Origin: a bacterium
GTDB lineage: Bacteria; Zhuqueibacterota; Zhuqueibacteria; Residuimicrobiales; Krinioviventaceae
Length of the DNA: 64,000 nucleotides
Direction of reading: 5' to 3'
Assembly: GCA_963693055.1 (NCBI GenBank)
Contig: OY843751.1
Location: 1,370,072 to 1,434,071, forward strand
In this document: positions 1-64,000 of the stretch, one piece after another
How positions within the stretch are numbered: the first letter of the stretch is position 1
Layout of the letters: each line of letters begins with the position of its first letter
The notes under the pieces: model-generated
Database searches by the model: none
What the model was told of the DNA's origin: nothing
The model's input: only the letters and a program-made list of their open reading frames with translations
Made by a program: the position numbers and the translations under genes

Positions 1-277
1 TCGCCAGTAGTATGGTCAGTTCCGCTGAGCCATGCGCTATGAAAGTCATATGCACTGTATCCTACACTATAGTAACCTTCAGGTCCAAGTTCATTATTAA
101 TACCAACCTGGTCTGCAATAAAAGTATAACCGCTTGAAAAGCCAGAATTTCCCAATGAAAAATCTCCGTTAACTATTACAATTCTTTCAGCATAAATCAT
201 CATTGTTGTACTGAAAATATAGATTGCAATTGTCATACAAAAATTGACAGGTGTAATTCTTAATAAATTGTGTTTCA
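1..277 (-). CDS. Hypothetical secreted protein, N-terminal fragment (gene continues past window start)
   Basis: Reverse-complement ORF begins ATG at 275-277 (MKHNLLRITPVNFCMTIAIYIFSTTMM...) with a hydrophobic signal-like N-terminus and runs off the window edge; not in the ORF track because it is truncated. Confidence 0.35.
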
Positions 278-670
278 TGCTATTTTCTTTCCCTCATTCT
301 TCAAGTCTGGAGCCTGACTTGTTGTGTTGATCTTGAAATTTGAACTTGATTGTCATTTTTTAGTCAGGTTGATCTATTCATGACATGTACCCAGAATTCT
401 CCAGCAAGCATCATTCCTTAGATTCTTGCTGAGAAAAGTACAGCACGGTAGGGCTCAAGTTAGTTCATCCGCAAGAAAAACGGTAAAAATAATATAATGT
501 TTAGCCATTTTTGTTTATACTGTTTTGTATTTTTACCCATTGATATAAAAATTATATTAATTTGTTTAAAGTTAAAAAATTTCTATATTTACAACATAAT
601 TGTATTTGTTAAAATTGGTAAAACTTTACATTAATGATAAAGATTAAACGGTATTGATAAAATATATGGA

Positions 671-2413
671 GTGAATGATTTGGGAAAATTCAGTTTATTA
701 ATACAGTTTGTTTTTATGTTTTGTTTTGTCCTCCTGGGATCCCCAACTGCTCAATCAAACACATTTGATTTTGACGCTCAGATACGTGGTTTGGATACAT
801 TGAATATTGAACAATTCCGTTTGGAAATTGATACATTATATTTTGAACTGGAACGTATCAATGACTATGAAATTAAAAAGGAATATGCCGATCGTCTTTT
901 TGCCATCACTAAGGAGAGGGACGAGTTGGCTCACATTCGTTCGTTGGTTTATCCGGTAATCTATCCGGATTCTATCAAAGTACTTTATATGAATGAAGCC
1001 TTTGAAATTGCGAAAAGATTAAACTCTGTTAAAGAATTAGCATGGTTGGAGGAAAGGCGTTGTCGTTATTTTATGGGAAAAGCCCAGTATGATTCGGCAA
1101 TGATAAGCTTATTAATATTGAGAGATGAATTCAGTCCCAGCCCTGGCAGTGAAGAATACCTGAATATTGAAAACCTATTGGGAGATATTTACTATAGAAC
1201 CGGTATGTATGAACAAGCATTGACTGCCTACCAAAATATTTATAAAGAGTTTGTAAAGCAGGACAAATGGAATTATTGGCGACCTTTTGTTCTCATGAAC
1301 AATATGGGTTTAATAGGTATAGTAACATCTGATTATCAATTAGCAGAAAACTGGTTTAGCAAGTCATTAGAAAAAGCCAGACAATATTTGATGGTTCCTG
1401 AAAAAAATAATATCATTGCTTATATTTTGGTGAAATTAATGCAAGTAAATATCGAAAAGGAAAGCTATGATGTAGCCAGAAATTATTTACAGCAAATATT
1501 ATCTATACCACAAGATCAATTTTATACTGATGTTCACCAGGAACTTTTGTTTTGGAAAAGTATGCTATTGTTAAAAGAGGGGGATGCAGATGGAGCATTG
1601 GAACAGGTACAAGCTTTATTAGATTATGGTAAAAAAAGACAAGCTGCTGTGCGGTTTAAAACTGAAGTTAATTTATTGCTATCTCAAATATACAAAGCGC
1701 AAGGTAAACGCCAATTGGCTTTACAGCATTTGGAAAAATATACAGTTGTAAATGATTCTTTAATGAAATATAATCACTCTATTCGTTCGTTACTTTTACT
1801 GGCAGAAAAAGATCATAAACTTACAAGAGAAAAGTTGAAAGCTGCCAAACGTCAGGAATTATGGTTGTTTTCATTCATAGCAATTATATTATTAGCCTTG
1901 GTGATTGTTGTTCTGTTATACAGGCGTCTTTATCTGTCAAAATTGAAAATGGTTGATAATGCAATGGAAAAAGAATTAAAAGGTGAAAAACAATCTGTAT
2001 CAACCCGATTTAATGAGTTGCCAAAAGATACTGAACAGCAAGAGGGCACGTTTCAACTACTTTTCCAGTTGGACGAATTAATAAATGAGAAAAAAATATA
2101 TCTTGATCCTGATTTGAATATTCAAAAAACAGCAGACTATTTATCTACTAATCGAACCTATTTATCTACAGCTATAAATAATACCTACAATATGAACTTT
2201 CCTACCTATATTAATCGCTTGCGTATACAGGAATCTATACACCTGATTGCTGAGGGTTTTACAAAAAATCAGACACTGGAAGCATTGGCATCACAATCCG
2301 GCTTTGCCAATCGGGTAGTATTTGTAACAGCGTTTAAAAAGTATACCGGTGTTACTCCGTCCTTTTTTATCAAGAATTTTGAGCATTATCATGCAAAGCT
2401 GGTTGAAAAATAA
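671..2413 (+). CDS. Membrane-anchored AraC-family transcriptional regulator with N-terminal TPR-like repeat region
   Basis: 580 aa. N-terminal signal/hydrophobic segment, TPR-like helical repeats, one TM helix (LWLFSFIAIILLALVIVVLLY), and a C-terminal AraC-type HTH (YLSTNRTYLSTAIN...FANRVVFVTAFKKYTGVTPSFF). GTG start at 671 with GGAG upstream; a TTG at 680 is an alternative start. Confidence 0.7.
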   Translation: MNDLGKFSLLIQFVFMFCFVLLGSPTAQSNTFDFDAQIRGLDTLNIEQFRLEIDTLYFELERINDYEIKKEYADRLFAITKERDELAHIRSLVYPVIYPDSIKVLYMNEAFEIAKRLNSVKELAWLEERRCRYFMGKAQYDSAMISLLILRDEFSPSPGSEEYLNIENLLGDIYYRTGMYEQALTAYQNIYKEFVKQDKWNYWRPFVLMNNMGLIGIVTSDYQLAENWFSKSLEKARQYLMVPEKNNIIAYILVKLMQVNIEKESYDVARNYLQQILSIPQDQFYTDVHQELLFWKSMLLLKEGDADGALEQVQALLDYGKKRQAAVRFKTEVNLLLSQIYKAQGKRQLALQHLEKYTVVNDSLMKYNHSIRSLLLLAEKDHKLTREKLKAAKRQELWLFSFIAIILLALVIVVLLYRRLYLSKLKMVDNAMEKELKGEKQSVSTRFNELPKDTEQQEGTFQLLFQLDELINEKKIYLDPDLNIQKTADYLSTNRTYLSTAINNTYNMNFPTYINRLRIQESIHLIAEGFTKNQTLEALASQSGFANRVVFVTAFKKYTGVTPSFFIKNFEHYHAKLVEK

Positions 2414-2451
2414 TAACTATTTTTTCATAACAAAATTTATTTTAGAAAAGT

Positions 2452-2487
2452 GTATAGCTCTTTCGGTATTTTCCGAAAGAGCTATAC
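2452..2487. terminator. Bidirectional rho-independent terminator between convergent genes
   Basis: Perfect 15-bp inverted repeat GTATAGCTCTTTCGG-tatttt-CCGAAAGAGCTATAC, flanked by AT/T-rich runs on both strands, lying between the 671..2413(+) stop and the 2506..3846(-) stop. Confidence 0.6.
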
Positions 2488-2505
2488 AAATTTTGTTATA
2501 AAATA

Positions 2506-3846
2506 TTATTTGATAAACAATACTTTTTGTGAATGAGTTGTGTTCCCTGTATTCATCTGAATCAGATAAGTACCGCTTGGGGTAAGCTGACCGCTATCTG
2601 TAGAGCCATTCCACTGGACCGAATATTCTCCTGCAGGCTGTTTTTGGTTAATCAGCTGTTTGATCTGACGACCCAAAACATCATAAACTGTCATGGTAAT
2701 GTGGTTGTCTTTTGCTAAATTATACTTGAGCGTTGTGGTTGGATTAAACGGATTTGGATAGGCTGTAAATAATTGTGTGGAAACAGGCACTGTTTCGTTA
2801 ACAGATGTTGTACCAATAATGTTTATTGTTCCGGTTATGCTGGCTTCGGTGAGACGATAGATGTAATTCATTCCCGCTGAAGCATTCTTGTCTGTATAAA
2901 TATATTGCGATGGGGAAGAGGTAGTACCTTGACCCGTTAATTCCGTATGGGTTTTGTACGAGGCGATCTGCAGCCAATGGGTATCATCGGTTTTACGATC
3001 GATAATAAAACCGAGATTATCTCTTTCGCTGGAAGTGATCCATTCGATATCGATCCCCATTGAGGTAGAAACTGCAGTTAAGGATTGTAAAGCGACAGGC
3101 AAACTTCCATCCAGTCCTGTACCTTGTATGGAAAAGCTAAAGGAACTTTCGTCTTGATCATCGTTGGATATTGTAATTGTTGCCGAGCGTGTTCCCTGTA
3201 CAGTAGGATCAAAGGTTACCTGAAAGGTTGATGAGCTGCCTATACCAATTTCAGAATTGGGATCAAGAGTGACAGAAAAATCACCAGCATGAGTACCGCC
3301 AATCTCAACCAGGGGGGCGCCTGTTAATCCTAATGGCCATACCCCACTGTTAGATATAGTAAAAGAGTGAACTACTGTTTGAGATGTAATATCGGCATCA
3401 CCAAAGTCTGTATTGTCGGTAAGCGATGGTAAAGGATCGTTGTTTTTAATGTTTTGTCCATTACCGGATACAGATATTTCTGGCCAAAGTACAGTAACCA
3501 GAGGAGTGCCGGTTGCTTCACCCCACAAAACCCACCCCGAAGCTGGCGGTTCAGATGGGGGTGCCTCCGGATCTCTATATTCTACGAAATATAAAATATC
3601 ATCATCATCATTATAGTTGGTATCAATATTCCAGTATTCAACGCCGCCGTACCAGTCACAATAGACGTAATTTCCGTCAACGTCCATCCAGTATTTGTAA
3701 CCATCACTATCTACACCTTGTACACTATAGGTGCCGTTTACATTTGCAGGAGTAGTGATTCCGGTAATTTTCAAACCCTGACTGTAAACCTTTAAAGTAG
3801 TAATTATTACAAATACCAGAAAAATTGTTTGATTTAATTTTTTCAT
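2506..3846 (-). CDS. Secreted T9SS cargo protein: N-terminal domain + conserved FN3-like module + Por/T9SS C-terminal sorting domain
   Basis: 446 aa with a signal peptide (MKKLNQTIFLVFVIITTLKVYSQ). It carries the conserved module SLPVALQSLTAV...IEWITSSERDNLGFIIDRKTDD...YIYRL and the CTD LFTAYPNPFNPTTTLKYNLAKDNHITMTVYDVLGRQIK...GTYLIQM...QKVLFIK. Confidence 0.8.
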   Translation of the reverse strand: MKKLNQTIFLVFVIITTLKVYSQGLKITGITTPANVNGTYSVQGVDSDGYKYWMDVDGNYVYCDWYGGVEYWNIDTNYNDDDDILYFVEYRDPEAPPSEPPASGWVLWGEATGTPLVTVLWPEISVSGNGQNIKNNDPLPSLTDNTDFGDADITSQTVVHSFTISNSGVWPLGLTGAPLVEIGGTHAGDFSVTLDPNSEIGIGSSSTFQVTFDPTVQGTRSATITISNDDQDESSFSFSIQGTGLDGSLPVALQSLTAVSTSMGIDIEWITSSERDNLGFIIDRKTDDTHWLQIASYKTHTELTGQGTTSSPSQYIYTDKNASAGMNYIYRLTEASITGTINIIGTTSVNETVPVSTQLFTAYPNPFNPTTTLKYNLAKDNHITMTVYDVLGRQIKQLINQKQPAGEYSVQWNGSTDSGQLTPSGTYLIQMNTGNTTHSQKVLFIK

Positions 3847-3873
3847 TTTCTTTCTCTTGTTTACTAATACTTT

Positions 3874-4431
3874 TTAAAATGGATTTTCACCATTTACACA
3901 AATATAATATCGAAGTACTAGAACCGGTTGAATATTGGAATGTGGTTGATTTTCACCGGACGATATAATTACACCTGGGGCCATTGTTGTTGAAGAGATG
4001 GAAGGAGAGGAATAGTATTTTAGATCATCATACTTTTCATCCATTTCTTTTATTTTTGCAGGATAATTGTTTTCAATTTCCAAGTTGTCTGCATCTTTAT
4101 TAGAGCAAAATACCGAATGATTATGGGAAGGTATTTGAGATTTGGTTAAAGTTACTTCACTAGCCCCCCCTGTTTCTCCCAAAGTACGTGCTGTTAGTTT
4201 CGCTCGTTTACCCACTCCAACCACTACTCTGTCTTTCAGGTTCGGAATTGCAAAATTGTTGACCCCATCTCCTCCGAAATGATTTCCAATTATTGCAAAT
4301 AATTCAGGATATTCTGTAATTTTTAACAGACGGCCATCGCAATATTTCCAATTTGTAGTAATAAATTCTCCGTACAGATTGTAGGGGAATGCTTCTATTG
4401 TACCCATAAAACTGGTTTCACTGGCCATCAT
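3874..4431 (-). CDS. Phage tail collar domain protein (MdpB-like), paralog 3 of a tandem triad
   Basis: Collar-domain signature FAIPNLKDRVVVGVGK...SHNHSV...NIQPVLVLRYYICVNG. The start was moved to ATGATG at 4431/4428, which has an AAGGAG RBS 4 nt upstream; the track ORF's 5' extension to 4476 overlaps the upstream gene. Confidence 0.7.
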   Translation of the reverse strand: MMASETSFMGTIEAFPYNLYGEFITTNWKYCDGRLLKITEYPELFAIIGNHFGGDGVNNFAIPNLKDRVVVGVGKRAKLTARTLGETGGASEVTLTKSQIPSHNHSVFCSNKDADNLEIENNYPAKIKEMDEKYDDLKYYSSPSISSTTMAPGVIISSGENQPHSNIQPVLVLRYYICVNGENPF

Positions 4432-4987
4432 GTTCTCCTTTGTTTTCAGATTCATGCCTTGGGGGAAAGATACCATTTATACATATAATATAATTTAAAC
4501 AGAAAAATGGCATCATATTCTCATGACCCTCGCCATCGCCTGTCATACCAATCATATTTTTTTTCATTAATACATCTTTATCTTTTCTATAAAAATGATA
4601 TTTGTTAGAACTACTGTTTTGTGCCGGATAATTATTTTCAGGATCATTAACCAAACCTGTTCTACCTGGTGTTGTAGTACATTGTAAAAGGTGATTATGT
4701 AATGGCATTTGATCTCTTTCCAATATTATTTTTTCATATCCACCATGATTCCCAAGATTGAAGTTTGACGATTCTCCTTGACCGGTCCCAACCGGTATAC
4801 ATCCGCGCAAATCCGGCAATGCTATTGTAGTTCGGCCATCACCCCCAAAATTGTTGCCGATTAGGGCTGCAAGTGCCTTGTGATCTGAAATGGATAATAG
4901 TGATCCATCACAAATTGCCCAATTGGTAGGGATTTTGGGGCCAGCAAAAAGTGCAATTTCTCCCAGAAAACTGTTTAAACCTGCCAT
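4418..4987 (-). CDS. Phage tail collar domain protein (MdpB-like), paralog 2
   Basis: FAGPKIPTNWAICDGSLLSISDHKALAALIGNNFGGDGRTTIALPDLRGCIPVG...LHNH...NMMPFFCLNYIICINGIFP matches the tail-collar (microcystin-dependent protein) family. Confidence 0.75.
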   Translation of the reverse strand: MAGLNSFLGEIALFAGPKIPTNWAICDGSLLSISDHKALAALIGNNFGGDGRTTIALPDLRGCIPVGTGQGESSNFNLGNHGGYEKIILERDQMPLHNHLLQCTTTPGRTGLVNDPENNYPAQNSSSNKYHFYRKDKDVLMKKNMIGMTGDGEGHENMMPFFCLNYIICINGIFPPRHESENKGEHDGQ

Positions 4988-5003
4988 TTTTTATCTCCTG
5001 AAT

Positions 5004-5531
5004 TTATTCAACTGGTTCCTGTTCATGAGGATATGTACCTTCAACACATATGATATAATGCAAAGCCAAAAAAGGCTGCATGTTAGAGTGCCCGTTGATA
5101 CCACCTTCCTGGCTTATTATCTCATCTCCCATTGTTTTGTTATCATGTTCTGCGCAATAACATAAAATGTTTTCAAGGTTTGGTTTTGCGAAAATATTGT
5201 TTTGGGGCTCGAAAGATTTTGTTGTATCACTAACATCACAAAATACAGAGTGGCTATGAGACGGTGTATGATATTTTTGTAGATTAGATTTTTCTTTTCC
5301 CAGATAGGTTGCAAGATTATAGTTGCCTTCTCCCATTACTGCTCTGCCATTTAGGTTAGGTAAAGCAAAATATTCATGACCGTCCCCTCCATATTTTATA
5401 TGAATAATAGAATACAGTTTTGTGTATTTTACAATCTTTAGCATATCACCATTACAGAACATCCAGTTCTTGGGTAGATAACTCCCGGCATAAAGTTTAA
5501 TGGTTCCAATAAAATCATTGTTTTCTTGCAT
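5004..5531 (-). CDS. Phage tail collar domain protein (MdpB-like), paralog 1
   Basis: YAGSYLPKNWMFCNGDMLKIVKYTKLYSIIHIKYGGDGHEYFALPNLNGRAVMG...SHSHSV...NMQPFLALHYIICVEGTYP. Confidence 0.75.
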   Translation of the reverse strand: MQENNDFIGTIKLYAGSYLPKNWMFCNGDMLKIVKYTKLYSIIHIKYGGDGHEYFALPNLNGRAVMGEGNYNLATYLGKEKSNLQKYHTPSHSHSVFCDVSDTTKSFEPQNNIFAKPNLENILCYCAEHDNKTMGDEIISQEGGINGHSNMQPFLALHYIICVEGTYPHEQEPVE

Positions 5532-5849
5532 AAACCCTCCTGTTTGATTTTTGAATTTGGAATTGTCAAACCAGTCCCCTTAATTTTGCCCGGTTTTATT
5601 AACAGGAATTGTATTGGAGGGACCAATTTATTCATATACAAATGCAACTGAATTGATGTAAAGATATGGAATATATTGATGCCCTAACAAGCACATATGT
5701 TTCAAAATGCAGAGATTATGTTGCATTTGAGATGTTGAAAGGTGATTTTTCGAGAAAAAATTGTATTTTGCGGATAATTGGTTTATGAATTGAAAAACTT
5801 TAATTCAGGGTTCTGATAGTATTTAAATTGTGAATGGTGTGTAAAGAAA

Positions 5850-5879
5850 CCTCCCCGGAATCATCGATTCCAGGGAGGG
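5850..5879 (-). terminator. Candidate rho-independent terminator of 5886..7061
   Basis: Inverted repeat CCTCCCCGGAATC-atc-GATTCCAGGGAGG, with one G.U position on the minus-strand RNA, 7 nt downstream of the minus-strand stop and followed on that strand by GUUUCUUUAC. Confidence 0.45.
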
Positions 5880-5885
5880 AGATAG

Positions 5886-7061
5886 TTATTTTAAAAGTTG
5901 AATTTTCTGGCTCTGATGGTAACGTGCTGTATGCATACGAACCAGATAAGTCCCGCTTGCTGCTGTTACGCCTGAATCCGTTGAGCCGTCCCATTGGATG
6001 GTATATTCACCGGCGGCCTGGTGCTGATCGGCCAGCATTTTGATCTGGCGGCCCAATATGTCATAAACAGCGAGAGTCATATGGCTGTCTATCGCTAACT
6101 GGTATTTGAGCATTGTGGTTGGATTAAAAGGATTGGGATACGCTGCGAACAACTGTGTAGTTAAAGGCACAGTTGATTTAGCAGATGTTGTTCCGATCTC
6201 GTTCCTGTCACCGTTTATATTGACTTCAAACAATCGATAACTGTAATCTGCTCCTGCTGTAATATTTGCATCCGTAAAACTGTAATCAGACGGGGAAGAC
6301 GTTGTTCCTTGTCCCGCCATTCTGTCATCGGATTGGTATGAAGCGATCTTTTGCCAGTCGGATTTATCTGTTTTGCGCTCGATGATGAACCCGAGATTAT
6401 CGGATTCGCTGGCGGTGGTCCATTGCAACTCTACAGAATTGCCTTTACCTATTGCTGAAAAGGAGAGCAGTTCAACGGGCAGGGAGGCGTCAGCTTCAAA
6501 CTGAAAATCATCTATCATTAAATAAATAACATTGTTTGTACCATAAGGTTCTATAATAAATTCAAGTTCATCCAATGTGTATGATGAATAACTGCTTAAA
6601 TCGATATATGTGAAATAATTATTTGTAGAAGTGGTGTTGAATTCGTTATAATTGATTGTATGGGTAAACTGTGTACCTCCATCGAGTTTTCCTCTTATTA
6701 ATATATTGTTATATTTTACAATCTGCTTTGAGGTATTGAGGGGAATGATATACAATTCATGAACTTTAAAATCGCTGGTAGTGTTGGTAAATGAACCCAC
6801 AGTTCCACCCCCGTATACCGGGTTGGCAAAATTAGATATAAAATAATCATCATCAAATCCCCAGCCGGCCTTGTAATCCACTTCTAACTGGCTGGTAACG
6901 TTGAAATTTAATGTTCCTTCCGAAAAGGATTTGTCACCATCGGAATGATCTGCAAATTTTTCAGTAGTTTGTGAATAAACACTTGATACAAATAAAAGCA
7001 GGGATAAAAAAATGTAGACTATAAGCGCTCTCTTTATTGAAAAATTTGAAAAATATTTCAT
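5886..7061 (-). CDS. Secreted T9SS cargo protein (N-terminal beta-rich domain + FN3-like module + T9SS CTD)
   Basis: 391 aa with a signal peptide. Module ASLPVELLSFSAIGKGNSVELQWTTASESDNLGFIIERKTDKSDW...YSYRLFEVNINGDRNEIGTTS and CTD LFAAYPNPFNPTTMLKYQLAIDSHMTLAVYDILGRQIKMLADQHQAAGEYTIQWDGSTDSG. The last ~220 nt are ~97% identical at the DNA level to the 3' end of 8496..11114. Confidence 0.8.
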   Translation of the reverse strand: MKYFSNFSIKRALIVYIFLSLLLFVSSVYSQTTEKFADHSDGDKSFSEGTLNFNVTSQLEVDYKAGWGFDDDYFISNFANPVYGGGTVGSFTNTTSDFKVHELYIIPLNTSKQIVKYNNILIRGKLDGGTQFTHTINYNEFNTTSTNNYFTYIDLSSYSSYTLDELEFIIEPYGTNNVIYLMIDDFQFEADASLPVELLSFSAIGKGNSVELQWTTASESDNLGFIIERKTDKSDWQKIASYQSDDRMAGQGTTSSPSDYSFTDANITAGADYSYRLFEVNINGDRNEIGTTSAKSTVPLTTQLFAAYPNPFNPTTMLKYQLAIDSHMTLAVYDILGRQIKMLADQHQAAGEYTIQWDGSTDSGVTAASGTYLVRMHTARYHQSQKIQLLK

Positions 7062-7171
7062 TTTGCCTCCTGTACAGTTTTTTTTAGGGTTTTTTGTCCC
7101 AATTTGAAATTTTATGAAATTTGTAATATTATACCAATAAAAAATATTTTTTCATCAGACATGAAAAATGA

Positions 7172-8050
7172 TAAGATAAAGTTACTTTATAAGCATAATT
7201 TTTTGTAACTGGTTAAGACCATTTGCCTGCATGCGCACCAGGTACGTGCCGCTTGGCGCGGCAGCTCCCGAGTCCATTGTTCCGTTTCATTGAATAGAAT
7301 ATTCACCTGCTGATTGTTCAGCATTTTAATCTGTCTGCCCAGTACGTTATATACTGCCAACGTTACGTGGCTATCTTTTGCCAGATTATAATTCAGGGTT
7401 GTTGACGGATTGTAGTACACCGCGAACAACTGTGTAGTTACAGGCACAGTTGATTTATCAGATGTTGTACCTATCTCGTTTCTGTCACCGTTTATATTGA
7501 CTTCGGAGAGGCGATAATCGTTATCCATTCCAGCGGTTACATCGGTATCGCTATAGCTGTATTGTGACGAGGAGGAGGTGGTGCCTTTTCCCACGAGCGC
7601 GTTATCGGTTTGGTAAGATGCAATCTTTTGCCAGTCGGATTTATCTATTTTGCGCTCGATGATGAAACCGAGATTGTCGGATTCGCTGGCGGTGGTCCAT
7701 TGCAACTCGACTAAATTGTTTTTACCTGCAGCAGAGAAGGAAAGCAGTTCAACGGGCAGGGAGGCGTCCGTAACAGTACCACTTCCACTAACTGGGGCAA
7801 AATTTAAACCTAAAGGTGAGGCAGGTGCAGTACCTACTACATAGTATGGAGTATAATAAAATAATATATCCTCTTTATCATTAGTGTTATCATCTATAAT
7901 CCAGTAATCATAGGTGCCGTTTGCGGCAATAGGAGATGTTATACCGGAAACGGTCAAATCTCCAGCCCAAAGCGGTAAATTCGATCCTAATAGTAGAAAT
8001 AAAAACAATAGGTGATCCGATCTTAATTGTAATTTTTGTAACAATTTCAT
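7172..8050 (-). pseudogene. Decayed paralog of the FN3-module/T9SS-CTD family (frameshift plus in-frame TGA at the conserved CTD Trp)
   Basis: The track ORF 7187..8050 reads out of frame after GRQIKML. In the conserved frame the sequence reads AEQSAGEYSIQ*NGTMDSGAAAPSGTYLVRMQANGLNQLQKIMLIK*, with TGA (7288-7290) where paralogs have TGG (IQW). A frameshift sits near 7325, and the PNPFNP motif is degenerated to LFAVYYNPSTTLNY. Confidence 0.65.
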
Positions 8051-8398
8051 ATTTACTACTTTTTTTGTTTCGAGAATATTTTAGTATGATACGTATGATT
8101 TTTGATCAGGGTTAAAATTAAGGTTAGAGCAAGTGCATAAATTTGACACTTGAATTTTATTATAAATTTCCTGAATGCATATACTAATGCTTATCATGTT
8201 CCACGTATTATCTTTAGTATTGTAGAAACTTTTGTCTATTAACGTGTCGTAATGTTACTTGTCGTACAGATAAATGTACAGTAATATGTAAATTTTGATC
8301 AAATTGATATTGTTTTTCTATGGTAAGGTAAAGTTTGTTATTGATTAATATAAAAATCTAATAATGAAAAGTCAATGTTTAAAAAGGATTTACGTAAA

Positions 8399-8431
8399 AA
8401 AAGCCCTTCCTGGAAATTCCGAAAGGGCTTT
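8399..8431 (-). terminator. Rho-independent terminator of 8496..11114
   Basis: AAAGCCCTT-cctggaaattccg-AAGGGCTTT hairpin followed on the minus strand by a U7 run; downstream of the minus-strand stop at 8496. Confidence 0.55.
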
Positions 8432-8495
8432 AATTATTTTGAAAAAAGTAAGTCGGGATATTAGTATATCTAATCCATGACGAGATGGAGTTGAA

Positions 8496-11114
8496 TTACT
8501 TTATTAATAATATTTTTTGTATCTGGTTAAATCCATTTGCCTGCATTTTTACCAGATATGTTCCGCTTGCTACTGTTACGCCTGAATCCGTTGAGCCGTC
8601 CCATTGGATGGTATATTCACCGGCAGCCTGGTGCTGATCGGCCAGCATTTTGATCTGGCGGCCCAATATGTCATAAACAGCGAGAGTCATATGGCTGTCT
8701 ATCGCTAACTGGTATTTGATCATTGTGGTTGGATTAAAAGGATTGGGATACGCCGCGAATAACTGTGTAGTTGTGGGGATTGCGCTCATATCTACAGCCG
8801 TTGTCGAAATAACGGATTTTAGTCCGGTTGTGCTGACTTGGAAGAGGCGATAATCGTAATCCATTCCAGCGGTTACATCGGTATCGCTATAGCTGTATTG
8901 TGACGAAGAGGAAGCAGTGCCTTTTCCCACGAGCGCGTTATTGGATTGGTAGGAAGCGATCTGCTGCCAGTCGGATTTATCTGTTTTGCGCTCAATGATA
9001 AAGCCCAGGTTGTCAATTTCGCTGGCTGTGGCCCAGGTCAGTTCAACGGCGCTGTTTTTAGGTGTGGCGTTAAACGCGACCAGTTCAACAGGCAGCGAGG
9101 CGTCGCCACCGGAGAGTGGACCGTTAGAGATAGAGCTTGCAAGCGTGCCGTTACTCAGGGTCAGGCTGGCATCATTCACCAATACGCCCTGCACAACGCC
9201 CGTGGCCGCGCCTGAAACATCTCCGGTGAGAAAATAGTAAACACCACCGGTGCTGATGGCGCTGGTGAATCCTGAGAAAGAAGCGGAATTTTCATCGCCG
9301 GGATCGGAAACGACCGTGGCGCCGAGCTGGGTATCGGCCCCGGACTCAAAAGTAGCGTCCGTGGATGACCACAGTTTAAGGTTTGAGAGTCCGGTACGGG
9401 TACCGTTGAGTTGAATAGAGGCGGCGGTCAGGTCTGCACCTGCCACATCGCCGGTCAATTGAAACCGCCCCAGGGCTTGGTCCGTACTGCCTTGTGAAAC
9501 AACGGGTGAAAAACCGCTGCCGTTGGTAAAGGTAATGGTAGCACTGTTTGTGGTTACATTGTTAGGATTTCCAGTCTCTGACCCGGTCAAATAAAGCTCT
9601 GACCCGGCGCCCTGATTATATTCGCAAACATGTATACGATAGGTCGTTCCCGGGGCAAGGCCGCTGACAGATTCGCTTGTGCCCGGTCCGTTATAAATAC
9701 AATACCAGCCGGAAGAACCAATCTGGCTACCAGAGCCGAATGTTGTGTTGGCAGTGTATGTGCTGTTATCTACCGGACTTGCAGTGCCGGAAGATGTAGC
9801 TGCCATAAACACGGCACAATTGGCGCCGTCTCCCCGGGTCCAGGATATTGTTGCGCTTGCTGCCGTCAGGTTGGAAAAAGTAACATCCGTGGCCTGGCTT
9901 GTTGGCGCGGCAATTAACTCAAAAGCCCCAATATCTGCATTTGTTCCACAGGGACGAGAGTAACCCCGCTGGTCTGTAGGATAAACACCGTTATAAGAAT
10001 TTCCACCTTCTGGAATGGCATTGATTGCGGCGCTGCCGGTTAAAAGAGCATGAGTTTTTGTACTTCCTCCATTGTTTGCCAAAGTGCCAATGTTTAATGT
10101 GCCGCTTTGTATATCACCGGTCCCGGTTAAAGAAGCCAAAACCCCATTACAAAGATTGTATCCTTGTGAATTAAGAGAGCCACTGCCACTGGTATTTAAA
10201 TTTGCACCTGTAGAAGCCGTGTTGTTGGCAAGAATTGTGTTTTTCATATTAACGGTGGCAGTTCTTAAATTAATACCACCACCGTTTGTTGCCGAGTTGT
10301 TAACAATAGTACACGAATTTATGTTTATTGTGTTATTGGCCGTTCCATCAGAATAAGCGCCCCCTTGATTGGTGGCACTATTACCTGATAGTGTAGAGTT
10401 TTTTATATTAACATTCCCGTCATACCAATAGATACCACCACCTATATCAGCTGACTGGTTATTACTTATCGTGCAATTGGTAACAGTTAAACTTCCGGTA
10501 GATTGATACTGTCCAATGGCAGCGCCCATGTCGGCATTATTATTTTCAAGGGTACAATTTTCTATTGTAATACTTCCGTTATAAGAGCCCACAGCGCCTC
10601 CCCTGTCTGCTGCTGTGTTCCCTGAAAAAACAGAGTTTGTTATTTGCACAGTTCCATTATAATTATCAACAGCTCCTCCGCTCCCGCTGCCTGTAACCTG
10701 GTTCCCGGAAAAAAAACAGTTATTTATAGTCAATGTTCCTAGATTGTTCTCTATTCCGGCACCATAATTTGATACAAAGCCATTTATTATAGATAAATTA
10801 TTAATCTCAACAGTAGCACTAACTTCTATTACTCTGGAAGAATTTCCTCCGCTAATTGTTAGTTGAGAAGCACCGGGTCCGTTAATTGTTAGGTTCTTGG
10901 AAATAGAAAGTTGAGAAGAAAGAGTAATTGTACCGGTAACAGAAAAATCAATATCATCGCCCGGAGATGCATCGGTAATGGCCTGCCTTAAAGAACCAGC
11001 ATTGGAATCGTTTGTATTCGTAACAGTAATAGTTGCAGCTAAAGTCTGTTGATAGATACCAAGAAAAACCAGACAGATTATGAAAAGACTTTTTTTTAAG
11101 ATGATTTTTATCAT
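8496..11114 (-). CDS. Large secreted adhesin-like protein: PMP-like right-handed beta-helix repeats + FN3 + FN3-like module + T9SS CTD
   Basis: 872 aa with a signal peptide. Repeated GGAV/GGAI...FSGN motifs (polymorphic outer-membrane-protein / parallel beta-helix type). An FN3 segment (ISWTRGDGANCAVFMAATSSGTASPVDNSTYTANT...TTYRIHVCEYN) is nearly identical at DNA level to 11386..13410. Module ASLPVELVAFNATPKNSAVELTWATASEIDNLGFIIERK plus CTD. Confidence 0.85.
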   Translation of the reverse strand: MIKIILKKSLFIICLVFLGIYQQTLAATITVTNTNDSNAGSLRQAITDASPGDDIDFSVTGTITLSSQLSISKNLTINGPGASQLTISGGNSSRVIEVSATVEINNLSIINGFVSNYGAGIENNLGTLTINNCFFSGNQVTGSGSGGAVDNYNGTVQITNSVFSGNTAADRGGAVGSYNGSITIENCTLENNNADMGAAIGQYQSTGSLTVTNCTISNNQSADIGGGIYWYDGNVNIKNSTLSGNSATNQGGAYSDGTANNTININSCTIVNNSATNGGGINLRTATVNMKNTILANNTASTGANLNTSGSGSLNSQGYNLCNGVLASLTGTGDIQSGTLNIGTLANNGGSTKTHALLTGSAAINAIPEGGNSYNGVYPTDQRGYSRPCGTNADIGAFELIAAPTSQATDVTFSNLTAASATISWTRGDGANCAVFMAATSSGTASPVDNSTYTANTTFGSGSQIGSSGWYCIYNGPGTSESVSGLAPGTTYRIHVCEYNQGAGSELYLTGSETGNPNNVTTNSATITFTNGSGFSPVVSQGSTDQALGRFQLTGDVAGADLTAASIQLNGTRTGLSNLKLWSSTDATFESGADTQLGATVVSDPGDENSASFSGFTSAISTGGVYYFLTGDVSGAATGVVQGVLVNDASLTLSNGTLASSISNGPLSGGDASLPVELVAFNATPKNSAVELTWATASEIDNLGFIIERKTDKSDWQQIASYQSNNALVGKGTASSSSQYSYSDTDVTAGMDYDYRLFQVSTTGLKSVISTTAVDMSAIPTTTQLFAAYPNPFNPTTMIKYQLAIDSHMTLAVYDILGRQIKMLADQHQAAGEYTIQWDGSTDSGVTVASGTYLVKMQANGFNQIQKILLIK

Positions 11115-11385
11115 TTTTGCTCCTATGGAATTTTGGGTTTAAACTGCAATCACACATAAAGTAAAAATTAATATACAATGATTCAATGAAAAATATAAAG
11201 CAGTCAGTTTTATAATACTCTGTTGTAAATGTAAGCATTGTTGGGGACTGAAACCAAGTCTGTAAGTTGCAAAAGGCCGATGCTATGTTGCATTAAAGAA
11301 AAGTAGGGAAAAATTTGTCAAGTAAGCGGTGAAAAATATGGGGGGGACCGGCAAATGGGCGCCAGTCCCTAACAAAAGCAAGAAT

Positions 11386-13410
11386 TTATTTCATCAAGAT
11401 AATTTTTTGTAACTGCGACCGGCCACCTGCCTGCAAACGCACCAGGTAGGCGCCGCTGGGCGCAGCCAGTCCGGCGTTTGTTGTGCCGTTCCAGGTGGCT
11501 GCGTACTCACCCGCAGATTGTTGTTGGTTAACCAATTGTTTGACCTGGCGGCCCAACACATCGTACACGGCCAGGGTCACGTGACTGTCGTTTGCCAACT
11601 GGTATTTGAGTGTGGTCTGCGGATTAAACGGATTGGGATACGCCGCGAACAGTTGCGTGGTGGTTGGCGTTACAGCGGCAGTAACCTCAGTTGTGGCAAG
11701 AGCATTAACCTGACCATTCACATCCACATCAGACAGTCGATATGTATAGCTGCCGCCCGCTGTCACATCTTTGTCGGTATAGCTGTATAGTTTTGGCGAG
11801 GAAGCAGTGCCTTTTCCCACGAGCGCGTTATTGGATTGGTAGGAAGCGATCTGCTGCCAGTCGGATTTATCTGTTTTGCGCTCAATGATAAAGCCCAGGT
11901 TGTCGGTTTCACTGGCAGTGGTCCATTCCACTGCAACACTATTGCCTTTTTTTGTGGCTGAAAAAGAAACAAGCTCAACCGGCAGGGAAGCGTCGCCATT
12001 AGAAAGCGGGGCGTTGGTTATAGTACCGGACAGTGTACCGGAGGCAATGGTCAGGCTGCTGTTATTGACGAGCACACCCTGCACGACACCGGTAGCATCA
12101 GAGGCCACATCACCGGTAAGAAAATAATAAACATCGCTGGTACCTATTGCGCTGGTAAAACTTGCAAAAGTCGCCGTGCTGCCGTCTCCGGGATCAGCAG
12201 TCACAGTGGCCCCGAGTTGTGTATCCGAGCCGAATGCTGCATCAGCAGACATCCATAGTTTCAGGTTCGAGAGACCTGTACGGGTGCCGTTGAGCTGGAT
12301 GGATGCATCTGTGAGTGACGCGCCTGCAACATCACCGGCCAACTGGAAGCGACCTAAAACCTGATCAGTACTGCCTTTGGTGATGTCGGGAGCAAAACCG
12401 CTGCCGTCTGTGAATGTTACGCTGGCATCGGCTGTGATTACATTATCAGGATTATCGGTGCCGGTTGTAGTCATATATACTTCGGAACCGGGGCCCCCGT
12501 TATATTCGCAAACATGTACACGATAGGTTGTATTTAAACTTAATCCACTGACAGATACACTCGTTCCTGTACCATTATAAACACAATACCAGCCGCTGGA
12601 ACCGACTTGCGTTCCTGAACCGAATGCTGTATTAGCAGTGTAGGTGCTGTTATCTACCGGACTTGCAGTGCCGGAAGATGTAGCTGCCATAAACACGGCA
12701 CAATTGGCGCCGTCTCCCCGGGTCCAGCTAATGGTTGTTCCGGAAGCAGAAGTACTGGAAAATCCTACGTTTGAAGCCTGGGTGGTGGGGGCGGGGGTGA
12801 CTGCCGTACCTATACTAATATTATTAAAGCCTGCTTTGATTTTAGTGCCGGAAACGTTTGTAATTCTTACTTCATCCACATTGCCAAAAATGCTGGTAGA
12901 AAAATCTGACAAGGTAAATGTTTCCTCATGCGAGGTGCCATTGACGCTCAAGTTTACCGAACCCGTGGATACATTGTCTTTGAATCCTTCAAAGTTTGAT
13001 GTGGCCTGGCTGTTGTCAAACAAATAATCCGTGATGTAAATGGATTGAAAGCTGAATTCACTTCCGTCATTGCTCATTATAACGATTACTGTAGGTAAAT
13101 TATTTTCTTCAACAATCGTATTCCCGGTTGTAACATCAATAGGTATCACCTGGTCGTGCGTCATAAACATATATTCTTTTGAATAAAAAACAAAACTACC
13201 GGTATTGGTGCGGGACGTAGCATCCGCGTCTGTCATAGCACCAAAAACATTCAATTGTATGCCGGGAATGTCATTTGAAAAAATGCCGTCATGAAGAATT
13301 TGTCCTATATTGGTCTCATCTGTCCCTGTAAACGCAACGGTGCCGGTTTGGGCGAATAGGGATGTGGAATTGAATAGTACCAAGATTGATAAGCAGATTA
13401 ACTTTTTCAT
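11386..13410 (-). CDS. Secreted adhesin-like protein: N-terminal domain + FN3 + FN3-like module + T9SS CTD (paralog of 8496..11114)
   Basis: 674 aa with signal peptide MKKLICLSILVLFNSTSLFAQ. It shares an identical nucleotide block (12643-12725 = 9763-9845) with 8496..11114. Module ASLPVELVSFSATKKGNSVAVEWTTASETDNLGFIIERK; CTD LFAAYPNPFNPQTTLKYQLANDSHVTLAVYDVLGRQVK. Confidence 0.85.
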   Translation of the reverse strand: MKKLICLSILVLFNSTSLFAQTGTVAFTGTDETNIGQILHDGIFSNDIPGIQLNVFGAMTDADATSRTNTGSFVFYSKEYMFMTHDQVIPIDVTTGNTIVEENNLPTVIVIMSNDGSEFSFQSIYITDYLFDNSQATSNFEGFKDNVSTGSVNLSVNGTSHEETFTLSDFSTSIFGNVDEVRITNVSGTKIKAGFNNISIGTAVTPAPTTQASNVGFSSTSASGTTISWTRGDGANCAVFMAATSSGTASPVDNSTYTANTAFGSGTQVGSSGWYCVYNGTGTSVSVSGLSLNTTYRVHVCEYNGGPGSEVYMTTTGTDNPDNVITADASVTFTDGSGFAPDITKGSTDQVLGRFQLAGDVAGASLTDASIQLNGTRTGLSNLKLWMSADAAFGSDTQLGATVTADPGDGSTATFASFTSAIGTSDVYYFLTGDVASDATGVVQGVLVNNSSLTIASGTLSGTITNAPLSNGDASLPVELVSFSATKKGNSVAVEWTTASETDNLGFIIERKTDKSDWQQIASYQSNNALVGKGTASSPKLYSYTDKDVTAGGSYTYRLSDVDVNGQVNALATTEVTAAVTPTTTQLFAAYPNPFNPQTTLKYQLANDSHVTLAVYDVLGRQVKQLVNQQQSAGEYAATWNGTTNAGLAAPSGAYLVRLQAGGRSQLQKIILMK

Positions 13411-13594
13411 AAGAACCTCATTTGTTTAGAATAGCTATTTATAATGACGGTTAGTTATTGGTAATTTCAAAACATAAATATCACAATTTTTATGCCAGGT
13501 TTTTTAGTTTGCGTTTCGGAGAGAAGAAAGAAAAGAGAACCCCCAAAGTCCTTTGTTTAGGGCTTTGAGGGTTGTAAAAGTTTTTTATGATTTT

Positions 13595-15418
13595 TTACTT
13601 CATCAATAGGATCTTTTGTACCTGTGATGTATTACCTGCTTGAAATCTTGTCAGGTACATTCCGCTTGGAGCTGCTGTACCGGAATTAGTTGTACCGTCC
13701 CAGGAGACAGATTGTTCTCCGGCTGTTTGCTGCCCGCTGACCAGTGTTTTGATCTTGCGACCCAGAACGTCGTAAACAGCCAATGTTACATGGCTGTCTT
13801 TTGCCAGATTATAATTCAGTGTTGTAGTGGGATTGAATGGATTGGGATACGCCGCAAACAGTTGCGTGCTGGTTGGTGTTCTAGTTATTTCAACAGTTGT
13901 CGTTGATAGAACATTCACCTGACCACTGGTACTGACTTCTGACAAGCGATAGGAATATTGGTTGTCAGGTAAAACAGAGGTATCGTTATAGCTGTAATGT
14001 GTAGATGATTGTTTGGCGCCTTGTCCTGTTAATTGCTCGTTTTGCAAATAAGAAGCAATCTGCTGCCATTGTGTGTTTTTGGATTTGCGCTCGATGATAA
14101 ATCCCAGGTTGTCAATTTCGCTGGCTGTGGTCCATTCCAGGTGAATTGTGTTGGCTTTGTATGATGCTGTAAAGGAGACCAGTTCCACGGGTAATGCATC
14201 GTCACCGACTTTGTACTCATATGTACCCATGTCGATGGTGCCCGCCGCTCCTGTGGTTTTATCCAGTTTTCGGTCGTAGCCGTTACCGCGGATATCATAA
14301 CTTTCAGTGCAATAGCTGTCGTTACCGGTATCGGCACAGGGAGAAATACCGGAAATACTGTAGGGATGATCTGCATTGTTGGATACACCAACAAATAGTG
14401 GATTGGTAGTGATGCAATTATTGGTGGCCGTTAGCGTGCCGCCATTATTATAAATGTCACCTGCATCGTTTCCATAGCAGCTATAATTTAAAATGGGCGC
14501 TCCTGTGTCTATATAGATTTCATTACCATTGGTAGTACTTGAATTACCCCAAATGATACAGTTATATAATTCAGGATCAGAATTGTTCGAGTATATTCCT
14601 CCTCCATTGTCCGCGGAATTACCAGTAATGGTTACATTTGTCATTTGCATGGCTGATGATAACAAACATATACTGCCACCGTCTCCATCACATGTGTTAT
14701 CACTGATCAATCCATTGATGAGAATGGGGGCGCCGGATGTATTATAAATTGCACCACCGGATACTGTTGCATAATTGCCAGTGAATGAGCAGTTGGTCAT
14801 GCTTAAACCTGATCTTGTGTTAAGTATGGCACCACCGTATTTCGCTTCATTGTTTTTAAAAGTAACATTTACAAGCGTTGGTGTGCAGGTATTATTATAC
14901 ATTCCACCACCATAAACGTGCTGTGGTTGCTCTGAGTCAACATAATATGCCATGCCATCACTGATGGTTACACCATCAAGTACAGCTGTATTATCCAGGC
15001 TGATACTATTATGATAGAATACATGGTAACAATGATCACCGCCCAGGTCGCCACTGAGAATGGTCTCATTGTCTTGTCCCGGGGCATAATTGGTGCGTTC
15101 GCTAACAACAGATTCTGTCCCTGCGAATCCACCATAGACAGTTACACCATTGATCAATCTGAAATGGTTATAAGTCGATCTGTTTCCACCAGCAAGGCCA
15201 TAGTCGTAGGAGGGGACGTAGGTGCCTTTGGCGATCCAGATTTCATCGGGAGATGCCGCAACGTTCAAGGCTGATTGTAATGAGGTGTAGGCGTGGGTCC
15301 AACTGCTACCATCATCGTTTCCAGATGCATTGATATCAACATAGATGGTGGCGCTCCATAGGGGTAGAACAATAGCAAGAGAAACAAGAACCATGAGTAT
15401 AGTCTTTTTCATGATCAA
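13595..15418 (-). CDS. Secreted PMP-like beta-helix protein + FN3-like module + T9SS CTD
   Basis: 607 aa with a signal peptide. Parallel beta-helix/PMP-type repeats (GGAILNTRSGLSMTNCSFTGN...SGGAIYNTSG...GGSICLL); module ALPVELVSFTASYKANTIHLEWTTASEIDNLGFIIERK; CTD LFAAYPNPFNPTTTLNYNLAKDSHVTLAVYDVLGRKIK. Confidence 0.85.
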   Translation of the reverse strand: MIMKKTILMVLVSLAIVLPLWSATIYVDINASGNDDGSSWTHAYTSLQSALNVAASPDEIWIAKGTYVPSYDYGLAGGNRSTYNHFRLINGVTVYGGFAGTESVVSERTNYAPGQDNETILSGDLGGDHCYHVFYHNSISLDNTAVLDGVTISDGMAYYVDSEQPQHVYGGGMYNNTCTPTLVNVTFKNNEAKYGGAILNTRSGLSMTNCSFTGNYATVSGGAIYNTSGAPILINGLISDNTCDGDGGSICLLSSAMQMTNVTITGNSADNGGGIYSNNSDPELYNCIIWGNSSTTNGNEIYIDTGAPILNYSCYGNDAGDIYNNGGTLTATNNCITTNPLFVGVSNNADHPYSISGISPCADTGNDSYCTESYDIRGNGYDRKLDKTTGAAGTIDMGTYEYKVGDDALPVELVSFTASYKANTIHLEWTTASEIDNLGFIIERKSKNTQWQQIASYLQNEQLTGQGAKQSSTHYSYNDTSVLPDNQYSYRLSEVSTSGQVNVLSTTTVEITRTPTSTQLFAAYPNPFNPTTTLNYNLAKDSHVTLAVYDVLGRKIKTLVSGQQTAGEQSVSWDGTTNSGTAAPSGMYLTRFQAGNTSQVQKILLMK

Positions 15419-15936
15419 TTCCTTGTTGTTTTGATTCGCAAACTGTTTTTTTATATGGAGATTTGAGAAAAGTAATATTGAATATAGAAAACTAGATTGT
15501 AAAAATCAAATCTAAATCATTAATTATTTTATAAATATGTTTTTTTTGATTTTGTCTCCAAATCGCATTTGGATCGGAGAGTTGTTGGTTTTTTCAAGAT
15601 TATGACCTTTTTCAATACTCACTTTGAGGCTAGGTTCCGATTATTAGAACCTGCAAATGAGATACTGTCTGCGAACGGTCTGTTTATGTTATGCTGAGAT
15701 TTCGTAAACATGAATTTATTAAAACTTTCAACTGGACAAAATATTAAAGGTTGTCCGAAATTATTTGATACGTATCTGGATAAATGTCTCAATTTCTCAT
15801 TTATCCATTTGCAGAATAGTTTCAATTCAGGTTATAAATAGTGTCTTTCGGGAATGTAGCCCTTGCTTTCAAATTCCAAAGTTTGTAATTTAAAAATTAT
15901 AGATTTTAATTATTTTTTTGTAAAGGAGGGTTATAA

Positions 15937-17982
15937 ATGCAACATTCTCTTTTTCGTTTCTTTCTTTTGGGTACTCTATTCTTTTCATTATCTCTTGTTG
16001 CTGGCCCGTCTCAATCGCGACCTTTTACAGTGCATGAACTTTTAGCCATGGAGCGTATTGGAGCCCCTCAGGCTTCACCTGATGGACAGCAAATCGTTTT
16101 TTCCATTCGTAAAACCAATCTTGAAAAAAACAAAGGAGAATATGATCTCTATCTTGTGGATATAAACGGCAATTCTTTCAAAAGGCTGACGACCCATCCT
16201 TCTATTGATACCAGTCCCTGCTGGTCTATGGATGGGCAATGGATTTATTTTCTCTCTGCGCGGTCTGAATTTATGCAGGTGTGGCGAATTAGGCCGGACG
16301 GGGGCGAAGCGGAAAGAGTAACAAGCCTTGACCTGGATATTAACGATTATACAGTCGTTCCTTCTGGCAAAGGTCTGCTCCTTTCCATTGATGTATTCCC
16401 CGGTAAATCCATTCAGGAAACAAGTGAGGTGCTGCAAGCGCATGAAAACAGTAAAGCCACCGGTAAACTTTATAATCAGGCACTGTTCCGTCATTGGGAT
16501 GTGTGGGCAGATGGACGTTTTGCCCATTTGTTTTACCTTGATTTTGAAACAATGACACCTGTTGATCTGATGAGTGACATGCAGGCTAATGCTCCAACTA
16601 AACCCTGGGGGGGAATGGAAGAGATTGCATTTACCCCTGATGAACAAAGTGTCATTTTTACCGCCAAAGATGTGGGTGACCAGTCCGCCTGGTCTACAAA
16701 TTATGATTTGTTCAAGGTACCGCTCGATGGTACCCAGGCCCCGGAATGCCTGACTGCAACAAATAAAGCTTGGGATACCCAGCCGACGTTCTCCCCGGAC
16801 GGAAAAACCCTGGCGTATCTCGCCATGGCCAGGCCTGGCTTTGAAGCAGACCAATACCATATTATGTTGCGGGATTGGCAAACCGGTACTGCCAGAGAAC
16901 TTGGAAGTACCTGGGACCGTTCTCCATCTGCTATTTTCTGGAGTCCGGATGGTAAGATTCTATTTGCGGTTGCCGAAAATCTGGGACAGCTCGCCCTCTT
17001 TGCCATTGATGTAAAGTCAGAAAAAGTAACTCCGGTGATTGAACAGGGAACCATTCGCTCTCCGGTATTTGCGGGCGAACGCATTGTATTTGGACTGGAT
17101 CACTTAAAGTCTCCGGTTGAGCTCTATTCCATACGTCCTGATGGCAAGGACCGACAACAGATCACTCATGTAAATGACGAACTTGTAAAGCAGATTGCCT
17201 GGGGTGAACCAGAACAGTTTACTTTTAAGGGATGGAATAACGAGACAGTTTATGGCTATGTTGTTAAACCAGCAAATTTTGATCCTGCAAAAGAATATCC
17301 TGTGGCATTTTTAATTCACGGCGGACCGCAAGGGTCTTTTGGTAATGATTTTCACTATCGTTGGAATCCACAAGCCTATGCAGGGGCAGGGTACGCCGCT
17401 GTAATGATCGATTTTCATGGGTCTACAGGATACGGACAGGCCTTTACCGATGCTATCCGTGAAAACTGGGGTAGCCGGCCTTTTGAGGATTTGCAAAAAG
17501 GACTTGCCGCAGCCCTGGTGAAATATCCGTGGCTAGATGGGGACAAGGTGGGCGCTCTTGGTGCATCCTATGGAGGCTATATGATCAACTGGATTGCGGG
17601 AAACTGGCCTGACCGGTTCAAGTGTTTGGTCAATCATGATGGTAATTTTGATATTCGTATGGCGTATTACGATACAGAAGAACTCTGGTTTCCCGAGTGG
17701 GAGCATGGTGGTACACCCTGGGAACGTTCTGAAGTTTATGAACTACATAATCCCGTAAATCATGTAGACAAATGGAAAACACCCATGCTCGTTGTTCATG
17801 GTGAACTGGATTATCGTGTTCCTGTCACCCAGGGTATTGGAGCGTTCAACGCTTTACAGCGCAAAGACATTCCCAGTCAGTTCCTCTGTTTCCCGGATGA
17901 AAACCACTGGGTGCTCAAACCTCACAACTCTATCTTGTGGCACAACACGGTGATTGGCTGGTTGGACAAGTGGCTAAAGTAG
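15937..17982 (+). CDS. S9 family serine peptidase (prolyl oligopeptidase / acylaminoacyl-peptidase-like), secreted
   Basis: 681 aa. Signal peptide, N-terminal beta-propeller region, C-terminal alpha/beta-hydrolase domain with GASYGGYM (GxSxG), HGELDYRVP and DENHW catalytic-triad context. AAAGGAGGG RBS 8 nt upstream. Confidence 0.85.
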   Translation: MQHSLFRFFLLGTLFFSLSLVAGPSQSRPFTVHELLAMERIGAPQASPDGQQIVFSIRKTNLEKNKGEYDLYLVDINGNSFKRLTTHPSIDTSPCWSMDGQWIYFLSARSEFMQVWRIRPDGGEAERVTSLDLDINDYTVVPSGKGLLLSIDVFPGKSIQETSEVLQAHENSKATGKLYNQALFRHWDVWADGRFAHLFYLDFETMTPVDLMSDMQANAPTKPWGGMEEIAFTPDEQSVIFTAKDVGDQSAWSTNYDLFKVPLDGTQAPECLTATNKAWDTQPTFSPDGKTLAYLAMARPGFEADQYHIMLRDWQTGTARELGSTWDRSPSAIFWSPDGKILFAVAENLGQLALFAIDVKSEKVTPVIEQGTIRSPVFAGERIVFGLDHLKSPVELYSIRPDGKDRQQITHVNDELVKQIAWGEPEQFTFKGWNNETVYGYVVKPANFDPAKEYPVAFLIHGGPQGSFGNDFHYRWNPQAYAGAGYAAVMIDFHGSTGYGQAFTDAIRENWGSRPFEDLQKGLAAALVKYPWLDGDKVGALGASYGGYMINWIAGNWPDRFKCLVNHDGNFDIRMAYYDTEELWFPEWEHGGTPWERSEVYELHNPVNHVDKWKTPMLVVHGELDYRVPVTQGIGAFNALQRKDIPSQFLCFPDENHWVLKPHNSILWHNTVIGWLDKWLK

Positions 17983-18027
17983 GTTGTAAATAATTGATTC
18001 ACTGCCGGGGGCGTTAGTTAATAAAAT

Positions 18028-18056
18028 TTGCCAGGCACATTTCTAGTGCCTGGCAA
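18028..18056. terminator. Bidirectional rho-independent terminator between convergent genes
   Basis: Perfect 11-bp inverted repeat TTGCCAGGCAC-atttcta-GTGCCTGGCAA between the 15937..17982(+) stop and the 18075..20000(-) stop, with AT-rich flanks. Confidence 0.6.
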
Positions 18057-18074
18057 TTGTAATTCAAACGTCTG

Positions 18075-20000
18075 TTATTTAATCATCATTACTTTTTGTA
18101 TAGAGGAACAATTACCTGCCTGCAAACGCACCAGGTAGGTACCGCTGGGTGCAGCTACCCCTGAATTGGTAGATCCATCCCATTCCACCTGATATTCAGC
18201 GGCGGATTGCTGCTGATTTACCAGTGTTTTAATTTCACATCCGAGTATATCATAAACGATCAGGGAAACATGACTGTCCGTTACCAGTTGATATTTCAAT
18301 GTAGTAGACGGATTAAAGGGATTGGGATAAGCCGCAAACAATTGTGTGGTCATTGGAATTGATTGAACATCTATGGATGTTGTACCAATTTCTGTTTGAA
18401 CTCCGTCTGTACTGACTTCCATCAGACGATAGGTATAACTTGATCCACTGGTTACATTTGCATCGGTTATGCGGTAATGTGACAGGGAGGAGGTTGTGCC
18501 TTGTCCGGTCAGTTCAGAGTGGGTTTGGTAGGATGCGATCTGCTTATAATCGAAATTTTCTGTACTGCGTTCAATGATGAATCCCAGATTGTCTTTTTCG
18601 CAGGCAGTGGACCATGTCAATTCTATAGAGTCTTTATCGTATTTAGCGGTAAAGGATTGCAGCTTGACCGGTAATGCTGTGTCGCTGCCGTTTTGCCATC
18701 CCAGAAAGGGGTAACCGTCATTAATGGTCCCGGAAGGGTCAATGTCCCAAATATCCTGACTGCCATTGGTAATTTCAATACTAAAGTCCCAACCAGCATA
18801 GGTAAATGTGGAAAGCGTTTTCATTTTTTCTGTGGTTTTGGGGGAAGCAGAATTTGTATCGTTTTGTCCTGTGGTTTCAGAATCATAAAAATTTGCACTT
18901 GCTGATATAGTCGTAGCCAGGGTAATGCCACCAGTAACGCTTCCGGTAACTGTACCCTTTGCGTAGCAATAGTGAATTTCGCTTTCCCCGTATACATTAC
19001 AGGCCAGAGCGGTTATCCGGTATGTTCCGAATGTATTTCCTGTTGCATAACAATTGTTAATATCACAATTATCACAATAGCCAATCAATCCACCAATATC
19101 TGCATGGCCAGTAACCTTACCTGTTGCGAAACACTGATTGATATTCGTATCTTTTGTCCAGCCGATCAGTCCACCAAGATAGTCTTGACCACTGACCGCT
19201 CCTGTAGCAGAGCATCTGGTCACTTGGCCATGATTCGTACCTATCAATCCACCTACATTATCAGTGGTGGCATTGACGCTGCCGGAAGCGTGGCAATCTG
19301 TGATTTGCCCGTAAAAACGTCCTGCCAGGCCGCCTATACTGGTGCCATTTTGCACATTCACACTGCTGCTACAGTTACTGATGATGGCATCTACATATAC
19401 GCCACCAATTATTCCTCCGGCAAGTGCGTCAGAACAAGTAACAGTTCCGGATAAAGTACAACCGGATATAGTGGTGTTTTCATAAACAGAACCAACCAGA
19501 CCTCCCACAAATCCATAAGCAGAGATATTTAAGCTTTCCATTTTAATATTATTTAATTCAGCGTTGGTAACATCCCCAAATAAACCGGCATAATTTGACT
19601 CGGGTCTGTTTATATACAGACCCGTGATGGTGAAACCTTGACCGTCATAGGTGCCTTCAAAAGGTGATAAAATAGTGCCAATGGGGCTAAAACCGGCGTA
19701 TCCGCCGTCTCCATCGGGATTCAGGGTTGCGCTTGCAGAGGCGTCAATATTATCGGTTTGTGTAAAGTGACGTGACCAGATAGTTGATGTTGTGCTGATC
19801 CATATCAGATGGTCAAATTCAGAAATAAGATACGGATCATAATATGCACCTGTGCCGGGCGGCTGCGTACCCGCAGCCAATAAAGGGCCTGTAAATGTCA
19901 GAGTAATGCAAAATATAGACAGATATTTTTTACTTTTGAAAAATATTCTGTGGTTTGTGATAAGAAAAGAGTTGATAAAATATGATAATAAAATTTTCAT
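18075..20000 (-). CDS. Secreted GLUG-repeat protein + FN3-like module + T9SS CTD
   Basis: 641 aa. Multiple GGLVG/GGLIG/GGLAG repeats (GLUG motif, as in IgA1-protease-like and Bacteroides surface proteins); module ALPVKLQSFTAKYDKDSIELTWSTACEKDNLGFIIERS; CTD LFAAYPNPFNPSTTLKYQLVTDSHVSLIVYDILGCEIK. Confidence 0.8.
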   Translation of the reverse strand: MKILLSYFINSFLITNHRIFFKSKKYLSIFCITLTFTGPLLAAGTQPPGTGAYYDPYLISEFDHLIWISTTSTIWSRHFTQTDNIDASASATLNPDGDGGYAGFSPIGTILSPFEGTYDGQGFTITGLYINRPESNYAGLFGDVTNAELNNIKMESLNISAYGFVGGLVGSVYENTTISGCTLSGTVTCSDALAGGIIGGVYVDAIISNCSSSVNVQNGTSIGGLAGRFYGQITDCHASGSVNATTDNVGGLIGTNHGQVTRCSATGAVSGQDYLGGLIGWTKDTNINQCFATGKVTGHADIGGLIGYCDNCDINNCYATGNTFGTYRITALACNVYGESEIHYCYAKGTVTGSVTGGITLATTISASANFYDSETTGQNDTNSASPKTTEKMKTLSTFTYAGWDFSIEITNGSQDIWDIDPSGTINDGYPFLGWQNGSDTALPVKLQSFTAKYDKDSIELTWSTACEKDNLGFIIERSTENFDYKQIASYQTHSELTGQGTTSSLSHYRITDANVTSGSSYTYRLMEVSTDGVQTEIGTTSIDVQSIPMTTQLFAAYPNPFNPSTTLKYQLVTDSHVSLIVYDILGCEIKTLVNQQQSAAEYQVEWDGSTNSGVAAPSGTYLVRLQAGNCSSIQKVMMIK

Positions 20001-20146
20001 ACAACATCTCCCTTTCGTTCAAAAGGTTGTCGGTTTGTTATCTATAGCAATATCAAACGTCGAAATTGCTGGAGATGTTTGGGATTATATTCATAAATTA
20101 ATAATAATCCCCCATAAAGGCAACAATGTTTTTAGGGTTGTAGATG

Positions 20147-20770
20147 GGGGAATTTCGACGGATAGAAAAAATTCCCAGACACCGATGAGGTGCCTGGGAA
20201 TAGTAATGTTCTATATGTGAAATAGGGATGGTTTTTATGGAACCTGCGAATTTTTACCACTATTGGGTTTAACCACCAAATAGTCTGTAGCGTTAACACT
20301 GCCATTCATGTTACAGTCAGAGGGATTATAACTCGCTGATCCGCTTTGGCCTTTGACAGTGAGATAGTCGGTCGCGTTTATAATACCGCTGTTATTCGCG
20401 TCTCCACTAAACATACCGTAAATGCCGGTTTCTAACTGTGCAGCGCTGCCGCCGTAATATTTGTCATAGGGTGTTGATTCATCCACGGTAAAATTATAGG
20501 TTGTCAGTGTACCGCTTAAACTCTGTGCTGTGGCGCTCATGATTGCCAAATGATTGCGGTGACGAATGACAATGTAATAGTCGCCCGGTGCCAGACCTGT
20601 GAGGGTGAGGTTGGTTACGGTACCATCGTCCTCAGCCAGATAGCCGTCGCTGCGCAGGATATAAGAGCGGCTGTACACAGCTTCACCATCTACAGTTGAG
20701 CGTAATTCCATACAAACCCAGTCGGTAATGCCTTCGGGGATACTGCCGGCATTACGATTGTCAGAATAGA
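20147..20770. repeat. Near-identical ~0.6-kb duplicated block (copy A) covering the 3' coding end of 20235..22340 plus its terminator
   Basis: 20147-~20770 is essentially identical to 23627-~24250. The encoded C-terminal ~170 aa are nearly identical (NRNAGSIPEGITDWVCMELRSTVDGEAVYSRSY...NSGKNSQVP), as are the 88 bp downstream of the stop. Confidence 0.8.
20161..20200 (-). terminator. Rho-independent terminator of 20235..22340 (inside the duplicated block)
   Basis: Minus-strand RNA forms UUCCCAGGCACC-ucauc-GGUGUCUGGGAA (12 bp, one G.U) followed by UUUUUUCUAUC. Confidence 0.55.
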
Positions 20771-22340
20771 AAGAGGTTGCGGGAATAATGCCTGCCAGAT
20801 TTGTGCCCATATTGTGGGCGCCGCTATCATAGGGGCCTTGCAGATAGACTTTGACGGCAAGCTGGGGCGTTCCTTCGTCAGTGGTAAACGATTTTACATT
20901 GCCATAAAAAGTGCCGTAACAATTGGAACAAAAAGTGCGATGATAATAGGTGGTGTTGGGCGCAAGACTGGTCACTGTGCCTGAAAAAAAGCCAAATCCG
21001 CTGCCCATGGGTGCTTGTTCATCTGCCAGGGTAGGTGTTTTGTTGGTGGAGCTGTAACAAACACCCCGACGAAGTGTAGTGACTCCATTGTATTCATAGA
21101 CATTGCCGCCAAACTCGGCAGTGGTGGCGGTAATGCTTTCCGCGTCGTACGAAGCGATGCAGTAAGGATCAATATAATATGTATCTGAGCTGCCTTTTTT
21201 AATACCCACAATGCCGTCGTCACTGCCCACCAAGAGGTCAACTCTTCTATCGCCGTTCAGGTCGGTTTGGGCCAGAACAGATTTGTCGCCTACATCAATG
21301 TCATTCCAGTTTGTGGTTACTCTGGAAAACGATAATGATGCAATACCGCTTTGCTGATAAAGCTGAATTTGACCGTCAACATTGCCAATAAAAAACTCAT
21401 ATCTAGAGTTATTATCATAATAACAAAACATGGGTGACGGCAGCTCGCCAACGTCAATGGAATTGAAATTATCGCTGACAAGCGTAAAAGTGGTAGATGT
21501 CCCGCTGTCTTGTTGGTAATGGTAAATGGCGCCGCCCAGGTTGCCCACCAGCAGATCGAGGCGGCCATTCCGATCGAGATCGGTAAAAGTAGGTTTAGAG
21601 TACCCACCCACATCAATACCGCTCAGGGCACCGACAAGGGTAAACGACGCGGAGCGGTCGCTGTCTTGTTCAAAATGGCGCAGGGTACCGTCGTCGCGGC
21701 CCATGATCAGGTCAAGCAGGCCGTCATCATCCAGGTCTGTAACCGTGGGGAAATTACAGGTGCCTACATCAATATTGTTAAAGTAAGATGTGATGAGATT
21801 GAATGAAAACGAGTTGATCTCAGATTGTTCATATCGCGATATTCTGCCGTTTTTATTGCCTACCAGCATGTCCAGCAGGCCATCTCCATCAATGTCGGTT
21901 ATGGTGGGGGCGGCGTTTTCGCCCACGTTGATATTGGTCATGTCTGACGTTTCAAATTGTAGTGAATAACCATAGCTGCCCGTACCGGCGCGGTTGGTGG
22001 CGCTGACCCGCCAAAAATAGTAGGTACTGTTGGCGGGCAGATCAACAGCATAGTTTGTGTCTTCTATGCCGGTATATGTTCCCACAATGTCGGTAAATTG
22101 ATAATCATTCGCGATCTGAACGTTATAAGTCAGGGCATGGTCTATGTTTTCCCAAAATAAATAGGCCCGGCAAGAGAGCAGCTCAAGATTGGGATATCTG
22201 GGACCGACCAGTTCAGGCGCCGGACTTGGCGCTCTGGATGTGAGGGATACCGCTCCTGATTCGCCATTTCCCGTTTGTGCAAATGTTGTGCTGGTAAAGG
22301 CCAAAACCCATACTACCAAAAGAACAAATAATTTTTTCAT
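20235..22340 (-). CDS. Secreted FN3 + FG-GAP/beta-propeller repeat protein with dockerin-like C-terminal double calcium-binding repeat
   Basis: 701 aa with signal peptide MKKLFVLLVVWVLAFTSTTFAQ. It has an FN3 domain, repeated FG-GAP-like motifs (DIDGDGLLDMLVGN, TDLDDDGLLDLIMG, TDLDRNGRLDLLVGN), and a C-terminus GDANNSGIINATDYLTVK...DCNMNGSVNATDYLVVK (two 12-residue Ca-loop-like segments each followed by a YLxVK helix start). There is no T9SS CTD. Confidence 0.8.
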   Translation of the reverse strand: MKKLFVLLVVWVLAFTSTTFAQTGNGESGAVSLTSRAPSPAPELVGPRYPNLELLSCRAYLFWENIDHALTYNVQIANDYQFTDIVGTYTGIEDTNYAVDLPANSTYYFWRVSATNRAGTGSYGYSLQFETSDMTNINVGENAAPTITDIDGDGLLDMLVGNKNGRISRYEQSEINSFSFNLITSYFNNIDVGTCNFPTVTDLDDDGLLDLIMGRDDGTLRHFEQDSDRSASFTLVGALSGIDVGGYSKPTFTDLDRNGRLDLLVGNLGGAIYHYQQDSGTSTTFTLVSDNFNSIDVGELPSPMFCYYDNNSRYEFFIGNVDGQIQLYQQSGIASLSFSRVTTNWNDIDVGDKSVLAQTDLNGDRRVDLLVGSDDGIVGIKKGSSDTYYIDPYCIASYDAESITATTAEFGGNVYEYNGVTTLRRGVCYSSTNKTPTLADEQAPMGSGFGFFSGTVTSLAPNTTYYHRTFCSNCYGTFYGNVKSFTTDEGTPQLAVKVYLQGPYDSGAHNMGTNLAGIIPATSFYSDNRNAGSIPEGITDWVCMELRSTVDGEAVYSRSYILRSDGYLAEDDGTVTNLTLTGLAPGDYYIVIRHRNHLAIMSATAQSLSGTLTTYNFTVDESTPYDKYYGGSAAQLETGIYGMFSGDANNSGIINATDYLTVKGQSGSASYNPSDCNMNGSVNATDYLVVKPNSGKNSQVP

Positions 22341-22393
22341 GTTAACCCCTATTATAGTTGTTAATTAATAACATCTTTGTTTATGATCATTGG

Positions 22394-23332
22394 TTAATCT
22401 TTGACCAGGCGGATAGAAAATCCGTAAGTAAAACTTTGATTTGAGCGTGTAATCTCTGTATCGCCGTTGTATAATCCTCGCGTCCATGCGGCCTTTTGGG
22501 GATTCCCAGACAAAACATATTGAGTGGATGACCAAAAATCAGTTGATGATCCCAATAGGGAGCTAATTTTATCGAATCGATAACCACCTGGAAGAGCGGT
22601 AAAACGGCTTTTGTTGGTAGCCCCGGTGTTTGGGCTGTCCCAATGGGTTGTTCCTGTTTCTTTAAGTTTCCCTCCGGCCATTGTACCCCCAAGTGTATTT
22701 TGTAATGTGTTCCATTCGTCATCCGTAGGAACATGCCAGCCGTTTGGAGCTATGCTTCTGCTATCATTTACTGCATACCAATTATATAAATAACCGTATG
22801 TTTCAATAAACGTTACAGCCGATGAATAGCCATAACGTGCACCAGTACTTATGTTCTTCCAAGATGTATTATAGTCAACTTTAGGTATTTCGTCACCATT
22901 TCTGTACTGTGTTTCTTTTAAATTCTCAGCCATCCACCACTGGTCGCCAATCTTGACGGTTTTGTACACCGTGCCGTCGTTGCCGGTCATGGTGCTGAAA
23001 AAATAGTAGAGTACACACACTTTGAACTGGCTGCCACTGGTATTGGGATTGTCCGCGTAAAAGTCCCACACAATGTGCTTGTCTGTGCCCGCTGTTATGT
23101 CCACACCAAGGTCGCCGGAAAGGCTGACGCATTTCAGGTCCCATGTTGCGCCGTTGTCGTTAGAGGCTTCGACTGCAATTTCAGTATTATACCCTTGGGG
23201 ATTGCTGAAATCGTAATAGATGTCGACCATGAAATTGCCGTCTGTGCGTTGTGCCACCCGTATGTTGGAAACCTGGGCGAACAGGCAGCCGGTCAGTGAA
23301 ATCAACAATAAAGCAGTGAATAGTAATCTCAT
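22394..23332 (-). CDS. FISUMP-domain (Fibrobacter succinogenes major paralogous domain, TIGR02145-like) secreted protein/lipoprotein, tandem paralog 1
   Basis: TMTGNDGTVYKTVKIGDQWWMAENL...YGYLYNWYAV...APNGWHVPTDDEWNTLQNTLGG...KLKETG...FTALPGGYR...FWSST...AWTRGLYNG...GFSIRLVKD. Lipobox-like LTGC after the signal peptide. Start placed at the second ATG (GAGGAG RBS). Confidence 0.8.
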   Translation of the reverse strand: MRLLFTALLLISLTGCLFAQVSNIRVAQRTDGNFMVDIYYDFSNPQGYNTEIAVEASNDNGATWDLKCVSLSGDLGVDITAGTDKHIVWDFYADNPNTSGSQFKVCVLYYFFSTMTGNDGTVYKTVKIGDQWWMAENLKETQYRNGDEIPKVDYNTSWKNISTGARYGYSSAVTFIETYGYLYNWYAVNDSRSIAPNGWHVPTDDEWNTLQNTLGGTMAGGKLKETGTTHWDSPNTGATNKSRFTALPGGYRFDKISSLLGSSTDFWSSTQYVLSGNPQKAAWTRGLYNGDTEITRSNQSFTYGFSIRLVKD

Positions 23333-23543
23333 TGTTCTCCTCATTCGTTATGTAAAAACCAATGCTTAACTCTAAATACCCGGGCATTGCTATTCCATAC
23401 TTTTTGTAGGAAATGCTTGTTACGGTATCTGCATCTGCATATTTTTATTCCCTCAAAAAGAACAGGCACTGCTGTAGTATTCAGAACCTAATAAAATGTC
23501 AATGTTGGAAAAGTGTTAGATTGAATTTAAGCAATTTCGCAAT

Positions 23544-23594
23544 ACAGTACCAAGCACACATGTCGCAAAAACCAGTACATATGTCGCATTTGAA
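23544..23594 (-). promoter_or_regulatory. Candidate operator: two direct copies of ACA(C/T)ATGTCGCA spaced 20 bp, upstream of FISUMP gene 22394..23332
   Basis: ACAGTACCAAGCACACATGTCGCAAAAACCAGTACATATGTCGCATTTG; the same 50-bp element recurs at 30054..30103 upstream of another FISUMP paralog. The core ACATATGT is palindromic. Confidence 0.4.
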
Positions 23595-23626
23595 TCGATT
23601 TTTAATGCTTTGGGGGTTGGAGCTGG

Positions 23627-24250
23627 TGGGAATTTCGACGGATAGAAAAAATTCCCAGACACCGATGAGGTGCCTGGGAATAGTAATGTTCTATATGTGA
23701 AATAGGGATGGTTTTTATGGAACCTGCGAATTTTTACCACTATTGGGTTTAACCACCAAATAGTCTGTAGCGTTAACACTGCCATTCATGTTACAGTCAG
23801 AGGGATTATAACTCGCTGATCCGCTTTGGCCTTTGACAGTGAGATAGTCGGTCGCGTTTATAATACCGCTGTTATTCGCGTCTCCACTAAACATACCGTA
23901 AATGCCGGTATCTAACTGTGCAGCGCTGCCGCCGTAATATTTGTCATAGGGTGTTGATTCATCCACGGTAAAATTATAGGTTGTCAGTGTACCGCTTAAA
24001 CTCTGCGCTGTGGCGCTCATGATTGCTAAATGGTTGCGGTGACGAATGACAATGTAATAGTCGCCCGGGGCCAAGCCAGTGAGGGTGAGGTTGGTTACTG
24101 AACCATCGTCCTCAGCCAGATAGCCGTCGCTGCGCAGGAGATAAGAGCGGCTGTACACAGCTTCACCATCTACAGTTGAGCGTAATTCCATACAAACCCA
24201 GTCGGTAATGCCTTCGGGGATACTGCCGGCATTACGATTGTCGGCATGGG
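23627..24250. repeat. Near-identical ~0.6-kb duplicated block (copy B) covering the 3' coding end of 23715..25802 plus its terminator
   Basis: See copy A (20147..20770); identity extends through the terminator hairpin and 3' flank. Confidence 0.8.
23641..23680 (-). terminator. Rho-independent terminator of 23715..25802 (duplicate of 20161..20200)
   Basis: Sequence identical to the hairpin and U-run at 20161..20200. Confidence 0.55.
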
Positions 24251-25802
24251 GAGAAGTTGCTGGTATTTTACCGGCCAAATTCATACGCATGGCGTGCGCG
24301 GCGGTATTATATGTGCCTTGCAGAAAGACTTTGACGGCAAGTCGGGGGTCGCCTTCATCGGTGGTAAATGATCTTGTTGTTCCATAAAAGGTGCCGTAAC
24401 AATTGGACCCAAACGTACGGTAATAATAGGTAGTATTGGGAGCAAGCCCGGTCACAATGTCTGAAAAACTTCCTGACGAACTGCCCATTGAGACCATGTT
24501 GTCTGTCATGACGGGCGGATTGGTGGTACTGTAAATGACACCGCGTCGCTGCACCGGTACGCCATTATGATTAGAAAAACGACCACCCAGTTCAGCGGAT
24601 GATTCGGTTATGTTTTCCGCCGCGTCCGTTGACATGGAAACATCAATACGATAAGTATCTCCTTTTTTAATACCAACAATGCCATCACCACCACCGACCA
24701 ACAGGTCAACGCGTTTATTACCGTCCAGATCGGTTTGAGCCAGTATTGATCTTTCGCCAACATCAATGTCATTCCAATCCGTGGTTGCACTGGAAAACGA
24801 TAATGATGCAATACCGCTTTGCTGATAAAGCTGGATTTTACCGTTTTCAGCACCTATAAAAAGCTCTAAATTATTTCCCGCATCGTAATAACAAAACATG
24901 GGTGAAGAGTCACCGCTGACATCAATAGAATTGAAATTATCACTAACCAAGGTAAAGGACAATGAATACTTGGCGTCCTGTTCGTAATGACGAATGGTGC
25001 CCTCCAAGGTGCCCACCAGCAGGTCAAAGTAGCCATCCAAATCCAGGTCAGTAAAAGTGGGTTTAGACCAAGAGCCCGCATCGATGCCGCTCAAAGCGCC
25101 AATATAGGTAAAGGATGCTGAACGCTCGCTGTCTTGTTCATAATGTTGCAGGGTGCCGTCGCCGCGGCCTATGAGCAGGTCAAGCAAGCCGTCGCCATCC
25201 AGATCAGCAACTGTGGGGGAACTACCAACACCGACATCAATATCGCTAAAATTTGACGTAATGAGGTTTAATGAAAACGAGTTGACAGCCGTTTGTTCAT
25301 AACGGGTCAGTGTACCGTCATGATTGCCCACCAGCATATCTAACAGACCGTCGGCGTCAATATCGGTCATGGTTGGGGCGGCGTAACTGCCCACGTTGAT
25401 GCTGGTCATATCTGATGTTTCAAATTGCAGTATATAACTATATTGGCCTGTGCCGGCGCGGTTGGTGGCACTGACCCGCCAGTGATAGGTGGTACTGTTG
25501 GCGGGCAGATCGGCAGCATACTCTGTTTCTGTTATGCCGGTATATGTTCCTATTATATTGTCAAATTCCCAATCAGTTGCGATTTCTAAGTTATAGGTTT
25601 GGACATGGTCCATGTTTTCCCAAAATAGATAGGCCCGGCAAGATAGCAGGTCTGTATTGGGGTATCTGGGACCGACCAACTCTGGCGAACCGGGAGGCAT
25701 GGAAGTCAGAGACACTGTAGAAGATTCGACGCTACCATTAGCTGTTAAACCGCATACGGCAAATAACAAAAGCATTAAAATTATCATGTTTAAATTTTTC
25801 AT
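23715..25802 (-). CDS. Secreted FN3 + FG-GAP/beta-propeller repeat protein with dockerin-like C-terminus (paralog of 20235..22340)
   Basis: Start moved to MKNLNMIILMLLLFAVCGLTANG at 25802 (AAAGGA RBS); the track ORF extends spuriously to 25964. FG-GAP motifs DIDADGLLDMLVGN, ADLDGDGLLDLLIG, TDLDLDGYFDLLVG; the C-terminal ~170 aa are identical to the paralog. Confidence 0.8.
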   Translation of the reverse strand: MKNLNMIILMLLLFAVCGLTANGSVESSTVSLTSMPPGSPELVGPRYPNTDLLSCRAYLFWENMDHVQTYNLEIATDWEFDNIIGTYTGITETEYAADLPANSTTYHWRVSATNRAGTGQYSYILQFETSDMTSINVGSYAAPTMTDIDADGLLDMLVGNHDGTLTRYEQTAVNSFSLNLITSNFSDIDVGVGSSPTVADLDGDGLLDLLIGRGDGTLQHYEQDSERSASFTYIGALSGIDAGSWSKPTFTDLDLDGYFDLLVGTLEGTIRHYEQDAKYSLSFTLVSDNFNSIDVSGDSSPMFCYYDAGNNLELFIGAENGKIQLYQQSGIASLSFSSATTDWNDIDVGERSILAQTDLDGNKRVDLLVGGGDGIVGIKKGDTYRIDVSMSTDAAENITESSAELGGRFSNHNGVPVQRRGVIYSTTNPPVMTDNMVSMGSSSGSFSDIVTGLAPNTTYYYRTFGSNCYGTFYGTTRSFTTDEGDPRLAVKVFLQGTYNTAAHAMRMNLAGKIPATSPHADNRNAGSIPEGITDWVCMELRSTVDGEAVYSRSYLLRSDGYLAEDDGSVTNLTLTGLAPGDYYIVIRHRNHLAIMSATAQSLSGTLTTYNFTVDESTPYDKYYGGSAAQLDTGIYGMFSGDANNSGIINATDYLTVKGQSGSASYNPSDCNMNGSVNATDYLVVKPNSGKNSQVP

Positions 25803-25855
25803 ACTATCCTTTCTACTTGATTTATACAGGTCTTCAGGAAACCCTTTTTGTAAAA

Positions 25856-26827
25856 TTAATCTTTGACCAACCGTACTGAAAATCCATACCCGGCAATTGC
25901 AGACCGTCTCTGGATACCGGATTCGTAATAAAAAAGCATGCGTATTGTATTTGTAGATGCCCAATATCCGGTTTCATAGCCCAAAGGGGGATAGGAATTC
26001 ATTATACCTCCATCCCAAGCACTTTTGCGAAAAGACCCTGGTGTGGCAGAAAAATGCCAGATGTCAGAAGAACCATATCCATCCATGTACCATCCTCTTG
26101 TAGTTTTTAATTGATTCCCTTGATCCGTGCCGCGATATACACCTCCCTTATTGGCTTCTTCTTCACTCATGCCCATAAACATTTCCAGTTCTATCCAGTC
26201 CTCATCCGTGGAAAGGTGCCACCCGGGAGGGGCAATGTTTCTGCTATCCGCACAAGCATACATATTATATACATAACCATAGCTTTCAGCATAACTTTCA
26301 TCATTGTCATATACACCTCGTGCTCCAATTTCATTCTCGTTACAATCTTGCCATCCCGCAATATCATCCGGGTAAACAATGTCAGAGCCGTCACGGTATT
26401 TTGTTTCTCTTAAATTTTCACGCATCCACCACTGGTTGCCAATTTTAATGGTCTTGTATATCCTGTCGTCATTGCCGGTCATGGTCCCATATAAAGTATA
26501 CAAAATTTGAATTTTGAGCTGGCTGCCGCTGGTATTGGGATGGTCGGCGTAATAGTCCCATACGATGTGTTTGTCTGTTCCGGGTGTAGTCACATATCCT
26601 TTATCACCCGAGAGGCTGGAACATTTTAAATTCCACGTAACGCCATTATCTTCTGAAGCTTTGATTCCGATATCTGCAGCTTCACATACCGGATCAACAA
26701 TGTCATACCATATGTCAACCATAAAAGTGCCATCGGTGCGTTGTTGCACGCGCAGGTTGGTGACCCCTTGCGCCAACAGGCAGCCAACGGTCAAGAGTAA
26801 TGTTGTTACTGTTGTTGAAAATTTCAT
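25856..26827 (-). CDS. FISUMP-domain secreted lipoprotein, tandem paralog 2
   Basis: MKFSTTVTTLLLTVGCLLAQ (lipobox), then an N-terminal Ig-like domain and a FISUMP domain (IYKTIKIGNQWWMRENL...YGYVYNMYA...APPGWHLSTDEDWIELE...GFSVRLVKD). Start at 26827 with a GAGGGA RBS. Confidence 0.8.
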   Translation of the reverse strand: MKFSTTVTTLLLTVGCLLAQGVTNLRVQQRTDGTFMVDIWYDIVDPVCEAADIGIKASEDNGVTWNLKCSSLSGDKGYVTTPGTDKHIVWDYYADHPNTSGSQLKIQILYTLYGTMTGNDDRIYKTIKIGNQWWMRENLRETKYRDGSDIVYPDDIAGWQDCNENEIGARGVYDNDESYAESYGYVYNMYACADSRNIAPPGWHLSTDEDWIELEMFMGMSEEEANKGGVYRGTDQGNQLKTTRGWYMDGYGSSDIWHFSATPGSFRKSAWDGGIMNSYPPLGYETGYWASTNTIRMLFYYESGIQRRSAIAGYGFSVRLVKD

Positions 26828-26934
26828 GATATCCCTCATTTCTGTATCCGGGTTAGCTCTTTAATCTCGCACACACCGGAAATTGACTCTACACTTTTAA
26901 TAATTGTAACTGTACATGACGCGCCACAAATGAA

Positions 26935-27873
26935 TTAATCTTTAATTAAACGCAGAGAACATCCACATTCCCTGTACTCTTCATCAAATATGACATAAGT
27001 AGCAGCACTGGCTAATAGCATAATATCCGCGAAGAAAGAACGAGATGATGTTGAGGCCCATAGGGATGATGCATTTTCAAGATTTCGAAAATATCCTGAT
27101 AAAGGAGCATCCAAACGGACAAACCGGTCTCCCGCGCCAAGGGCTGTAAATCCGCTTGAATTTGTTGCATTAACATTATAAGAGTTCCAATGCATGGTAC
27201 CCTGTTCTTTAAGTTTGGAACAGGCGTCATTAAAAAGATAGTTTTTTAGCGCATTCCACTCTCCCTTTGAAGGCACATGCCATCCCTCGGGCGCTATTTG
27301 ACGGGCATCATCAACCACAAACCAGTTGTAAAGGTAACCATAAACATTGCCAAGCGAGTCCGAATTGTTATAAGAACAGCGTGCCCCGGTAGACAATCCA
27401 TACCAATTATAATTATTTTTCTCTACAGGTATCGGGTCGCCATTTCTGTATAATGTCTCTTTTAAATTCTCCGCCATCCAAACCTGATTGCCGATTATAA
27501 CGGTTTTATACAGTTTTCCGTCATTGCCCATCATATAGTCATCTCTGGCAGTTAAACGTACTTTGTATTGATTGCCTGAGACATTGGGATTGTCTGCATA
27601 AAAATCCCACACAATATGTTTGTCCGTACCCGGGGTGATATTTCCACCCACATCACCCGTCAGGTGTGTGCACATTAAATCCCATGTCGCTCCGTTATCT
27701 GCCGAGGCTTCAACCAATATGGCAAGCATATTCTCCCCAGAATAAGCTAAATTGTACCAGATATCCGTTATAAATGTGCCGTCGGTGCGCTGCTGCACGC
27801 GCACGTTTGAGACCTGGGCGTACAGGCAGCCAACGGTCAAGAATAATGTTGTTACCGTTGTTAAAAATTTCAT
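26935..27873 (-). CDS. FISUMP-domain secreted lipoprotein, tandem paralog 3
   Basis: MKFLTTVTTLFLTVGCLYAQ, then LYKTVIIGNQVWMAENLKETLYRNGDPIP...YGYLYNWFVV...APEGWHVPSKGEWNALKNYL...GFTALGAGDR...CGCSLRLIKD. Start at 27873 with a GAGGAA RBS. Its upstream intergenic region is about 85% identical to that of paralog 2. Confidence 0.8.
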   Translation of the reverse strand: MKFLTTVTTLFLTVGCLYAQVSNVRVQQRTDGTFITDIWYNLAYSGENMLAILVEASADNGATWDLMCTHLTGDVGGNITPGTDKHIVWDFYADNPNVSGNQYKVRLTARDDYMMGNDGKLYKTVIIGNQVWMAENLKETLYRNGDPIPVEKNNYNWYGLSTGARCSYNNSDSLGNVYGYLYNWFVVDDARQIAPEGWHVPSKGEWNALKNYLFNDACSKLKEQGTMHWNSYNVNATNSSGFTALGAGDRFVRLDAPLSGYFRNLENASSLWASTSSRSFFADIMLLASAATYVIFDEEYRECGCSLRLIKD

Positions 27874-27980
27874 GTTATTCCTCATTGCTGTATCCAGGTC
27901 AGAGCTTTGATCTTGCACACACCGGTAATTGACCATACACTTTCAATAATTGTAACTATATATGACGCACCACAAATGAA

Positions 27981-28916
27981 TTAATCTTTTATTAAACGTA
28001 TTGTACATCCGTGCTTTTTATTAATCAAATAATTATACATAGTATCTGTATTGTAACTCATTGTTAAGCTCCCACCATTAATGCCGTTAACATCTTGTTG
28101 GGCTAACCATATCCAGGCGTCCTCCCATATGTCATTAAAATTACCATCGTCATTTCGTCTTCCGGCCGCTATTGCTGTAAAGCCGCTTTCATTTGTGGCG
28201 GCGGTATTGGGATAATCCCAATGAGCATATCCGGTTTCTTTCATTTTTCCACCTTTCGAACCCCCTAAAAAATCATATAAATCACTAAAATCATAATAAG
28301 TTGGAACATGCCATCCGGAAGGCGCAAGATTACCGGTTGCGACAACATACCAATTATATAAATAACCATAGCTGTTTGTGTAATTTTCATTATTATTATA
28401 CACACACCGGGCGCCGGTTTCCAAAGTGGACCATGTGGAACTGCTGGCTACAACCGGTATACTACTAATACCGTTTCTGTATTTTGTTTCCCTTAAATTT
28501 TCAGCCATCCACCATTGGTTACCAATCTTGACGGTTTTGTACACTTTACCGTCGTTACCGGTCATGGTGCTGTTATAAAAAAACAAAAGACGGACCTTGT
28601 ACTGGTTACCACTGGTGTTAGGATGGTCGGCGTAAAAGTCCCATTCAATGTGCTTGTCCGTTCCCGCGGTAATTCCTTCACCCACATCGCCGGTGAGGCT
28701 AGAGCAAGACAGGTTCCATGATGCTCCATTGTCATGAGAAGCTTCTATTATTATTTCGGCGGTTTTTGTATAAGAATCTCCCTCAAAACCCAGATCATAC
28801 CAGATATCAACCACAAAATTGCCATCTGTGCGTTGAACCACCCGCACGTTGGAGACCTGAGCGTACAGGCCGCCGGTCATAAGGAGGAATGTCATTATTG
28901 TAATTTGAAATCTCAT
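27981..28916 (-). CDS. FISUMP-domain secreted protein, tandem paralog 4
   Basis: VYKTVKIGNQWWMAENLRETKYRNG...YGYLYNWYVV...APSGWHVPTYYDFSDLYDFLGG...GFTAIAAGRR...GCTIRLIKD. Start at the second ATG (GAGGTA RBS). Confidence 0.8.
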   Translation of the reverse strand: MRFQITIMTFLLMTGGLYAQVSNVRVVQRTDGNFVVDIWYDLGFEGDSYTKTAEIIIEASHDNGASWNLSCSSLTGDVGEGITAGTDKHIEWDFYADHPNTSGNQYKVRLLFFYNSTMTGNDGKVYKTVKIGNQWWMAENLRETKYRNGISSIPVVASSSTWSTLETGARCVYNNNENYTNSYGYLYNWYVVATGNLAPSGWHVPTYYDFSDLYDFLGGSKGGKMKETGYAHWDYPNTAATNESGFTAIAAGRRNDDGNFNDIWEDAWIWLAQQDVNGINGGSLTMSYNTDTMYNYLINKKHGCTIRLIKD

Positions 28917-28950
28917 TCTGTACCTCATTATTTATACATTAGCTCAACAG

Positions 28951-29926
28951 TTAGTTCTTTACTAGACAGACCGAATGTCCTTTTCCTTTTTCGTCATAAA
29001 GACGGTAAATATTTAAATTATAACAGAGTATGTAACGTTTCAATGCTTCATTTTCGCCATAGGATGAAGCAGACCAAAAATAGGCACGGATTCTCTTGTC
29101 AATAAAAATGCCTTGAATGTTGGAACAACAACCGCCCGGTGTCGCTGTAAAAAGGCTTACGGCAAAATTAACATCATTTTTTGAAACATCATCTTGTAAC
29201 AAATTTGCACGATCCGCCAGTTTACTACCTTCATCATCTCCGTAATCCAGATTTATTTTTGTCATCTACACTCATACCCAATGCGCGTTCCAGTTCCTTC
29301 CAGTCGGCATCTGTGTGAACATGCCAACCGTTTGGAAAAAAATCATGCGGATTTTCCAGATCCACAACTTACCAATTGTATAAATAACCAAAAGTTGAAG
29401 CATTATCTGGATTATTATCAAAATAACAATAAGCGCCAATATTAATATTAGTCCAATCCTGATTGTTTACTGTGGTTGCTATGGTTGACCCATCGTTATA
29501 ATGCTTTCCCCTTAAATTTTTTGCCATCCACCATTGGTTACCAATTTTTATTGTTGGGTACACATTAGCATCGTAATCCCTCATGGTGTCGGTTAATAAA
29601 AGAATTACACGTATTTTAAACTGATTACCGTTAGTGTTAGGGTTGTTTGTGTAAAAATCCCAAACAATGTGTTTGTCCGTACCCGCTGTGATATCCTCAC
29701 CAGCGTCGCTGGTAATGCTGGAACAATTCAGATCCCAGGTTGTGCCATTGTCGTCAGAGGCTTGAATAATTATTTCGTTATCACATCCTTCGGAATTATT
29801 GAAATCGTACCAGATATCAACTATAAAAGTGCCGTCTGTGCGTTGTTGAACTCTCATGTTGGAAACCTGGGTGAATAGACTGCCGGTTATATTAATTATT
29901 AAAAATATAGTATATAGTGATCTCAT
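28951..29926 (-). pseudogene. Disrupted fifth FISUMP paralog (premature stop after YGYLYNW plus at least two frameshifts)
   Basis: ORF 29369..30067 encodes the N-terminal domain plus the first half of FISUMP (PTIKIGNQWWMAKNL...FGYLYNW*). The continuation FPNGWHVHTDADWKELERALGMSV is in a second frame, and ORF 28951..29265 (FTATPGG...FWSASSYGENEA...SVCLVKN) is in a third. Homopolymer runs A7/T7 lie at the junction. Confidence 0.6.
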
Positions 29927-30053
29927 AAAAATTCTTGTATATTTGAATTGTCTTACAAATAGGCAAGATTCCTGGAAAGATTTAGACGGCATGTTGTAAA
30001 AAAAATTTTTACAACGATTTATTCTTGTTTTAAAATTTACAAAAATAAACAAA

Positions 30054-30103
30054 ACAGTACCAAGCACATATGTCGCAAAAACCAGTACATATGTCGCATT
30101 TGG
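30054..30103 (-). promoter_or_regulatory. Second copy of the ACATATGTCGCA x2 operator-like element, upstream of the disrupted FISUMP paralog and just downstream of the hybrid kinase gene
   Basis: ACAGTACCAAGCACATATGTCGCAAAAACCAGTACATATGTCGCATTTG matches 23544..23594 except for one base. Confidence 0.4.
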
Positions 30104-30121
30104 AATTTTTAGAAGTGTTAT

Positions 30122-32926
30122 TTAAAAAGTGTATTGGGAAGGAGATTTGCCAAACCGTTTTTTAAAGCAGCGTCTGAAATAGTCAGGGCTGCCGAACCCG
30201 GTTTGGTAGGCAATTTCTGATATGGTGGCGGTTTTACTTTCTAACATTTGAATAGCATGTTTTAGCCGGATTGAATGGATAAAATCAACAACAGTTTGGT
30301 TGGTAAGCGCATGGATCTTGCGGTGCAATTGTGAGCGAGACAAGGCCATCTTACTGCTTAACCAGTCTACACTCAGATCGGGATTGTTTAAATGCATTTC
30401 AATCAAATCCGCCGCACGCTTTAAAAAAACCTCATCGGCAGGCATGACCGCAATATCTTTAAGGGGGGTTGTGATTTGTTTGTTAAATCGTTGGCGCAGT
30501 TTTCGGCGCTGATCGATAAGGTTTTTGATCCGTACTTTGAGCTCGTCCGGTTCAAAAGGTTTGGTAAGATAGTCGTCAGCACCCAAGGTAAGGCCTTCAA
30601 TTTTGCTGGCACTGTCTGAACGGGCGGTAAGTAACACAACAGGTATATGGCTGGTGCGTTCATCGGTTTTCAATTTTTCACAGAACTGGTACCCGTCCAT
30701 GTTGGGCATCATTACATCACTGATTACCAAGTCGGGAATGCAATTGATTGCCTGTAGCAAACCGTCTTTGCCATCGACTGCTTCCAGTATTTCATATTCA
30801 TCTTCAATAATCTCATGAATATAGGCGCGCAGCTCTGAATGGTCTTCGGTAATGAGAATGATGGGGGCATCTTTTTTCTTTGAATGTCGAACAGGAACAG
30901 GCTTGTCATCCTTGTCATGTATATCCACAGGTGGTTGTTTGGTACTCTTGAAATTCAAAGAGGGTACTGGTGCAAAATCTTGTTCTGAAAAATGATCTTT
31001 TCCCAAAGGCAGATGTACAGTAAATGTGCTGCCCTTGTCTATTTCACTGGATACTGAAATTTTACCACGATGCAGAAGCACAAGTTCGCGAGCCAGTGCC
31101 AGCCCAATTCCGCTGCCTTGCTGGTTTTGTGGGTATCCGTTTTCAACCTGGTAAAACCGATCGAAAATATGTTCAAGGTGCTCATCTGGAATCCCTGGAC
31201 CGGTGTCTGATATGCTGATTTCCAGGGAATCGTTTTGAGAAACCGAAACTTTGATCTCTCCACCGGTGGGTGTGAATTTAACAGCATTTGATAAAAGATT
31301 GCCTAGTACTTTGTCGATTTTATCCCGATCAATCCAGACATAGGCAGCATTTAAACCGGTTTCATATATCAAACTGATTTGATGATGAACTACATGAGAT
31401 TCAAATGTCTGACATACACCTTTAATTAGTGGCCAAATATCTGTTTTTTTAACTTTTAATTCCATACGTCCTGATTCAATGCGGGAAAGGTCAAGCAGCT
31501 CATTCACCAGGTTTAAAAGTCGGCGACCATTCTTTAACTGTAAACGTGACCTCTTTCGTATGTTTTTATCTTGTGATTCATTCAGAATCTGTTGTGCTGT
31601 ACCCAGAATCAGGGTGAGGGGGGTACGGAATTCATGGGAAATATTGGCAAAAAATCGGGATTTCATTTTATCAATTTCTTTAAACTTTTCCGATTCGATG
31701 ACTTTTTTCTGAGCAATCTCTTTTTGGCGATTGTTTTCAATATACCTGTCAATGATGATCAATGTAAGACAGATAACAAAACCCAGGGTGCCGAAATGAA
31801 TCAGTCTGATATTTGATGATATATTGATCACATAATGCAGAAAAAGTTCAAGACCACCAAATAAATAAAAAATAATCAATCCTATAAAAAGTAACTTGAT
31901 TTCGCGCTTACCTTTGGTTGAACTCTTGATCACCAGAATAAAATTGGTTGTGGCGCTTGTGGAAGTAATTATAAAAAATAATTGATAAAACAGATCCGTA
32001 AAACGGTTCTTGATAATAATCATTGACAATATTGATAGTAATAGAAAAAACAGGTGGCCCTTCCAAAAACGTCTGACGACAGGTTTGAATTTTTTAGTGA
32101 TAATCTGTTCCGTGAGATACAAGCCGCCAATGGGTGAAGACATTAATGAGAAAAAATCCAGTAAAAAAAAGAGTCGCGGAGCATAGACCATTGTTTGAAG
32201 AAAGTAAGAATTGCTTCCTGTAAAGATACCAATTGAAATTAAAAATGTAGCAATTCCAATCAATAGATTGTTTCTCTGCACAAATAAATAAATAAATAAT
32301 AGTACAAAGCCAAGAATAATAAAAAGCGGGGCAAAGATGATTTCATCTATATCTTTGATAAATAGTTTTTTTAAAATAATGTCTGCCGGGGCAAGCCAGA
32401 TGGGTTGATTTAAACCTATTGTAGATTTATCGGACCAGATTCGAAAACAAAGAATACCTTTGGAATAATCATCGGGAAGACGTACAAGCATCATATGCCA
32501 GCCAACAAACAAATCTTTGTTTGTTGTGAAATCACCAAATTGATAGATTTGTTGGTCATTTAGGTAAACCTGAACAATTTGCCTTACACTGGGGAAAAAT
32601 AACGCAGGGTCTGAGTCTTTAGTATCCGGAAGCTGTGTTCGTATCCACAAACTATTATATCCCGTATTGGGGATGTCGTCAAAGTTTTCTACGGATATCC
32701 ATTTGTTTGAATCAATACCGTCATCCAACCAGATTAAATGTCCGTTTGCATCTTTAGGAGAATCCCCAATACGATACTGCCAACCGTTCTCAATATTATA
32801 TATCTCGTTTGATGTATTGGTATTATAGTTAATGATATTCGTTTCTTTGCCGAAACAAAGCGTTGAATATAATATAATTACAAACAAAATATATGTTAAG
32901 ACCAATGGTCGATTAGTCAGAATCAC
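30122..32926 (-). CDS. Hybrid two-component system sensor histidine kinase/response regulator with 7TMR-DISM sensor and C-terminal AraC-type HTH
   Basis: 934 aa. It has an N-terminal extracytoplasmic 7TMR-DISMED2-like domain plus a 7-TM region, HisKA (FFANISHEFRTPLTLILG), HATPase_c (GSGIGLALAREL), a receiver (DLVISDVMMPNMDGYQFCEKLK) and an AraC HTH (QTGFGSPDYFRRCFKKRFGKSPSQY). Confidence 0.85.
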   Translation of the reverse strand: MILTNRPLVLTYILFVIILYSTLCFGKETNIINYNTNTSNEIYNIENGWQYRIGDSPKDANGHLIWLDDGIDSNKWISVENFDDIPNTGYNSLWIRTQLPDTKDSDPALFFPSVRQIVQVYLNDQQIYQFGDFTTNKDLFVGWHMMLVRLPDDYSKGILCFRIWSDKSTIGLNQPIWLAPADIILKKLFIKDIDEIIFAPLFIILGFVLLFIYLFVQRNNLLIGIATFLISIGIFTGSNSYFLQTMVYAPRLFFLLDFFSLMSSPIGGLYLTEQIITKKFKPVVRRFWKGHLFFLLLSILSMIIIKNRFTDLFYQLFFIITSTSATTNFILVIKSSTKGKREIKLLFIGLIIFYLFGGLELFLHYVINISSNIRLIHFGTLGFVICLTLIIIDRYIENNRQKEIAQKKVIESEKFKEIDKMKSRFFANISHEFRTPLTLILGTAQQILNESQDKNIRKRSRLQLKNGRRLLNLVNELLDLSRIESGRMELKVKKTDIWPLIKGVCQTFESHVVHHQISLIYETGLNAAYVWIDRDKIDKVLGNLLSNAVKFTPTGGEIKVSVSQNDSLEISISDTGPGIPDEHLEHIFDRFYQVENGYPQNQQGSGIGLALARELVLLHRGKISVSSEIDKGSTFTVHLPLGKDHFSEQDFAPVPSLNFKSTKQPPVDIHDKDDKPVPVRHSKKKDAPIILITEDHSELRAYIHEIIEDEYEILEAVDGKDGLLQAINCIPDLVISDVMMPNMDGYQFCEKLKTDERTSHIPVVLLTARSDSASKIEGLTLGADDYLTKPFEPDELKVRIKNLIDQRRKLRQRFNKQITTPLKDIAVMPADEVFLKRAADLIEMHLNNPDLSVDWLSSKMALSRSQLHRKIHALTNQTVVDFIHSIRLKHAIQMLESKTATISEIAYQTGFGSPDYFRRCFKKRFGKSPSQYTF

Positions 32927-33112
32927 TTTGTTCCTCAGACGATTACTAATGGAAGTATATTTTATCTATATAAAATATAATAATTATTATAAAAAACATA
33001 ATTTTTTTACGAATTAATTTTAAAAAAACGCTGACAAGCATTTCTGCCTTGCCAGCGTTAAATGTGATAAATGACAGGCAACAAATACCTATCTGAGAAT
33101 ATTTGATTCGAA

Positions 33113-34210
33113 TTATTTCATAAACAATACCTTTTGTACCTGGGAAGTATTTCCAGTCTGCATGCGCACCAGGTAGGTTCCGCTGGGTGCCATTACACCG
33201 GCATCGGTTGAGCCGTCCCATTGGACCGAGTATTGCCCGGCGGTCTGGTACTGATCGCTGAGCAGTTTGATCTGACGGCCTAATACGTCATATACTGCCA
33301 GAGTTACATGGCTGTCTTTTGCCAGATTGTATTTTATATTGGTTGACGGATTAAAAGGATTGGGGTACGCCGTGAATAGCTGTGTGGTTGAGGGGATGGC
33401 TGCTTTAACGGATGTTGTGCCGATCTCTGATTTTTCTCCATTTATATCTATTTCTGACAAACGGTAATCGTAATCTGCTCCTGCAGATATAGTATTGTCT
33501 ATAAAATCGTATTGAGATGGGGAAGAGGTAGTACCTTGTCCGGTCAGTTCTGCATCGTGTTTATAAGATGCAATTTGCCGCCAGCCGGTATTTTCGGATT
33601 TACGCTCAATGATAAATCCCAGATTGTCGGTTTCGCTTACGGTGGTCCATTCTAATTCGACTGTATTGTTGCTGTGGGGCGCGGAAAAGGAGGTCAGTTC
33701 CACGGGCAACGAAGCATCACCTAAAATTAAATCGTCAAACGCAAAGCCACTTAATTCTTCGCTTTTTGTAACAGTAAATGATGTTACATTTGTCCAATTA
33801 AGCGTGACTGTTTGACCCGTTGCTTTAGCAATTGTATCATTTACCGGTGAATTTGATCCACCCGTAGGAGTATATGTCCAGGTACCATCATAACTTCCGC
33901 TTGCGTTAACGGCATATATTGTAAGGATATCTACAGATTCCGAAAAAGTAAAAGTAATTGTCTGAATATTGGTTACGGATGCCATGACAACATTTCCGGA
34001 AGCTCCACCAAAACCAGCAGATGCAAAAAGTTGTATATAACGTCCCCCACCGGCATCCGCAGTAGTTACAGTAACAGTAATATCACTAACCGTTTCCTGA
34101 ACAATAGTTGCCTGAGATTCACCAATTTCTGTTGCGGTTTCCCAGGTAAAAGTTTGTGCAAAAAGTATGAAAGGTAGTAAGAGAAAAAGTGTCAATAACA
34201 ATTTTTTCAT
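33113..34210 (-). CDS. Secreted protein with FN3-like module + T9SS CTD
   Basis: 365 aa with signal MKKLLLTLFLLLPFILFAQ; module ASLPVELTSFSAPHSNNTVELEWTTVSETDNLGFIIERKSENTGW; CTD LFTAYPNPFNPSTNIKYNLAKDSHVTLAVYDVLGRQIK...GTYLVRMQTGNTSQVQKVLFMK. Confidence 0.8.
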   Translation of the reverse strand: MKKLLLTLFLLLPFILFAQTFTWETATEIGESQATIVQETVSDITVTVTTADAGGGRYIQLFASAGFGGASGNVVMASVTNIQTITFTFSESVDILTIYAVNASGSYDGTWTYTPTGGSNSPVNDTIAKATGQTVTLNWTNVTSFTVTKSEELSGFAFDDLILGDASLPVELTSFSAPHSNNTVELEWTTVSETDNLGFIIERKSENTGWRQIASYKHDAELTGQGTTSSPSQYDFIDNTISAGADYDYRLSEIDINGEKSEIGTTSVKAAIPSTTQLFTAYPNPFNPSTNIKYNLAKDSHVTLAVYDVLGRQIKLLSDQYQTAGQYSVQWDGSTDAGVMAPSGTYLVRMQTGNTSQVQKVLFMK

Positions 34211-34327
34211 TGTTTAACTCCAATTGTGTGGGGTAGAGATTTAGGAAAAGTTTTAAATGGACTGGTGTAGTGATATTATTATTATATCGGCAGAAATTAT
34301 CAATACTTTGATTAAAAATGATATAAA

Positions 34328-34361
34328 AAAAGCCCTCTCGGCAAATTTCCGAAAGGGCTTT
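34328..34361 (-). terminator. Rho-independent terminator of groEL
   Basis: AAAGCCCTCTCGG-caaattt-CCGAAAGGGCTTT (13 bp, one mismatch) followed on the minus strand by a U7 run. It shares the TTTCCGAAAG loop/stem motif with the terminators at 2452 and 8399. Confidence 0.6.
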
Positions 34362-34391
34362 GTATTTTGAAAGGAAAGTAAGGTCTGTATA

Positions 34392-36026
34392 TTAGTACAT
34401 ACCACCCATACCACCCATGTCGCCGCCAGGAGGCATTGGCATGGCTGATTTTTCTTCGGGTTTGTCTACAATTGTTGCTTCGGTCATGAGTAACAGAGAT
34501 GCAACACTTGCAGCATTTTCTAAAGCAATACGAGTAACTTTGGTTGGGTCAATTACGCCGGCTTCATAAAGATCTTCATAAGTTTCTGAAGCAGCGTTGA
34601 AACCAAAACCATCTTTGCCTTCTTTAACTTTTTGAATAACGATAGAACCTTCAAGTCCTGCATTTTCAGAGATCTGACGCAGAGGTTCTTCAAGAACGCG
34701 TTTCAAGATATTGATACCAATTTCTTCATCGCCGTCAACTTTAACTTTATCCAGTGCGGGAAGTGCGCGAATGATTGCAACACCACCACCAGGGATGATA
34801 CCTTCTTCAACTGCTGCGCGGGTTGCGTGCAGAGCGTCTTCAACGCGGGCTTTCTTTTCTTTCATTTCTACTTCAGTTGCAGCGCCTACGTTCAATACAG
34901 CAACACCACCGGCCAATTTTGCCAGACGTTCCTGCAATTTTTCTTTATCATAGTCAGAAGAAGTGGTTTCGATCTGTTTTTTGATTTGTGCAATTCTACC
35001 TTTAATATCTTCGGTTTTGCCAGCGCCTTCAACGATAGTTGTGTTGTCTTTATCGATGGTAACGCGTTTTGCAGAACCCAGATCGGTTACAGTTGCGTTT
35101 TCAAGTTTGAAACCGGTTTCTTCAGAAACAACGCGTCCACCCGTCAGGATAGAGATATCTTCCAGCATGGCTTTACGACGATCACCAAAACCAGGAGCTT
35201 TAATAGCTGCAACGCGCAGGGTGCCACGCAATTTGTTAACAACCAAAGTTGCCAATGCTTCGCCTTCAATATCTTCAGCGATGATCAATAAGGGTTTGCC
35301 CATTTGAGCAACTTTTTCAAGAATTGGCAGCAAGTCTTTCATTGCGCTGATTTTTTTGTCATGGATGAGGATCAATGCTTCATCCAAAACGGCTTCCATG
35401 CTTTCCTGATCGGTAGCAAAATAGGGAGAGAGGTAACCACGGTCAAACTGCATACCTTCAACAACTTCAAGATAAGTATCGGTTGTTTTGGCTTCTTCAA
35501 CAGTAATAACACCGTCTTTACCAACTTTTTCCATAGCGTCTGCAATCAAGTCACCAATTTCAGAGTCATTGTTTGCAGAGATAGAGCCAACCTGTGCAAT
35601 TTCTTTTTTGCCAGGAAGAGGTTTGCTCATGCTTTGTAATTCCTCGATAACGGCTTTAACGCCTTTTTCGATACCACGTTTAATAGAAGTAGGGTTAGCA
35701 CCAGCGGTCACGTTTTTCAGACCTTCGCGGCAAATTCCCTGAGCCAGAACGGTTGCAGTAGTGGTTCCATCACCGGCAATATCACTGGTTTTGGAAGCAA
35801 CTTCTTTAACCATCTGTGCGCCCATATTTTCCAATGGATCTTCAAGTTCAATTTCTTTAGCAACGGTAACACCGTCTTTAGTTACTGTAGGAGCACCAAA
35901 TTTTTTGTCGATAACAACGTTACGGCCTTTGGGTCCCAGAGTAACTTTAACGGCATTTGCTAATTGATCAACGCCGCGTTTCAGGGCGTTTCTTGCCTCT
36001 ACATCAAAGGTTACAATCTTTGGCAT
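34392..36026 (-). CDS. groL: Chaperonin GroEL (60-kDa chaperonin)
   Basis: 544 aa. [38 protein letters not shown]...[24 protein letters not shown]...C-terminal GGMGGMY tail. Confidence 0.97.
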
Positions 36027-36083
36027 GTTTAACTATCCTCCATACTTGTATGGTTAATTTAATGATTCAAAGTAATTTAAATA

Positions 36084-36368
36084 TTATATAACTGCCAGAA
36101 TATCGCTTTCGCGCATAATCAGGTAATCTGTTCCATCGATAGTCACTTCCGTACCGGAATATTTTCCGTACAATACAGTGTCGCCAACTTTGACTTCGAG
36201 GTCAACTTTGGAACCACTGTCAGCAACTTTACCAGGACCTACAGCTACGATTTTTCCCTGCATGGGTTTTTCTTTTGCTGTATCCGGAATGATTATGGTG
36301 CCCTGTGTTTGTTCTTCGGCTTCAGTAGGTTGTACGACAACGCGATCTGCCAATGGTTTGATGTTCAT
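36084..36368 (-). CDS. groS: Co-chaperonin GroES
   Basis: 94 aa. [46 protein letters not shown]...; immediately upstream of groEL. Confidence 0.95.
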
Positions 36369-36425
36369 AGATTATCCTCCTGTTTCAATATATAAGGTTT
36401 AAATGTTATGTTTTTTACTTTTTTG

Positions 36426-36452
36426 TTAGCACTCTCTTTTAAAGAGTGCTAA
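36426..36452. promoter_or_regulatory. CIRCE element (HrcA operator) upstream of groES
   Basis: TTAGCACTC-tcttttaaa-GAGTGCTAA is a perfect match to the CIRCE consensus TTAGCACTC-N9-GAGTGCTAA, about 60-85 nt upstream of the groES start. Confidence 0.9.
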
Positions 36453-36585
36453 CACCGTAAAAAGATATAATATTCCCCCAAGAAAAGCAAGAAAAAATTT
36501 TAAAATTGATTGATTTTTTTAACAAATACGCCGTAAAACATGGGGGAAATGTGATGTTTTTTACAATTTTTTACTTTTTTTTCTT

Positions 36586-36614
36586 GACATTATTACATCA
36601 TATGGATATATTCA
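36586..36614 (+). promoter_or_regulatory. Candidate sigma70-type promoter for the KH-domain protein gene
   Basis: TTGACA-N17-TATATT on the plus strand, about 130 nt upstream of the 36749 start. Confidence 0.4.
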
Positions 36615-36748
36615 AAAAGGGAGGCCATACATAGTTGTTTAGTATTACTTTAGGGAGGGTTGTGTTTCCACAAAAGTGCCAAATCGTATGAATATCATCA
36701 TGTTCGAATGGAAAATGACATTAATCCTATCAGAAGGGGATTTTGGTT

Positions 36749-36979
36749 ATGAAGGAATTTGTTGAACACATTGTAAAGCACCTCGTCGATAATCCTGACG
36801 CTGTTAAAGTTACTGAAGTTTTTGGTGAAACAACTGTCGTCTATGAACTTCGCGTTGATCAACCGGATATGGGTAAAGTTATTGGTAAAAACGGCAGAAC
36901 TGCTCACGCAATACGAGTAATTTTAAGCGCAGTAGCTAGAAAGGCTGGAAAACACGCCACCCTTGAAATATTAGAATAA
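36749..36979 (+). CDS. KH-domain RNA-binding protein (YlqC/UPF0109 family)
   Basis: [59 protein letters not shown] contains the KH GxxG loop (GKNG). The ATG at 36749 with an AAGGGGA RBS is preferred over the track's TTG at 36743. Confidence 0.75.
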
Positions 36980-37064
36980 ATAGCAAAGATTACAATGTCT
37001 TTGTAGTACTAGACTCAGGAAAATGGTTTTTAAAAAGACCATCTGCATCCGCATGATGGTTTTT

Positions 37065-37532
37065 TTATTTATGATATTTTTCTCCTCTTAGAATGGTATG
37101 CGCTCTGTAGATTTGTTCAAGCAGCATGACAGCTGCCAGTTCATGTGGAAACGTCATTTTTGAAAATGATACTTTTTGTTCCGCTTTACTGACAATCTCA
37201 GGCGCAAGCCCATGGGGACCCCCAATAATAATGGTTACAGATTGCCTTCCATTATTTTGCTGGACCTGAATCCAATTTGCAAACTCTATTGAAGAGAATT
37301 GTTTCCCCCCTTTATCCATGACTATGGTATACTCTGTGGGTGACAGTTTTTTTTCCAGCTTGATCTTTTCCCGCTCAAGTATTTCAGATTCTGACAGTTT
37401 GGCAATCTTTTCAGGTTTTATAAAATCCATTTCAATGGCAGTATAGTGCTTTATTCGTTTGAGGTACATGTCTATTGCTGCTTTGAATTGCGGATTTTCG
37501 GGTTTGCCAACTGTTAATATTCTGATCTTCAT
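37065..37532 (-). CDS. rlmH: 23S rRNA (pseudouridine1915-N3)-methyltransferase RlmH (SPOUT family)
   Basis: 155 aa. MKIRILTVGKP...YLKRI...SVTIIIGGPHGLAPEI...KVSFSKMTFPHELAAVMLLEQIYRA is typical of YbeA/RlmH. Confidence 0.85.
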   Translation of the reverse strand: MKIRILTVGKPENPQFKAAIDMYLKRIKHYTAIEMDFIKPEKIAKLSESEILEREKIKLEKKLSPTEYTIVMDKGGKQFSSIEFANWIQVQQNNGRQSVTIIIGGPHGLAPEIVSKAEQKVSFSKMTFPHELAAVMLLEQIYRAHTILRGEKYHK

Positions 37533-37538
37533 TTGTCT

Positions 37539-38729
37539 CTATAAAAAGGATTTGATGGATTCTGCCACAAGTTCAACACCGTGCGCTATTTTGTCTTCAG
37601 GGGTATTGCAAAATGAAATTCGCATACAATTGTTTCGTTCACCTAACGGATCAAACGTATTACCAACAACAAATACGGCGCCTTTATCAATTGTTTTTTT
37701 CAAAATGTCCATTGCGTTCAATTGTTCCGGCAAAGTGACCCAGATATAGAATCCACCTTTGGGGCGTGTCCAGGTTACTCCCTCTGGCATAACAGCGTCA
37801 AGTGCTTCCAGCATCAATTCTGATCTTTTTTTGTAGGCTTTTCGTAATTTTGCCAGATAGTCCGGTAAACGGTTTTGTACCAGAAATTCATGAGCCAAAA
37901 CCTGACTAAGAGTAGATGTACATGCATCTAATGATTGTTTTGCCAGATCACATTTTTCAATGATCTCATTCGGGGCCAACAGCCAGCCAATCCGAAGTCC
38001 CGGACCGATGTATTTTGAAAACGATGACGTATAACATATGGGCACGGTCTCCGGGCCTGTTGCTTTGATGGGTACGGTTAATTCTTTGTCCTTTTCATCA
38101 AAATAGAGCTCTCCATACGCATCATCCTCGATCAATATGACATCATGTCCTTTGAGGGCTTGCATCAGCTCTTGTCTGCGTTGTTTGCTGTAAAGAATAC
38201 CAGCGGGATTATGAAAATAGGGGGTAACATAAACAAATTTGGGTAACGGTTTGGACGAGTTTAAAATATTTTCAAGTTCCTGTATATTCGCACCATCATC
38301 ATCCAGGGAGATGGTTTCAAAATCCGCCTGAAAGGATTTAAAAGCCGAGATGGCACCAATAAATGCGGGATATTCCGTAATTACCCGGTCACCGGGATCA
38401 ATAAAGATCTTTGAGAGTATACTTATTGCCTGCATAGAACCGGTAGTTACAATCAGGCCATTGTCTTCTACCGGCAGTCCTTTTTCTTTCAAAAACCCTT
38501 TTAAAGATTCCAGAAAAGGCGGGTATCCACCTGTGGGCCCATATTGCAGCGCCTGTTTTTTAACAGCGGGAGAAAGCGAGTTATAAATCTCGTCAATTTC
38601 CTGAACGGGTAACAGGTCATTATTGGGCATGCCACCGGAAAAAGAAATGATATCCGGTTTGGATGCCAGGCTCATCAACTCGCGAATTGCGGATGAGCGC
38701 ATACTGGACGCACTGGTGGAAAATCGCAT
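37539..38729 (-). CDS. PLP-dependent aminotransferase, class I/II fold (2-aminoadipate/aromatic aminotransferase-like)
   Basis: 396 aa. ...ISFSGGMPNNDLLP...YGPTGGYPPF...ITEYPAFIGAISAF...SFSKYIGPGLRIGWL...TRPKGGFYIWVTLPE. Confidence 0.8.
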   Translation of the reverse strand: MRFSTSASSMRSSAIRELMSLASKPDIISFSGGMPNNDLLPVQEIDEIYNSLSPAVKKQALQYGPTGGYPPFLESLKGFLKEKGLPVEDNGLIVTTGSMQAISILSKIFIDPGDRVITEYPAFIGAISAFKSFQADFETISLDDDGANIQELENILNSSKPLPKFVYVTPYFHNPAGILYSKQRRQELMQALKGHDVILIEDDAYGELYFDEKDKELTVPIKATGPETVPICYTSSFSKYIGPGLRIGWLLAPNEIIEKCDLAKQSLDACTSTLSQVLAHEFLVQNRLPDYLAKLRKAYKKRSELMLEALDAVMPEGVTWTRPKGGFYIWVTLPEQLNAMDILKKTIDKGAVFVVGNTFDPLGERNNCMRISFCNTPEDKIAHGVELVAESIKSFL

Positions 38730-38744
38730 TATAGGTGCCTTTCT

Positions 38745-39170
38745 TTATATTTCGTATATCTCATTGGCTTTGATCAGTTCTACTTTGTGTTTTTGCAATA
38801 CGTCGATTGCCGCTTGCAGGGCTTCGGTACGGATGATAACCGATGCTTTTTCTCCAAATTCGAACGCGTACATGTATTCAATGCCAATCTTTGCGTTTGA
38901 TAGAATCTCGAGCGCTCTTGCGAGCCCGCCTGGAGTATGGGGAACGGTTAGACAGATCACATCCGTTGAATTGACGGTAAAGTTTCTCGCTTTTAGAGAT
39001 TCTACCGCTTTATCCGGATTGGTTACAATAAGGCGTAGAATACCGTATTCAGCCGTATCTGCAATACTAAGCGCGGAAATGTTTATATTGGCTTCTTCAA
39101 GTGCTTTGGTCACTTCGGTTAGCCGACCTGATTTATTTTCAAGAAATATCGATAATTGTTTAATGATCAT
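38745..39170 (-). CDS. ACT-domain protein (tandem ACT domains), commonly paired with PaaK
   Basis: 141 aa. Two ACT-like halves (LSIFLENKSGRLTEVTKALEEANINISALSI and TVPHTPGGLARALEILSNAKIGIEYMYAF); directly downstream of paaK. Confidence 0.7.
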   Translation of the reverse strand: MIIKQLSIFLENKSGRLTEVTKALEEANINISALSIADTAEYGILRLIVTNPDKAVESLKARNFTVNSTDVICLTVPHTPGGLARALEILSNAKIGIEYMYAFEFGEKASVIIRTEALQAAIDVLQKHKVELIKANEIYEI

Positions 39171-39185
39171 GTGAGATCCTCCTGG

Positions 39186-40484
39186 TTACATGCTTCGTTT
39201 GTCGATGACACGTTTGGCCTTGCCTTCACTGCGCTCGATTGTTTTGTGCTCTACCAGTTTGACTTTGACACTGAGTCCCAGTGTGCTGTCAATGTTGTGT
39301 TTGATTTTTGCAGACAGTGCTTCCAGTTTACGGATTTCATCAGAGAAAAATTCATTTTCCACTTCAACCCAGACTTCCAGATTGTCAAGATTATTGACAC
39401 GGTCCACAATCAATTGATAATGCGGTTTGGTCTCGCTCATTTCAAGCAGAACGCTTTCAATCTGAGACGGGAACACGTTAACACCGCGAATGATGAGCAT
39501 ATCGTCCGAGCGACCCAGACATTTTGCCATGCGCACCATGGTACGTCCGCATTCACAGGTCTCGTAATTGAGCACGGTCAGATCGCGGGTGCGGTAACGC
39601 AGCAGGGGGAGTCCCTCTTTGGTGAGCGTTGTAAACACCAATTCACCAATTTCACCCGGGGGAAGGACCTCGAGCGTTTTGGGGTCAATGATCTCGGGAT
39701 AAAAATGATCTTCGAAAACGTGCAAACCTGTCTTGTGCACACATTCAGTGGAAACACCCGGTCCAATGACCTCACTGAGTCCGTAAATATCAATCGCCAG
39801 TATGCCCAGTTTATCTTCAATTTCTTTGCGGATGTTCTCGGTCCAGGGTTCCGCGCCAAAGATACCCACACGCAGGGGCAGGTCTTGTGGAGACAGGCCT
39901 GCTTCTTCCAGGGCTTCGGCCAGATAAAGCGCGTACGAGGGCGTGCACGCAAGCACGGTACTGCCAAAATCTTTCATCAACTGGATCTGACGCTTGGTGT
40001 TGCCGCCGGAAATGGGAATGACTGTTGCTCCGACTTTTTCCGTACCGTAATGGATGCCGAGTCCGCCGGTAAACAATCCATAACCGTATGCGATCTGTAC
40101 AACATCGTCTTTGCCTGCACCGGCACAGTTGAGGGTGCGCGCAACCACTTCGGACCACAGGTTAATATCGCGACGGGTATAGCCAACTACTGTGGGTTTG
40201 CCGGTGGTACCGCTTGAAGCGTGCACACGTACAATATCGCTCATGGGTGCGGCAAACAGGTCGAACGGGTAATTGTCGCGCAGGTCCTGTTTTGTGGTAA
40301 AGGGCAGGTTTTTTAGGTCGTCAATGCTTTTTACATCGCCGGGGTCCATGCCCTGTTCCTGGAATTTTTTGCGATAAAAAGGTACGTTGTAATAGAGACG
40401 TTCAACCATATTGACCAGCCGTTCGCTCTGCACACGGGTGAGCTCCTGGCGGTCCATACATTCAAAATGTTCATTCCAGATCAT
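39186..40484 (-). CDS. paaK: Phenylacetate-CoA ligase family adenylate-forming enzyme (PaaK / F390 synthetase-like)
   Basis: 432 aa. [45 protein letters not shown]...[19 protein letters not shown]... is the classic PaaK N-terminus and AMP-binding motif. Confidence 0.85.
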
Positions 40485-40654
40485 TCTTTTCTCCGGTCAT
40501 TGGTGTGTATATTGAGGAAACGCGTTGTATTCCGGTAGTTTGATTTGCAGTTATAAAATAATTGAATCTATTGGATTATGCAAGAAACTTTTTTTCTACG
40601 TGAGAAGAAAGATGTGAGACGGGAGAGGTGAAAAACTTGACCTGATTGGGGGGA

Positions 40655-40740
40655 GATTTGCCTGGACATTTGTCCTGATTCTTCAAGAATTGCATGGGAC
40701 AAATGTTTCATTTGAATATTCTGCGATGCAGGAATCTGTG
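40655..40740. repeat. Partial copy 1 of a structured ~140-bp MITE-like intergenic repeat
   Basis: GCCTGGACATTTGTCCTGATTCTTCAAGAATTGCATGGGACAAATGTTTCATTTGAATATTCTGCGATGCAGGAATCTG is homologous to the 3' two-thirds of the elements at 41733 and 42699; it lacks the 5' TIR. Confidence 0.55.
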
Positions 40741-40985
40741 AAATGGGTTTCTATGATGGAGGATGATAAAAATGAATATTTTTTTCTTTTTGGTGAAAAT
40801 TTATTGTTTGTTTAACGGATAATTGTTAATTTATATAACGATAAATGGGGCAGCTTTTCATTTTTCATCAAAAATATTGTCTATCAATTTATTCAAGTGT
40901 CTTTATCTACAACATAATGTCTTTTTAATAGTACTAAAAATTTGAGTGTATTGCTTTGAATGCATTCAAAAATCAGGAGTTTTGG

Positions 40986-41609
40986 ATGAAAAAAATCTTT
41001 TTTGTAATCTTGTTTTTTTCAGTTATTGTCAATTCCAGTTTTGCGGAATACAAGTTTGGTGTTGTTGCGGGGACAAATATAGAAAAGATGATTTTTGAAA
41101 AGAGAACTATTTACAAGCATCACAATCCTTATGGTTATTCTTATGGGATTTACTTTGAGAGAGCGTTAGGAGAACGTTTCTCTCTACGTTCTGAATTGTC
41201 TAATAATAAATCAACCATAAAATTTGAAAATTTTACAACACAAGGCGATCATTATAAAATTTTTATTGAAAAAGATTATTTGTCAATACCAATTCTTTTC
41301 AAATATCACTTTTGGAAATCTTTGAATATATCTGGTGGTTTACAGTTAAATTGGAATCAAGATATTAATTATACATTTGAAGAAATGTATACGAATAGAG
41401 CAATCAAATCTTTTAGTATTACATCCAAAGTATCAAAGTTTGATACATATATTTGTATTATTTTAAGTAAAGATTTTTTTCTCTTTAATAAGAATTTAGA
41501 TATTGGCATTCGGATATTAAAAGGAATAAATAAAATAGAAGAAAACTGGTACTTGGATGATAAAGCCAAATATTTACAATTTCAATTGTTGTTCAGTTTG
41601 CAGTTGTAG
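40986..41609 (+). CDS. Outer-membrane beta-barrel protein (OmpA-like porin family/opacity-type small barrel)
   Basis: Signal peptide MKKIFFVILFFSVIVNSSFA with an AGGAG RBS; amphipathic beta-strand pattern and a C-terminal ...LQFQLLFSLQL motif ending in aromatic/hydrophobic residues. Confidence 0.5.
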   Translation: MKKIFFVILFFSVIVNSSFAEYKFGVVAGTNIEKMIFEKRTIYKHHNPYGYSYGIYFERALGERFSLRSELSNNKSTIKFENFTTQGDHYKIFIEKDYLSIPILFKYHFWKSLNISGGLQLNWNQDINYTFEEMYTNRAIKSFSITSKVSKFDTYICIILSKDFFLFNKNLDIGIRILKGINKIEENWYLDDKAKYLQFQLLFSLQL

Positions 41610-41732
41610 AGCATATAAATTTAGTTTGGTACATTGATGATGGTTGCCTTGCACCTCCGAGGATACCGGGCAATTGGTTATACTTTTAAAATAAATATGA
41701 TCACACGGCATGTCTATGTTGTGCTGAATATA

Positions 41733-41870
41733 TGATCGCCCGGTAATCCGCCAGCTGGCGGATGCAGGACGGAATATTTACCAGGACATTTGTCCTGATA
41801 CTCGGAAAATTGCCTGGGACAAAAATCCCGCTTTAATTTTCCGCGGGGCAGGGATCTGCATCGCGATCAA
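41733..41870. repeat. Copy 2 of the MITE-like structured intergenic repeat (terminal inverted repeats TGATCGC...GCGATCA)
   Basis: Starts ATGATCGCCCGG and ends CTGCATCGCGATCA. Internal palindromes: CAGGACA-tt-TGTCCTG, GGGAC(n)GTCCC, and GCGATGCAG-n4-CTGCATCGC degenerate. Confidence 0.6.
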
Positions 41871-41970
41871 TGACGCACCAGGAAGAAATGGAGGCTTTTA
41901 AGCAGATCAACAATACTGTGACATCTGCTATAGTTAAAGAGAAATTATTATTATATACAGGATGGTAGTA

Positions 41971-42690
41971 ATGAGAAAAGTATTTTTTTTAGTGATAATT
42001 ATTCCATTGTCATTGTTCTCTTATGTAAATGATGGCCCGCCAAAAAATGGTTATTTTGGTGGTTCAAGAGTTGCAAATTATTGTCATTTTAATATTCCTT
42101 TTTACATGAGTTATTTGGGGGACAATAATAATGCTTTTTCATTATTATGGCCCGGACTTGCCAGTCCGATAGGTCAAATTCAATATACTAAAAGATATAA
42201 TGAAAATTCTAAATTGGGCATAGGGCTAGGGCTCCCTTTTATTTCAATATATGCTGATAGAGACTTTAATATCAGTAAAAATAAAAAAATTAATACCAGC
42301 TTTTTGGTTGGGATACCATTCTTCTCACTATCATCAAAAGTGTTCTACCCCTTTGATGATGTTGGGAGATATAAGCAAGGAGTTTCATTTAATTATATCT
42401 ATTATTCTGGATATTATAGCTGGTCTATGGTTGGAAATATGGATATTTATCCTGGATCACAAGTATTATCTTTAAATTATGAAGGTTTGATTACTCCAAA
42501 GAACAATGGCAAAGTTAATTTGTTCTTTTCTATTGGAGCTAATTATTTATTTTTGAGCTATGCGATTCGTCAAGCTGATAATGAAAATTATGGATTCAAG
42601 AATTTCGTGAATTTATATGATTATGCATTATCTGATGTTTCCTGGGATAAAAATATATGTTGGAGCCTGTCATTTGGAATTAATTTTTAA
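41971..42690 (+). CDS. Hypothetical secreted protein (possible outer-membrane beta-barrel)
   Basis: Signal peptide MRKVFFLVIIIPLSLFS; beta-rich composition with alternating aromatic residues and a C-terminal ...WSLSFGINF; no recognisable catalytic motif. Confidence 0.45.
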   Translation: MRKVFFLVIIIPLSLFSYVNDGPPKNGYFGGSRVANYCHFNIPFYMSYLGDNNNAFSLLWPGLASPIGQIQYTKRYNENSKLGIGLGLPFISIYADRDFNISKNKKINTSFLVGIPFFSLSSKVFYPFDDVGRYKQGVSFNYIYYSGYYSWSMVGNMDIYPGSQVLSLNYEGLITPKNNGKVNLFFSIGANYLFLSYAIRQADNENYGFKNFVNLYDYALSDVSWDKNICWSLSFGINF

Positions 42691-42698
42691 AAAGAACC

Positions 42699-42847
42699 TG
42701 ATCGCTCAGATTATTATGATCGCTCGGTATATTTATTCCGGGCGGAATATTTACCAGGACATTTGTCCTGATACTCGGAAAATTGCCTGGGACGAATGTA
42801 ATGTCCCGCTTGAATATTCCGCGATGCAGGGAGCTGCATCGCGATCA
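42699..42847. repeat. Copy 3 of the MITE-like structured intergenic repeat
   Basis: Starts (C)TGATCGCTC...ATGATCGCTCGG and ends CGCGATGCAGGGAGCTGCATCGCGATCAG (10-bp stem, 4-nt loop). About 90% identical to copy 2 over the core TTTACCAGGACATTTGTCCTGATACTCGGAAAATTGCCTGGGAC. Sits between convergent genes. Confidence 0.6.
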
Positions 42848-42855
42848 GTTTTTTC

Positions 42856-43689
42856 TTAATTCTCCGAATTAATGTCGAAAATCCAGTTTCTTACAAGCTC
42901 CAGGTAAGCTTCGTATCCCATAATATCCGGGATGTCGGTGTGGTTGGCATCCTGGACCAGTACCATGGATTTGGGCTCAGGTGCGTTTGCGTACACCACT
43001 TTGCCATTGTCGCGATAGCGTACAAAATCGTCTTGAGCGCCATGGATCAGTAGAAACCGGGTATTGATGTTTTGGATCTGCTTTGCATTGTCAAACGAAC
43101 CGGTTGTGAGCCACTGCGAAGGAATATCCAACACCGTGCTGCCCTGGGTTAACGAGTTTGCTGATGCAAATGGAGACTCGGCAATCAAACAGCGGGGGTC
43201 TACTTTTTGTCCCGCAAGATAGATTGAGGCTACATTCCCCAGCGAATATCCGTAAATGCAGAGTGAATCCGCGGGTACGTTCTGCTCGTTCATGACATAG
43301 TTGAGTGCAGCGTCACTATCCTGATAGAGTCCCGTCTCGGAAGATTTTCCCTCGGACTTGCCGTATCCGCGATAATCATAGATAAATATATTCACGCCCA
43401 GTTCATACATCAGCATGACACGGTCCCAATATTCATCAATATTGTGCTTGTTGCCGTGACAATAGAGAATGGTAATGCCGGGACGCTCACCATTGGATTC
43501 TACCCAATAGCCGTAAATTTTGTTGCCGCCGCTGTTGAGAGACACTTCCTGCAGATGGTCTTGTGGAATGGAATTGCCGGGCAGTTTGTATTCGTCCAGT
43601 GATTCGGTGTTGAATAAAAATCCGTCCAGTTCACAGGCGGTAAATATTGTTGAAAAGAGTAGTATTAAGAGTAGGGAAAGCTTTTTCAT
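42856..43689 (-). CDS. Alpha/beta-hydrolase fold lipoprotein (serine hydrolase, GYSLG nucleophile elbow)
   Basis: Start reassigned to MKKLSLLLILLFSTIFTAC (lipobox) at 43689. ILYCHGNKHN...YDYRGYGKSEG...IYGYSLGNVAS...HGAQDDFV. Overlaps the upstream gene by 4 nt (ATGA). Confidence 0.7.
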   Translation of the reverse strand: MKKLSLLLILLFSTIFTACELDGFLFNTESLDEYKLPGNSIPQDHLQEVSLNSGGNKIYGYWVESNGERPGITILYCHGNKHNIDEYWDRVMLMYELGVNIFIYDYRGYGKSEGKSSETGLYQDSDAALNYVMNEQNVPADSLCIYGYSLGNVASIYLAGQKVDPRCLIAESPFASANSLTQGSTVLDIPSQWLTTGSFDNAKQIQNINTRFLLIHGAQDDFVRYRDNGKVVYANAPEPKSMVLVQDANHTDIPDIMGYEAYLELVRNWIFDINSEN

Positions 43690-44351
43690 TTGAAACTCCT
43701 TTCCAGCGCAAACAGGGTGGTAATGGCGCCATAGCCGGAAATGGGTAGATAATCCACTGCCAGGTTTTCGCTGGCAATGTTGGAGCCGTTCCATTTAATC
43801 TCGGTAATGAGTCGGGTATTTCTGCCGAGTTTCCACTCGTAGCCGACAAATGGAGAAAAGATCAGGGATTCCGCATCGTCATCATAATCGGGATCAGAGA
43901 TGGGTGCGGCCATATCCAGACCGCCAAAGAACTGTCCTTTTCCGGTCTGCCAGGCGGATGAAAAAGATACAACCGGGTAAATACGATATTTTTCTTCAAT
44001 ATCAGATTTCAAGCTGGCAAAGCACATTAAAAACGGGTGAATGCCAATGGTGGGTTTTAATCCATCTTGTTCAATGGGGTACCAGGAAAATCCGGCATCA
44101 AGTCCTGCCATTTTGTATGCCAGGGGCAGCAAATGCAGGTTGCTGAACAGGTTAACCTTTTCAATTACCCCGTATTCAATACCTCCGGTCACATATGGCA
44201 CCGGGATTTGCGTGCCCAGTGCTTTAATAATGGGGCCACCAAAGCTTACGTTGGCATCCACATTACCTTTACCCAGGGGCTGCAAATGTGTATGTGCCGC
44301 ACAGGAAAAGAGTAGTAAACTGCTTAATAACAAGAGAATTATTTTCTTCAT
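43686..44351 (-). CDS. Hypothetical lipoprotein/outer-membrane protein
   Basis: MKKIILLLLSSLLLFSC lipoprotein signal with a GAGGT RBS; translationally coupled to the downstream hydrolase gene. Confidence 0.5.
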   Translation of the reverse strand: MKKIILLLLSSLLLFSCAAHTHLQPLGKGNVDANVSFGGPIIKALGTQIPVPYVTGGIEYGVIEKVNLFSNLHLLPLAYKMAGLDAGFSWYPIEQDGLKPTIGIHPFLMCFASLKSDIEEKYRIYPVVSFSSAWQTGKGQFFGGLDMAAPISDPDYDDDAESLIFSPFVGYEWKLGRNTRLITEIKWNGSNIASENLAVDYLPISGYGAITTLFALERSFK

Positions 44352-44524
44352 TCATACCTCGGATTAGGAAATTTTGGGGAGCTATTTCTACTAGAATTTA
44401 ATTTTACTGTGTCAAAAATTAGACCAGAATGAACCGGGGGAACCGGAAGCGTGTGCGAGAATTAAATATAGTTAATATTCAGGCATTTTCAATTTACCTG
44501 AATATTAACTATTTGTCAAATGTT

Positions 44525-47500
44525 TTATTGTATCGATTGAAGTATCAGGTTAGCATCAATATTCAGCGGGTCTGTTTCAAGGGCTTTTGTGAATAATGAA
44601 ATTGCCTGGTCTTTTTCGCCCAGTCCTAAATGTCCCAGACCTTGCATATAGTATGACGAAACGTGCAGTTTTTTTCTCTGCAATTCTTTGTTGAGCTGGA
44701 AAATTCTGCCTGAATGTTCCTCGTCTACAGTTACGGTAATGTGTCGACTGTCTTTACCTTTATTGATGCGTTGCAGGCCATCCTCAATCAGTTTTTCAAA
44801 ACGTTTTTCGGCTCCTGATTTATCACCCAGTTCAATTTGTGCCAGTGCTTTATAATACTCTATTTCCGGGAAATCGCCGGCGCCCCAGCCCTTGTTGAAT
44901 GTATAGTTGACCATCTTTTCGTACCAGGATTTTGCTGCTTTTTTATCATTCGCCAATGCTGCATTTTGTCCCAAATAGTAATAGGCAATACCAACTTTGC
45001 TGTTTCGTTCGGCTTCAAGATTTTTGGGGAATTCCATTGCCTGCATGAAAAAGGATTCTGCTTTTTTATGGTCCTTGTTATTCATGTATTGAATACCGGT
45101 TTGCAGATTGGCATCGAACCATAGCACATGGGGATTAAATGTTGCGCCTTCTTTGATATGATAGTTTATTTCGTTCAACAAACCAAGGGCTTTATCATAA
45201 TTGCCATAGTAATTGGACAGTTTAATTTCCATTATCTGAATGTCTACAATGTCTTTACCCAGTGTTCCGTATTCATCGAGAAATTGAGCAAGCTGTTCTG
45301 GTGACATGCTGGAATAAGACATGTAGAGATCCGCTTCGTTAAAATAGCGCGGTTCAGTGGGATCTAATGAAATCGCTTTTATGATATTTGCCAATGCATT
45401 GGGCATATCCTGCAGATGGTTTGCCTCAATGTATGCAATATTCCGGTAAATTATGGATTCGCTGCTTTTGATTTCGGCGGCCATTTTCCAATATTTTATG
45501 GCATTTTCATGTTGATAGTCAGCCAATGCATTACCAAGCAGATAACATGCAGACACATCCCGGGAATCCTGAGAAACGGCATATTTCAATACCTTGATAG
45601 ATTCACTGCCATAGGGGAAACAAAGCTCCAGAGGCAGATTGCCGGCCTTGTTCAAGGCGTCTTGAGATTTATCGGTTTTGCCTGCAAGATCATAATACAT
45701 GGCTAGATGATAATAAATCATGGGGTATGCATTCAACTCTTTTAAAGAAGAGGATGCCGCAAGTTCAAGTACATTAGAGGCATCGGTATAGAGTCCCATT
45801 TCGCTATAGCGTGTAGCCGTTTCAATATAGTTATAAGGTTCTGACCGGAAATGCTTGGCAATATCCATATAGTGAGCAAGATTTTGATCGGTTTTTATAT
45901 GTGTGTCCAGTATTCTCAATTCGTTCATAGCAATCAGGCAAAGTGGATCAACCGTAAGGGCATCTTTAATCGTTTCAAGGGCTTGGGGGTAATCACCCTG
46001 TTTACGTAATATAATGGCTTTACTGACAAGTGCTTCAACGTTCTGGGTATTGGCTTTGCATGCCCGGTCTGCGGCATCGTAAGCCTTGTTCCAATCATTT
46101 TGCAGTGCTTCGAGTCGTGAAACAAGCGTATATCCCGCGGATGTCCATTCATAGTCCCAGGTTGCTCTGTAAAGCATATCCAATGCTTTTTCAATTTCCC
46201 CCTGTTGCATATAGCAGATACCCAGGTAAAAAAGGGAAGTGGCATCCTGAGCTTTTTTATGGTTTCCGGTTACAATCTTTACCGCTTTTTCAAGATGTTT
46301 TTGTGCTTTGGAGTAAGCACCTCTTTTGAGATAAACGGTTCCGATCTGGGTATTCGCCAGCACATTGTTTGGGTCTCTTGCCAGTGCAGCTTTATAATAT
46401 GCCATATAATCATAATTGGTGTTGCCAAACTGCTCCAGTTTCAGTCCTGCAAAAAAGAGGTCCTGGCTGTTTGTATAAGAATCTGGAGTTGAGGGGTCCT
46501 CATATGTTTCCGGAAAAGGCTCGTTCAAGGGCGGTTGTTTTTGCCATGACAGCATTTGTGTGCCTTGTGAAGACAAGAGTGTGATTGCAAGGTCCTCATA
46601 CGCTGTATTCTTGTTGATCTTGATTTCGGTTTGGAATGGTTTGACGGGAGAGATTTCCAATGTTTTTGTGAAAATGGTCTCGCCTTTATCTTTGAGAATG
46701 ATTTGGGTGCCTTTTTGTACACTGGTAGCATTGATCTGAATGAGGGCTTTGTGGTTTTCAAGTTCAAGATTTACGGCAAAGTCTTTGTTGACTTCTTTCA
46801 TGTTGCTGAGATTTTTAATACCATACATGTACATGGTACCATATTTGGTTTCAAAGGGTGCAACAAAGTTGTAATCGGGTTGATTGTCAGAATAGAAACC
46901 CATCATCAACTCTGCATAGGGGCCGTCGGTATCTGTTAGTTTTTCGTCCCAGACTTTTTGTACTTCATTTTTACCCCAGTTCCAGAGTTTTTTACCCTTG
47001 AATATCCGATGGTCTCCCACCATGGCTACGCCAGCTTTTTTGCCGTGATCAATACCACCCATAAAATCCTGATGAGATCTGGTAACAAAAAAGGATGTAG
47101 GCTGTTTGGCGGCATTCCACCAGGACAGATCTTCTCCATGGGTATAATCGTATGATTGATATACCTGGTTCAGTATAGGCCACCGGGTAAATTCTGTTAC
47201 ATAGTGAAAATTCATCATCTCAACATCGGGTGGGAAAATGAATTGGTAATCGTCATTTGTGTGTACCGCATTGTTTGCAAAAAACAAAGCCGGATATTGA
47301 AAAGGAGTTACATTCAGGGTTTTGAATTCCATTTTTACATAGGACTTGCCGGGCTCCAGTGTCATACCTACCAGCCAACGGGTCTGGCTTCTTTTTTCAT
47401 ATTCGCCAACCCAAACCGTTTTGCTGCCGTCCGCATGTTCAGTTATGGTATAATCCACTGGCAATAAACTGGTGGCTCTGTGGTGATGCGGCGTGTTCCA

Positions 47501-47896
47501 CTCGGTTCCTCCGGATGTCCAGGCGCCAAGTGTTCCTATTAACGCGGGTTTAACAACGCGATTGTTATATATCATGTCATAGTTGTTGGTTTTATCAAGG
47601 GCGTAATACAGTCTGCCGCCCATTTCCGGGGTAACGCATATTTTTATATATTCATTCTCCAAAACAACTGCCTTGTAATCTATATTTGTTTTGACCTCGG
47701 TCTGAACATTATAGAATGGATAGGGGTATATATGTCTTTCTGCAAGCTGAACTTCTTCGTTGCGAAAAAAAAGAGGGATTTTATCCGGATCAGGTACCTT
47801 GTACGTGGGTAAAGTCATTGTTTCTTCGTATACCCTTACCTGAGAAAAACAGATTGAGCTAAATACTAGCAGCAAGACATATAGATGCGATTTCAT
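44525..47896 (-). CDS. Large secreted protein: DUF5107-like N-terminal domain followed by multiple TPR repeats
   Basis: 1123 aa with signal peptide MKSHLYVLLLVFSSICFSQ. The N-terminal ~480 aa is a non-repeat domain; the C-terminal ~600 aa is TPR-like (YYKAALARDPNNVLANTQIGTVYLKRGAYSKAQKHLEKA...). The DUF5107 assignment is from memory of this family's architecture and was not verified. Confidence 0.55.
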   Translation of the reverse strand: MKSHLYVLLLVFSSICFSQVRVYEETMTLPTYKVPDPDKIPLFFRNEEVQLAERHIYPYPFYNVQTEVKTNIDYKAVVLENEYIKICVTPEMGGRLYYALDKTNNYDMIYNNRVVKPALIGTLGAWTSGGTEWNTPHHHRATSLLPVDYTITEHADGSKTVWVGEYEKRSQTRWLVGMTLEPGKSYVKMEFKTLNVTPFQYPALFFANNAVHTNDDYQFIFPPDVEMMNFHYVTEFTRWPILNQVYQSYDYTHGEDLSWWNAAKQPTSFFVTRSHQDFMGGIDHGKKAGVAMVGDHRIFKGKKLWNWGKNEVQKVWDEKLTDTDGPYAELMMGFYSDNQPDYNFVAPFETKYGTMYMYGIKNLSNMKEVNKDFAVNLELENHKALIQINATSVQKGTQIILKDKGETIFTKTLEISPVKPFQTEIKINKNTAYEDLAITLLSSQGTQMLSWQKQPPLNEPFPETYEDPSTPDSYTNSQDLFFAGLKLEQFGNTNYDYMAYYKAALARDPNNVLANTQIGTVYLKRGAYSKAQKHLEKAVKIVTGNHKKAQDATSLFYLGICYMQQGEIEKALDMLYRATWDYEWTSAGYTLVSRLEALQNDWNKAYDAADRACKANTQNVEALVSKAIILRKQGDYPQALETIKDALTVDPLCLIAMNELRILDTHIKTDQNLAHYMDIAKHFRSEPYNYIETATRYSEMGLYTDASNVLELAASSSLKELNAYPMIYYHLAMYYDLAGKTDKSQDALNKAGNLPLELCFPYGSESIKVLKYAVSQDSRDVSACYLLGNALADYQHENAIKYWKMAAEIKSSESIIYRNIAYIEANHLQDMPNALANIIKAISLDPTEPRYFNEADLYMSYSSMSPEQLAQFLDEYGTLGKDIVDIQIMEIKLSNYYGNYDKALGLLNEINYHIKEGATFNPHVLWFDANLQTGIQYMNNKDHKKAESFFMQAMEFPKNLEAERNSKVGIAYYYLGQNAALANDKKAAKSWYEKMVNYTFNKGWGAGDFPEIEYYKALAQIELGDKSGAEKRFEKLIEDGLQRINKGKDSRHITVTVDEEHSGRIFQLNKELQRKKLHVSSYYMQGLGHLGLGEKDQAISLFTKALETDPLNIDANLILQSIQ

Positions 47897-47972
47897 ACAT
47901 ACCTCTGGATAGTTAATTTTTTTCTTAAATATTTATGATAAAATAAAAATTTTTTTATTAAATCAAAGCAAT

Positions 47973-48914
47973 TTACGGTTGGTGGGTATTGCTCCAGTTC
48001 AAACCGTTCTTGTGATTGATACTGTGTGCAATGTCAGAAGCAATTTTGAAATATTCTTGCATTTCTTTTGAATTGTGGGTTGTTTTGTAAAAATCATATA
48101 GCGCTTGCGCACTGGTCATCATAGCAAATGGAGCATTTATATCAACTGCAATATCATAGGCGGTAAGCAAATATTCCAATGCAGTTTCTGTATTACCCCT
48201 AGCTGATTCCAGCTGCCCCATGGTAATGTATGAAAATGGCAGGAACGGTTTTAATCCGATTTGCTGACGCAGTCCCAGCGAGCGTTTGTGGAGCGGATAA
48301 GAAGCGTCTACATCTCCATTGCGTTGATGCGCTTTACCCAGATGTCGGATTGCAAATGAAAGTTCGTACTGATATTGATAATCCTCTGCAATACTGCCTG
48401 CTCTTGAGAAATGTTCAACAGCCCTTTCAAACTGCTGTTCTTGTTCATCTGTCTGACCCAAATGAATTAATACTTTGCAAACACCAATACTGTGGTCATA
48501 GTTTTCATAAATTTTTAATGCAGTATCGAAATGATTGCGGGCCTCAGCAAGACTGCCGGATTGCTGGTGTTCAAACCGGTGCAGCATGGCATTACCAATC
48601 TCGTCATTGGCATCTGCAATTTGCAAGTCTGCATCAATCTGTTTTGCCAAATCTAATGCTTTGTTAAGGGAAAACAGGGCCTCGTCATAACTGCTGTTAT
48701 GTAGAAATGCTGTCATCTCCTGAATACGTCCCAGTTGCACCCACAAAGAAACGCGGTTCTGGGCCCATTTTGCATATTCCGGGATGCTGCTTAGTGCGGT
48801 TTCTACCAAAATTTCTGCTTCTTTTAGCTGACCATTGTTGTATTGGCGGCAGGACAACTCGTAAACGGATTGGTAATAGGTATGGAAATTTTTGTTATCT
48901 TTGAAACTGGTCAT
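47973..48914 (-). CDS. Tetratricopeptide-repeat protein (cytoplasmic)
   Basis: 313 aa, no signal peptide. Repeated helical hairpins with TPR-like spacing (ALDLAKQIDADLQIADANDEIGNAMLHR...ALKIYENYDHSIGVCKVLIHLGQ...). Confidence 0.55.
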   Translation of the reverse strand: MTSFKDNKNFHTYYQSVYELSCRQYNNGQLKEAEILVETALSSIPEYAKWAQNRVSLWVQLGRIQEMTAFLHNSSYDEALFSLNKALDLAKQIDADLQIADANDEIGNAMLHRFEHQQSGSLAEARNHFDTALKIYENYDHSIGVCKVLIHLGQTDEQEQQFERAVEHFSRAGSIAEDYQYQYELSFAIRHLGKAHQRNGDVDASYPLHKRSLGLRQQIGLKPFLPFSYITMGQLESARGNTETALEYLLTAYDIAVDINAPFAMMTSAQALYDFYKTTHNSKEMQEYFKIASDIAHSINHKNGLNWSNTHQP

Positions 48915-49093
48915 TATATTTCCTTATTTTAGTATTGGAGATACTTATTAGAACCACAATGAAACCATAAATCATCCATAAATCAATTCCGGTATACATT
49001 AAATTCCTTGACTTTGTAAATCGTGTTGCTGAAATTACAGGGTATTCACATCCGAATATATTCACAACATTGCAGTAAAAAGCGGAGTTGATA

Positions 49094-50611
49094 ATGAAGA
49101 GAATGCTATTAATATTCTCCATGCTCTATTTCTATATAAACAGTTTTGCGCAAATTTTTAATGAGCTTCCCTATACAGCGGATTTGGGCAGTGGAATGTA
49201 TCAAAATCCCATATTGGCAGGAGATTATGCCGATCCTTCAATTTTAAGAGATGGTGATGATTTTTATATGACCCATTCCTCGTTTTATTACTGTCCTGGA
49301 TTGATGGTGTGGCATTCAAAAGATTTGGTGAACTGGCAGCCTATTGGACATGCATTGCATGAATACCTGGGATCGGTTTGGGCTCCCGAATTGATCAAGC
49401 ATAAGGACAAATACTATATTTATATTCCCATAGAAGGTACCAATTATGTGGTAACAGCAGATTCTCCGGCAGGTCCCTGGAGTGAACCGGTTGAGATCCT
49501 AGTCGAGAAAATAGATCCCGGGCACGTTGTGGGACCGGATGGTACCCGCTACCTCTATTTTTCCGGCGGGTATTATGTAGAGCTGTCAGATGATGGATTG
49601 TCTGCTATAAGCGAAATGAAGCAGGTTTATGAGGGTTGGCCTATTCCTCAGGAGTGGCTGATACAGTGCATGTGCCTGGAATCTCCCAAGATTATTTTTC
49701 ATGATGGATATTATCATCTTATTGTTGCCCAGGGAGGAACAGCTGGGCCTCCAACCGCACATATGGTAGTAACGGCCCGTTCCAAATCTCCCACAGGGCC
49801 CTGGGAAAACTCGCCTTTTAATCCTATTGTGCACACCTGGAGCAGCAGTGAAAAATGGTGGGCAAAAGGGCATGGAACTATGGTGCAGGACCTGGATGAC
49901 AAGTGGTGGATTGTCTACCATGGTTATGAAAAAGGATACTATACGCTGGGACGTCAAACCCTGATGGAGCCTATTGAATGGACTGCGGATGGATGGCCGC
50001 GGGTACCTGCAACGATCCGGACTGATTTGCCTATTCAAAAGCCCGCGGGTGGGGAATCTCGCCCGACTTTAACATTATCTGATGATTTTTCAAATCAATC
50101 CCTGGGGTACCAATGGACCTTTTATAAAGCCTGGGAACCGGAGCGGTTTTGTATCAAAGATGGCTCACTGTTTCTGGATGCGTGCGGGAACAGTCCCAGA
50201 GCCAGTTCTCCCATGCTGTGTATGCCGGCGCATCATTCCTACGAGGCGCAGGTAGAGTTTGAGATCACTGGTGAAGCAACTGCAGGTTTGCTATTATTCT
50301 ACAGTGAAAAAGCATACGGGGGAATTGCAACTGATGGAAAAAAGATCAGTCAATATCGTCGTGCTGAAAAGGGTAACGCTGGTAATTGGCCCTTTGAAAA
50401 ACATGGGTTCCTCAAGCTGGTAAATAATACACATACGGTTGCATTTTATTACAGTCAGGATGGTAAAGACTGGAAAAAGCTGGACCGTTCCATTCAAACA
50501 GACGGTTATCATCATAATGCTTTTGGTGACTTTATGGCGTTACGGATAGGGCTGGTATCTATGGGCAGTGGTACGGTTCGTTTTGATAATTTTAAATATC
50601 ATGAGAATTAG
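49094..50611 (+). CDS. Glycoside hydrolase family 43 (beta-xylosidase/alpha-L-arabinofuranosidase-like) with C-terminal concanavalin-like/beta-sandwich domain
   Basis: NPILAGDYADPSILRDGDDFYMTHSSF...VWAPELIKHKDKYYIYIP...ESPKIIFHDGYYHLIVAQGG is the GH43 five-bladed propeller signature. ATG at 49094 with a GGAG RBS; the track's start at 49088 is TTG. Confidence 0.85.
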   Translation: MKRMLLIFSMLYFYINSFAQIFNELPYTADLGSGMYQNPILAGDYADPSILRDGDDFYMTHSSFYYCPGLMVWHSKDLVNWQPIGHALHEYLGSVWAPELIKHKDKYYIYIPIEGTNYVVTADSPAGPWSEPVEILVEKIDPGHVVGPDGTRYLYFSGGYYVELSDDGLSAISEMKQVYEGWPIPQEWLIQCMCLESPKIIFHDGYYHLIVAQGGTAGPPTAHMVVTARSKSPTGPWENSPFNPIVHTWSSSEKWWAKGHGTMVQDLDDKWWIVYHGYEKGYYTLGRQTLMEPIEWTADGWPRVPATIRTDLPIQKPAGGESRPTLTLSDDFSNQSLGYQWTFYKAWEPERFCIKDGSLFLDACGNSPRASSPMLCMPAHHSYEAQVEFEITGEATAGLLLFYSEKAYGGIATDGKKISQYRRAEKGNAGNWPFEKHGFLKLVNNTHTVAFYYSQDGKDWKKLDRSIQTDGYHHNAFGDFMALRIGLVSMGSGTVRFDNFKYHEN

Positions 50612-50640
50612 AATTTATCCGCAATGAGGGATAGCTTGAA

Positions 50641-51594
50641 ATGAAACATGTCATCATTGGCATTCATGGATTGGGAAACAAACCACCAAAGCCGGTTTTG
50701 AAAAAATGGTGGAAATTGTCCATGCGAGAGGGTTTGATCAAAGCTGGGAAGGAGCGGCTGTTCATTCCCTTTGAACTGGTTTATTGGGCTGATTTGCTGC
50801 ACGAAAAGCCGCTTGAAATAAAAATGACCAACCACCATAATCCATTGTTAGACAGAGAGCCATACCTGCCCGGGACCCTGCTTGAAGCGGAACCGCAGGC
50901 CAAACCGTCATGGCTGCTGGGATTCATTGAAAACCAACTGGACAAGATTTTTTTAAACGATGATATGAGTCTCAATCTCAGGGGCGTAACAGACAAGATT
51001 ATTCACAAATATTTCAAAGATTTAGAGTCCTATTATACCGAATCCCGGTTGACGCTGGATGAGCAGGAATCAGTCAAAATTGCAATCCAGAATCGTTTGC
51101 TCAGGGTTTTGCACAAGTACAGGCATTATAAGATTTTATTGATTGCGCATTCCATGGGATCCATAGTAGCATATGATGTCCTGAGTCCGCAGGAACAGCC
51201 CATGGTGCATTCAATGGTGACCATTGGCTCTCCATTGGGATTACCGGTTATTGTGGGACGTATCCTGGCTGAGCAAAAAGAGCGTGGTAATGATCTCGAC
51301 AAACCCCGGGTACCGGAAAGTATACGGGGTACATGGGTAAACATGTCCGATTATCGGGATAAAGTCGCACTGGACCATACCCTGGCAGACGACTATGAGA
51401 GAAACAGTCGGGGACTTTTAGTAGCGGACAAGTTTGTATATAATGACTACAGTGTGGATGGAGAAGCCAATCCCCACAAAGCCTATGGCTACCTGCGTAC
51501 TAAAGAAATGGCAGAGGTTGTTAATGAATTTCTACCGGACAGGATTTGGGACAAGATGTATCGGGTGGTAAGAGAGAAAAGAAGAAAGAATTAA
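50641..51594 (+). CDS. Alpha/beta-hydrolase (esterase/lipase-like, AHSMG nucleophile motif)
   Basis: MKHVIIGIHGLGNKPP...LLIAHSMGSIVAYDVL...VTIGSPLG resembles PGAP1/DUF676-type lipase-fold proteins. Confidence 0.6.
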   Translation: MKHVIIGIHGLGNKPPKPVLKKWWKLSMREGLIKAGKERLFIPFELVYWADLLHEKPLEIKMTNHHNPLLDREPYLPGTLLEAEPQAKPSWLLGFIENQLDKIFLNDDMSLNLRGVTDKIIHKYFKDLESYYTESRLTLDEQESVKIAIQNRLLRVLHKYRHYKILLIAHSMGSIVAYDVLSPQEQPMVHSMVTIGSPLGLPVIVGRILAEQKERGNDLDKPRVPESIRGTWVNMSDYRDKVALDHTLADDYERNSRGLLVADKFVYNDYSVDGEANPHKAYGYLRTKEMAEVVNEFLPDRIWDKMYRVVREKRRKN

Positions 51595-51651
51595 CTTAAT
51601 CAGAATACATGTTATTGTGTTAATTATCTTTTAATTTTGATATATTGTATT

Positions 51652-52323
51652 ATGAAAATACATTTTTACATTTTTTATTTGTTTCTATTCTCGATTGTGA
51701 CTGGTTGCACCAATCCCGAAACATCAATCAAACTTGAACCGGGGGACCTGCTGTTTCAGGATCTGGATGGCAGTCCTTTTTATGATGCTATTGAAAAAGT
51801 AACGCAGGGATATAAAGGAGCGAATTTCGCCCATATCGGGATTATTGTTGATGGCCCGCACGAAGAACCGGTGGTGCTTGAGGCTATTGGGCGGGGAGTT
51901 TGCACCACACCGGTGGATACGTTCCTGGCGCGTAGTCATGACAGTAATAACCATCCCAAAGTGATTGTGGGGAGGTTAAAACCGCAATACCGTCACCTCA
52001 TTGCACCTGCGCTGGAACGATTGAATGGGTACCTTGGTAAACCCTATGATCATATTTTTGATATCAATAACGACACTTATTATTGCTCGGAACTGGTTTA
52101 TCTTTCCTATCTTGATGAAACCGGCAAATCTCTGTTTAAACTGTATCCCATGACATTTATCGACCCCGATACGCGTGAGACCTTTCCAGCCTGGGTGGAC
52201 TATTATCAGGAATTGGGTGTTGATATTCCCGAGGGTGAGCCGGGACTGAATCCCGGTGGTATTTCACGCTCCCCGGTATTGGATATTGTACACATGTATG
52301 GAAATCCGGATGGAATGAATTGA
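51652..52323 (+). CDS. Lipoprotein, YiiX-like permuted papain-fold (NlpC/P60 superfamily) hydrolase candidate
   Basis: MKIHFYIFYLFLFSIVTGC lipobox; GDLLFQDLDGSPFYDAIEKVTQG...AHIGIIV...YYCSELVYLSY (Cys/His arrangement as in YiiX/DUF830). Confidence 0.45.
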   Translation: MKIHFYIFYLFLFSIVTGCTNPETSIKLEPGDLLFQDLDGSPFYDAIEKVTQGYKGANFAHIGIIVDGPHEEPVVLEAIGRGVCTTPVDTFLARSHDSNNHPKVIVGRLKPQYRHLIAPALERLNGYLGKPYDHIFDINNDTYYCSELVYLSYLDETGKSLFKLYPMTFIDPDTRETFPAWVDYYQELGVDIPEGEPGLNPGGISRSPVLDIVHMYGNPDGMN

Positions 52324-52426
52324 CTATCTGCTCTGTAATCGTAATAAAGTGATGTAATTTTATAATATTCATGGTGTGTTTATTCATCCAATCTTTTACA
52401 GAATCGTTTAAAAAAGGGGCAAAAGA

Positions 52427-54400
52427 ATGAAACGATTTATGTTTATACTCTTGGTTTTTCTTGCAACTAGTACTCTTGCAAAAGAGATTCAATCTGAATC
52501 TAAAGTGGCTTCTGCTACAGTTTTCCGCAATCGGGCAATGGTGGTCCGTGAGGCATCCGTCAATGTGAGCAAGGGACAGAATACGATCAAAATTTCTGAA
52601 ATGACCAGTGATCTTTTGGATGAGACGGTTCGCGTGTCTGTTCAGGGGAATTTCCGGGTCAAGATTCTGGATGTGAATGTGGAACGACAATATACAATCG
52701 AGATTCAAAAAGAGCGAATCCGGTATATGCAAGCCAAAATCGATTCTCTTGAAGAATTGAAAAAAGCAGCATCAGACCAGCTTGCGATCCTTGAAAGTAA
52801 AAAGGCTTTTGTAGAGTCGTTAAAAGCGGAATCGGTCAAGCTTGAAAACCAGAAAATGTTGCTGGAAAAATCAACAGTCCAGGATTGGTCCAATATGCTG
52901 GGTTTTGTAGATACCAATTTGAATGCTATTTACAAAGATATGCGCAAGCAAAATCAACACATCAAAGAACTGGATGAAGAAATCGCCGCCATTCAACAGA
53001 ACATGCGCCAAACCCAGCGGGATGAGGCCAAAGATTTCAAGGAAATCTTTATAGAATTGGATGCAGACAGAGCCGCTTCTATTGTTTTAGATATATCATA
53101 TATTACCCAAAGCGCGAGCTGGTATCCTACATATGATGCAAGGGTAGACATTGATGATCAAACCATTGAACTGTCATATTACGCAATGGTACAGCAATCC
53201 ACCGGTGAGGACTGGCAGGATGTTGACCTGGACTTTTCAACCGCTGAACCCTTGTCCGTGAAATCAATCCCTGAACTACAACGCTGGTATTTGAATACAC
53301 GTACCCCCGCACTGAGACGATCAAGACCCAGTACTCCCAGTGCACCCAGTGCGAGTTATCCGCGTATCAATGTGGATTATACTCCCAATTTTGGTCTGGC
53401 AAACGGTATTGGTGCCATATCGGGATACGTCAGGTCGGCAACTGATAGAGATCCGTTGCCTGGTGCAAATTTAAGTTTACAGGGAACACGATTAGGGGCA
53501 GCATCGGACAGAAATGGAAAATTTTATATAGCAAATGTACCGATGGGCAGTTATCAGCTTGATGTTAATGTGATTGGTTATGGTCGGCAGATCGTAAAAG
53601 TTGATGTGCTTGCAAAACAAACAGCGAGTTTGAACATTACACTTGCAGAGCAGGCGCTTGAGGGCGAAGCTGTAACAGTTATGGCAGAAAGAAATACGTT
53701 TTTAGACCAGTCAAAATCTTTTGAGACTGGGGCAGGTTCCCTTGAAAAGGAAAAAGCTGTTTATACTCAGGTTGAACAAAGTGAACTGGCAACCACTTTC
53801 AAAGTGCCGGTTAAAAGTTCTGTGCCGGGTGATAACAACACCCATAAAGTAACACTTGCCATTGATGAGATGCCCGTATCGTTTGATTATACCAGCATCC
53901 CCAAAAAAGTACCTGCTGTATTTCTCAAAGGCAAAGCCGCCAATACAAATGACTATCCATTATTGGAAGGCAATATCAACGTATTTGTAGATAACGAGTT
54001 TGTAAACAAAACCTATTTAAAGAATATAGTACCTACGGACACATTGGAACTGACACTGGGCGTGGACAATCATATAACTGTTGAAAAGAACCTGATTAAC
54101 AAGTTTACAGAAAACAAGGGCCTCATCAAAGGCAGTAGAAAAATTACCTATGAATACGAGATTGTTCTTAAAAATAATCGCAAGACAGAAAAGACTATTC
54201 GCTTGTACGATCAACTGCCAATCCCCATGGATGAAAAGATAAAGGTGGAACTGATAGAACCGGACAAGGAAATGAAAGATTTAAGTAATGATCGAAAACT
54301 GGACTGGACATTGAAAATCAAAGCGGGTGAAGAAAAGAAAATTCCTTTAAAATATGTGGTTGAATTTCCACAAAATCTGTCTGTATATGGATTGGAATAA
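52427..54400 (+). CDS. DUF4139/DUF4140 (MuiA-like) family protein with inserted carboxypeptidase-regulatory-like domain
   Basis: 657 aa with a signal peptide. N-terminus ...ATVFRNRAMVVREASVNVSKGQNTIKISEMTSDLLDETVRVSV... is typical of TIGR02231/DUF4140, followed by a long coiled coil. Insert ISGYVRSATDRDPLPGANLSLQG...YQLDVNVIGYGRQIVKVDV (CarboxypepD_reg-like). Confidence 0.6.
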   Translation: MKRFMFILLVFLATSTLAKEIQSESKVASATVFRNRAMVVREASVNVSKGQNTIKISEMTSDLLDETVRVSVQGNFRVKILDVNVERQYTIEIQKERIRYMQAKIDSLEELKKAASDQLAILESKKAFVESLKAESVKLENQKMLLEKSTVQDWSNMLGFVDTNLNAIYKDMRKQNQHIKELDEEIAAIQQNMRQTQRDEAKDFKEIFIELDADRAASIVLDISYITQSASWYPTYDARVDIDDQTIELSYYAMVQQSTGEDWQDVDLDFSTAEPLSVKSIPELQRWYLNTRTPALRRSRPSTPSAPSASYPRINVDYTPNFGLANGIGAISGYVRSATDRDPLPGANLSLQGTRLGAASDRNGKFYIANVPMGSYQLDVNVIGYGRQIVKVDVLAKQTASLNITLAEQALEGEAVTVMAERNTFLDQSKSFETGAGSLEKEKAVYTQVEQSELATTFKVPVKSSVPGDNNTHKVTLAIDEMPVSFDYTSIPKKVPAVFLKGKAANTNDYPLLEGNINVFVDNEFVNKTYLKNIVPTDTLELTLGVDNHITVEKNLINKFTENKGLIKGSRKITYEYEIVLKNNRKTEKTIRLYDQLPIPMDEKIKVELIEPDKEMKDLSNDRKLDWTLKIKAGEEKKIPLKYVVEFPQNLSVYGLE

Positions 54401-54480
54401 CTGTGATGCATTGGTAATGCGCTTGTGGGAATCATACAGGATTTGTATATTTCACGAGTAAAGTTGTATAGGAGGTCGTT

Positions 54481-56091
54481 GTGAAAAGATTGTATGTATT
54501 GCCCTTAATTTTATTTTTATTCTTGAATTGCAGCAAGCCCAAGTTAACTTTGGATGAAATGCTGCCAACTAAAGATGAGGTTGGGGCTGCAGTTATGCCG
54601 GCTGAAATTGCTCCTATACAGGCACCGTTTGATATGTCTGCGGTTAAACGTCCGCAATTTCCGGAGCGTAGTTACAATATCACGGACTTTGGAGCGGTTG
54701 AGGGAGGAGAAACCCTTTGTCGGGATGCAATCCAGGCTGCAATTGATAAAGCCAGCGCCGATGGCGGAGGCAAGGTACTCATTCCGGCAGGTAAATGGCT
54801 GACCGGACGTATTGAATTGAAATCCAATGTTAATCTGGAATTGGCAGAGGGAGCAGAATTACATTTTAGCGGAGAGATACAAGATTACCTGCCGCCGGTA
54901 TTTTGTCGTTCAGAAGGGCTTGAGGTGTTTAGCCTGGGTGCGTTTATTTACGCGTACAAACAGGAAAATATTGCGCTCACCGGAAAAGGTACATTGATAG
55001 GACCAGATGAAGGACCTGCCCGTGAAAGTGTATTGAAAACCGTATCCGATAAAATTGTATCCGTAGATACGCCGGTTAAAGATCGTATTTATGATGGTAC
55101 TCACGATCCGGTTTACTTTAGGCCCTATTCAATCAGTCCTGTTGAATGCAAGGGTGTTTTGGTTGAAGGTGTAACAATTGTGCATGGAGCTTTCTGGAAT
55201 GTGGTACCGGTATATTGTGACAATGTGATCGTACGCGGTGTCCAGATCGAGAGTGTTGGGGTAGTTAATGGTGACGGAGTCAATATTGAATCCAGTCGAA
55301 ATGTACTGGTCGAGTACTGTACCGTGCGTACGGGGGACGACAGCTATTGCTGCAAAGCCGGTAGAAACGAAGATGGTATCCGCACCAACCGTCCCGTTGA
55401 AAATGTAGTATTCCGCAACCTGCTAACGCTGGGTGGTCATGGTGGTATAACATTTGGCAGTGAGACAGCAGGACAAATACGAAATGTATATGTGCATGAT
55501 TGTGTTTTTGATCGTAATGATATGGGCATTCGCTTTAAAACCCGTAGGCCTCGTGGTGGCGGTGGTGAATTCCTGACCATTGAAAATATTCGTATGGATG
55601 TGAAAAAAAATGCCATCGAATGGGACATGCTGGGCCTTGCCATGTGGGTGGGTGAACTTGCAGAGCGGTTACCCCTGCGCCCCACAACACCGTTAACGCC
55701 ATATTATCGTAATATTACAATCCGGAATGTGTTGGGAAAAACAGGCAGACATTGTATCCAGATGGAGGGACTACCCGAGAGTACCGCGAAAGATGTCCTC
55801 ATTGAGAATATTCAATTGGAATGCCTGCGTGGAATTACACTCACAGATGGTGAGAATATAGAACTTAAAAATATTGATATCACATTTACTGAAGAACCCC
55901 TATTTAATGTGCGTGACAGCTGGAACATTGCAACTGAAAATGTTAAGATGAAAACACCACTTGAACCCACAGTCAAAATCTTTGGTGAGCGCTGTGCAAA
56001 TATCAATCTGGATGGATTGATAATAAACGACGGCCAAAAGCCAAAGCTCGTTGCCGAAGAACAGGCTGATCCGGCGACTGTTAAATTTTAG
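54481..56091 (+). CDS. Glycoside hydrolase family 28 (polygalacturonase-like, pectin lyase fold) lipoprotein
   Basis: GTG start with a GGAGG RBS. ITDFGAVEGGETLCRDAIQAAIDKA...GKVLIPAGKWLTGRIELKSNVNL; motifs NGDGVNIESS, RTGDDSYCCKAG, GGHGGITFGSE and GIRFKT correspond to the GH28 NTDG/GDD/GHG/RIK signature. Confidence 0.75.
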   Translation: MKRLYVLPLILFLFLNCSKPKLTLDEMLPTKDEVGAAVMPAEIAPIQAPFDMSAVKRPQFPERSYNITDFGAVEGGETLCRDAIQAAIDKASADGGGKVLIPAGKWLTGRIELKSNVNLELAEGAELHFSGEIQDYLPPVFCRSEGLEVFSLGAFIYAYKQENIALTGKGTLIGPDEGPARESVLKTVSDKIVSVDTPVKDRIYDGTHDPVYFRPYSISPVECKGVLVEGVTIVHGAFWNVVPVYCDNVIVRGVQIESVGVVNGDGVNIESSRNVLVEYCTVRTGDDSYCCKAGRNEDGIRTNRPVENVVFRNLLTLGGHGGITFGSETAGQIRNVYVHDCVFDRNDMGIRFKTRRPRGGGGEFLTIENIRMDVKKNAIEWDMLGLAMWVGELAERLPLRPTTPLTPYYRNITIRNVLGKTGRHCIQMEGLPESTAKDVLIENIQLECLRGITLTDGENIELKNIDITFTEEPLFNVRDSWNIATENVKMKTPLEPTVKIFGERCANINLDGLIINDGQKPKLVAEEQADPATVKF

Positions 56092-56150
56092 AATAATTTG
56101 TCATTCGGATACCGATTTGATCGGTATCCGTTTTAATATATGAGGATGCT

Positions 56151-56597
56151 ATGAAAGAAATTGCAGAGCAGTTGAATGAATTGATAACAGATGCAAAACC
56201 GGGCTTGATGCAATTGGAACCTGGAATGGTTAAAAATAAGCCAAACCCTGAAAAATGGTCAAAGCAGGAAATATTGGGGCACTTGATCGATTCTGCTTCC
56301 AATAATCATCATCGTTTTGTGAGGGCTGGTTATGATGCGGTTAAAGACTTTCCTCCATACGATCCCGATAACTGGGTGAAATTGCAGCAGTATAACGAGA
56401 TGCCTTGGAACAATATGGTGGAATTGTTTTGCCTTTATAATTTACACCTGGTACATGTTTTAAATATTTTCCCCGTTGAAAAGTTGAATAGCATGTGTTA
56501 CTTTGTTGGTAAAGATAATCCGGTTACCATTGAATATGTTATTCGCGATTACCTTCGTCATTTAAAACACCACCTGGACCAAATTTTAGAAAAATAG
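56151..56597 (+). CDS. DinB-family (DinB_2/YfiT-like) four-helix-bundle metal-binding protein
   Basis: KWSKQEILGHLIDSASNNHHRFVRAGYD...HLKHHLDQIL carries the His triad of the DinB superfamily. Confidence 0.65.
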   Translation: MKEIAEQLNELITDAKPGLMQLEPGMVKNKPNPEKWSKQEILGHLIDSASNNHHRFVRAGYDAVKDFPPYDPDNWVKLQQYNEMPWNNMVELFCLYNLHLVHVLNIFPVEKLNSMCYFVGKDNPVTIEYVIRDYLRHLKHHLDQILEK

Positions 56598-56601
56598 CTG
56601 A

Positions 56602-57495
56602 ATGATTAAAGAAATAATTAGCTTTGTGCAGCGGAACAGTGTGCTTCCACCGGCATTTCAAACCATGTTGATAAGTGCATTAAATCTCGTTAAAGAAGAG
56701 GATGAAAGGCAAGAGCTTTGTGAACTGGCTTGTGCTGTCTCTAACAGATCCTGGCAGGATTGGATAGCCGATCGAAAGCCGGAAGATAATCGCAAAGAGC
56801 ATGAGTGGATCGTGTTTTTGAATTTGATGCGTATTGCCCAATGTGAAAAATTATCACTGTCTGAAAAACGGATTGCAACCGCATTCGCATTTACACATGA
56901 TTCCTATTTTATCAAGCGGATCATGGAAGCCACCATTGAAGAAATAAAAGAGGATGCAAAGCGATTACTCGAAATAAATCCTGAGCAATCCCTACAATTA
57001 ATGGACAAGGCGGAAAAGCTGGAAAAAGATAAAGCAGATCAACGCAACCAGCATATGAACAAAGGTGCTGAAAACGCCAGGATACTGCTTGATGACTTGA
57101 CAGGATTTGAAACTGACCGAAAATTAATGGCACTTGAGGAAATTGATCGCTGTTGTGAAATTATTAGGAATCATGACAAGTGGAAAACCAGAGTGCCGTA
57201 TCCGCTCGGGAGTGACAAACTAGCAGTCGTCTGTGTTGAAGCAGATGCCCTTTGGCCCATGCACCCATTAGGTGTATTGGCAGATATTGAACGTCCTGAT
57301 GAAAATGGTAACACTCTGGATCCTGATGATCCGAATAGCTGGCGACAAAAGGTTGATGAAAGTCTGGGAACGCTTTTACGTTATCAACAAAACTGGTATG
57401 GATTAGGGGAATCTTTTAAAGACGCTGATTCCATATTCCGTACCCCTGAAGGTTTCCGGATATTTAATCAGTGGCGTGAGTTTTGGGGGATTTAA
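56602..57495 (+). CDS. Hypothetical protein (possible degenerate HD-type domain)
   Basis: 297 aa, no signal peptide; contains FAFTHDSYF and a coiled-coil middle segment; no confident family assignment. Confidence 0.35.
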   Translation: MIKEIISFVQRNSVLPPAFQTMLISALNLVKEEDERQELCELACAVSNRSWQDWIADRKPEDNRKEHEWIVFLNLMRIAQCEKLSLSEKRIATAFAFTHDSYFIKRIMEATIEEIKEDAKRLLEINPEQSLQLMDKAEKLEKDKADQRNQHMNKGAENARILLDDLTGFETDRKLMALEEIDRCCEIIRNHDKWKTRVPYPLGSDKLAVVCVEADALWPMHPLGVLADIERPDENGNTLDPDDPNSWRQKVDESLGTLLRYQQNWYGLGESFKDADSIFRTPEGFRIFNQWREFWGI

Positions 57496-57653
57496 GAAAA
57501 GTTATTATTTAGATACTGCCCACCTTGAAAATATTAATTTACTTTTTCTTATTTTATTCTTTTTTGAAAAAACTTTTTAAAAATTCATGTTTTTATTTAT
57601 CATTTAACAAAAATTGTTTTTTCTGTTTATGGTTTTTTTTGTAAATATTTTTC

Positions 57654-57682
57654 TTGATTCTTAATAAATTCTGCTTTATACT
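57654..57682 (+). promoter_or_regulatory. Candidate sigma70-type promoter for the HK/sigma54-activator operon
   Basis: TTGATT-N17-TATACT about 67 nt upstream of the 57749 start, in an AT-rich 250-bp intergenic region. Confidence 0.35.
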
Positions 57683-57748
57683 ATAAGTCGATAGGGAAGT
57701 TTTGGGTATCTTTTAGTTAATCTAGAAGTAAAATTAAAGTGGGACACC

Positions 57749-58861
57749 TTGGGGCTAGATTTCAAAAATATAGACTTGGTGAATGATCACGTTAGAGACG
57801 TACAGGCACTTTTTGCTCTAAACCGGGTAACGGATTCTATACAAATTATGGATGAATTGGGAAAAAGTGTCTTCCACAATGATTCGTTTATCAATTTGTT
57901 TGGCTATACAGTTGACCAGTTGAATGAAGCGGGTGGTTTGTATGCTATTCTTAAAGATCCTCAAATTGCAAATATTATTGTAAACGAGTTGGAAGTTAAG
58001 CCCGGTTGGATGGGTAAAGTTCAAATTTATACATTAGCGGGCAACCTTGTTTCAGTTGTATTGAGGATTAACAAGGTTAAAACAGAAAATAATGAAAACC
58101 AGGGATACGTTTGTTTTTTTTCAAACAATCTGTATCAGTATAATGTATATGCTGAAAAAGGCAAATATTACAGACACTTTGAAGAAGCAGAAAAGCTCGC
58201 CAGATTGGGGTATTTCTCATCAGTTATTTCTCATGAATTAAACAATCCTTTAAACATTATTAATACAAAGATTTATTTTTTGCAAAGAGAGCTGGAATCG
58301 ATTTCTAAAGAATCTGAAGTGTGGGAACATTTAACAAAGATCAAACAGCAACTCAAACGGTTGAAAAATCTAGCAAGCAGTGTTTTGCAATATGCCAGAC
58401 ATGATGTAAAAAAAGATTATCTTGTTAATGTTAACCAGGTGATACAGCGTACTTTGGAATTCTTTGATGATCAGCTTACAGATGAAATAATTGTAATAAA
58501 TAGATTAGATAAAGAAGTATCGCTTGTTCCTGCAGATTCAACGGGGTTAGAGATTGTATTTAAAAATTTGATATCTAATGCAATTGAAGCGTTGGAAGAA
58601 TCCGGCACAATCACAATATCCACCCGAAATGTAAATGAAAAATTTATTGAAATTACAATATCTGATTCCGGTAAAGGTATATCCGAAGATTTGCAGGAAA
58701 AGGTATTTGACCCCTTTTTCACCAGTAAAAGTAAAGAAGGGGGCTATGGATTGGGTCTAAGTATTTGTGAAAATATTATACATGAGCACAATGGAATGAT
58801 TAATCTAAGAAGCAGGATTGGCAGAGGAACAACGTTTGTCTTACTATTACCCCGTTTGTAA
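57749..58861 (+). CDS. Cytoplasmic PAS-domain sensor histidine kinase
   Basis: N-terminal PAS-like region; HisKA (FSSVISHELNNPLNII); HATPase_c (NLISNAIEA...ISDSGKGIS...GGYGLGLSICENIIHEHNGMINLRSRIGRGTTF). Confidence 0.8.
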   Translation: MGLDFKNIDLVNDHVRDVQALFALNRVTDSIQIMDELGKSVFHNDSFINLFGYTVDQLNEAGGLYAILKDPQIANIIVNELEVKPGWMGKVQIYTLAGNLVSVVLRINKVKTENNENQGYVCFFSNNLYQYNVYAEKGKYYRHFEEAEKLARLGYFSSVISHELNNPLNIINTKIYFLQRELESISKESEVWEHLTKIKQQLKRLKNLASSVLQYARHDVKKDYLVNVNQVIQRTLEFFDDQLTDEIIVINRLDKEVSLVPADSTGLEIVFKNLISNAIEALEESGTITISTRNVNEKFIEITISDSGKGISEDLQEKVFDPFFTSKSKEGGYGLGLSICENIIHEHNGMINLRSRIGRGTTFVLLLPRL

Positions 58862-58876
58862 TAAGGGATTTATTAT

Positions 58877-60253
58877 ATGTTCAAAGTACTGCTGGTTGAT
58901 GACGAAATAGAAATTCTAAGAGATTACTCTCGTTTGATCATGGAAATGGGTTATCAATGCATTATTGCCAGAAATGGTGAAGAAGCGATCGAGTTGTTGA
59001 AACAAGAACATCCGGATATAATTTTGACGGATCAGAAAATGCCCAAAAAGGGTGGCATGTCTGTATTGCAGGAAGCATATGCGCTAGACAAGTCCATACC
59101 AGTGATTCTGATTACAGGGTATGGCTCTGTAAAAAATGCCGTGGATGCCATGAAGTTTGGTGCGTTTGATTATCTGCAAAAGCCATTTGATCCTGAAAAA
59201 ATGCAGGAATTGCTGAAAAAGGCGGAAAAGTTTCGTAAAGAAAAATTAAATATTCCTATCGTTGAACTGGATGGGGATTACAGCAAGCCGCTTGAAGGGG
59301 TAATAGGGAAAAGCAAAGTTATTACCGATATTACAAAACGAGTATACAAAGTAGCGCCATCCATTTCTAATGTGTTAATCTATGGAGAATCTGGTACCGG
59401 CAAAGAACTTGTTGCCCGCAACATCCACTTGAACAGTAAACGTAAAGATCAACCCTTTATACCACTGGATTGCAGTGCGCTCCCGGCAAATCTGTTAGAA
59501 AGCGAAATGTTTGGCTATGAAAAAGGCGCGTTTACAGGGGCTGATAGGGAAAAACCCGGAGTTATTGAGCTTGCGCATAAAGGTACTTTGTTTCTGGATG
59601 AAATAACAGAACTGGATGCCAGCTTGCAATCAAAGTTGTTACGTTTTATTCAGGAACGGCATTTCCGTAAAGTGGGAGGCCAGAAATTAGTCAAAGTTGA
59701 TGTTCGTATTATTTCAGCAACCAATCGAAATCCTGAAGAGGCAGTTAAAGAGAAATTGTTACGTAGTGATCTGTATTATAGATTAAATGTAGTTCCTTTC
59801 TTTATTCCTCCTTTGAGAGATCGAAGTGAAGATGTTTCCATACTCGTACAGCATTTCATTGAAAAGTTTAATCCTTCATTCGCACGCGAGATCAAGGGAG
59901 TGAGTTCAGATGCCATGTTGTGTTTAAAGCGATTCAACTGGCCGGGTAATGTTAGGGAGCTTCAGAATGTGATTGAACAAGCCATGTCTTTGGCAGATAA
60001 AAATATAATCGATTTGTCAGATTTGCCACCCCATGTGCGGGAAAACCACAACAACTATGTAGATCAGGTCCATCATGGACAAACATTCAAAGATGCAAAA
60101 GAGAAAATATTAAAACAGTTTGGTAAAAGATATTTTCAAGACCTGCTTGTTCAGTGTGATGGCAATATCTCAAAAACCGCGAAAATAGCAGGTATCAGTA
60201 GAAGTTCATTTTATCGTATACTTGATGAATTTGATATAAAACTGCCCGATTAA
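58877..60253 (+). CDS. Sigma54-dependent NtrC-family response regulator (REC + AAA+ sigma54 activator + Fis-type HTH)
   Basis: Receiver (MFKVLLVDDE...DIILTDQKMP); Walker A GESGTGKELVARNIH; the GAFTGA motif (EKGAFTGADREKPG); C-terminal HTH (ISKTAKIAGISRSSFYRIL). Confidence 0.9.
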   Translation: MFKVLLVDDEIEILRDYSRLIMEMGYQCIIARNGEEAIELLKQEHPDIILTDQKMPKKGGMSVLQEAYALDKSIPVILITGYGSVKNAVDAMKFGAFDYLQKPFDPEKMQELLKKAEKFRKEKLNIPIVELDGDYSKPLEGVIGKSKVITDITKRVYKVAPSISNVLIYGESGTGKELVARNIHLNSKRKDQPFIPLDCSALPANLLESEMFGYEKGAFTGADREKPGVIELAHKGTLFLDEITELDASLQSKLLRFIQERHFRKVGGQKLVKVDVRIISATNRNPEEAVKEKLLRSDLYYRLNVVPFFIPPLRDRSEDVSILVQHFIEKFNPSFAREIKGVSSDAMLCLKRFNWPGNVRELQNVIEQAMSLADKNIIDLSDLPPHVRENHNNYVDQVHHGQTFKDAKEKILKQFGKRYFQDLLVQCDGNISKTAKIAGISRSSFYRILDEFDIKLPD

Positions 60254-60484
60254 TTGTATTTGTACTATTCTTGACACACCCTTCCTATTACTTGTTTTTA
60301 TTAGACATCCATTCATTTAGTCCTTTGTATGCTCTGTTTTTGAATCAATTTTCGCATTTTTCGTAAATTATATCGAAATAGTGGTTTTTTAACTGTTTAA
60401 TTATCAAAGTGTTATCTTGATTGCTACAGGTAATTGTGGCCCTTTTTTTGTTTATTGTGTCATAATTCATCGTGGGAAAATATC

Positions 60485-60886
60485 ATGTGTTCACTTGCGT
60501 TAATTTCTTCAACAGATATTCAGTTGATAAACGAGATCAATTCTCTGTTATTAACCAGGAATTTTTCTGTACTGGTTGAGAAATCCAGAGTGTCTTTACT
60601 ATACTTGATTCTAAAACATGATATTAATTTTATCCTCTTGGACATTGGTTATATGGATCCTGAAGCGATCAAAGTGCTTTACATAATTAAGCAGTTGCGT
60701 CCCAAATTGCCAGTTATTGTTTTAACCCCGGACAATTCGGTAGTTCACAATCAGGTATTAAAATCAATGGATGTGTTTTATGTTGGTTTTAAGCCATTGC
60801 ATTATCAAAATTTTTCAATGATTATAGATACCTTGCTATTACTTCGTGGTAAAAGTACCGAATATTTATTAGACTCGATTGAATGA
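60485..60886 (+). CDS. Stand-alone receiver (REC)-like single-domain response regulator
   Basis: Start at ATG 60485 preferred over the track's TTG at 60434. DINFILLDIGYMDPEAIKVLYIIKQLRPKLPVIVLTPDNS...VGFKP retains the phospho-acceptor Asp, the Thr and the Lys positions, but the N-terminal acidic pocket is atypical (STD). No output domain. Confidence 0.45.
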   Translation: MCSLALISSTDIQLINEINSLLLTRNFSVLVEKSRVSLLYLILKHDINFILLDIGYMDPEAIKVLYIIKQLRPKLPVIVLTPDNSVVHNQVLKSMDVFYVGFKPLHYQNFSMIIDTLLLLRGKSTEYLLDSIE

Positions 60887-61164
60887 GCTATATAATTGAC
60901 TTGTTTTGTACGTTTTGTAGTACACTATCGTAATTGTAATAAAATTAAATTCTTAGCAGTTGTTTTGCTTTGTAATGTCTTATTTTTAGTACAATTCAGG
61001 AAGAGTTCGAGGTTTTTTGCGAATTATTAGTTTTTTCGCTTCATAATTTACAAGTATTTAGCTCAAGAAATTGAAGCGATTAAAATCAAGTATGGCATAA
61101 TCATTGGATAAGAAGTGTATATAATTTCAAATAAGATTAAAATGCTTTTTGGGGCAATGCGGGC

Positions 61165-61770
61165 ATGGGACTAGTAGGTTTTGTGATTAACATTTACAAT
61201 GGCAAGCAAAAGCTTGATAGGGTATTGATTTGTATAATCATAATGTTAATGACAAATATTAATTTTGTTTTCTCTCAAGATCAAGATTCTACATCTGTGG
61301 ATTCTGTAAAGCAAAGCAAGACCCGGGATATTTTGCAGAAATTGTTGAATCAGGCAACTCAGGAATCTATTCAGGATGTAATGGAAAAGCAAAAAGCCAT
61401 TGCGAAAAAAGATAGTGTCAAAGACAGCTCAGATGAAGGTCTTGAAATTGATGGATTATTGATCAATGAAACCAAAACTAAAATTGGCCAGGACTTTTAC
61501 GAATTCTTTTTCAATTTTTGGCAGGCACCTGAGAATGCTAAAGATTTTACATTGTTTGTGTCTGAAAGACCAACAGGAAACAGCGGAAGCTGGATCTGGG
61601 TAAATGTGAATGAAACCACAGTATTTCAAAACCGATTAACCCCCAAAGCCGACTTGATTGAGGAAACTGCACAAAGCGCTGTATCTATTGTCACAAATTA
61701 TTTGATAAATCTGGATCAAAACCAAAGACAGCTTGCTGGTGATGAAATGGCTGGGACTGGAATTTTTTAA
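61165..61770 (+). CDS. csgE: Curli assembly/transport component CsgE homolog
   Basis: EIDGLLINETKTKIGQDFYEFFFNFWQ...FTLFVSERPTGNSGSWIWVNVNETTVFQNRL aligns with E. coli CsgE (GLLTDHTVSSIGHDFYRAF...[24 protein letters not shown]). The start is uncertain among 61165, 61183 and 61243. Confidence 0.75.
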   Translation: MGLVGFVINIYNGKQKLDRVLICIIIMLMTNINFVFSQDQDSTSVDSVKQSKTRDILQKLLNQATQESIQDVMEKQKAIAKKDSVKDSSDEGLEIDGLLINETKTKIGQDFYEFFFNFWQAPENAKDFTLFVSERPTGNSGSWIWVNVNETTVFQNRLTPKADLIEETAQSAVSIVTNYLINLDQNQRQLAGDEMAGTGIF

Positions 61771-61782
61771 GGAGATGGATGA

Positions 61783-62208
61783 ATGCCTCGGGTAGTTAAA
61801 TGTTTTATACTTTTAATTTTATTTGCAAGCAGTGCATTTGCAACTGAATTGGTTTTTACGTTTGTTAATCCTGCTTTTGGCGGTTACTATTATAATGCTA
61901 CATGGTTGTTGAATTCTGCACAACTTCAAGATGATACCGGTGAATCTTCAAGTTCTTATGCCAGCAGTTATTATTCTGGATCATCCCTGGAAGATTTTGA
62001 AGAAAGTATAAACCGTCAGATTCTGAGTCGTTTATCCAGCAAGCTTGTGACGCAAATATTTGGAGAAGAAGATCTGGAACCTGGTCACTATGAGATTGGT
62101 GATTTTCAGATTGATGTAACTCCATCAGACAATGGGATACGTGTTGAAATAAATGATCCGGTTAATGGCGGCGAAACAGTTATAGAATTACCCTATTATG
62201 GTGACTGA
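61783..62208 (+). CDS. csgF: Curli assembly/transport component CsgF homolog
   Basis: Signal peptide, then ELVFTFVNPAFGGYYYNATWLLNSAQLQ matching the CsgF N-terminus ([28 protein letters not shown]); ...SINRQILSRLSSKLV matches CsgF QSQILGGLLS. Confidence 0.8.
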   Translation: MPRVVKCFILLILFASSAFATELVFTFVNPAFGGYYYNATWLLNSAQLQDDTGESSSSYASSYYSGSSLEDFEESINRQILSRLSSKLVTQIFGEEDLEPGHYEIGDFQIDVTPSDNGIRVEINDPVNGGETVIELPYYGD

Positions 62209-63640
62209 GAGTAGTGTAAATATGAAAATGAGACCTGTATTCTATACAATTTTTATAATTATTTTGATTTTTATGGGGTGTGCTCCCTATTTACAGCAAA
62301 GTAATCCTGTTCACACCACCCCGGCTACATTGGGGTATACCACTGCAATACATAGCGATTTGCTTTCATTGCCTGAACCACGTGAAAAGATTGTTGTTGC
62401 GGTATACAAGTTTAGAGACCAGACCGGACAGTACAAAGCTTCGTCAAGTGGAATGACATGGTCCACAGCTGTTACCCAGGGTGCTACATCTATGCTGCTA
62501 AAAGCTATGGAAGAATCTGGTTGGTTTATTGTTGTGGAGCGGGAAGGCATTTCAAACCTGTTGAATGAAAGAAAGATCATTCGTTCTACCCGAGAGAATT
62601 ATACGGACGACCAGGGACAGCAATTACCCCCATTACCTCCATTGCTTTATGCCGGAGTTACAATAGAGGGTGGAATAATTTCGTACGAAACCAATACATT
62701 AACCGGTGGTTTTGGCGCACGATATTTCGGCATAGGGGGTAATAACGAGTTTCGCAGTGATCAGGTAAATATTTATTTACGTTCGGTTGCAACAAAATCC
62801 GGTCGGATTTTAAATCAGGTAAATACTACAAAGACAATATTATCTCAAGCTGTAGATTTTAGTGTATATAAATTTGTAAGAGAAAGCCGTTTGTTAGAGA
62901 TTGAGAGCGGTTATTCTACCAACGAACCTCCACAAATGTGTGTGCTGGAAGCCATAGAAAAAGCCGTACTGGCTCTTGTTTGTGAAGGTATTGTATCAAA
63001 GAGCTGGGAGCTGAAAAATCCTGCGGATATTAAATCCCCGGTAATACAGCGGTATCTTGAGGAAAAGCAAAACACAACAAAATATACGTTGCAGAATAGT
63101 ATGCTCAACAGCAGATATGCAAAACCTCAATATGGTTATGACAAGGGATTAGGGCTCACCTTGAATTTGGGAAGTCATTTATACCAGGGCGATTACGCGA
63201 ATTCTGAAATTCGTCCAATGGGTGACGCTTCCATTTTGTGGGGTTTGCATCCCAATGTTTTGTTGGAATTAAATGGCAGTATAGGGCGGATTGCAAATAA
63301 AGATAATTTTTATACTGATTTGGGTTATTTGAATTTACAAAGCCGTTTTACATTTTGGTCTAATTCAAGATTTCGGCCATTCGGAATTTTGGGAGCGGGA
63401 GCAATGAATTTTAGAGCACGGGATAAAGCGGGTGTGTACATTCCACGTAAGAAACGGTTTAAAGGCTGGGAGCCTGTAATGATTTCTGGTTTAGGCGTTG
63501 AATATTTTATTAATCCCAGTTTGAGTATGAATCTAAGCTTTATAAATCAATATACCTTTACAGATTACCTGGATGGGGTTATCCATGGAAGTTATGATGA
63601 CTATTTCTGGGGATTCAAGCTGGGGTTTAGTTATTATTAG
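62198..63640 (+). CDS. csgG: Curli secretion channel CsgG homolog with ~190-aa C-terminal beta-barrel-like extension
   Basis: Lipoprotein signal (FMGCAP). KIVVAVYKFRDQTGQYK...GWFIVVEREGISNLLNERKIIRS...GGFGARYFGIGGNNEFRSDQVNIYLRSV...TILSQAVDFSVYKF...ESGYSTNEPPQMCVLEAIEKAV aligns along the full E. coli CsgG. An extra C-terminal region (residues ~290-480) has alternating hydrophobic strands and ends ...FWGFKLGFSYY. Overlaps csgF by 11 nt. Confidence 0.9.
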   Translation: MVTESSVNMKMRPVFYTIFIIILIFMGCAPYLQQSNPVHTTPATLGYTTAIHSDLLSLPEPREKIVVAVYKFRDQTGQYKASSSGMTWSTAVTQGATSMLLKAMEESGWFIVVEREGISNLLNERKIIRSTRENYTDDQGQQLPPLPPLLYAGVTIEGGIISYETNTLTGGFGARYFGIGGNNEFRSDQVNIYLRSVATKSGRILNQVNTTKTILSQAVDFSVYKFVRESRLLEIESGYSTNEPPQMCVLEAIEKAVLALVCEGIVSKSWELKNPADIKSPVIQRYLEEKQNTTKYTLQNSMLNSRYAKPQYGYDKGLGLTLNLGSHLYQGDYANSEIRPMGDASILWGLHPNVLLELNGSIGRIANKDNFYTDLGYLNLQSRFTFWSNSRFRPFGILGAGAMNFRARDKAGVYIPRKKRFKGWEPVMISGLGVEYFINPSLSMNLSFINQYTFTDYLDGVIHGSYDDYFWGFKLGFSYY

Positions 63641-63882
63641 GATCAGTTGAATACTGAAAGCTATCTGATTGGGATCTGGTAAGGGCAGATAGAATAAGTG
63701 AACATCACGCAGATGTAAAGAACAAACGTATTTTGACAATTTAATTGCATCAACAGGCAATCATTAAATTATTACTCTCAAAGGATTCACTGTTGATACC
63801 TGTGGAAATGAACTGTTCATTTCCCAATGTAAACAATTGCTACATGAAAAAATGCAATGCAAAGCGTAGTTGAGGAGTGAGG

Positions 63883-64000
63883 ATGAGAATTTTCATGTCT
63901 GTTCTACTGGCACTGTTGTTATTTTCAAGTGTTGGTATTGGTGCAGAAAACAGTGTGACTGCTAATGTAAACGGTAATTTCAATCAATCAACAGTTACGC
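63883..64000 (+). CDS. Curlin-like (CsgA/CsgB-type) secreted amyloid subunit candidate, N-terminal fragment (runs off window)
   Basis: GAGGAGTGAGG RBS, MRIFMSVLLALLLFSSVGIGA signal peptide, then ENSVTANVNGNFNQSTVT resembling the N/Q/G-rich S-x5-Q-x-G-x-x-N repeat start of curlins. Only ~39 codons are visible. Confidence 0.35.
   Translation, partial: MRIFMSVLLALLLFSSVGIGAENSVTANVNGNFNQSTVT

Follow-up and report, generated by a model that had tools for sequence, protein, structure and literature searches.

Concerted evolution of a shared C-terminal tail and cassette-like turnover of passengers in a family of predicted T9SS cargo genes from a KSB1 bacterium

How do proteins with mutually unrelated passengers come to share one C-terminal tail, in places as identical DNA? 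The question is raised by eight minus-strand genes (g1–g8) in a 64-kb stretch of DNA (the window) from an uncultivated bacterium of candidate division KSB1. In each gene the passenger precedes a common FN3-fold module of ~113 amino acids, which is followed by a T9SS C-terminal domain (CTD) of type A and ~85 amino acids; this module-plus-CTD tail (~0.6 kb) is the sole sequence common to all paralogs. The original prediction had described seven such ORFs within positions 2506–20000 and read them as a recombining family with swapped passengers. All seven were recovered with both module and CTD (68% mean column identity over the aligned module and CTD), and HMM matches revealed an eighth member, g8, beyond that range (Table 1). 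By their domain architecture, g1–g8 constitute a multigene family of predicted T9SS type A CTD cargo; the earlier label 'adhesin-like' would apply at the level of domains only.

Profile searches matched the CTD to PF18962, TIGR04183 or FlgD_ig in six of the seven genes g1–g7, with only a weak match in g3. TIGR04183 scored 31–44 bits in g1, g2, g4, g5, g6 and g7 (cut-off, 23) and 18.1 bits in g3, which had no Pfam CTD match; PF18962 scored 25.9–35.4 bits (cut-off, 27; g2 was slightly under), and the g8 CTD scored as a sorting domain by the same TIGR04183/PF18962 test (37.3 bits). The CTD adopts a beta-sandwich fold as in solved T9SS CTDs and the module a seven-strand FN3 beta-sandwich; an AF2 model of the g5 tail (module, about 11644–11979; CTD, about 11389–11637) had a pLDDT of 93.8. 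In the Pfam profile search against annotated domains, no module exceeded the PF00041 (fn3) gathering score of 25—the best, that of g2, reached 20.2 bits (E = 7e-4), and the other modules gave no fn3 match at all. This pre-CTD module is nevertheless widespread, with about 44,000 cluster representatives that lie nearly always directly N-terminal of the CTD, although it falls below the thresholds of Pfam and NCBIfam. Homologs of module plus CTD bore names from the FCB-group lineages KSB1, Marinimicrobia, Ignavibacteria and Chlorobiales. All eight N termini show, by eye, a basic and then a hydrophobic stretch followed by A-x-A or S-Q-like sites. Genes encoding the T9SS core (SprA/Sov, PorK/L/M/N, PorV and PorU) are absent from the 64-kb window, so secretion is predicted from the CTD alone.

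The passengers differ from gene to gene, in part as originally predicted. GLUG repeats were matched in four copies in g7, and fn3 was found in g4 (E = 9.5e-6) and weakly in g5 (E = 1e-3). PMP-like passengers had been assigned to both g4 and g6. The assignment held for g6, with one Chlam_PMP repeat (PF02415, 26.6 bits; cut-off, 20.6) and a TIGR01376 match, but not for g4, whose GGA-repeat region was read as a beta-helix by eye and had no PF02415 match; choice_anch_Q was matched there instead. The gene originally given as 7172..8050 proved to be a pseudogene, g3: 9 nt are missing from the PNPFNP motif, a 10-nt deletion shifts the reading frame and a TGA codon occurs in frame. Listed at 7187–8050, it has its true 3′ end at 7182.

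Table 1. Family genes and tracts of near-identical DNA in the window.
Feature	Position	Partner position	Strand	Description
g1	2506..3846		-	Putative signal peptide, passenger of choice-of-anchor D / HYDIN-type Ig, module, type A CTD (Pfam, NCBIfam)
g2	5886..7061		-	Unannotated passenger (nearest: h1 of the related genome), module, CTD
g3	7182..8050		-	Pseudogene; short passenger, mosaic tail (three-frame translation and alignment)
g4	8496..11114		-	GGA-repeat region, choice-of-anchor Q, fn3, ~190-aa domain common with g5, module, CTD
g5	11386..13410		-	Unannotated N-terminal domain, fn3, domain common with g4, module, CTD
g6	13595..15418		-	Passenger with one PMP repeat, module, CTD
g7	18075..20000		-	GLUG-repeat passenger, module, CTD
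g8	33113..34210		-	Passenger (ortholog: h2 of the related genome), module, CTD
Tract g2/g4	5941..6162	8551–8772	-	215/222 identical (96.8%); covers CTD
Tract g4/g5, module	8908..9014	11798–11904	-	107/107 identical
Tract g4/g5, common fn3 domain	9760..9843	12644–12727	-	84/84 identical
Tract g3/g4	7500..7605	8836–8941	-	99/106 identical; 48/48 exact core 7523–7570 = 8859–8906

The closest paralog changes along the tail alignment, and tracts of 48–222 nt are 0–7% diverged between paralogs (0–3% in the best-defined ones). They map to the conserved tail or to the FN3 domain that g4 has in common with g5, and leave the variable passengers untouched. Two of the blocks had been predicted, and both are real but were misregistered: that between g2 and g4, placed at 5937–6160 and 8557–8780, was 10 nt off (27% identity as aligned there), and that in the common fn3 domain, placed at 9763–9845 and 12643–12725, was 3 nt off (17% identity). 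Two further exact blocks, the g4/g5 module tract and the g3/g4 core, had been missed. In the g2 tail, g3-like and g4-like segments form a mosaic, and the module of g3 is, much as predicted, g2-like at its start and end and g4-like in its centre.

Statistical analyses bore out gene conversion. The longest runs of identical polymorphic sites spanned 63–90 sites (GENECONV-like analysis; global permutation p ≤ 0.0005 for g4/g5, g2/g4 and g3/g4), and PHI was 0.504 against 0.595 ± 0.007 in permuted data (p ≤ 0.001). Chance is excluded as the source of the blocks (rough probability of such exact runs, 1e-10 to 1e-16). Synonymous divergence, which the original prediction had named as one possible refutation, also favoured conversion: pS was 0–0.1 within tracts and saturated (0.6–0.9) elsewhere in the same genes. 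Some stretches outside the tracts combine a pN of about 0.03 with a pS of 0.8–0.9, indicating that protein constraint alone does not yield identity at the DNA level. Gene conversion is thus identified by pair-specific tracts of low pS, by significance in both tests and by incongruence between orthologs and paralogs (below). The tracts are concentrated in the adjacent g2, g3, g4 and g5; g1, g6 and g7 had no significant within-genome tracts, so that the 'recombining family' is not a uniformly recombining one.

We compared the locus with that of one related, congeneric genome (GroEL, 99% amino acid identity; flanking genes, 86–93% nucleotide identity). The pair g1/r1 are clean orthologs (tail, 88.9%; passenger, 84.5% identical), with r1 the nearest neighbour of g1 in nearly all 30-nt windows. 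Elsewhere, tails and passengers disagree, the passengers staying at the level of orthologs and the tails dropping to that of paralogs: identity was 88.4% in the passenger and 65.4% in the tail of g6/r6 (Fisher p = 3e-30), and 92.8% and 77.3%, respectively, for g8/h2 (p = 6e-13). The g8 site is occupied in the relative by four family genes (h1–h4) and an rve transposase, and g8 itself consists of the h2 passenger, a mosaic tail drawn from h1–h4 and a 3′ flank orthologous to that of h4. In the slot that holds g2, g3, g4 and g5 in the window, the relative has a single gene with a LamG passenger, the positional ortholog rL. Downstream of it and over the final ~60 nt of its tail, rL is colinear with g2; the rest of the g2 tail is unlike rL, and the BLAST block between them extends ~560 nt into the tail, but with an identity as low as that of paralogs. 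A second breakpoint falls within the last ~67 nt of g6, so both rearrangement breakpoints are inside tails. The whole of g7 is missing from the relative as a clean indel of ~2.1 kb. Across this 30-kb region, the window and the relative have 8 and 7 family genes, respectively, in different combinations, 2 and 1 FG-GAP genes and 5 and 1 Fib_succ_major genes. The predicted swapping of passengers within a variable repertoire is therefore borne out by different passenger–tail pairings, different gene numbers and breakpoints in tails. With a single related genome found, the events are not polarised; the difference in gene number fits a gain in one lineage as well as it fits a loss in the other. The relative's own tails also hold 100%-identical blocks, as do tandem clusters in Ignavibacteria metagenome-assembled genomes (MAGs).

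The most resilient alternative is that the scrambled tails reflect allelic replacement by DNA from related strains. Imported alleles could produce tails that differ far more than their passengers, as in g6/r6 and g8/h2, and T9SS cargo genes of Porphyromonas gingivalis vary by allelic exchange (PMC5266723). The best-defined tracts, however, each have a 97–100% identical partner within a few kilobases in the same genome, which points most simply to a source within that genome, and we judge exchange between genomes improbable as the overall cause. Imported DNA may contribute to older mosaic segments that lack an identifiable donor, such as alignment columns 60–210 of g8.

Dedicated programmed variation, through silent cassettes (of the pilE/pilS, vlsE or msp2 type), a diversity-generating retroelement or invertase shuffling, would suit a family that encodes surface proteins, particularly as the promoter-proximal pseudogene g3 could serve as a silent donor and an rve transposase lies among the relative's copies. 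We consider it very unlikely, given that recombinase, invertase and reverse transcriptase genes are all absent from the 64-kb window and that no convincing inverted repeats flank any promoter. A silent-cassette locus (including the tprK type), with its one expression site, its array of promoterless partial donors and conversion aimed at variable regions, does not match the observed arrangement either. Here g3 is the sole incomplete gene of the eight, and the other seven each have a start and a putative signal peptide of their own; g1, g2, g4 and g7 are followed by terminator-like hairpins, and the tracts lie in the tail and fn3 domain instead of variable regions. Nor does a retroelement target, for which a nearby reverse transcriptase and a template/variable repeat pair differing at adenines would be expected; it is at odds with the lack of a reverse transcriptase domain in the window and with mismatches in the g2/g4 tract that involve all base types and are not adenine-specific.

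Assembly or polishing artefacts, in which mis-assigned paralogous reads homogenised or chimerised the copies, merit consideration for a metagenome-type assembly, and carry slightly less weight still. The multi-megabase contigs (6.5 Mb and 3.6 Mb) suggest long reads, which would span repeats of 50–600 nt; tract edges are sharp amid sequence of 65–76% identity, too diverged for cross-mapping of reads; and the same type of mosaic is present in the separately assembled contig of the relative, with exact blocks between tandem paralogs in unrelated MAGs too. Least credible is strong purifying selection or a nucleotide-level element (an embedded RNA or antisense gene). The tail is indeed conserved as protein (the DNLGFIIERK stretch is invariant or nearly so), yet this equally constrained stretch has a pN of 0.03–0.08 with a pS of 0.8–0.9, each block is identical in one paralog pair only with the six others differing at the same columns, phylogenetically incompatible sites cluster by distance in the PHI test and Rfam gave no match.

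The reading that we favour, with a probability of roughly 0.8, is that of a T9SS cargo family in which tails recombine with each other and re-pair passengers by ordinary homologous recombination—ordinary because the window has neither a dedicated recombinase nor a reverse transcriptase or an invertible element. The CTD would direct export through the T9SS and then be removed upon attachment to the surface, with the FN3 module staying behind as a membrane-proximal stalk. At the DNA level, the ~0.6-kb tail behaves as a substrate for recombination between paralogs: short, non-reciprocal conversion tracts patch one tail with another, and larger exchanges with breakpoints in the tails, as the congeneric comparison shows, add, delete and re-pair passenger–tail units. 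The enzymology is presumably general RecA-type homologous recombination, and the net outcome is a fast turnover of the repertoire between close relatives, with the secretion tail evolving in concert. The result is concerted evolution of the tail combined with cassette-like gain and loss, and not programmed antigenic variation.

Together, the within-genome tracts and the comparison with a related species mark the T9SS sorting tail as a recombination hot spot between paralogs in an uncultivated FCB-group phylum. Repertoires of predicted surface-exposed cargo differ strongly between two genomes of about 90% identity, and for annotators the C-terminal halves are unsuitable for inferring orthology of T9SS cargo. 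For evolutionary biology, the locus offers a clean and quantifiable case in which a secretion signal evolves in concert while its passengers turn over like cassettes. As gene conversion in a bacterial surface-protein family it is a clear case but not an unprecedented one, the principle being well established in pathogens.

The nearest precedent is found in P. gingivalis, in which RgpA, Kgp and HagA show combinatorial modularity of adhesin domains, with recombination, gene conversion and allelic exchange proposed as sources of surface-protein diversity (Dashper et al. 2017; PMC5266723). Those proteins are likewise paralogous T9SS CTD cargo. There, adhesin (CAD/DUF2436) passenger modules are shuffled between strains of a pathogen, whereas in this environmental KSB1 bacterium the FN3-plus-CTD tail itself recombines and the passengers are unrelated to one another. 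Chlamydial Pmp proteins, which also form a multigene surface family, resemble g6 in its GGA(I/L/V)-type repeat (PF02415), but belong to the type V autotransporters and end in a beta-barrel; g1–g8 end in T9SS type A CTDs and matched no autotransporter domain, and we rejected a Pmp autotransporter identity for g6 or the family.

Diverged paralogs of Helicobacter pylori babA/babB/sabA, Neisseria opa and Treponema tpr exchange short tracts non-reciprocally by general homologous recombination, and the resulting mosaic genes or chimeras change which variable domain is expressed at which locus. The hosts of these genes are host-associated pathogens under immune selection, and the conserved part is in several cases a membrane beta-barrel; here it is a predicted cleavable secretion signal with a putative stalk domain, and nothing points to a host. 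In Rhs and CdiA systems, a conserved homology region places alternative variable modules on a common secretion-competent scaffold, the variable toxin tip being C-terminal and the orphans promoterless. The KSB1 locus is similar in that degraded or orphan copies adjoin intact genes, and differs in its N-terminal variable passengers, each with its own start and putative signal peptide, and in having no toxin/immunity pairs. It is conceivable, if rather doubtful, that beyond its role as a secretion signal the tail is a selected, portable 'recombination handle' by which whole promoter–passenger units are captured, duplicated, deleted and moved. If so, it would constitute a cassette-exchange system for the surface proteome of KSB1 and other FCB-group bacteria, the wide spread of the module would be owed to selection both for secretion and for evolvability, and the tail would be a functional analogue of Rhs/CdiA orphan-module swapping with its polarity reversed.

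Seven minus-strand open reading frames within 2.5–20 kb of the window (g1–g7) share a tail of ~207 aa, the alignment of which has a mean column identity of 68% and 53 invariant columns, including LPV.L, DNLGFII.R, IASY and YRL. The last ~85 aa form a type A T9SS sorting domain (CTD), detected in every copy except g3 (TIGR04183, 31–44 bits against a cut-off of 23; also PF18962 and FlgD_ig). The original prediction of seven minus-strand genes with a common module and CTD was therefore upheld save for the unmatched CTD of g3. This gene has lost 9 nt from its PNPFNP motif and a further 10 nt through a frameshifting deletion, and it carries an in-frame TGA. The ~113-aa module preceding the CTD was searched against Pfam and NCBIfam, as had been proposed, and yielded no annotated family above threshold; the best match was a sub-threshold fn3 (g2 module, 20.2 bits; cut-off, 25), and a PDB sequence search with the profile returned CTD/FlgD matches only. 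The predicted differences between the passengers (the variable N-terminal parts) were largely borne out by domain matches, and an eighth member, g8, was found using an HMM built from homologs. Genes g4 and g5 have ~470 C-terminal residues of architecture in common; between fn3 and the module, these two genes alone carry a ~190-aa domain (GSTDQ.LGRFQL.GDVAGA...IQLNGTRTGLSNLKLW) that has no Pfam or NCBIfam match. All eight genes have signal-peptide-like N termini (judged by eye on translations), and terminator-like hairpins lie 3′ of g1, g2, g4 and g7. On the basis of established T9SS biology and the domain content, we infer that the CTD directs export through the T9SS and is then removed at surface attachment, that the FN3 module acts as a stalk close to the surface and that the passengers are adhesin-like. 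No T9SS core genes were found within the window.

Family members and neighbouring features in the window
Feature	Position (nt)	Strand	Description
g1	2506–3846	minus	choice-of-anchor D / HYDIN-type Ig passenger
Phage tail collar genes	3874–5531		three tandem, partly overlapping PF07484 genes between g1 and g2
g2	5886–7061	minus	unannotated passenger
g3	7187–8050 as ORF (true 3′ end, 7182)	minus	pseudogene
g4	8496–11114	minus	choice-of-anchor Q + fn3 passenger
g5	11386–13410	minus	fn3 passenger
~190-aa domain	9120–9700; 12010–12580		in g4 and g5
g6	13595–15418	minus	Chlamydia-PMP repeat in passenger
g7	18075–20000	minus	four GLUG motifs in passenger
FG-GAP/dockerin genes	20235–22340; 23715–25964		paralogs
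FG-GAP/dockerin block	20148–20762 / 23628–24242		near-identical
Fib_succ_major genes	22394–23344; 25856–26839; 26935–27936; 27981–28928; 29369–30067		five tandem PF09603 paralogs
g8	33113–34210		unannotated passenger
95-nt element	8376–8469 / 34309–34400		g4 3′ flank / groEL 3′ flank
GroEL	34392–36026		
~100-nt repeat	40648–40738; 41767–41869; 42740–42847		non-coding
Curli secretion genes	61165–63640		CsgE-like and CsgG-like

Near-identical tracts connect several of the tails, for which full-length tail-against-tail nucleotide identity is only 59–76%. The two identity blocks of the original prediction exist, but their coordinates were 10 and 3 nt off register (27% and 17% identity if taken literally); correctly registered, 5941–6162 and 8551–8772 are identical at 215 of 222 positions, and 9760–9843 and 12644–12727 at all 84. 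Two further exact blocks had not been predicted (8908–9014 and 11798–11904, 107/107; 7523–7570 and 8859–8906, 48/48). The probability of exact runs this long arising by chance is roughly 1e-10 to 1e-16. Along the tail alignment the nearest paralog changes abruptly: g4 corresponds to g5 at columns 102–204, to g3 at columns 208–255 and to g2 at columns ~345–540. The g3 module, predicted to be a mosaic, is g4-like in its centre and g2-like at both ends. In a GENECONV-style test based on permutation of polymorphic sites, global support was strong for g4/g5, g2/g4 and g3/g4 (p ≤ 0.0005) and weaker for g2/g5 and g2/g3 (p about 0.03–0.04), with no significant signal for g1, g6 or g7. The PHI test (272 informative sites) gave 0.504 against a permuted value of 0.595 ± 0.007 (p ≤ 0.001).

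A GroEL search placed the genome in candidate division KSB1 and identified a contig of 3.64 Mb (ENA ERZ21869602, ctg94855l) whose GroEL is 99% identical. From this contig we took two loci, L080 and L081 (the main locus being anchored through the S9-peptidase cluster mate), which span the syntenic region from an AraC-type regulator to past GroEL; a scan of genome contigs recovered relatives at ≤46% amino acid identity only. Single-copy flanking genes are 86–93% identical at the nucleotide level between the window and this relative. Gene g1 and its counterpart r1 are clean orthologs (passenger, 84.5%; tail, 88.9%), with r1 nearest in nearly all 30-nt windows. For g6 and r6, the passengers are orthologous (88.4%) but the tails are just 65.4% identical (Fisher p 3e-30), and the same holds for g8 and h2 (92.8% and 77.3%; Fisher p 6e-13), indicating that tails were overwritten after the two genomes split. 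In the relative, a single LamG-passenger gene occupies the slot of g2, pseudogene g3, g4 and g5. Colinearity (L081 431–6604, window 288–6442) runs from the regulator until it reaches into the tails of the LamG gene and g2, where the LamG gene is nearest to g2 in the last ~60 nt only, and synteny restarts 67 nt within the 3′ end of g6/r6; thus, both edges of the variable segment lie in tails. The closest match to the g2 passenger is h1, which adjoins GroEL in the relative (75.6%, whole gene). The interval from GroEL to the hybrid histidine kinase holds h1–h4 and an rve transposase in the relative and only g8 in the window; g8 has the h2 passenger, the 3′ flank of h4 and a tail in which h1–h4 sequences form a mosaic. 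The rve-family transposase (L080 16250–17056, between h3 and h4) is not at the syntenic site of the window and may thus have contributed to the local rearrangement. The relative lacks gene g7 through a clean indel of ~2.1 kb. The relative's own tails likewise contain 100%-identical blocks. This comparison, of the kind called for in the original prediction, supports both swapped passengers, through the re-pairing of passengers and tails, and a variable repertoire, through the differing gene content.

Older mosaic segments for which no donor can be identified may derive in part from alleles acquired from other strains; the best-defined tracts, however, have a 97–100% identical partner in the same genome, a few kilobases away. 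An assembly or polishing artefact is unlikely to have made the blocks, given the multi-megabase contigs, the short and sharp-edged tracts amid 65–76% identical sequence, and a like signature both in unrelated MAGs and on a second contig, from the related genome. Two observations contradict purifying selection, or an embedded nucleotide element, as the cause: the blocks are pair-specific, and their synonymous sites do not behave like those of the surrounding sequence. Equal synonymous divergence in the blocks and in the rest of the genes had been named as evidence against the prediction; Nei–Gojobori pS was 0–0.1 within tracts and 0.6–0.9 (saturated) elsewhere. Because the invariant DNLGFIIERK stretch, outside the tracts, combines a pN of 0.03–0.08 with a pS of 0.8–0.9, protein-level constraint cannot account for the DNA identity. 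Gene conversion is the supported reading for the blocks.

A programmed variation system is argued against by missing enzymes (no recombinase, invertase or reverse transcriptase within the window), by the failure of an inverted-repeat search to find a pair convincingly bracketing a promoter, and by tract mismatches that lack the adenine bias of DGRs. A 17-nt inverted pair (15585/16117), with one arm within the peptidase gene, was judged to be due to chance. An Rfam search gave no matches, and a scan for sigma-70 promoters was uninformative (71 hits, 45 expected), this promoter type probably being inapplicable to the lineage. All tracts fall within either the conserved tail or the fn3 domain common to g4 and g5; unique passenger sequence, which provides no homologous partner for recombination, contains none. 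General homologous recombination on the sole sequence common to the paralogs is the best-supported model. In this model, short conversion tracts homogenize neighbouring tails (concerted evolution), most strongly in the adjacent g2–g5, and occasional larger exchanges with breakpoints in the tails duplicate, delete or re-pair passenger–tail units. A less probable, more far-reaching reading is that the tail is kept partly as a recombination handle, providing cassette-like evolvability.

With the module alone as query, 43,937 cluster representatives matched at E ≤ 1e-3, and 4,328 did so at 1e-10. Among the top single-copy matches it lies ~85–90 residues from the C terminus, and some proteins contain up to ten tandem copies. 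Named homologs with both module and CTD belong to KSB1, Marinimicrobia, Ignavibacteria and Chlorobiales. Tandem clusters whose paralogs share exact blocks are also present in Ignavibacteria MAGs; in one locus (L011), four genes show 86% identity across 3.1 kb, including an exact run of 480 nt, and a second (L014) has the same pattern.

Other repeated features occur nearby. The two FG-GAP/dockerin paralogs, 81% identical overall and single copy in the related genome, share a 615-nt block (98.2%, with a 282-nt exact run) that spans the gene 3′ end and terminator, a conversion signature like that of the g family in an unrelated family. The Fib_succ_major paralogs are interleaved with the FG-GAP genes, and the relative has one copy there (L081 14364–15329). 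The phage tail collar genes, one of which also weakly matches Gp10_C, are kept in the relative, with no other phage genes nearby. The 95-nt element is 79% conserved between its two copies and holds an intrinsic terminator hairpin (AAAGCCCTTTCGGAA...GGGCTTTTTTT). Copies of the ~100-nt repeat (76–89% identical) flank small outer-membrane beta-barrel and hypothetical genes; the repeat is multi-copy in the relative too (L080 1–1079) and matches no Rfam family. The curli secretion genes in the table are found here in a KSB1 genome.

Gene conversion and modular rearrangement are well established in bacterial surface-protein families. Our literature searches found no paper linking KSB1 with T9SS, and nothing specific on FN3 with CTD and paralogs. 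The observation behind the original prediction is confirmed, and its interpretation as a recombining surface-protein repertoire is supported. In Porphyromonas gingivalis, the T9SS cargo proteins RgpA, Kgp and HagA carry combinatorial adhesin modules, and recombination is proposed to drive the diversity of these surface proteins (PMC5266723). The family described here differs in that its recombining unit is the FN3 and CTD secretion tail, its passengers are unrelated to one another and it belongs to a KSB1 bacterium from the environment.

Follow-up and report, generated by a model that had tools for sequence, protein, structure and literature searches.

Two neighboring genes in this bacterial genome encode related secreted proteins, and over most of their length the genes have clearly diverged. 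Their 3' ends are nearly the same. Why do these paralogs share an end, and what does this end encode? We addressed these questions using the surrounding stretch of 64,000 nucleotides (the window) and two related loci, L001 and L002. Our answer combines a locus with two units, gene conversion from the 3' end of one gene (A) to the other (B), and a C-terminal module that consists of a beta-sandwich and a dockerin-family domain. Taken together, we consider this explanation to be quite probable.

Two FISUMP-propeller units

Gene A (20235..22340, minus strand) encodes a secreted FG-GAP/VCBS beta-propeller protein of 701 amino acids, which ends in a beta-sandwich and dockerin-like module. Gene B (23715..25802, minus strand) is a tandem paralog of gene A with the same architecture, and its product has 695 amino acids. 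The products are identical to the database proteins P0001 (gene A) and P0003 (gene B, from the ATG at 25802). The mechanically-called reading frame of gene B extends further, to a TTG at 25964. In both proteins, the propeller is identified by repeat HMMs that exceed their gathering scores: FG-GAP_3 and FG-GAP score 49.9 and 47.7 bits in A, and 56.1 and 51.6 bits in B. The initial annotation also gave these proteins the label FN3, which did not hold up. Pfam's fn3 reached 15.9 bits, against a threshold of 25, and only in gene B; in the same scan of A and B, Pur_ac_phosph_N scored 25.8 against a threshold of 30. Beta-sandwich domains are likely present, of a type that need not be FN3.

A FISUMP gene (Fib_succ_major in Pfam) lies 53 nt upstream of each propeller gene, again on the minus strand: 22394..23344 precedes gene A (144.6 bits) and 25856..26839 precedes gene B (122.7 bits). 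The two FISUMP genes resemble each other (repeat families D3, D6, and D8), and the pairing of a FISUMP gene with a propeller gene is kept in L001 and L002 as well. The FISUMP gene at 22394..23344 is probably the operon partner of gene A, within a duplicated unit. The head of the locus, in 3 of 3 genomes, is a gene for a hybrid histidine kinase / response regulator / AraC protein (30122..32926, minus strand), as identified by Pfam and by synteny in L001 and L002.

Each propeller gene is followed by the same intrinsic terminator hairpin (20171..20201 for gene A and 23651..23681 for gene B, minus strand), with a 5-nt loop and a T-run. The initial annotation had noted the hairpin, but its stem is 13 bp, not 12 bp, including one G-U pair. 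The predicted folding energy is -28.3 kcal/mol (z = -7.3), and the L001 ortholog retains the hairpin via two compensatory pair changes. We propose that the locus comprises two tandem units, each with a FISUMP gene, then an FG-GAP propeller gene, and then an intrinsic terminator.

The genome is of the FCB type, as previously thought: its GroEL is 88% identical to proteins from candidate division KSB1. It is also correct that A and B lack the C-terminal domain for type IX secretion (T9SS CTD) that their neighbors carry. In Pfam and NCBIfam scans, neither protein matched Por_Secre_tail or TIGR04183 at E ≤ 1, while the ORFs at 18075, 13595, 11386, 8496, 33113, 5886, and 2506 have a T9SS CTD.

Gene conversion of the 3' end

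Alignment of the two genes at the DNA level confirmed that their 3' ends are nearly identical. The shared block is 615 nt (20148..20762 in A and 23628..24242 in B, minus strand, with coordinates 3480 apart throughout). Of these, 528 nt are coding (the last 175 codons and the stop codon), and the 3' flank accounts for the other 87 nt. The block had been described as 100% conserved over 0.6 kb, but its copies have 11 mismatches (98.2% identity), and full identity extends over just 282 nt (20148..20429 and 23628..23909, minus strand). This identical sub-tract contains the flank, with the terminator, and 195 coding nt. It has 0 mismatches in 282 positions, as compared to 11/333 in the remainder of the tract (Fisher p = 0.0013), and is possibly a younger, nested conversion. 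The window contains exactly two copies of the block.

Both edges of the block are sharp. A maximum chi-square scan placed the 5' breakpoint at 20762/20763, close to the initial estimate of ~20770/24250. There are 11 mismatches in 615 positions on one side and 78 in 267 (29%) on the other. At the 3' edge, similarity ends abruptly at 20148/23628. Beyond the block, the two genes are 55-83% identical at the nucleotide level when compared in 60-nt windows. Because a perfect run of 282 nt lies beside 29% divergence, chance is excluded.

Could strong selection on the C-terminal module have kept the block alike, without any recombination? Among orthologs, no part of the protein is better conserved than the module, and dN between A and the L001 ortholog is 0.04 for amino acids 527-701, versus 0.11-0.27 elsewhere. 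But dS falls too. Between A and B, dS is 0.65, 0.84, and 1.29 for segments within amino acids 1-523, 0.07 for amino acids 527-701, and 0 over the last 65 codons. For the codons with an A-B dS of 0.07, dS from A or B to L001 is 0.45-0.48. Also, the non-coding flank of 87 nt is 100% identical between A and B, and the tree for the block disagrees with the tree for the remainder of the gene. The explanation by selection alone is refuted by these dS values together with the identical non-coding flank, and we give it almost no probability.

When the orthologs from L001 and L002 were included, the tract and its flanks gave conflicting phylogenies. For amino acids 141-523, the L001 ortholog is closer to A (dS 0.57) than B is, and the L002 ortholog is closer to B (dS 0.42-0.87) than A is. 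Within the tract, A and B are each other's closest relatives (dS 0.0-0.11, versus 0.27-0.98 from A to L001). B clusters with the L002 ortholog upstream of the tract; within the tract, B pairs first with A and next with the L001 ortholog. Thus, the tract is sharply bounded, has elevated identity at synonymous and non-coding sites as well, and has a conflicting phylogeny. Recent gene conversion, which was one of the two mechanisms initially suggested, explains the shared block.

The L001 ortholog matches A's 3' end and terminator, with 86% identity over the whole block, while the A-type 3' flank is absent from L002. This suggests that the conversion ran from A to B: A is most likely the donor, B is most likely the recipient, and the event most likely occurred after the split from the sister genome. 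We propose that the propeller paralogs are old and diverged before this genome parted from its relatives. After the nearest sister genome had split off, non-reciprocal homologous recombination would have copied the 3' end of A onto B, from the last 175 codons through the stop codon and the terminator. This may have involved two nested events.

The other suggested mechanism was cassette-like. If the shared 3' end were a programmed, exchangeable cassette, as in shufflons or antigenic variation, this would fit with the mosaic gene family (segments of A and B are nearest to different orthologs), and such systems typically act on surface proteins. But there are no inverted repeats at 18-28 kb, and there is no recombinase or integrase domain among the window ORFs that we scanned. 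Also, there are just two copies, with no silent partial copies in 64 kb, and both of them are complete, terminated genes. We consider a cassette to be extremely unlikely.

It is very unlikely that the block is an artefact of assembly or polishing, such as cross-correction between reads from the paralogs or a collapsed repeat that was duplicated. In favor of an artefact, public copies of the two proteins come from one 6.5-Mb contig only, and an exact search of JGI metagenomes for B's junction gave no match. But the copies differ at 11 sites in the block, 8 of which are synonymous (NG86 estimate; sd 8.0, nd 3.0). The reading frames of A and B are both intact, and the boundary is in frame and inside homologous genes. 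The L001 ortholog provides independent support for A's version (86% identity). Finally, the name of the contig from the sister genome (ctg94855l) suggests a long-read assembly. If the 6.5-Mb contig with our window is also from long reads, then single reads would readily bridge a 0.6-kb repeat.

The conversion between neighbors and the dockerin-like tail (discussed below) are both real, and both are of known kinds. Duplicated bacterial genes can evolve in concert by ectopic gene conversion, as with tufA and tufB in Salmonella. As in our locus, a sharp-edged tract is homogenized between paralogs from the same genome, with synonymous sites included. In contrast to tufA/tufB, homogenization here is limited to the gene's 3' quarter plus the terminator, and the paralogs are adjacent, direct-repeat genes for surface proteins.

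A C-terminal module that ends in a dockerin-like pair

The dockerin-like C-terminus that the initial annotation described is supported by several comparisons. Pfam's Dockerin_1 (PF00404) scores 26.2 bits for both full-length proteins, above its gathering score of 22.9, and 27.7 bits for the L002 ortholog. When run on the C-terminal tail alone (the last 81 amino acids), it scores 41.2 bits (E = 1.9e-10). Our profile for the module family (from alignment A1) finds solved dockerins, with 2vn5_B as the best match (E = 4e-5). The C-terminal peptide that had been quoted is present in the translation, as is the duplication of a 12-residue calcium loop, DANNSGIINATD and DCNMNGSVNATD, with a predicted helix after each loop. 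Both loops fit the EF-hand-like pattern D1, N/D3, D/N/S5, D12. In an AlphaFold 2 model (204 amino acids, pLDDT 80.7), the helices are at 159-167 and 187-196. In A, the two repeats are identical at 14 of 24 residues. Across 22 homologs, repeats within a protein are 58% identical, while repeats from different proteins are 25-29% identical. By these sequence comparisons, the tail is a member of the dockerin family.

The loop-and-helix pair lies at 20268..20405 in gene A (amino acids 646-691) and at 23748..23885 in gene B (both on the minus strand). Its 46 residues align to positions 2-53 of the Pfam model, and it is shorter than canonical dockerins (~60-70 amino acids). The linker between the two segments is 10 residues and is free of helices in the structural model.

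The initial annotation overlooked that the dockerin-like pair forms just the last part of a conserved module of ~215 amino acids. The pair is preceded by a beta-sandwich (20406..20864 in gene A, or amino acids ~493-645, and 23886..24344 in gene B, minus strand), as seen in alignments A1 and A3. The sandwich and the pair are conserved together, according to alignment A1, the structural models, and profile matches that span both. Two motifs in the sandwich, DWV and HRNHL, are invariant (alignments A1 and A3). Its AlphaFold 2 model has a pLDDT of 85, and no model from Pfam or NCBIfam matched it. The stretch that was overwritten in B encodes most of this module, in which a beta-sandwich of predicted transthyretin/Ig-like fold leads into a compact domain of the dockerin family, with a pair of EF-hand calcium loops.

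The module is widespread: at E ≤ 1e-3, its profile matches the representatives of 17,562 protein clusters, of which 8,310 also pass E ≤ 1e-30. In about 120 of the best 150 matches, it ends a few residues from the C-terminus. Its passengers vary and include FG-GAP_2, Laminin_G_3, PhoD/metallophosphatase, beta-helix, and GH43_C2 domains. This suggests that the module serves varied proteins as a general C-terminal device. Most of the homologous FG-GAP/VCBS propellers of ~650 amino acids carry Por_Secre_tail or FlgD_ig in its place, so on A and B it might fill the place of the T9SS CTD. But some relatives, such as P0287, have several internal copies of the module along with a T9SS-like tail, which implies that the module is not a simple substitute for a T9SS CTD.

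Type I cellulosomal dockerins, such as that of endoglucanase A from Clostridium cellulolyticum (2vn5_B), share with our domain the tandem 12-residue calcium loops with helices, the C-terminal location on a secreted protein, and the internally symmetric halves. In contrast to the type I dockerins, our domain has ~46 amino acids and a 10-residue linker without a modeled helix, and a specific beta-sandwich comes before it in every case. Also, its passenger is a beta-propeller instead of a glycoside hydrolase, the host is Gram-negative-type and KSB1-like, and no cohesin was found in the window ORFs that we scanned.

The X-module-dockerin dyads (type II) from CipA of C. thermocellum and ScaA of A. 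cellulolyticus (2b59, 3kcp, 4u3s, and 5g5d) are also units of a sandwich and a dockerin. As in our module, an Ig-like beta-sandwich adjoins the dockerin on its N-terminal side and is co-conserved with it. These dyads were Foldseek's top matches in the PDB for the whole module (4u3s_B, 4wi0_B, 3kcp_A, and 5g5d_B), with E = 6e-4 and TM scores of 0.39-0.50; taken together, the structural matches to the dyads are weak (TM 0.36-0.50). The dyads were also among the best matches for the sandwich alone (E = 7e-3, TM 0.38), comparable to transthyretin-like folds, and E values for the sandwich alone were never better than 4.5e-3. Unlike X modules, our sandwich is larger (~150 amino acids) and has its own invariant motifs (HRNHL and DWV), and there is no sequence similarity: matches of the A1 profile to solved structures were confined to the dockerin part, with none over the sandwich.

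Some other FG-GAP/VCBS propellers combine the propeller with a C-terminal localization module that is a canonical dockerin, such as P0019 from Gemmatimonadota ("VCBS repeat-containing protein"). But P0019 and P0007 have the classical GDCNGDG-type dockerin, without a preceding HRNHL sandwich.

A putative docking device

The module is a putative calcium-dependent device for protein docking, which might keep the propeller on a partner at the cell surface. Cohesin-like anchoring instead of attachment by the T9SS, as the initial annotation suggested, would be one form of this. The Cloacimonadota are grouped with the FCB phyla. Dockerin-like modules outside of cellulosomes have already been published, including from Cloacimonadota with T9SS-type CTDs (PMC8542988). 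In Stygibacter, which belongs to the Cloacimonadota, signal-peptide proteins that end in dockerins were suggested to be held by a partner that is bound to the cell (Williams et al. 2021, PMC8542988). The Stygibacter scaffoldin carries tandem cohesins, and the passengers are hydrolases and peptidases (PMC8542988). Like our bacterium, Stygibacter is from an uncultured lineage with T9SS-type CTDs. In contrast to our module, the beta-sandwich is not described there, and our search for cohesins covers 64 kb.

Alternatively, the dockerin-like pair could be a calcium-dependent structural or ligand-binding element: it could stabilize the sandwich, bind glycans, or contact the co-transcribed FISUMP lipoprotein. 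We consider this to be a serious possibility, at somewhat less than even chances. We found no cohesin domain among the window ORFs that were scanned or among the locus genes of L001 and L002, and many dockerin-like modules are reportedly found in genomes that lack cohesins. The surfaces of the helices diverge strongly among proteins, even within one genome. For instance, the two module proteins in L002 have 44% identity across the module and very different helix surfaces, which makes them a poor fit to one common scaffoldin. The invariant DWV and HRNHL motifs suggest that the sandwich has a site of its own, and some proteins are made up of tandem copies of the module.

The FISUMP genes bear on this alternative in both directions. 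The pairing with FISUMP is kept in three related genomes, and P0289 is a fusion of FG-GAP_2, the module, and a weak match to FISUMP. But in two Bacteroidales loci, FISUMP genes are not beside the genes that carry the module. Docking is also favored by the Cloacimonadota genus that was inferred to have dockerin-bearing enzymes and a cohesin scaffoldin with a CTD (PMC8542988). Finally, the repeats have an internal two-fold symmetry, which in type I dockerins is the hallmark of binding to cohesins in a dual mode.

Gene conversion at the 3' ends of two tandem propeller genes

Genes A and B are tandem paralogs, both on the minus strand, that encode secreted FG-GAP/VCBS beta-propeller proteins. Gene A (20235..22340) encodes 701 amino acids according to the ORF listing, and gene B (23715..25802) encodes 695, counting from the ATG that agrees with the database protein (P0003). 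With a repeat finder and by ungapped comparison at an offset of 3480, we found that 20148..20762 matches 23628..24242 with 11 mismatches in 615 nt (98.2% identity). This block consists of 528 coding nt, including the stop codon, followed by 87 nt of 3' flank. Its 5' boundary lies at 20762/20763 according to a maximum chi-square scan (11/615 mismatches inside versus 78/267 beyond), and at the 3' edge the similarity of A and B ends sharply at 20148. Beyond the block, A and B are 55-83% identical in 60-nt windows. Both copies of the flank contain a hairpin (13 bp with one G-U pair, a 5-nt loop, and a T-run), whose predicted fold has a dG of -28.3 kcal/mol (z = -7.3 relative to shuffled sequences). 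The ORF listing, the scan, and the detection of the hairpin at both copies agree with the coordinates, boundary, and terminator of the initial annotation. That annotation also described the block as 100% conserved, which is true of its 3'-most 282 nt (20148..20429) and not of the 615 nt as a whole.

Synonymous divergence collapses at the boundary, as would be expected if the initial annotation's suggestion of recent gene conversion were right. By the Nei-Gojobori method, dS between the two genes is 0.65 (codons 1-140), 0.84 (codons 141-390), and 1.29 (codons 391-523) upstream of the block, versus 0.07 inside it (codons 527-701; 0-0.11 in the comparison with orthologs) and 0 across the last 65 codons. 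Purifying selection alone would also keep the two protein ends alike, but constraint on the protein cannot erase synonymous differences or equalize an 87-nt non-coding flank, so we rejected this explanation.

The orthologs from two related genomes (P0002 from L001 and P0005 from L002) are incongruent across the boundary. In codons 141-523, A is nearest to the L001 gene (dS = 0.57), B is nearest to the L002 gene (dS = 0.42-0.87), and the distance between A and B is larger, which implies that the duplication predates the splits between these genomes. In codons 527-701, A is nearest to B and B to A, L001 is second (dS = 0.27-0.98), and L002 is saturated. Gene conversion between A and B therefore took place once this lineage and that of L001 had separated. 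The entire 3' end of A, including the terminator, is 86% identical to that of L001, where the hairpin is kept via two compensatory pair changes, while the 3' end in L002 is unlike A's. This suggests that the A-type end is ancestral to A and that B was the recipient. Within the tract, the distribution of mismatches is uneven (0/282 versus 11/333; Fisher p = 0.0013), which is consistent with two nested events or with a single event followed by uneven decay.

The initial annotation's other suggestion, a cassette-like shared 3' end, did not hold up. A programmed cassette or shufflon would also give two genes the same end, but we found no inverted repeats between 18 and 28 kb, no recombinase domain among the window ORFs scanned, and no further copies in the window. 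B's junction had no exact match in JGI metagenomes, and a search for the terminator pattern returned only one unrelated high-GC contig (L081).

Gene conversion between tandem paralogs is already known, as are dockerin-like modules outside of cellulosomes. With neither the process nor the domain family being new, the finding is useful mainly for annotation. The locus does offer a clean and datable case, from an uncultured KSB1-like bacterium, of gene conversion that covers only part of a gene. (Proteins named candidate division KSB1 are 88% identical to the window's GroEL.)

A beta-sandwich and dockerin-like module

At the level of HMM matches, the shared C-terminus belongs to the dockerin family, as had been proposed from the pattern of its repeats. 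Pfam's Dockerin_1 matches amino acids 646-691 of A with 26.2 bits (the gathering score is 22.9), or with 41.2 bits if the tail is searched in isolation. B also scores above the gathering threshold, and the L002 ortholog is matched as well. Both loops, DANNSGIINATD and DCNMNGSVNATD, agree with the EF-hand/dockerin pattern.

Searching with the last 204 amino acids, we found short stand-alone proteins or fragments that match the whole region, beyond the dockerin-like part. In an alignment of these sequences, a domain upstream of the dockerin-like part is conserved, with DWV and HRNHL as invariant motifs, and so is the terminal VP. When we compared a profile of this alignment to solved structures, only dockerins were found (best hit 2vn5_B, E = 4e-5). 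The AlphaFold2 model of the module (pLDDT 80.7) has a beta-sandwich followed by two helices in the expected place. Its best PDB matches by Foldseek are X-module-dockerin dyads (4u3s_B, 4wi0_B, 3kcp_A, and 5g5d_B; E = 6e-4 to 1e-2, TM 0.36-0.50), which suggests an X-Doc-like arrangement. The sandwich alone (pLDDT 85.2) has weak matches to transthyretin-like folds and to those same X modules, and it has no Pfam or NCBIfam model. We also considered that the sandwich might be a built-in cohesin, the usual partner of a dockerin; no cohesin chain is among the Foldseek matches listed for it.

Across 22 homologs, identity between the two dockerin-like repeats is 58% within a protein and 25-29% between proteins; for the helix positions alone, it is 63% within and about 21% between. 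Dual-binding-mode dockerins have a two-fold symmetry like that of these repeats. Peer et al. reportedly surveyed non-cellulosomal dockerins in 2009. Dockerins have been assigned to rumen Bacteroidetes (PMC6487960), and enzymes with signal peptides and dockerin domains have been published for the Cloacimonadota genus Ca. Stygibacter (PMC8542988).

Distribution and possible role of the module

At E ≤ 1e-3, the module's profile matches 17,562 cluster representatives out of 1.84 billion; 8,310 of these remain at E ≤ 1e-30. In about four fifths of the best 150 matches (counted by hand), the module ends at the C-terminus, in proteins of 240-2300 amino acids. Among the loci that we fetched, it also closes a second L002 protein and two giant proteins from one Bacteroidales MAG. 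The accompanying domains vary (FG-GAP_2, Laminin_G_3 with P-domain, PhoD/metallophosphatase, beta-helix, or GH43_C2), and most of the proteins with such domains fall below Pfam's dockerin threshold. The size of this unmodelled family and its pattern of symmetry are the parts most worth pursuing.

Most homologs of the propellers have Por_Secre_tail or FlgD_ig at the C-terminus in the module's place, and a few have a classical dockerin. On these propellers, then, the module occupies the usual position of the T9SS sorting domain. We also considered whether the module is a new T9SS sorting signal, but some proteins contain three or five copies in tandem, and P0287 has five internal copies followed by a tail that, by eye, resembles T9SS type-A (no match to Pfam's Por_Secre_tail at E ≤ 1e-4). 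The module is thus unlikely to be a sorting signal; we see it as a working extracellular domain.

We infer that, in a Ca2+-dependent manner, the module may dock its protein to a partner at the surface, substituting for T9SS attachment. If so, FCB-type bacteria would have a second route for anchoring proteins at the cell surface. We found no cohesin in the scanned ORFs of the window, nor among the L001 and L002 genes. The two modules in L002 share just 44% identity, which rules out genome-wide homogenization of modules and argues against a single shared receptor. A broader scenario, which we consider improbable, is that this ~215-residue unit is a surface-docking system that is very widespread in FCB-type bacteria and has gone unrecognized, a putative X-Doc-like alternative to the T9SS C-terminal domain. 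It would rely on protein-specific receptors instead of a common cohesin scaffoldin; here these would perhaps be co-transcribed FISUMP (Fib_succ_major) lipoproteins, and conversion between paralogs would keep the tails matched to one receptor.

FISUMP genes and mosaic evolution of the locus

A FISUMP gene lies 53 nt upstream of each propeller gene, and the pairing of FISUMP and propeller is kept in all three related genomes. It is not a general rule: FISUMP is absent beside module genes in the two Bacteroidales loci, and we saw no such adjacency outside of the KSB1-like loci. A lipobox-like LTGC or TVGC is present in three of the four FISUMP proteins that are intact. Separately, the 1438-residue protein P0289 combines FG-GAP_2 repeats, the module (amino acids 815-1039), and a weak, below-threshold match to Fib_succ_major (E = 3.3e-5), which hints at a functional link between propeller, module, and FISUMP.

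In L001, a 3.64-Mb contig that encodes a GroEL with 99% identity to that of the window, a single FISUMP gene and a single propeller gene are flanked by the same hybrid kinase/AraC gene and S9 peptidase. L002 has four FISUMP genes followed by the propeller gene. In the window, the kinase-proximal FISUMP copy (28951..30067, minus strand) appears to be disrupted: the ORF at 29369..30067 covers only positions 1-56 of the 187 in the Pfam model, and a separate ORF of 104 amino acids (28951..29265) terminates in CLVKN, the usual end for the family. One FISUMP copy in L002 is split too (8938-9597 plus 9525-9944).

The locus shows mosaic evolution of surface-protein paralogs in this group. At the 5' end of gene A (22025..22340), the first ~300 nt are closest to the B-type ortholog from L002 (about 90% identity) and only 64-80% identical to L001, which is otherwise A's closest relative. 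These identities mark another recombination breakpoint in the propeller family. Also, a 184-nt patch that takes in the 5' end of each of two FISUMP genes and the region upstream of it (26769..26952 and 27815..27998) is 88% identical, while the remainder of both is far more diverged; it may be a second homogenized tract.

T9SS-CTD proteins are plentiful around the locus. One of them, a GLUG-repeat protein (18075..20000, minus strand), is encoded between gene A and the S9 peptidase; this gene is missing at that position in L001, so these close relatives differ by an insertion or deletion. L001 has an rve-family integrase/transposase gene (3315..4121, minus strand) amid T9SS-CTD genes, upstream of the syntenic locus, with no counterpart among the window ORFs scanned. 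Three tandem phage Tail Collar genes (PF07484; 3874..5531, minus strand) also lie amid T9SS-CTD genes and are conserved in L001 (18625..20299). Finally, this KSB1-like genome encodes homologs of the curli secretion components CsgE and CsgG (61165..63640, plus strand), preceded by a PAS histidine kinase and a sigma-54 activator.

Follow-up and report, generated by a model that had tools for sequence, protein, structure and literature searches.

A conserved cassette of a hybrid sensor kinase/AraC regulator, operator-like boxes, FISUMP-domain genes and FG-GAP/dockerin-like genes, with a putative expandable repertoire of ligand-binding heads

The window (the whole 64 kb stretch of DNA analysed here) contains exactly five FISUMP copies, as determined by tblastn, all on the minus strand: copy 1 (22394..23344; 316 aa), copy 2 (25856..26839; 327 aa), copy 3 (26935..27936), copy 4 (27981..28928; 315 aa) and copy 5 (28951..29926). 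Family membership, proposed in a first-pass annotation of the sequence, was borne out by a wide margin for the four intact copies, which score 86-112 bits against TIGR02145 (112.1, 86.0, 103.2 and 107.2 bits for copies 1 to 4; cutoff 41.65) and 123-145 bits against PF09603 (123.1 bits for copy 4; cutoff 33.9). Copy 1 is 100% identical to a database homologue (P0001) that begins at 23332, and alignment places the likely true start of copy 3 at 27885 or 27876. Copy 5 is a pseudogene, as had been suspected, with an in-frame TAA nonsense codon at 29369-29371, directly 3' of the YLYNW codons, and a frameshift close to 29265, yet both halves of the model, N-terminal and C-terminal, are still matched by the two fragments. 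The segmental duplication suggested for copies 2 and 3 is likewise real, their upstream sequences (26769-26964 and 27815-28010) being 86% identical over 196 nt. Contrary to the first description, the five genes do not follow one another directly, given that a 695-aa FG-GAP/dockerin-like gene parts copy 1 from copies 2-5.

This gene (protein B; 23715..25802, minus strand) encodes an FG-GAP beta-propeller protein (FG-GAP_3, 55.5 bits) that also has fn3-like modules and, at its C-terminus, a dockerin-like double F-hand (Dockerin_1, 26.1 bits; cutoff 22.9). Its paralogue (protein A; 20235..22340, minus strand; 701 aa) lies 3' of copy 1, is 75% identical to protein B and matches the PDB dockerin 3ul4_B at E=0.005. 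Orthologues of protein A in three related loci are 79% (L002), 69% (L001) and 75% (L030) identical. A tract at 20148..20750, comprising the 3' ~515 nt of gene A and 87 nt downstream, is 96-100% identical to 23628-24230, while the rest of A and B is ~75% identical, which marks it as a gene-conversion or recent-duplication tract. These FG-GAP/dockerin partners had been missed at first pass, as had the two-operon layout and the contrast between a conserved N-domain and a hypervariable, recombining FISUMP domain.

Directly upstream of the array, on the same strand, lies a hybrid sensor kinase/response regulator/AraC-type regulator (30122..32926; 934 aa). Its domain order is a signal/transmembrane segment, a ~170-aa ectodomain, seven transmembrane helices, HisKA, HATPase, REC and AraC HTH. 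Pfam searches confirmed the 7TMR-DISM hybrid kinase with AraC output described earlier (7TMR-DISM_7TM 29.9 bits, cutoff 29; HisKA 57.9; HATPase_c 110.2; Response_reg 90.9; HTH_18 72.9; HTH_AraC also matched), and the translation contains the H-box SHEFRTPL and the receiver aspartate in DLVISDVMMP. The carbohydrate-sensing 7TMR-DISMED2 domain attributed to it was not recovered, as the ectodomain has no Pfam match even at E<=10.

The FISUMP and FG-GAP genes fall into two units, each headed by an operator-like box (consensus TGCGACAWWTGT-N9-TGCGACATRTGT) that abuts a TTGKTA-N18-TAWAWT promoter; equivalents of this promoter occur in seven aligned loci. Box 1 (30066..30098, minus strand; TGCGACATATGT-N9-TGCGACATATGT) is a direct repeat with a 21-bp period and begins 24 nt past the kinase stop codon. 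The sigma-70-like promoter of unit 1 (30034..30063, minus strand; TTGGTA-N18-TAAATT) follows box 1 at a distance of 2 nt and precedes the copy 5 ATG by ~110 nt. Unit 2 has box 2 (23556..23588, minus strand; TGCGACATATGT-N9-TGCGACATGTGT), a promoter of the same sequence (23524..23553, minus strand) and a leader of ~190 nt that is 86-92% identical to the L002 leader. Unit 1 thus runs from box 1 through the dead copy 5 and copies 4, 3 and 2 to FG-GAP gene B and an intrinsic terminator (23651..23681, minus strand; 13-bp stem and T-run), and unit 2 from box 2 through copy 1 and FG-GAP gene A to an identical terminator (20171..20201, minus strand). Intergenic gaps are 22-107 nt, strong terminators occur only 3' of each FG-GAP gene, and none was found between the kinase and copy 5. 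Box and promoter are arranged as at class II activator sites of AraC-type proteins, and comparative anatomy points to a link between the regulator and the box.

The unit is a cassette consisting of kinase, box, 1-12 FISUMP genes and an FG-GAP/dockerin gene. It was seen again in four other assemblies with kinase identities of 61-90%: L002/L020 (90%; one FISUMP gene), L007 (87%; four), L001 (83%; twelve) and L030 (61%; three). All these loci carry the box, alike in position and sequence in L001, L002, L007 and L030, and in L001 a second box precedes the second FISUMP group. Three of the cassette loci were retrieved by protein look-up, independently of the box pattern. In CAXXMD01, the one relative genome scanned whole, the pattern has just three sites, located before the cassette, before an FG-GAP paralogue and beside a kinase paralogue. 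More distant members of the FISUMP subfamily (L025-L029) have no adjoining kinase or FG-GAP gene, and the cassette is therefore regarded as clade-specific; an orthologous kinase was not found in the JGI metagenome collection.

The absence of an adjoining kinase in those distant relatives would also fit a kinase/AraC protein that merely happens to lie nearby and controls different genes, for example those for T9SS cargo around it, with the box an unrelated promoter element. The window is full of secreted-protein genes needing regulation, and the genes behind the boxes at L012 and L013 are unrelated (NnrU-like and AMP-binding). However, the L012 box is again directly 3' of a kinase paralogue, adjacency has held in five loci despite kinase identity down to 61% and copy numbers from 1 to 12, the box always starts ~10-35 nt from the kinase stop, and its direct-repeat geometry is that expected for AraC-type proteins. 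Such a bystander role is thus quite improbable, and the earlier suggestion of a dedicated regulator has gained support from the gene order kept in the four other assemblies and from the box abutting the promoter.

The FISUMP proteins were first described as having lipoprotein-type signal peptides. This does not hold, as the cysteine is missing from copies 4 and 5 (signal-peptide ends GGLYAQ and GSLFTQ) and is unconserved among 54 subfamily members, in which the conserved end is A/S-Q with a nearly invariant Gln. Export would proceed by Sec, with signal peptidase I cleaving before the conserved Gln. Neither a T9SS sorting domain nor a conserved lipobox was found in the proteins, which could remain periplasmic.

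The AlphaFold model of copy 1 (pLDDT 90) has an N-terminal beta-sandwich, in agreement with the Ig-like domain proposed earlier, followed by the FISUMP domain, modelled at pLDDT 92; these are referred to below as the handle and the head. The best PDB match of the head is the C-terminal domain of Legionella Lcl (8q4e; probability 0.80, E=0.03), itself a C-type-lectin-like glycosaminoglycan binder (PMC11162425), and the next are a Bacteroides fimbrial protein and snake C-type lectin-like proteins. The similarity to lectin-like domains of solved structure is weak throughout (E>0.01, TM 0.3-0.46), and Pfam Lcl_C was matched weakly by 15 of 30 family members. The lectin-like fold raised at first pass is thus weakly favoured, through the Lcl and snake protein matches. 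The FISUMP domain is also found at the end of long phage proteins (878 and 1026 aa; TM 0.82 and 0.62). The proteins most likely serve as a diversified repertoire of ligand binders that can be induced, and the heads most likely bind a glycan or other surface polymer.

The FISUMP motif GWHVPT..EW..L resembles FGE-sulfatase/DUF1566 motifs, which raises the alternative of non-binding periplasmic enzymes or enzyme-modifying factors akin to the FGE-sulfatase branch of the C-type-lectin-like fold. A surface-anchoring signal was not found in the FISUMP proteins, and an FGE-sulfatase gene lies near a KSB1 homologue, both in keeping with this role. It is nevertheless given a very slight chance, since there is no Pfam FGE-sulfatase match even at E<=1 and no conserved catalytic cysteine pair (the nearly invariant head cysteine is single, and replaced in copies 1 and 2), binding modules are the closest matches among both solved structures and viral proteins, and hypervariability with copy-number flux is atypical of enzymes.

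Mean identity is 67% for the handle (up to 97% within one array) versus 46% for the head. In L001, genes 1 and 5 form a mosaic with 100% identical heads and 84% identical handles, and genes 2 and 6 the reverse, with 97% identical handles and 47% identical heads. Between copy 1 and the L002 gene in the equivalent position, nucleotide identity is 82-92% over leader and handle and 30-60% over the head. Comparison of copy 1 with L030 gives dS 1.39 for codons 1-78, and dS 0.085 and dN 0.094 for codons 79-312 (Fisher p=1.7e-4 for the difference between the two parts), with clustered replacements (dispersion 2.26, permutation p<1e-4). One head has evidently been exchanged recently between lineages, the exchanged segment having dS 0.085 versus 0.6 to saturation in its flanks. 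In this segment dN/dS is ~1.1, not significantly greater than 1 (binomial p=0.47), and positive selection could therefore be replaced as an explanation by relaxed constraint or by patchy gene conversion.

The replacements in copy 1 relative to L030 lie mostly in the last ~110 nt and mainly at codon positions 1 and 2, where the variable region of a diversity-generating retroelement (DGR) would sit. Fib_succ_major and DUF1566 domains make up CLec2, an established class of DGR variable proteins accounting for 14% of DGRs (PMC5758913). The heads might accordingly be targets of adenine-directed mutagenic retrohoming, driven by a template repeat and a reverse transcriptase (RT) at some other place in the 6.5-Mb genome. 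This is highly improbable, given that the 64 kb window and related loci contain neither an RT-like ORF nor a second, template-like copy of the 3' end, two upstream clusters vary too (indels included), third codon positions vary as well, and the paralogue 3' ends are too unlike for a single template.

The FG-GAP genes bear on a further arrangement, a cohesin/dockerin-style assembly in which the handle (or the FISUMP domain) docks on the dockerin-like tail, giving one scaffold with interchangeable heads. The last gene of every array is an FG-GAP gene, and the C-terminus it encodes exceeds the Dockerin_1 threshold (26 vs 22.9 bits) with both F-hand repeats, the dockerin-coding 3' ends of genes A and B remain 96-100% identical, and FISUMP handles are homogenised too. 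Furthermore, Fib_succ_major-Dockerin_1 fusions occur in many longer homologues, and TIGR02145 was earlier proposed as a cohesin analogue (Warnecke 2007, as cited in PMC4704652). Against this, Foldseek comparison of the full model with cohesin modules was not significant (probability 0.06-0.15), and dockerin-like modules often occur in proteins that are not part of cellulosomes. Such docking is unlikely, and would be a refinement compatible with the main explanation.

That explanation, a signal-controlled cassette with an expandable binding repertoire in a bacterium that is probably Calditrichia-like, is given a probability of about 0.55 as a whole. The kinase ectodomain and 7TM module, judging from domain content, would sense an extracytoplasmic cue, and the kinase would autophosphorylate and pass the phosphate to its own receiver, activating its own AraC-type DNA-binding domain. 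Two regulator subunits would then bind the two 12-bp direct repeats abutting the -35 element, a binding that we infer from the observed anatomy and conservation, and activate transcription in the manner of a class II AraC/XylS activator. Each FISUMP protein would comprise a beta-sandwich handle and a C-type-lectin-like, ligand-binding head, with the FG-GAP propeller and its dockerin-like tail as a putative obligate partner. Heads diversify by the processes seen in the comparisons (tandem duplication, domain-boundary recombination, inter-lineage exchange of head segments and clustered replacements), while the handle and partner gene stay uniform and spent copies decay. Diversified heads on a uniform handle and partner suggest that the array, which ranges from 1 to 12 copies among relatives, acts as a repertoire whose binding specificities can be expanded.

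The cassette is an example of a known, functionally obscure protein family and not a new kind of system. FISUMP (TIGR02145/PF09603) proteins number 17-119 copies per genome in Fibrobacter, occur also in Bacteroides and have no demonstrated function (PMC4704652). They share with the present array the domain, the multi-copy state and the extracytoplasmic location, but here the architecture is a fixed Asp-box beta-sandwich plus FISUMP with no conserved lipoprotein cysteine, in tandem operons between a dedicated-looking regulator and an FG-GAP/dockerin gene. The head resembles the Legionella Lcl_C/DUF1566 head (8q4e) in having a C-type-lectin-like fold without canonical Ca2+/sugar motifs (PMC11162425), although the match is weak (E=0.03, TM 0.32-0.46). 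In Lcl, a trimer with a collagen stalk, the head is highly conserved, whereas here it is hypervariable, with no evident trimerisation element. CLec2 variable proteins of DGRs, such as Legionella LdtA, belong to the same superfamily and also vary towards the C-terminus of the fold, but no RT or template repeat was found nearby, and diversity here arises via duplication, recombination and exchange. RetS and LadS of Pseudomonas are hybrid kinases that, like the regulator, join a receiver to an ectodomain and a 7TMR-DISM 7TM module, but the regulator has no detectable DISMED2 and carries its own DNA-binding output. As in Bacteroides hybrid two-component systems (HTCS; e.g., BT1754), a single membrane protein unites kinase, receiver and AraC HTH and has its target operon adjoining it, and the direct repeats with a 21-bp period abutting the -35 element are like class II AraC/XylS sites; unlike those systems, the regulator has a 7TM module and small ectodomain in place of a periplasmic Y_Y_Y/propeller region, and its targets are not of the SusC/SusD type.

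The FISUMP array on the minus strand is a real array and a member of a known protein family, as the first-pass annotation had proposed. Copies 1–4 clear the cutoffs of both family models, with 86–112 bits on TIGR02145 (cutoff 41.65) and 123–145 bits on PF09603 (cutoff 33.9). The intact copies are 50–54% identical to copy 1, for which the top database match (P0001) is 100% identical. In the order of the minus strand, a hybrid kinase gene encoding 934 aa (32926–30122) is followed by copy 5 (29926–28951), copy 4 (28928–27981), copy 3 (27936–26935), copy 2 (26839–25856), the FG-GAP/dockerin-like protein gene FG-GAP-B (25802–23715), copy 1 (23344–22394), the related gene FG-GAP-A (22340–20235) and a GLUG/T9SS-tail protein gene (20000–18075). 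The earlier description of five consecutive genes therefore holds for their number and strand and fails for their adjacency, given that FG-GAP-B is interposed. The upstream sequence said to be common to copies 2 and 3 was recovered (196 nt, 86% identity), and the single decayed member was identified as copy 5, in which a TAA stands straight after the YLYNW motif and a frameshift lies about 100 nt beyond. Both halves of copy 5 still match TIGR02145, at 31.9 and 22.1 bits and thus under the NCBIfam cutoff, and its N-terminal piece reaches 45.3 bits on the Pfam model. A tblastn search found no sixth copy in the window, and no domains of a SusC/SusD pair, as in a Bacteroidota-type polysaccharide utilisation locus, were found among the genes at 18075–34210. 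No function has been demonstrated for FISUMP domains (PMC4704652).

The GLUG gene belongs to a wider T9SS-cargo island, in which at least eight minus-strand genes (2509–3846, 5886–7061, 7185–8050, 8496–11114, 11386–13410, 13595–15418, 18075–20000 and 33113–34210) share a C-terminal region of about 200 aa that is 55–66% identical and ends in FlgD_ig and T9SS sorting domains. The gene at 7185–8050 appears frameshifted because tblastn returns it in two pieces. Three adjacent small genes of 175–200 aa (3874–5531, minus strand) correspond in position to three genes for phage-tail Collar-domain proteins in the related cassette locus L002 (19643–20966).

Transcription signals divide the array into two units. 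Generic sigma-70 and terminator scans performed at about chance level overall; only three minus-strand terminators with stems of 11–13 bp were used. Strong terminators with 13-bp stems occur only directly after each FG-GAP gene, as intrinsic terminators at 23681–23651 (FG-GAP-B) and 20201–20171 (FG-GAP-A), and the third, with an 11-bp stem, follows the GLUG gene. A 69-nt element is present in two copies (87% identity), one immediately behind the kinase stop codon and the other immediately behind the first terminator. Its core is an operator-like direct repeat (the box), TGCGACATATGT-N9-TGCGACAT(A/G)TGT, with a 21-bp period, and the sequence TTGGTA-N18-TAAATT starts 2 nt downstream of it. Since both stretches have the same start and the same end, the window contains one unit running from box 1 through copies 5, 4, 3 and 2 and FG-GAP-B to its terminator, and a second running from box 2 through copy 1 and FG-GAP-A to its terminator. 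With two direct-repeat half-sites about 21 bp apart at the -35 element, the arrangement in the window cassette resembles an AraC/XylS class II site, and it is kept in seven box instances from five loci. On the strength of this conserved anatomy, the regulator may bind the box and activate transcription. The leader of copy 1 (about 190 nt; 23345–23523, minus strand) is 86–92% identical to the L002 leader (9800–9988), and is as conserved between the two as the best coding parts. Rfam gave no match anywhere in the window, this leader included, and its folding was no better than that of shuffled sequences (z=-1.3).

The candidate regulator (30122–32926) carries HisKA, HATPase_c, Response_reg and HTH_18/HTH_AraC domains in one polypeptide and so has the HTCS-like combination of HisKA, HATPase, receiver and AraC HTH; the phospho-acceptor His (SHEFRTPL) and Asp (DVMMP) are both visible in the translation. 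Its 7TMR-DISM_7TM match (PF07695) is borderline, at 29.9 bits against a cutoff of 29, and in the translation seven hydrophobic stretches fall within aa ~196 to ~395. A carbohydrate-sensing 7TMR-DISMED2 ectodomain, which had been assigned from the sequence, is not established, because the ectodomain (~170 aa) gave zero Pfam matches even at E≤10 and DISMED2 is also absent from the precomputed Pfam lists of the orthologues. A word-indexed protein search with residues 1–412 returned nothing, although the related loci L001 and L002 encode orthologues that are 83–90% identical; probably the candidate list was filled by low-complexity transmembrane words and the blank result is an artefact. The suggestion that the kinase is a dedicated regulator of the array is now more strongly supported than before, the support coming from the anatomy of a conserved cassette.

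In four related loci the order of kinase, box, FISUMP genes and FG-GAP gene is the same and the geometry of box and promoter is identical. The L002/L020 locus (CAXXMD01) has a 90% identical kinase, one FISUMP copy and an FG-GAP gene of 79% identity. In L007 (CAXXFV01) the corresponding values are 87% and 69%, with three intact FISUMP copies and one truncated. L001 (83% and 69%) has three copies, a T9SS gene, a second box and nine further copies, and L030 (61% and 75%) has three copies. The boxes of L001, L002 and L030 are independent confirmations, because these loci were obtained by protein look-up. Damaged array copies are found in L001 (9256–9960 and 13127–14008) and L007 (3465–4061), of which one lacks its N-domain and two are truncated, at the N-terminus and the C-terminus respectively; array members thus commonly decay. 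Distant members of the FISUMP subfamily (in Calditrichaeota GCA_013112635.1, KSB1 and others) have T9SS cargo genes as their neighbours, and neither the cassette kinase nor the FG-GAP gene is found beside them. A kinase query against the JGI metagenome collection found no orthologue, its matches being distant HTCS-like relatives of ≤45% identity that aligned over the cytoplasmic part alone, with no FISUMP gene, FG-GAP gene or convincing box nearby, and the box-plus-promoter pattern had no match in JGI contigs. For these reasons, the cassette is conserved but restricted to a narrow clade, probably within Calditrichota.

A scan of 596 Gb of genomes for the box pattern returned 22 stretches. In CAXXMD01 its three sites are the cassette, a position upstream of an FG-GAP paralogue (L008) and one beside a 41%-identical kinase paralogue (L005); in a Calditrichia chromosome (L012) a variant box directly follows a 42%-identical kinase paralogue. 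Outside Calditrichia, most matches proved to be coding repeats or tandem repeats of 21 nt and were not considered further. Bacteroidota MAGs also contain, between genes, tandem arrays of a 21-nt repeat unit with the core TGCGACAnnTGTC (L004 ~1400–1700, L014 ~5100–5300, L016 ~6000–6200, L021 ~5450–5560 and L023 ~4380–4520). A double half-site lies 0.1–1.4 kb from a kinase-REC-AraC homologue in Rhodothermaceae (L003, 1770–1802), Calditrichia (L012) and Tannerella (L021). These occurrences hint that the operator type may be widely shared.

The FISUMP proteins are predicted to be exported, and their signal peptides had been read as lipoprotein-type, as is usual in the family (PMC5758913). This reading did not survive closer inspection. 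Copies 1–3 have a Cys readable as a lipobox, copies 4 (GGLYAQ) and 5 (GSLFTQ) have a signal peptide without Cys, and across an alignment of 54 members of the subfamily the Cys shows no conservation and the Gln at the end of the signal peptide is nearly invariant. The pattern fits signal peptidase I cleavage exposing the Gln, and not lipoprotein processing. A signal peptide ending in A/S-Q corresponds to the Bacteroidetes Q-rule, which does not extend to the entire FCB group (PMC5837995); the organism of this window looks Calditrichia-like. Such ends are also present in FG-GAP-A (TFAQTG) and in the gene at 33113–34210 (LFAQTF).

The full-length model of copy 1 (pLDDT 90) comprises a signal helix, a beta-sandwich with an Asp-box SxDxGxTW (residues 24–120; the handle, or N-domain) and a C-terminal alpha/beta FISUMP domain (the head). 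Searches of the PDB with phmmer and profiles found no relative of the FISUMP domain; their matches were confined to the Asp-box of the N-domain, which resembled that of sialidases. Because weak Ig-like matches dominated the Foldseek search with the two-domain model, the head was modelled alone (pLDDT 92). Its best solved match, itself weak, was the C-terminal domain of Legionella Lcl (8q4e; probability 0.80, E=0.029), followed by similarly weak matches to 4eps, a fimbrial protein of Bacteroides, and to numerous C-type lectin-like domains of snake-venom and immune proteins. Pfam Lcl_C is weakly matched by half of the family members (best E=2e-5), and the Lcl domain is a C-type-lectin-like glycosaminoglycan binder (PMC11162425). 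Against a viral library, the head aligned with the C-termini of long phage proteins that carry the same domain annotation (TM 0.82 and 0.62). This end of long phage proteins is a typical place for receptor-binding modules. The weak fold similarity and knowledge of related domains suggest that the head may have a binding function.

In both FG-GAP proteins, FG-GAP/VCBS repeats precede a C-terminal dockerin-like module, which scores 26.2 and 26.1 bits on Dockerin_1 (cutoff 22.9), matches the solved type I dockerin 3ul4_B (E=0.005) and displays the duplicated Ca-binding F-hand repeats GDANNSGIINATDYL and SDCNMNGSVNATDYL in translation. Over their final, dockerin-coding ~515 nt and 87 nt beyond, terminator included, the two genes are 96–100% identical (20148–20750 and 23628–24230), against about 75% elsewhere, which indicates recent gene conversion or partial re-duplication. 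TIGR02145 was once proposed as a cohesin analogue, in work cited by PMC4704652, and this proposal gains some interest from the constant pairing of FISUMP genes with a dockerin-bearing gene. Cohesin modules appeared among the Foldseek matches of the N-domain at non-significant levels (probability ≤0.15).

Handle and head have evolved differently. Across 21 cassette-borne copies, mean identity is 67% in the handle, with up to 97% within one array, and 46% in the head. Two pairs in L001 are mosaics: copies 1 and 5 of that locus have identical heads and 84% identical handles, and copies 2 and 6 have 97% identical handles and 47% identical heads. Copy 1 of the window and the single L002 copy share 82–92% nucleotide identity in leader and handle and 30–60% in the head; identity rises again to 63–93% in the FG-GAP genes behind them. 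The closest homologue of copy 1 is in L030, where the kinase is 61% identical and flanking genes have dS from 0.6 to saturated. Between these two homologues dS is 1.39 over codons 1–78 and 0.085 over codons 79–312 (dN 0.094), a difference that is significant (Fisher p=1.7e-4). In the young segment, the 37 replaced residues cluster in three patches (dispersion 2.26, permutation p<1e-4); the largest of these takes in the ~30 residues that immediately precede the conserved C-terminus. With dN/dS in the segment at about 1.1, a value that does not significantly exceed 1 (p=0.47), positive selection on loops is plausible but unproven, and patchy gene conversion would be another explanation.

Taken together, the evidence best fits an inducible cassette, with its regulatory half deduced from conserved anatomy. 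The sensor/AraC protein would bind the direct repeats and switch on two operons, which would yield two-domain proteins for Sec export, each joining a constant handle to a variable lectin-like head, along with the constant FG-GAP/dockerin partner. Among relatives the copy number ranges from 1 to 12, heads have been shuffled and exchanged, and redundant copies have decayed. A bolder reading, which we regard as unlikely (roughly one chance in five), is a DGR-independent variable lectin system, with handles possibly docked on the dockerin-like tail of an FG-GAP propeller made from the same transcript, renewable heads, and control by one sensor through a defined operator. If true, head specificity would be renewed by tandem amplification, domain-boundary recombination and import from other lineages, and the result would be a bacterial repertoire for recognising particles, prey, phage decoys or kin at the cell surface, one that evolves by exchanging cassettes rather than by retro-mutagenesis.

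In Fibrobacterota and Bacteroidota, FISUMP domains form some of the largest paralogous families. They are known targets of DGRs, among whose variable proteins Fib_succ_major/DUF1566 domains are a recognised class (PMC5758913). Neither the window nor the related loci yielded a DGR reverse transcriptase-like ORF or a template-like second copy of the 3' end. The locus offers a compact conserved context of one regulator, one operator and one constant partner, a clear split between conserved handle and fast-evolving head, and evidence of head-coding segments moving between lineages; the pattern suggests that lectin-fold diversification may be possible without a retroelement. Set against known systems, the cassette architecture, the operator and the evolutionary split between handle and head appear to be new details rather than a new kind of system.

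Follow-up and report, generated by a model that had tools for sequence, protein, structure and literature searches.

Background

The class II sites of the AraC/XylS regulators, for example araI1-I2 of E. coli AraC, the XylS sites at Pm and the sites of RhaS/RhaR, consist of two direct-repeat half-sites of about 17 bp which lie 21 bp apart centre to centre, the proximal one adjoining the upstream promoter element or overlapping with it. One AraC domain reads a half-site with its two HTH motifs, and an N-terminal ligand-binding domain provides both for dimerisation and for the input of the signal. The LytTR response regulators, such as AgrA, ComE and AlgR, also use two direct repeats with a 21-bp period upstream of the promoter, and the consensus of these repeats is [TA][AC][CA]GTTN[AG][TG]. 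A third group of operators with this geometry, and the closest one to the locus described in this study, belongs to the hybrid two-component systems (HTCS) of Bacteroides. The motifs predicted for the HTCS are direct repeats whose mean distance is 21 bp (PMC3878776), and the DNase footprint of BT4124, which is the only footprinted HTCS and which acts as a repressor, revealed tandem half-sites about 21 bp apart (PMC13292587). As a hallmark, the HTCS carry an S/CHIP latch in the alpha3-beta4 loop of the REC domain (PMC11253607). The sigma-A promoters of Bacteroidetes, for their part, have the consensus TTTG at -33 and TAnnTTTG at -7 (PMC7366714).

Herein we analyse a short duplicated element in a 64-kb stretch of bacterial DNA, referred to as the window, whose GroEL is 85-88% identical to proteins nearly all of which are named candidate division KSB1. 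As in the Bacteroides HTCS, a membrane sensor, HisKA, HATPase, REC and an AraC HTH are joined here in one polypeptide, the REC domain has the S/CHIP latch (SHIP in the regulator of the window), the putative operator is a direct repeat with half-sites about 21 bp apart, just like the BT4124/BT4111 sites before bt4114 and bt4108 and those of the RegPrecise regulons, and this operator adjoins the regulator gene and precedes the genes controlled, the control being a prediction in our case. However, the sensor here is a 7TMR-DISM and not a Reg_prop/Y_Y_Y beta-propeller, the host is an uncultured KSB1-like bacterium and not a member of Bacteroidota, and the predicted targets encode FISUMP, FG-GAP/dockerin, Collar-domain and T9SS-tail proteins, whereas those of the Bacteroides HTCS are SusC/SusD polysaccharide-utilization loci. 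In fact, among the ORFs scanned around the four sites of the window there is no gene for SusC/SusD or a TonB-dependent receptor. The half-sites differ as well, as the one found here reads TGCGACAT... while the examples in the supplement of PMC3878776 are AAGAGTGTA repeats.

With the class II AraC/XylS sites the element shares the length of the half-sites, the 21-bp spacing and the location of the proximal site at the upstream promoter element, but dimerisation and signal input would come here from the fused histidine-kinase dimer and from phosphorylation, and the promoter looks like the Bacteroidetes -33/-7 type instead of the -35/-10 type. With the LytTR operators it shares the direct repeats, the 21-bp period and the placement upstream of a promoter, but the core of its boxes, TGCRACAT, does not fit the LytTR consensus, and the DNA-binding domain linked to the element is of the AraC type, with no LytTR regulator linked to it. 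The kind of element and its mechanism are already known, and only this example is new. A full-text search of the literature for the octamers found nothing relevant, and a literature search for 7TMR-DISM/AraC hybrid regulators found no study.

Results

The element and its four sites in the window

The initial annotation of this DNA had reported two almost identical copies of the element, and both are present in the window, at 23544-23594 (copy A) and 30054-30103 (copy B). In a repeat search, 23524-23592 pairs with 30034-30102 at 87% identity over 69 nt (family D10), and within the 49-nt core the two copies agree at 48 of the 49 positions (about 98%), the single difference being ACACATGT in copy A versus ACATATGT in copy B. 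The FISUMP start codons at 23344 and 29926 are about 200 nt away from A and about 128 nt away from B, in line with the distances given before. Read on the coding strand, which is the minus strand, the element is CAAATGCGACATATGTACTGGTTTTTGCGACATRTGTGCTTGGTACTG, that is, a tandem pair of 17-bp half-sites with the consensus TGCGACATRTGTRCTKG. The two boxes start 21 bp apart in both copies (23556 to 23577 in A, and 30066 to 30087 in B), which corrects the 20 bp of the initial annotation. The palindrome ACATATGT, previously regarded as the centre of the box, turns out to be incidental, since orthologous sites read ACAAATGT, ACATCTGT, ACATGCGG or ACATATTG at this position and what they keep is the asymmetric core TGCRACAT as the conserved part of the box. 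The 12-mer ACAYATGTCGCA has exactly four occurrences in the window, all of them within copies A and B; when mismatches are allowed the search gives 10 matches in total, where the remaining six have two mismatches each, and this total is the shuffle expectation at the same tolerance (mean 10.0).

The conservation of the element stands out against its surroundings. The FISUMP coding DNA beside A and that beside B are 69-73% identical (families D1 and D2), the duplicated coding DNA overall is 62-80% identical (D1-D5), and the intergenic DNA outside the element cannot be aligned between the two loci, so that the flanks indeed differ as was stated initially. A unit of element, FISUMP and FG-GAP has been duplicated in the window. 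Considering the identity of 48/49 in the element against that of the adjoining coding DNA and the unalignable intergenic remainder, the element is probably under selection, and its 98% identity exceeds what a neutral duplicate would keep.

The window contains two sites in addition to the two copies of the initial annotation, denoted C and D, and the coordinates of all four are given in Table 1. A weight matrix of 42 columns was built from 11 clade sites, among them A and C; site C scores 57.6 as a member of this training set, while site D, which is outside of it, scores 23.7, with 6.2 as the highest score among 20 random windows. Site A is orthologous to a site at 12830 in the homologous locus L001, and site C to one at 22533 in the same locus. 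Site C is followed by three Collar-domain genes (5531 down to 3874) and then by a T9SS-tail gene (2506-3846), and site D is upstream of a fn3/T9SS-tail gene (8496-11114). The genes concerned are all on the minus strand, and every site is on the strand of its downstream gene. On the coding strand the extended element of site B begins at 30103, 18 nt past the stop codon of the regulator gene (30122-30124). A terminator-like hairpin precedes each of sites A, C and D, and the terminator at 23681-23651, with a fold of -26.3 kcal/mol and z = -5.8, is predicted to separate site A from the preceding operon. Moreover, sites A, C and D, the site at L001 22533 and a site in a close relative (L048) are each directly upstream of secreted-protein genes and away from any regulator. 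As these regulator-distant sites precede secreted-protein genes, and hairpins are found before A, C and D, the element is best described as a 5' feature of the target operons and not as a 3' feature of the regulator gene.

Table 1. Coordinates of the predicted sites and of the neighbouring genes in the window
Feature	Position	Strand	Remarks
Site A, predicted operator	23551..23588	-	PWM score 70.3; site in training set
Site A, distal half-site	23588-23572	-	TGCGACATATGTACTGG
Site A, proximal half-site	23567-23551	-	TGCGACATGTGTGCTTG; 3' end is the -33-like CTTG 23554-23551
Site A, -7-like box	23522..23529	-	TAAATTCA; +38..+45 from proximal box
FISUMP gene, first 3' of site A	22394..23344	-	followed by FG-GAP/dockerin gene 20235-22340
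Intrinsic terminator of FG-GAP/dockerin gene 23715-25964	23651..23681	-	13-bp stem and T-run
Site B, predicted operator	30061..30098	-	distal half-site 30098-30082; first box starts at 30098
Site B, proximal half-site	30077-30061	-	TGCGACATATGTGCTTG; -33-like CTTG 30064-30061
Site B, -7-like box	30032..30039	-	TAAATTTT
Operon 3' of site B	23715..29926	-	FISUMP paralogues and FG-GAP/dockerin gene
First FISUMP gene of site B operon	29369-29926	-	truncated, 185 aa; followed by 104-aa ORF 28951-29265
Three full-length FISUMP paralogues	27981-28928, 26935-27936, 25856-26839	-	in site B operon
FG-GAP/dockerin gene	23715-25964	-	end of site B operon
Hybrid regulator	30122..32926	-	934 aa; 7TMR-DISM, HisKA, HATPase_c, REC, AraC-type HTH_18
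GroEL gene	34392-36026	-	followed by T9SS-tail protein gene, then hybrid regulator 30122-32926
Site C, predicted operator	5688..5725 (extended 5729-5688)	-	boxes TGCAACAT and TGAAACAT
Site C, promoter-like boxes	CTTG 5691-5688; -7-like 5666-5659	-	TATCTTTA
Site D, predicted operator	11255..11292 (extended 11296-11255)	-	boxes TGCAACAT and TGCAACTT
Site D, promoter-like boxes	CTTG 11258-11255; -7-like 11233-11226	-	TACATTTA

The hybrid regulator and its linkage to the element

Pfam assigns to the regulator upstream of copy B the domains 7TMR-DISM_7TM, HisKA, HATPase_c, Response_reg and HTH_18/HTH_AraC; there is no Pfam match to a Reg_prop or Y_Y_Y (COG3292) domain in this protein, whose N-terminus is the 7TMR-DISM part. 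Its REC domain has the SHIP latch motif (TSHIPVV) within the translation ...DERTSHIPVVLLTA..., and both the H-box (SHEFRTPL) and the receiver Asp region are kept. With these two features and the HTCS-specific latch, the regulator looks functional as judged from its translation. Across the regulator family the first recognition helix, SRSQLHRK, is invariant and the second HTH is variable, and likewise the TGCRACAT core is invariant and the 3' part of the half-site is variable. A comparison of base 4 of the box (G or A) with the residues of the DNA-binding domain was discarded, as it gave two separating columns, neither of them in the recognition helix, for 10 proteins and confounded by phylogeny. 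The same genome has a paralogous regulator with 44% identity (P0013), and the window also encodes a TPR-AraC protein (671-2413).

Homologues of the regulator were gathered by protein search alone, and their contigs were then examined for the two-box element. In 10 of the 11 homologous regulators, with identities of 44-90%, the element comes after the regulator gene and on its strand; these are P0001, P0002 (90%, L001), P0003 (70%, L002), P0004 (60%, L157), P0005 (53%, L003), P0007 (54%, L004), P0008 (50%, L007), P0009 (48%, L009), P0011 (47%, L009) and P0014 (44%, L158). The one exception is P0016, with no detectable site near the regulator. The distance between the stop codon and the element is 19-100 bp where the target operon directly follows, and increases up to about 1.75 kb where a gene for a mini-AraC, namely an AraC DNA-binding-domain-only protein of 110-117 aa, or another gene intervenes (243 bp for P0014 and about 1.75 kb for P0008). 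When the relaxed pattern GCRACR-(13-17 nt)-GCRACR was applied to about 180 kb of these loci together with the window, only these intergenic sites were matched, and every match has a period of exactly 21 bp and is on the strand of the regulator. Moreover, all 17 bp of the half-site are kept between orthologous regulator loci, even those of its variable 3' part.

The gene after the element is of several kinds. It encodes a FISUMP protein in L001, L002 and L157, PTL_trimer in L003, YadA_head/Peptidase_S74 in L004 and the mini-AraC in L007, L009 and L158, and the downstream genes across genomes include Collar-domain, FG-GAP and fn3/T9SS genes. For example, the second site of L001 precedes a Collar-domain gene, and in the closely related MAG CAXXMD01 a further site precedes a secreted FG-GAP/VCBS protein (L048), while another one precedes a 288-aa protein followed by a paralogous regulator (L040). 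The initial annotation had tied the element to the 5' regions of FISUMP genes. This is true for both copies in the window, each of which precedes a FISUMP gene, but across genomes it is the regulator that is constant and the downstream gene that varies. Since the element is found beside 10 of 11 regulator homologues whatever gene comes next, it travels with the regulator and not with FISUMP.

Geometry of the putative promoters

In what follows, the T of the proximal TGCRACAT is position 0 for all offsets. In all 11 sites of the KSB1 clade, a CTTG is located at +13..+16, and in 10 of them a TAnnTT(T) is located at +38..+45, while in L003 it is found at +39; the spacer from CTTG to TAnnTT(T) in the clade sites is 21 nt, and the boxes are imperfect. 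Against the Bacteroidetes consensus the upstream box reads CTTG and not TTTG, and the -7-like box matches only its TAnnTT(T) part, though this consensus may not be the one used by KSB1. The same arrangement emerges from the 116 unique matches listed from a genome scan described below, where TA..TT has a peak at +37/+38 with 18 matches versus a background of about one per offset, and TTG has peaks at +42 (28 matches) and at +14 (13 matches). The phase between operator and promoter therefore seems to be fixed and common to several phyla.

With this layout, transcription is predicted to start near 23516 for site A, 30026 for B, 5653 for C and 11220 for D, and relative to these starts the half-sites would be located at roughly -72 to -56 and -51 to -35. 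A scan for classical -35/-10 promoters gave 20 promoter-like sites in comparison with 22.2 in shuffles, none of them at the element, and the -33/-7 reading seems to fit the sites better than the -35/-10 one. A sigma-54 promoter was also considered and rejected, for in site A the string TGGTAC-N5-TTGC gives GG-N9-GC, which is one base below the consensus spacing, and the GC is missing in site B and the GG in L002.

Distribution across phyla

The pattern AATGCRACA-N12-TTTGCRACAT was scanned against 185,579 species genomes and gave more than 118 stretches, with the source genome not among the matches listed; about 17 matches in 596 Gb are expected by chance, a rough figure that assumes equal base frequencies. 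Using tblastn with the domains of the regulator in the window, an AraC domain was located on the same strand and no more than 600 bp upstream for at least 18 of the scan matches, compared with two in the opposite orientation among the matches listed. Among the AraC-linked regulators of the matches listed, 13 of 18 are full HK-REC-AraC hybrids. These AraC-linked matches come from Ignavibacteriaceae, Bacteroidales, Mucilaginibacter, Calditrichia and others, and hybrid HK-REC-AraC regulators accompanied by the TGCRACAT core with a 21-bp period, with the Bacteroidetes-type -7 box at the same offset, are present in Bacteroidota, Ignavibacteriaceae and Calditrichia. A metagenome scan with a stricter pattern gave 28 matches, of which only L129, L140, L141 and L154 belong to the family, and the others are unrelated recurrent repeats.

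The regulators at the scan matches have in common an xHIP latch and a recognition helix SR[ST]Q[LM][HF]RK. At the latch they read SHIP or NHIP, and L092, L034 and L116 read KTSHIP or KTAHIP at this position. Their sensors as assigned by Pfam are diverse: 7TMR-DISM is found in L092 of Mucilaginibacter and in L116, TPR in L034, L050 and L095, and the classical Reg_prop/Y_Y_Y in L029 of Ignavibacteriaceae and L053 of Bacteroidota, the last two with the same operator core. One might read these results jointly as a single HisKA-HATPase-REC(xHIP)-AraC(SR[ST]Q[LM][HF]RK) module, which occurs in FCB phyla (KSB1, Calditrichia, Ignavibacteriaceae and Bacteroidota) in combination with at least three sensor types, and which would read TGCRACAT-N13-TGCRACAT in a fixed phase (proximal box at 0, -33 element at +13 and -7 element at +37/38) before a Bacteroidetes-type promoter. 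Specificity would then be set by the second HTH together with the 3' part of the half-site, and in KSB1-like bacteria the module would control secreted or T9SS surface proteins (FISUMP, FG-GAP/dockerin and Collar-domain proteins) rather than polysaccharide-utilization loci, sometimes via a relay of the AraC DNA-binding-domain-only type. Taken as a whole, this joint reading is tentative, and we put its chance at slightly below even.

Proposed mechanism and its alternatives

To our understanding, each 50-bp copy is probably the tandem-repeat operator of the adjacent HTCS-like regulator, which would activate the sigma-A promoter adjoined to it. The starts of the half-sites are 21 bp apart, namely two helical turns, which would place both on the same face of the DNA. 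The promoter would have the Bacteroidetes-type sigma-A layout, where the proximal half-site ends in the -33-like CTTG, the -7-like TAnnTTTn follows 21 bp on, and the start site comes about 51 bp after the beginning of the proximal box. The binder would be the 7TMR-DISM/HisKA/HATPase/REC/AraC regulator whose gene immediately precedes copy B. Once the membrane sensor receives its signal, His-to-Asp phosphotransfer would take place within the dimer and lead to the release of the SHIP-latched AraC domains, then the two DNA-binding domains would bind the pair of half-sites in tandem, and RNA polymerase would be recruited by the proximal domain, beside the -33 element. The outcome would be the co-induction of at least four secreted-protein operons in the window, that is, two FISUMP/FG-GAP operons, the Collar-domain cluster and the fn3/T9SS gene. 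In this scheme the binding by the regulator 30122-32926, the activation instead of repression and the signal are all inferred. The initial annotation had regarded the element as the operator of a dimeric transcription factor, possibly the adjacent AraC hybrid, and this view gains support from the linkage in 10 of 11 homologues, from the at least 18 AraC-linked scan loci and from the HTCS precedent (PMC3878776, PMC13292587).

The operator might be real and yet be bound by some other AraC-type protein, with the adjacent regulator linked to it only by position. The paralogous hybrid (P0013), the TPR-AraC protein of the window (671-2413) and, in other genomes, the 110-117-aa AraC proteins are the candidates. 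In fact the TGCRACAT core and the SRSQLHRK helix are common to many paralogues, sites C and D, with A-type or degenerate boxes, are unlike A and B in sequence and may be those of a paralogue, and mini-AraC genes are directly behind the site in L007, L009 and L158. However, the site accompanies the gene of the hybrid regulator in 10 of 11 cases, including the window, L001, L003, L004 and L157, where there is no mini-AraC or other AraC gene nearby, and the half-site is kept in its full 17 bp, variable 3' part included, between orthologous regulator loci, so we consider another binder unlikely. Repression by the adjacent regulator is a further alternative, as the active variant of BT4124 of Bacteroides thetaiotaomicron represses its targets through tandem half-sites (PMC13292587), and the overlap of the proximal half-site with the -33-like element makes promoter occlusion geometrically possible. 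On the other hand, sites on one face from about -72 to -35 which end at the -33 element have the layout of class II AraC/XylS activators, the phyla share a fixed phase between the sites and the -7 box, as expected for recruitment of the polymerase, and imperfect -33/-7 boxes are usual for activator-dependent promoters; repression accordingly seems quite improbable to us.

Two other explanations do not treat the element as an operator. It could be a structured RNA in which the two ACATATGT palindromes pair with each other, such as a small RNA, a 5' leader or the terminator of the regulator gene, and copy B does fold with z = -3.7 on its plus strand. Nevertheless, z is 0.5 and -1.3 for the coding strands and -0.3 for the plus strand of copy A, the difference between the copies and the changes in orthologues (ACAAATGT, ACATCTGT, ACATGCGG) break the pairing without compensation, no Rfam family matches, and the predicted transcription start is downstream of the element, all of which leaves this explanation hardly credible. 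The other one takes the element for a piece of a mobile repeat, or for a neutral remnant left by a recent segmental duplication or by gene conversion. Duplication of the FISUMP/FG-GAP operon is clear (D1-D5), and IS-type integrase genes are present in L001 and L003; however, only the element is about 98% identical while the coding DNA is at 62-80% and the remaining intergenic DNA has diverged, the element is kept in genomes whose regulators are only 44-70% identical, and neither flanking inverted repeats nor an associated transposase is found, so that a neutral or mobile origin is extremely improbable. The lack of flanking inverted repeats at the element also led us to reject an invertible promoter. 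A random distribution of the motif, or its location inside a mobile repeat, had been named at the outset as what would speak against a function, and what we find instead are promoter positions, linkage to the regulator and no mobile features.

Implications

Fibrobacter and related FCB bacteria abound in FISUMP and FG-GAP/dockerin proteins, whose roles and regulation are nevertheless essentially uncharacterised, and for KSB1 there is almost no experimental genetics. An operator-promoter module tied to one sensor regulator offers for such a bacterium a testable regulon of at least four secreted-protein operons in the window, and the related genome holds further operons of the predicted regulon. 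Moreover, it offers a simple assay, where a REC-AraC fragment with a mutated latch is used against the 38-bp DNA.

From a wider point of view, the TGCRACAT core recurs at a fixed distance from the -7 box beside hybrid regulators in several phyla. On this comparative ground it suggests that regulation of the HTCS type, which the first descriptions confined to Bacteroidetes and to polysaccharide-utilization loci, has a broader range of both hosts and targets, and the same recurrence suggests that the Bacteroidetes-type promoter architecture extends to KSB1. If the joint reading across phyla is true, regulons would become predictable from sequence alone in several uncultured phyla.

Transcription units behind the proposed operator sites

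As shown in the Table, GC-rich hairpins followed by a T-run, resembling terminators, lie just upstream of sites C and D, two of the four putative operator sites (A to D) of the window. With a terminator also preceding site A, each of these three sites is marked as the beginning of its own transcription unit. Behind site C, the three tandem genes for small proteins with a Collar (phage tail collar) domain are followed by a gene for a T9SS-tail protein, and this arrangement is kept in the relative locus L001. The cluster is adjoined by the gene of a 580-aa protein combining TPR repeats with an AraC HTH, which is another candidate regulator of the site C region.

From 20235 to 29926, the window holds a segmental duplication of an operon ordered FISUMP, then FG-GAP/dockerin, within which 22000-22219 matches 25468-25687 at 80% identity. 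The operon copy behind site B has FISUMP expanded to four tandem paralogues with a mutual identity of 62-86%. The first of them is shortened and followed by a separate ORF; 28951-29926 is probably one FISUMP gene broken by a frameshift or nonsense mutation; a listed 232-aa GTG ORF reaching 30067 overlaps the site B operator and is probably not real. A dockerin domain of type I is present at the C-terminus of both FG-GAP repeat proteins (E about 1e-5); such a domain is unusual outside cellulosome-forming Firmicutes.

Features of the window and of the compared loci
Feature	Locus	Position	Strand
580-aa protein, TPR repeats and AraC HTH	window	671-2413	+
Three small Collar-domain genes	window	3874-5531	-
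Terminator-like hairpin, site C	window	5845-5868	-
Terminator-like hairpin, site D	window	11341-11369	-
FG-GAP/dockerin proteins	window	20235-22340; 23715-25964	
104-aa ORF	window	28951-29265	
Shortened FISUMP gene, 185 aa	window	29369-29926	
Integrase (rve) gene	L001	7420-8226	
Integrase (rve) gene	L003	12554-13555	
Small AraC-only gene	L007	10754-11086	
Small AraC-only genes	L009	5991-6344; 11931-12263	
Small AraC-only genes	L158	6220-6570; 13319-13654	
Small AraC-only gene	L159	14703-15056	
Three-box motif	L137	4469-4530	
Three-box motif	L155	4474-4535	

Variants of the proposed operator and their neighbours in other genomes

Among the matches listed in the species-genome scan, many Mucilaginibacter species carry a conserved operator variant, AAATGCAACAAACTCGAAAGTATTTGCAACATACGCGTAAGTG (loci L023, L035, L064, L066, L092, L097, L099-L101, L112 and L114). 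Two copies of it stand about 3.3 kb apart in L101, L092 has a second, more diverged operator copy, and in each of these two loci one copy is located just behind a 7TMR-DISM hybrid regulator gene. On seven metagenome contigs (L133, L139, L143, L144, L149, L152 and L156) a sequence that is almost the same on all of them, AATTGTTGCGACAAATCGGGGGGCGCCTGCGACATAACCTCTTGTTT, has the 21-bp two-box layout, with no AraC gene detectable near it on any of the seven. A three-box version of the motif, in which the unit TTTTGCAACATCTCATCTTGG is repeated three times in tandem with the 21-bp period, is found in L137 and L155.

Near the regulator loci of two relatives, IS-type integrase (rve) genes have been inserted, without association to the operator itself. 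In relatives at a greater distance, the first gene after the operator is a small one of 110-117 aa whose product consists of an AraC DNA-binding domain alone, with the secreted-protein genes coming next; the window has no small AraC-only gene of the type found behind the operator in these loci (L007, L009, L158 and L159). Such a small protein may serve as a relay, or it may compete for the same operator sites.
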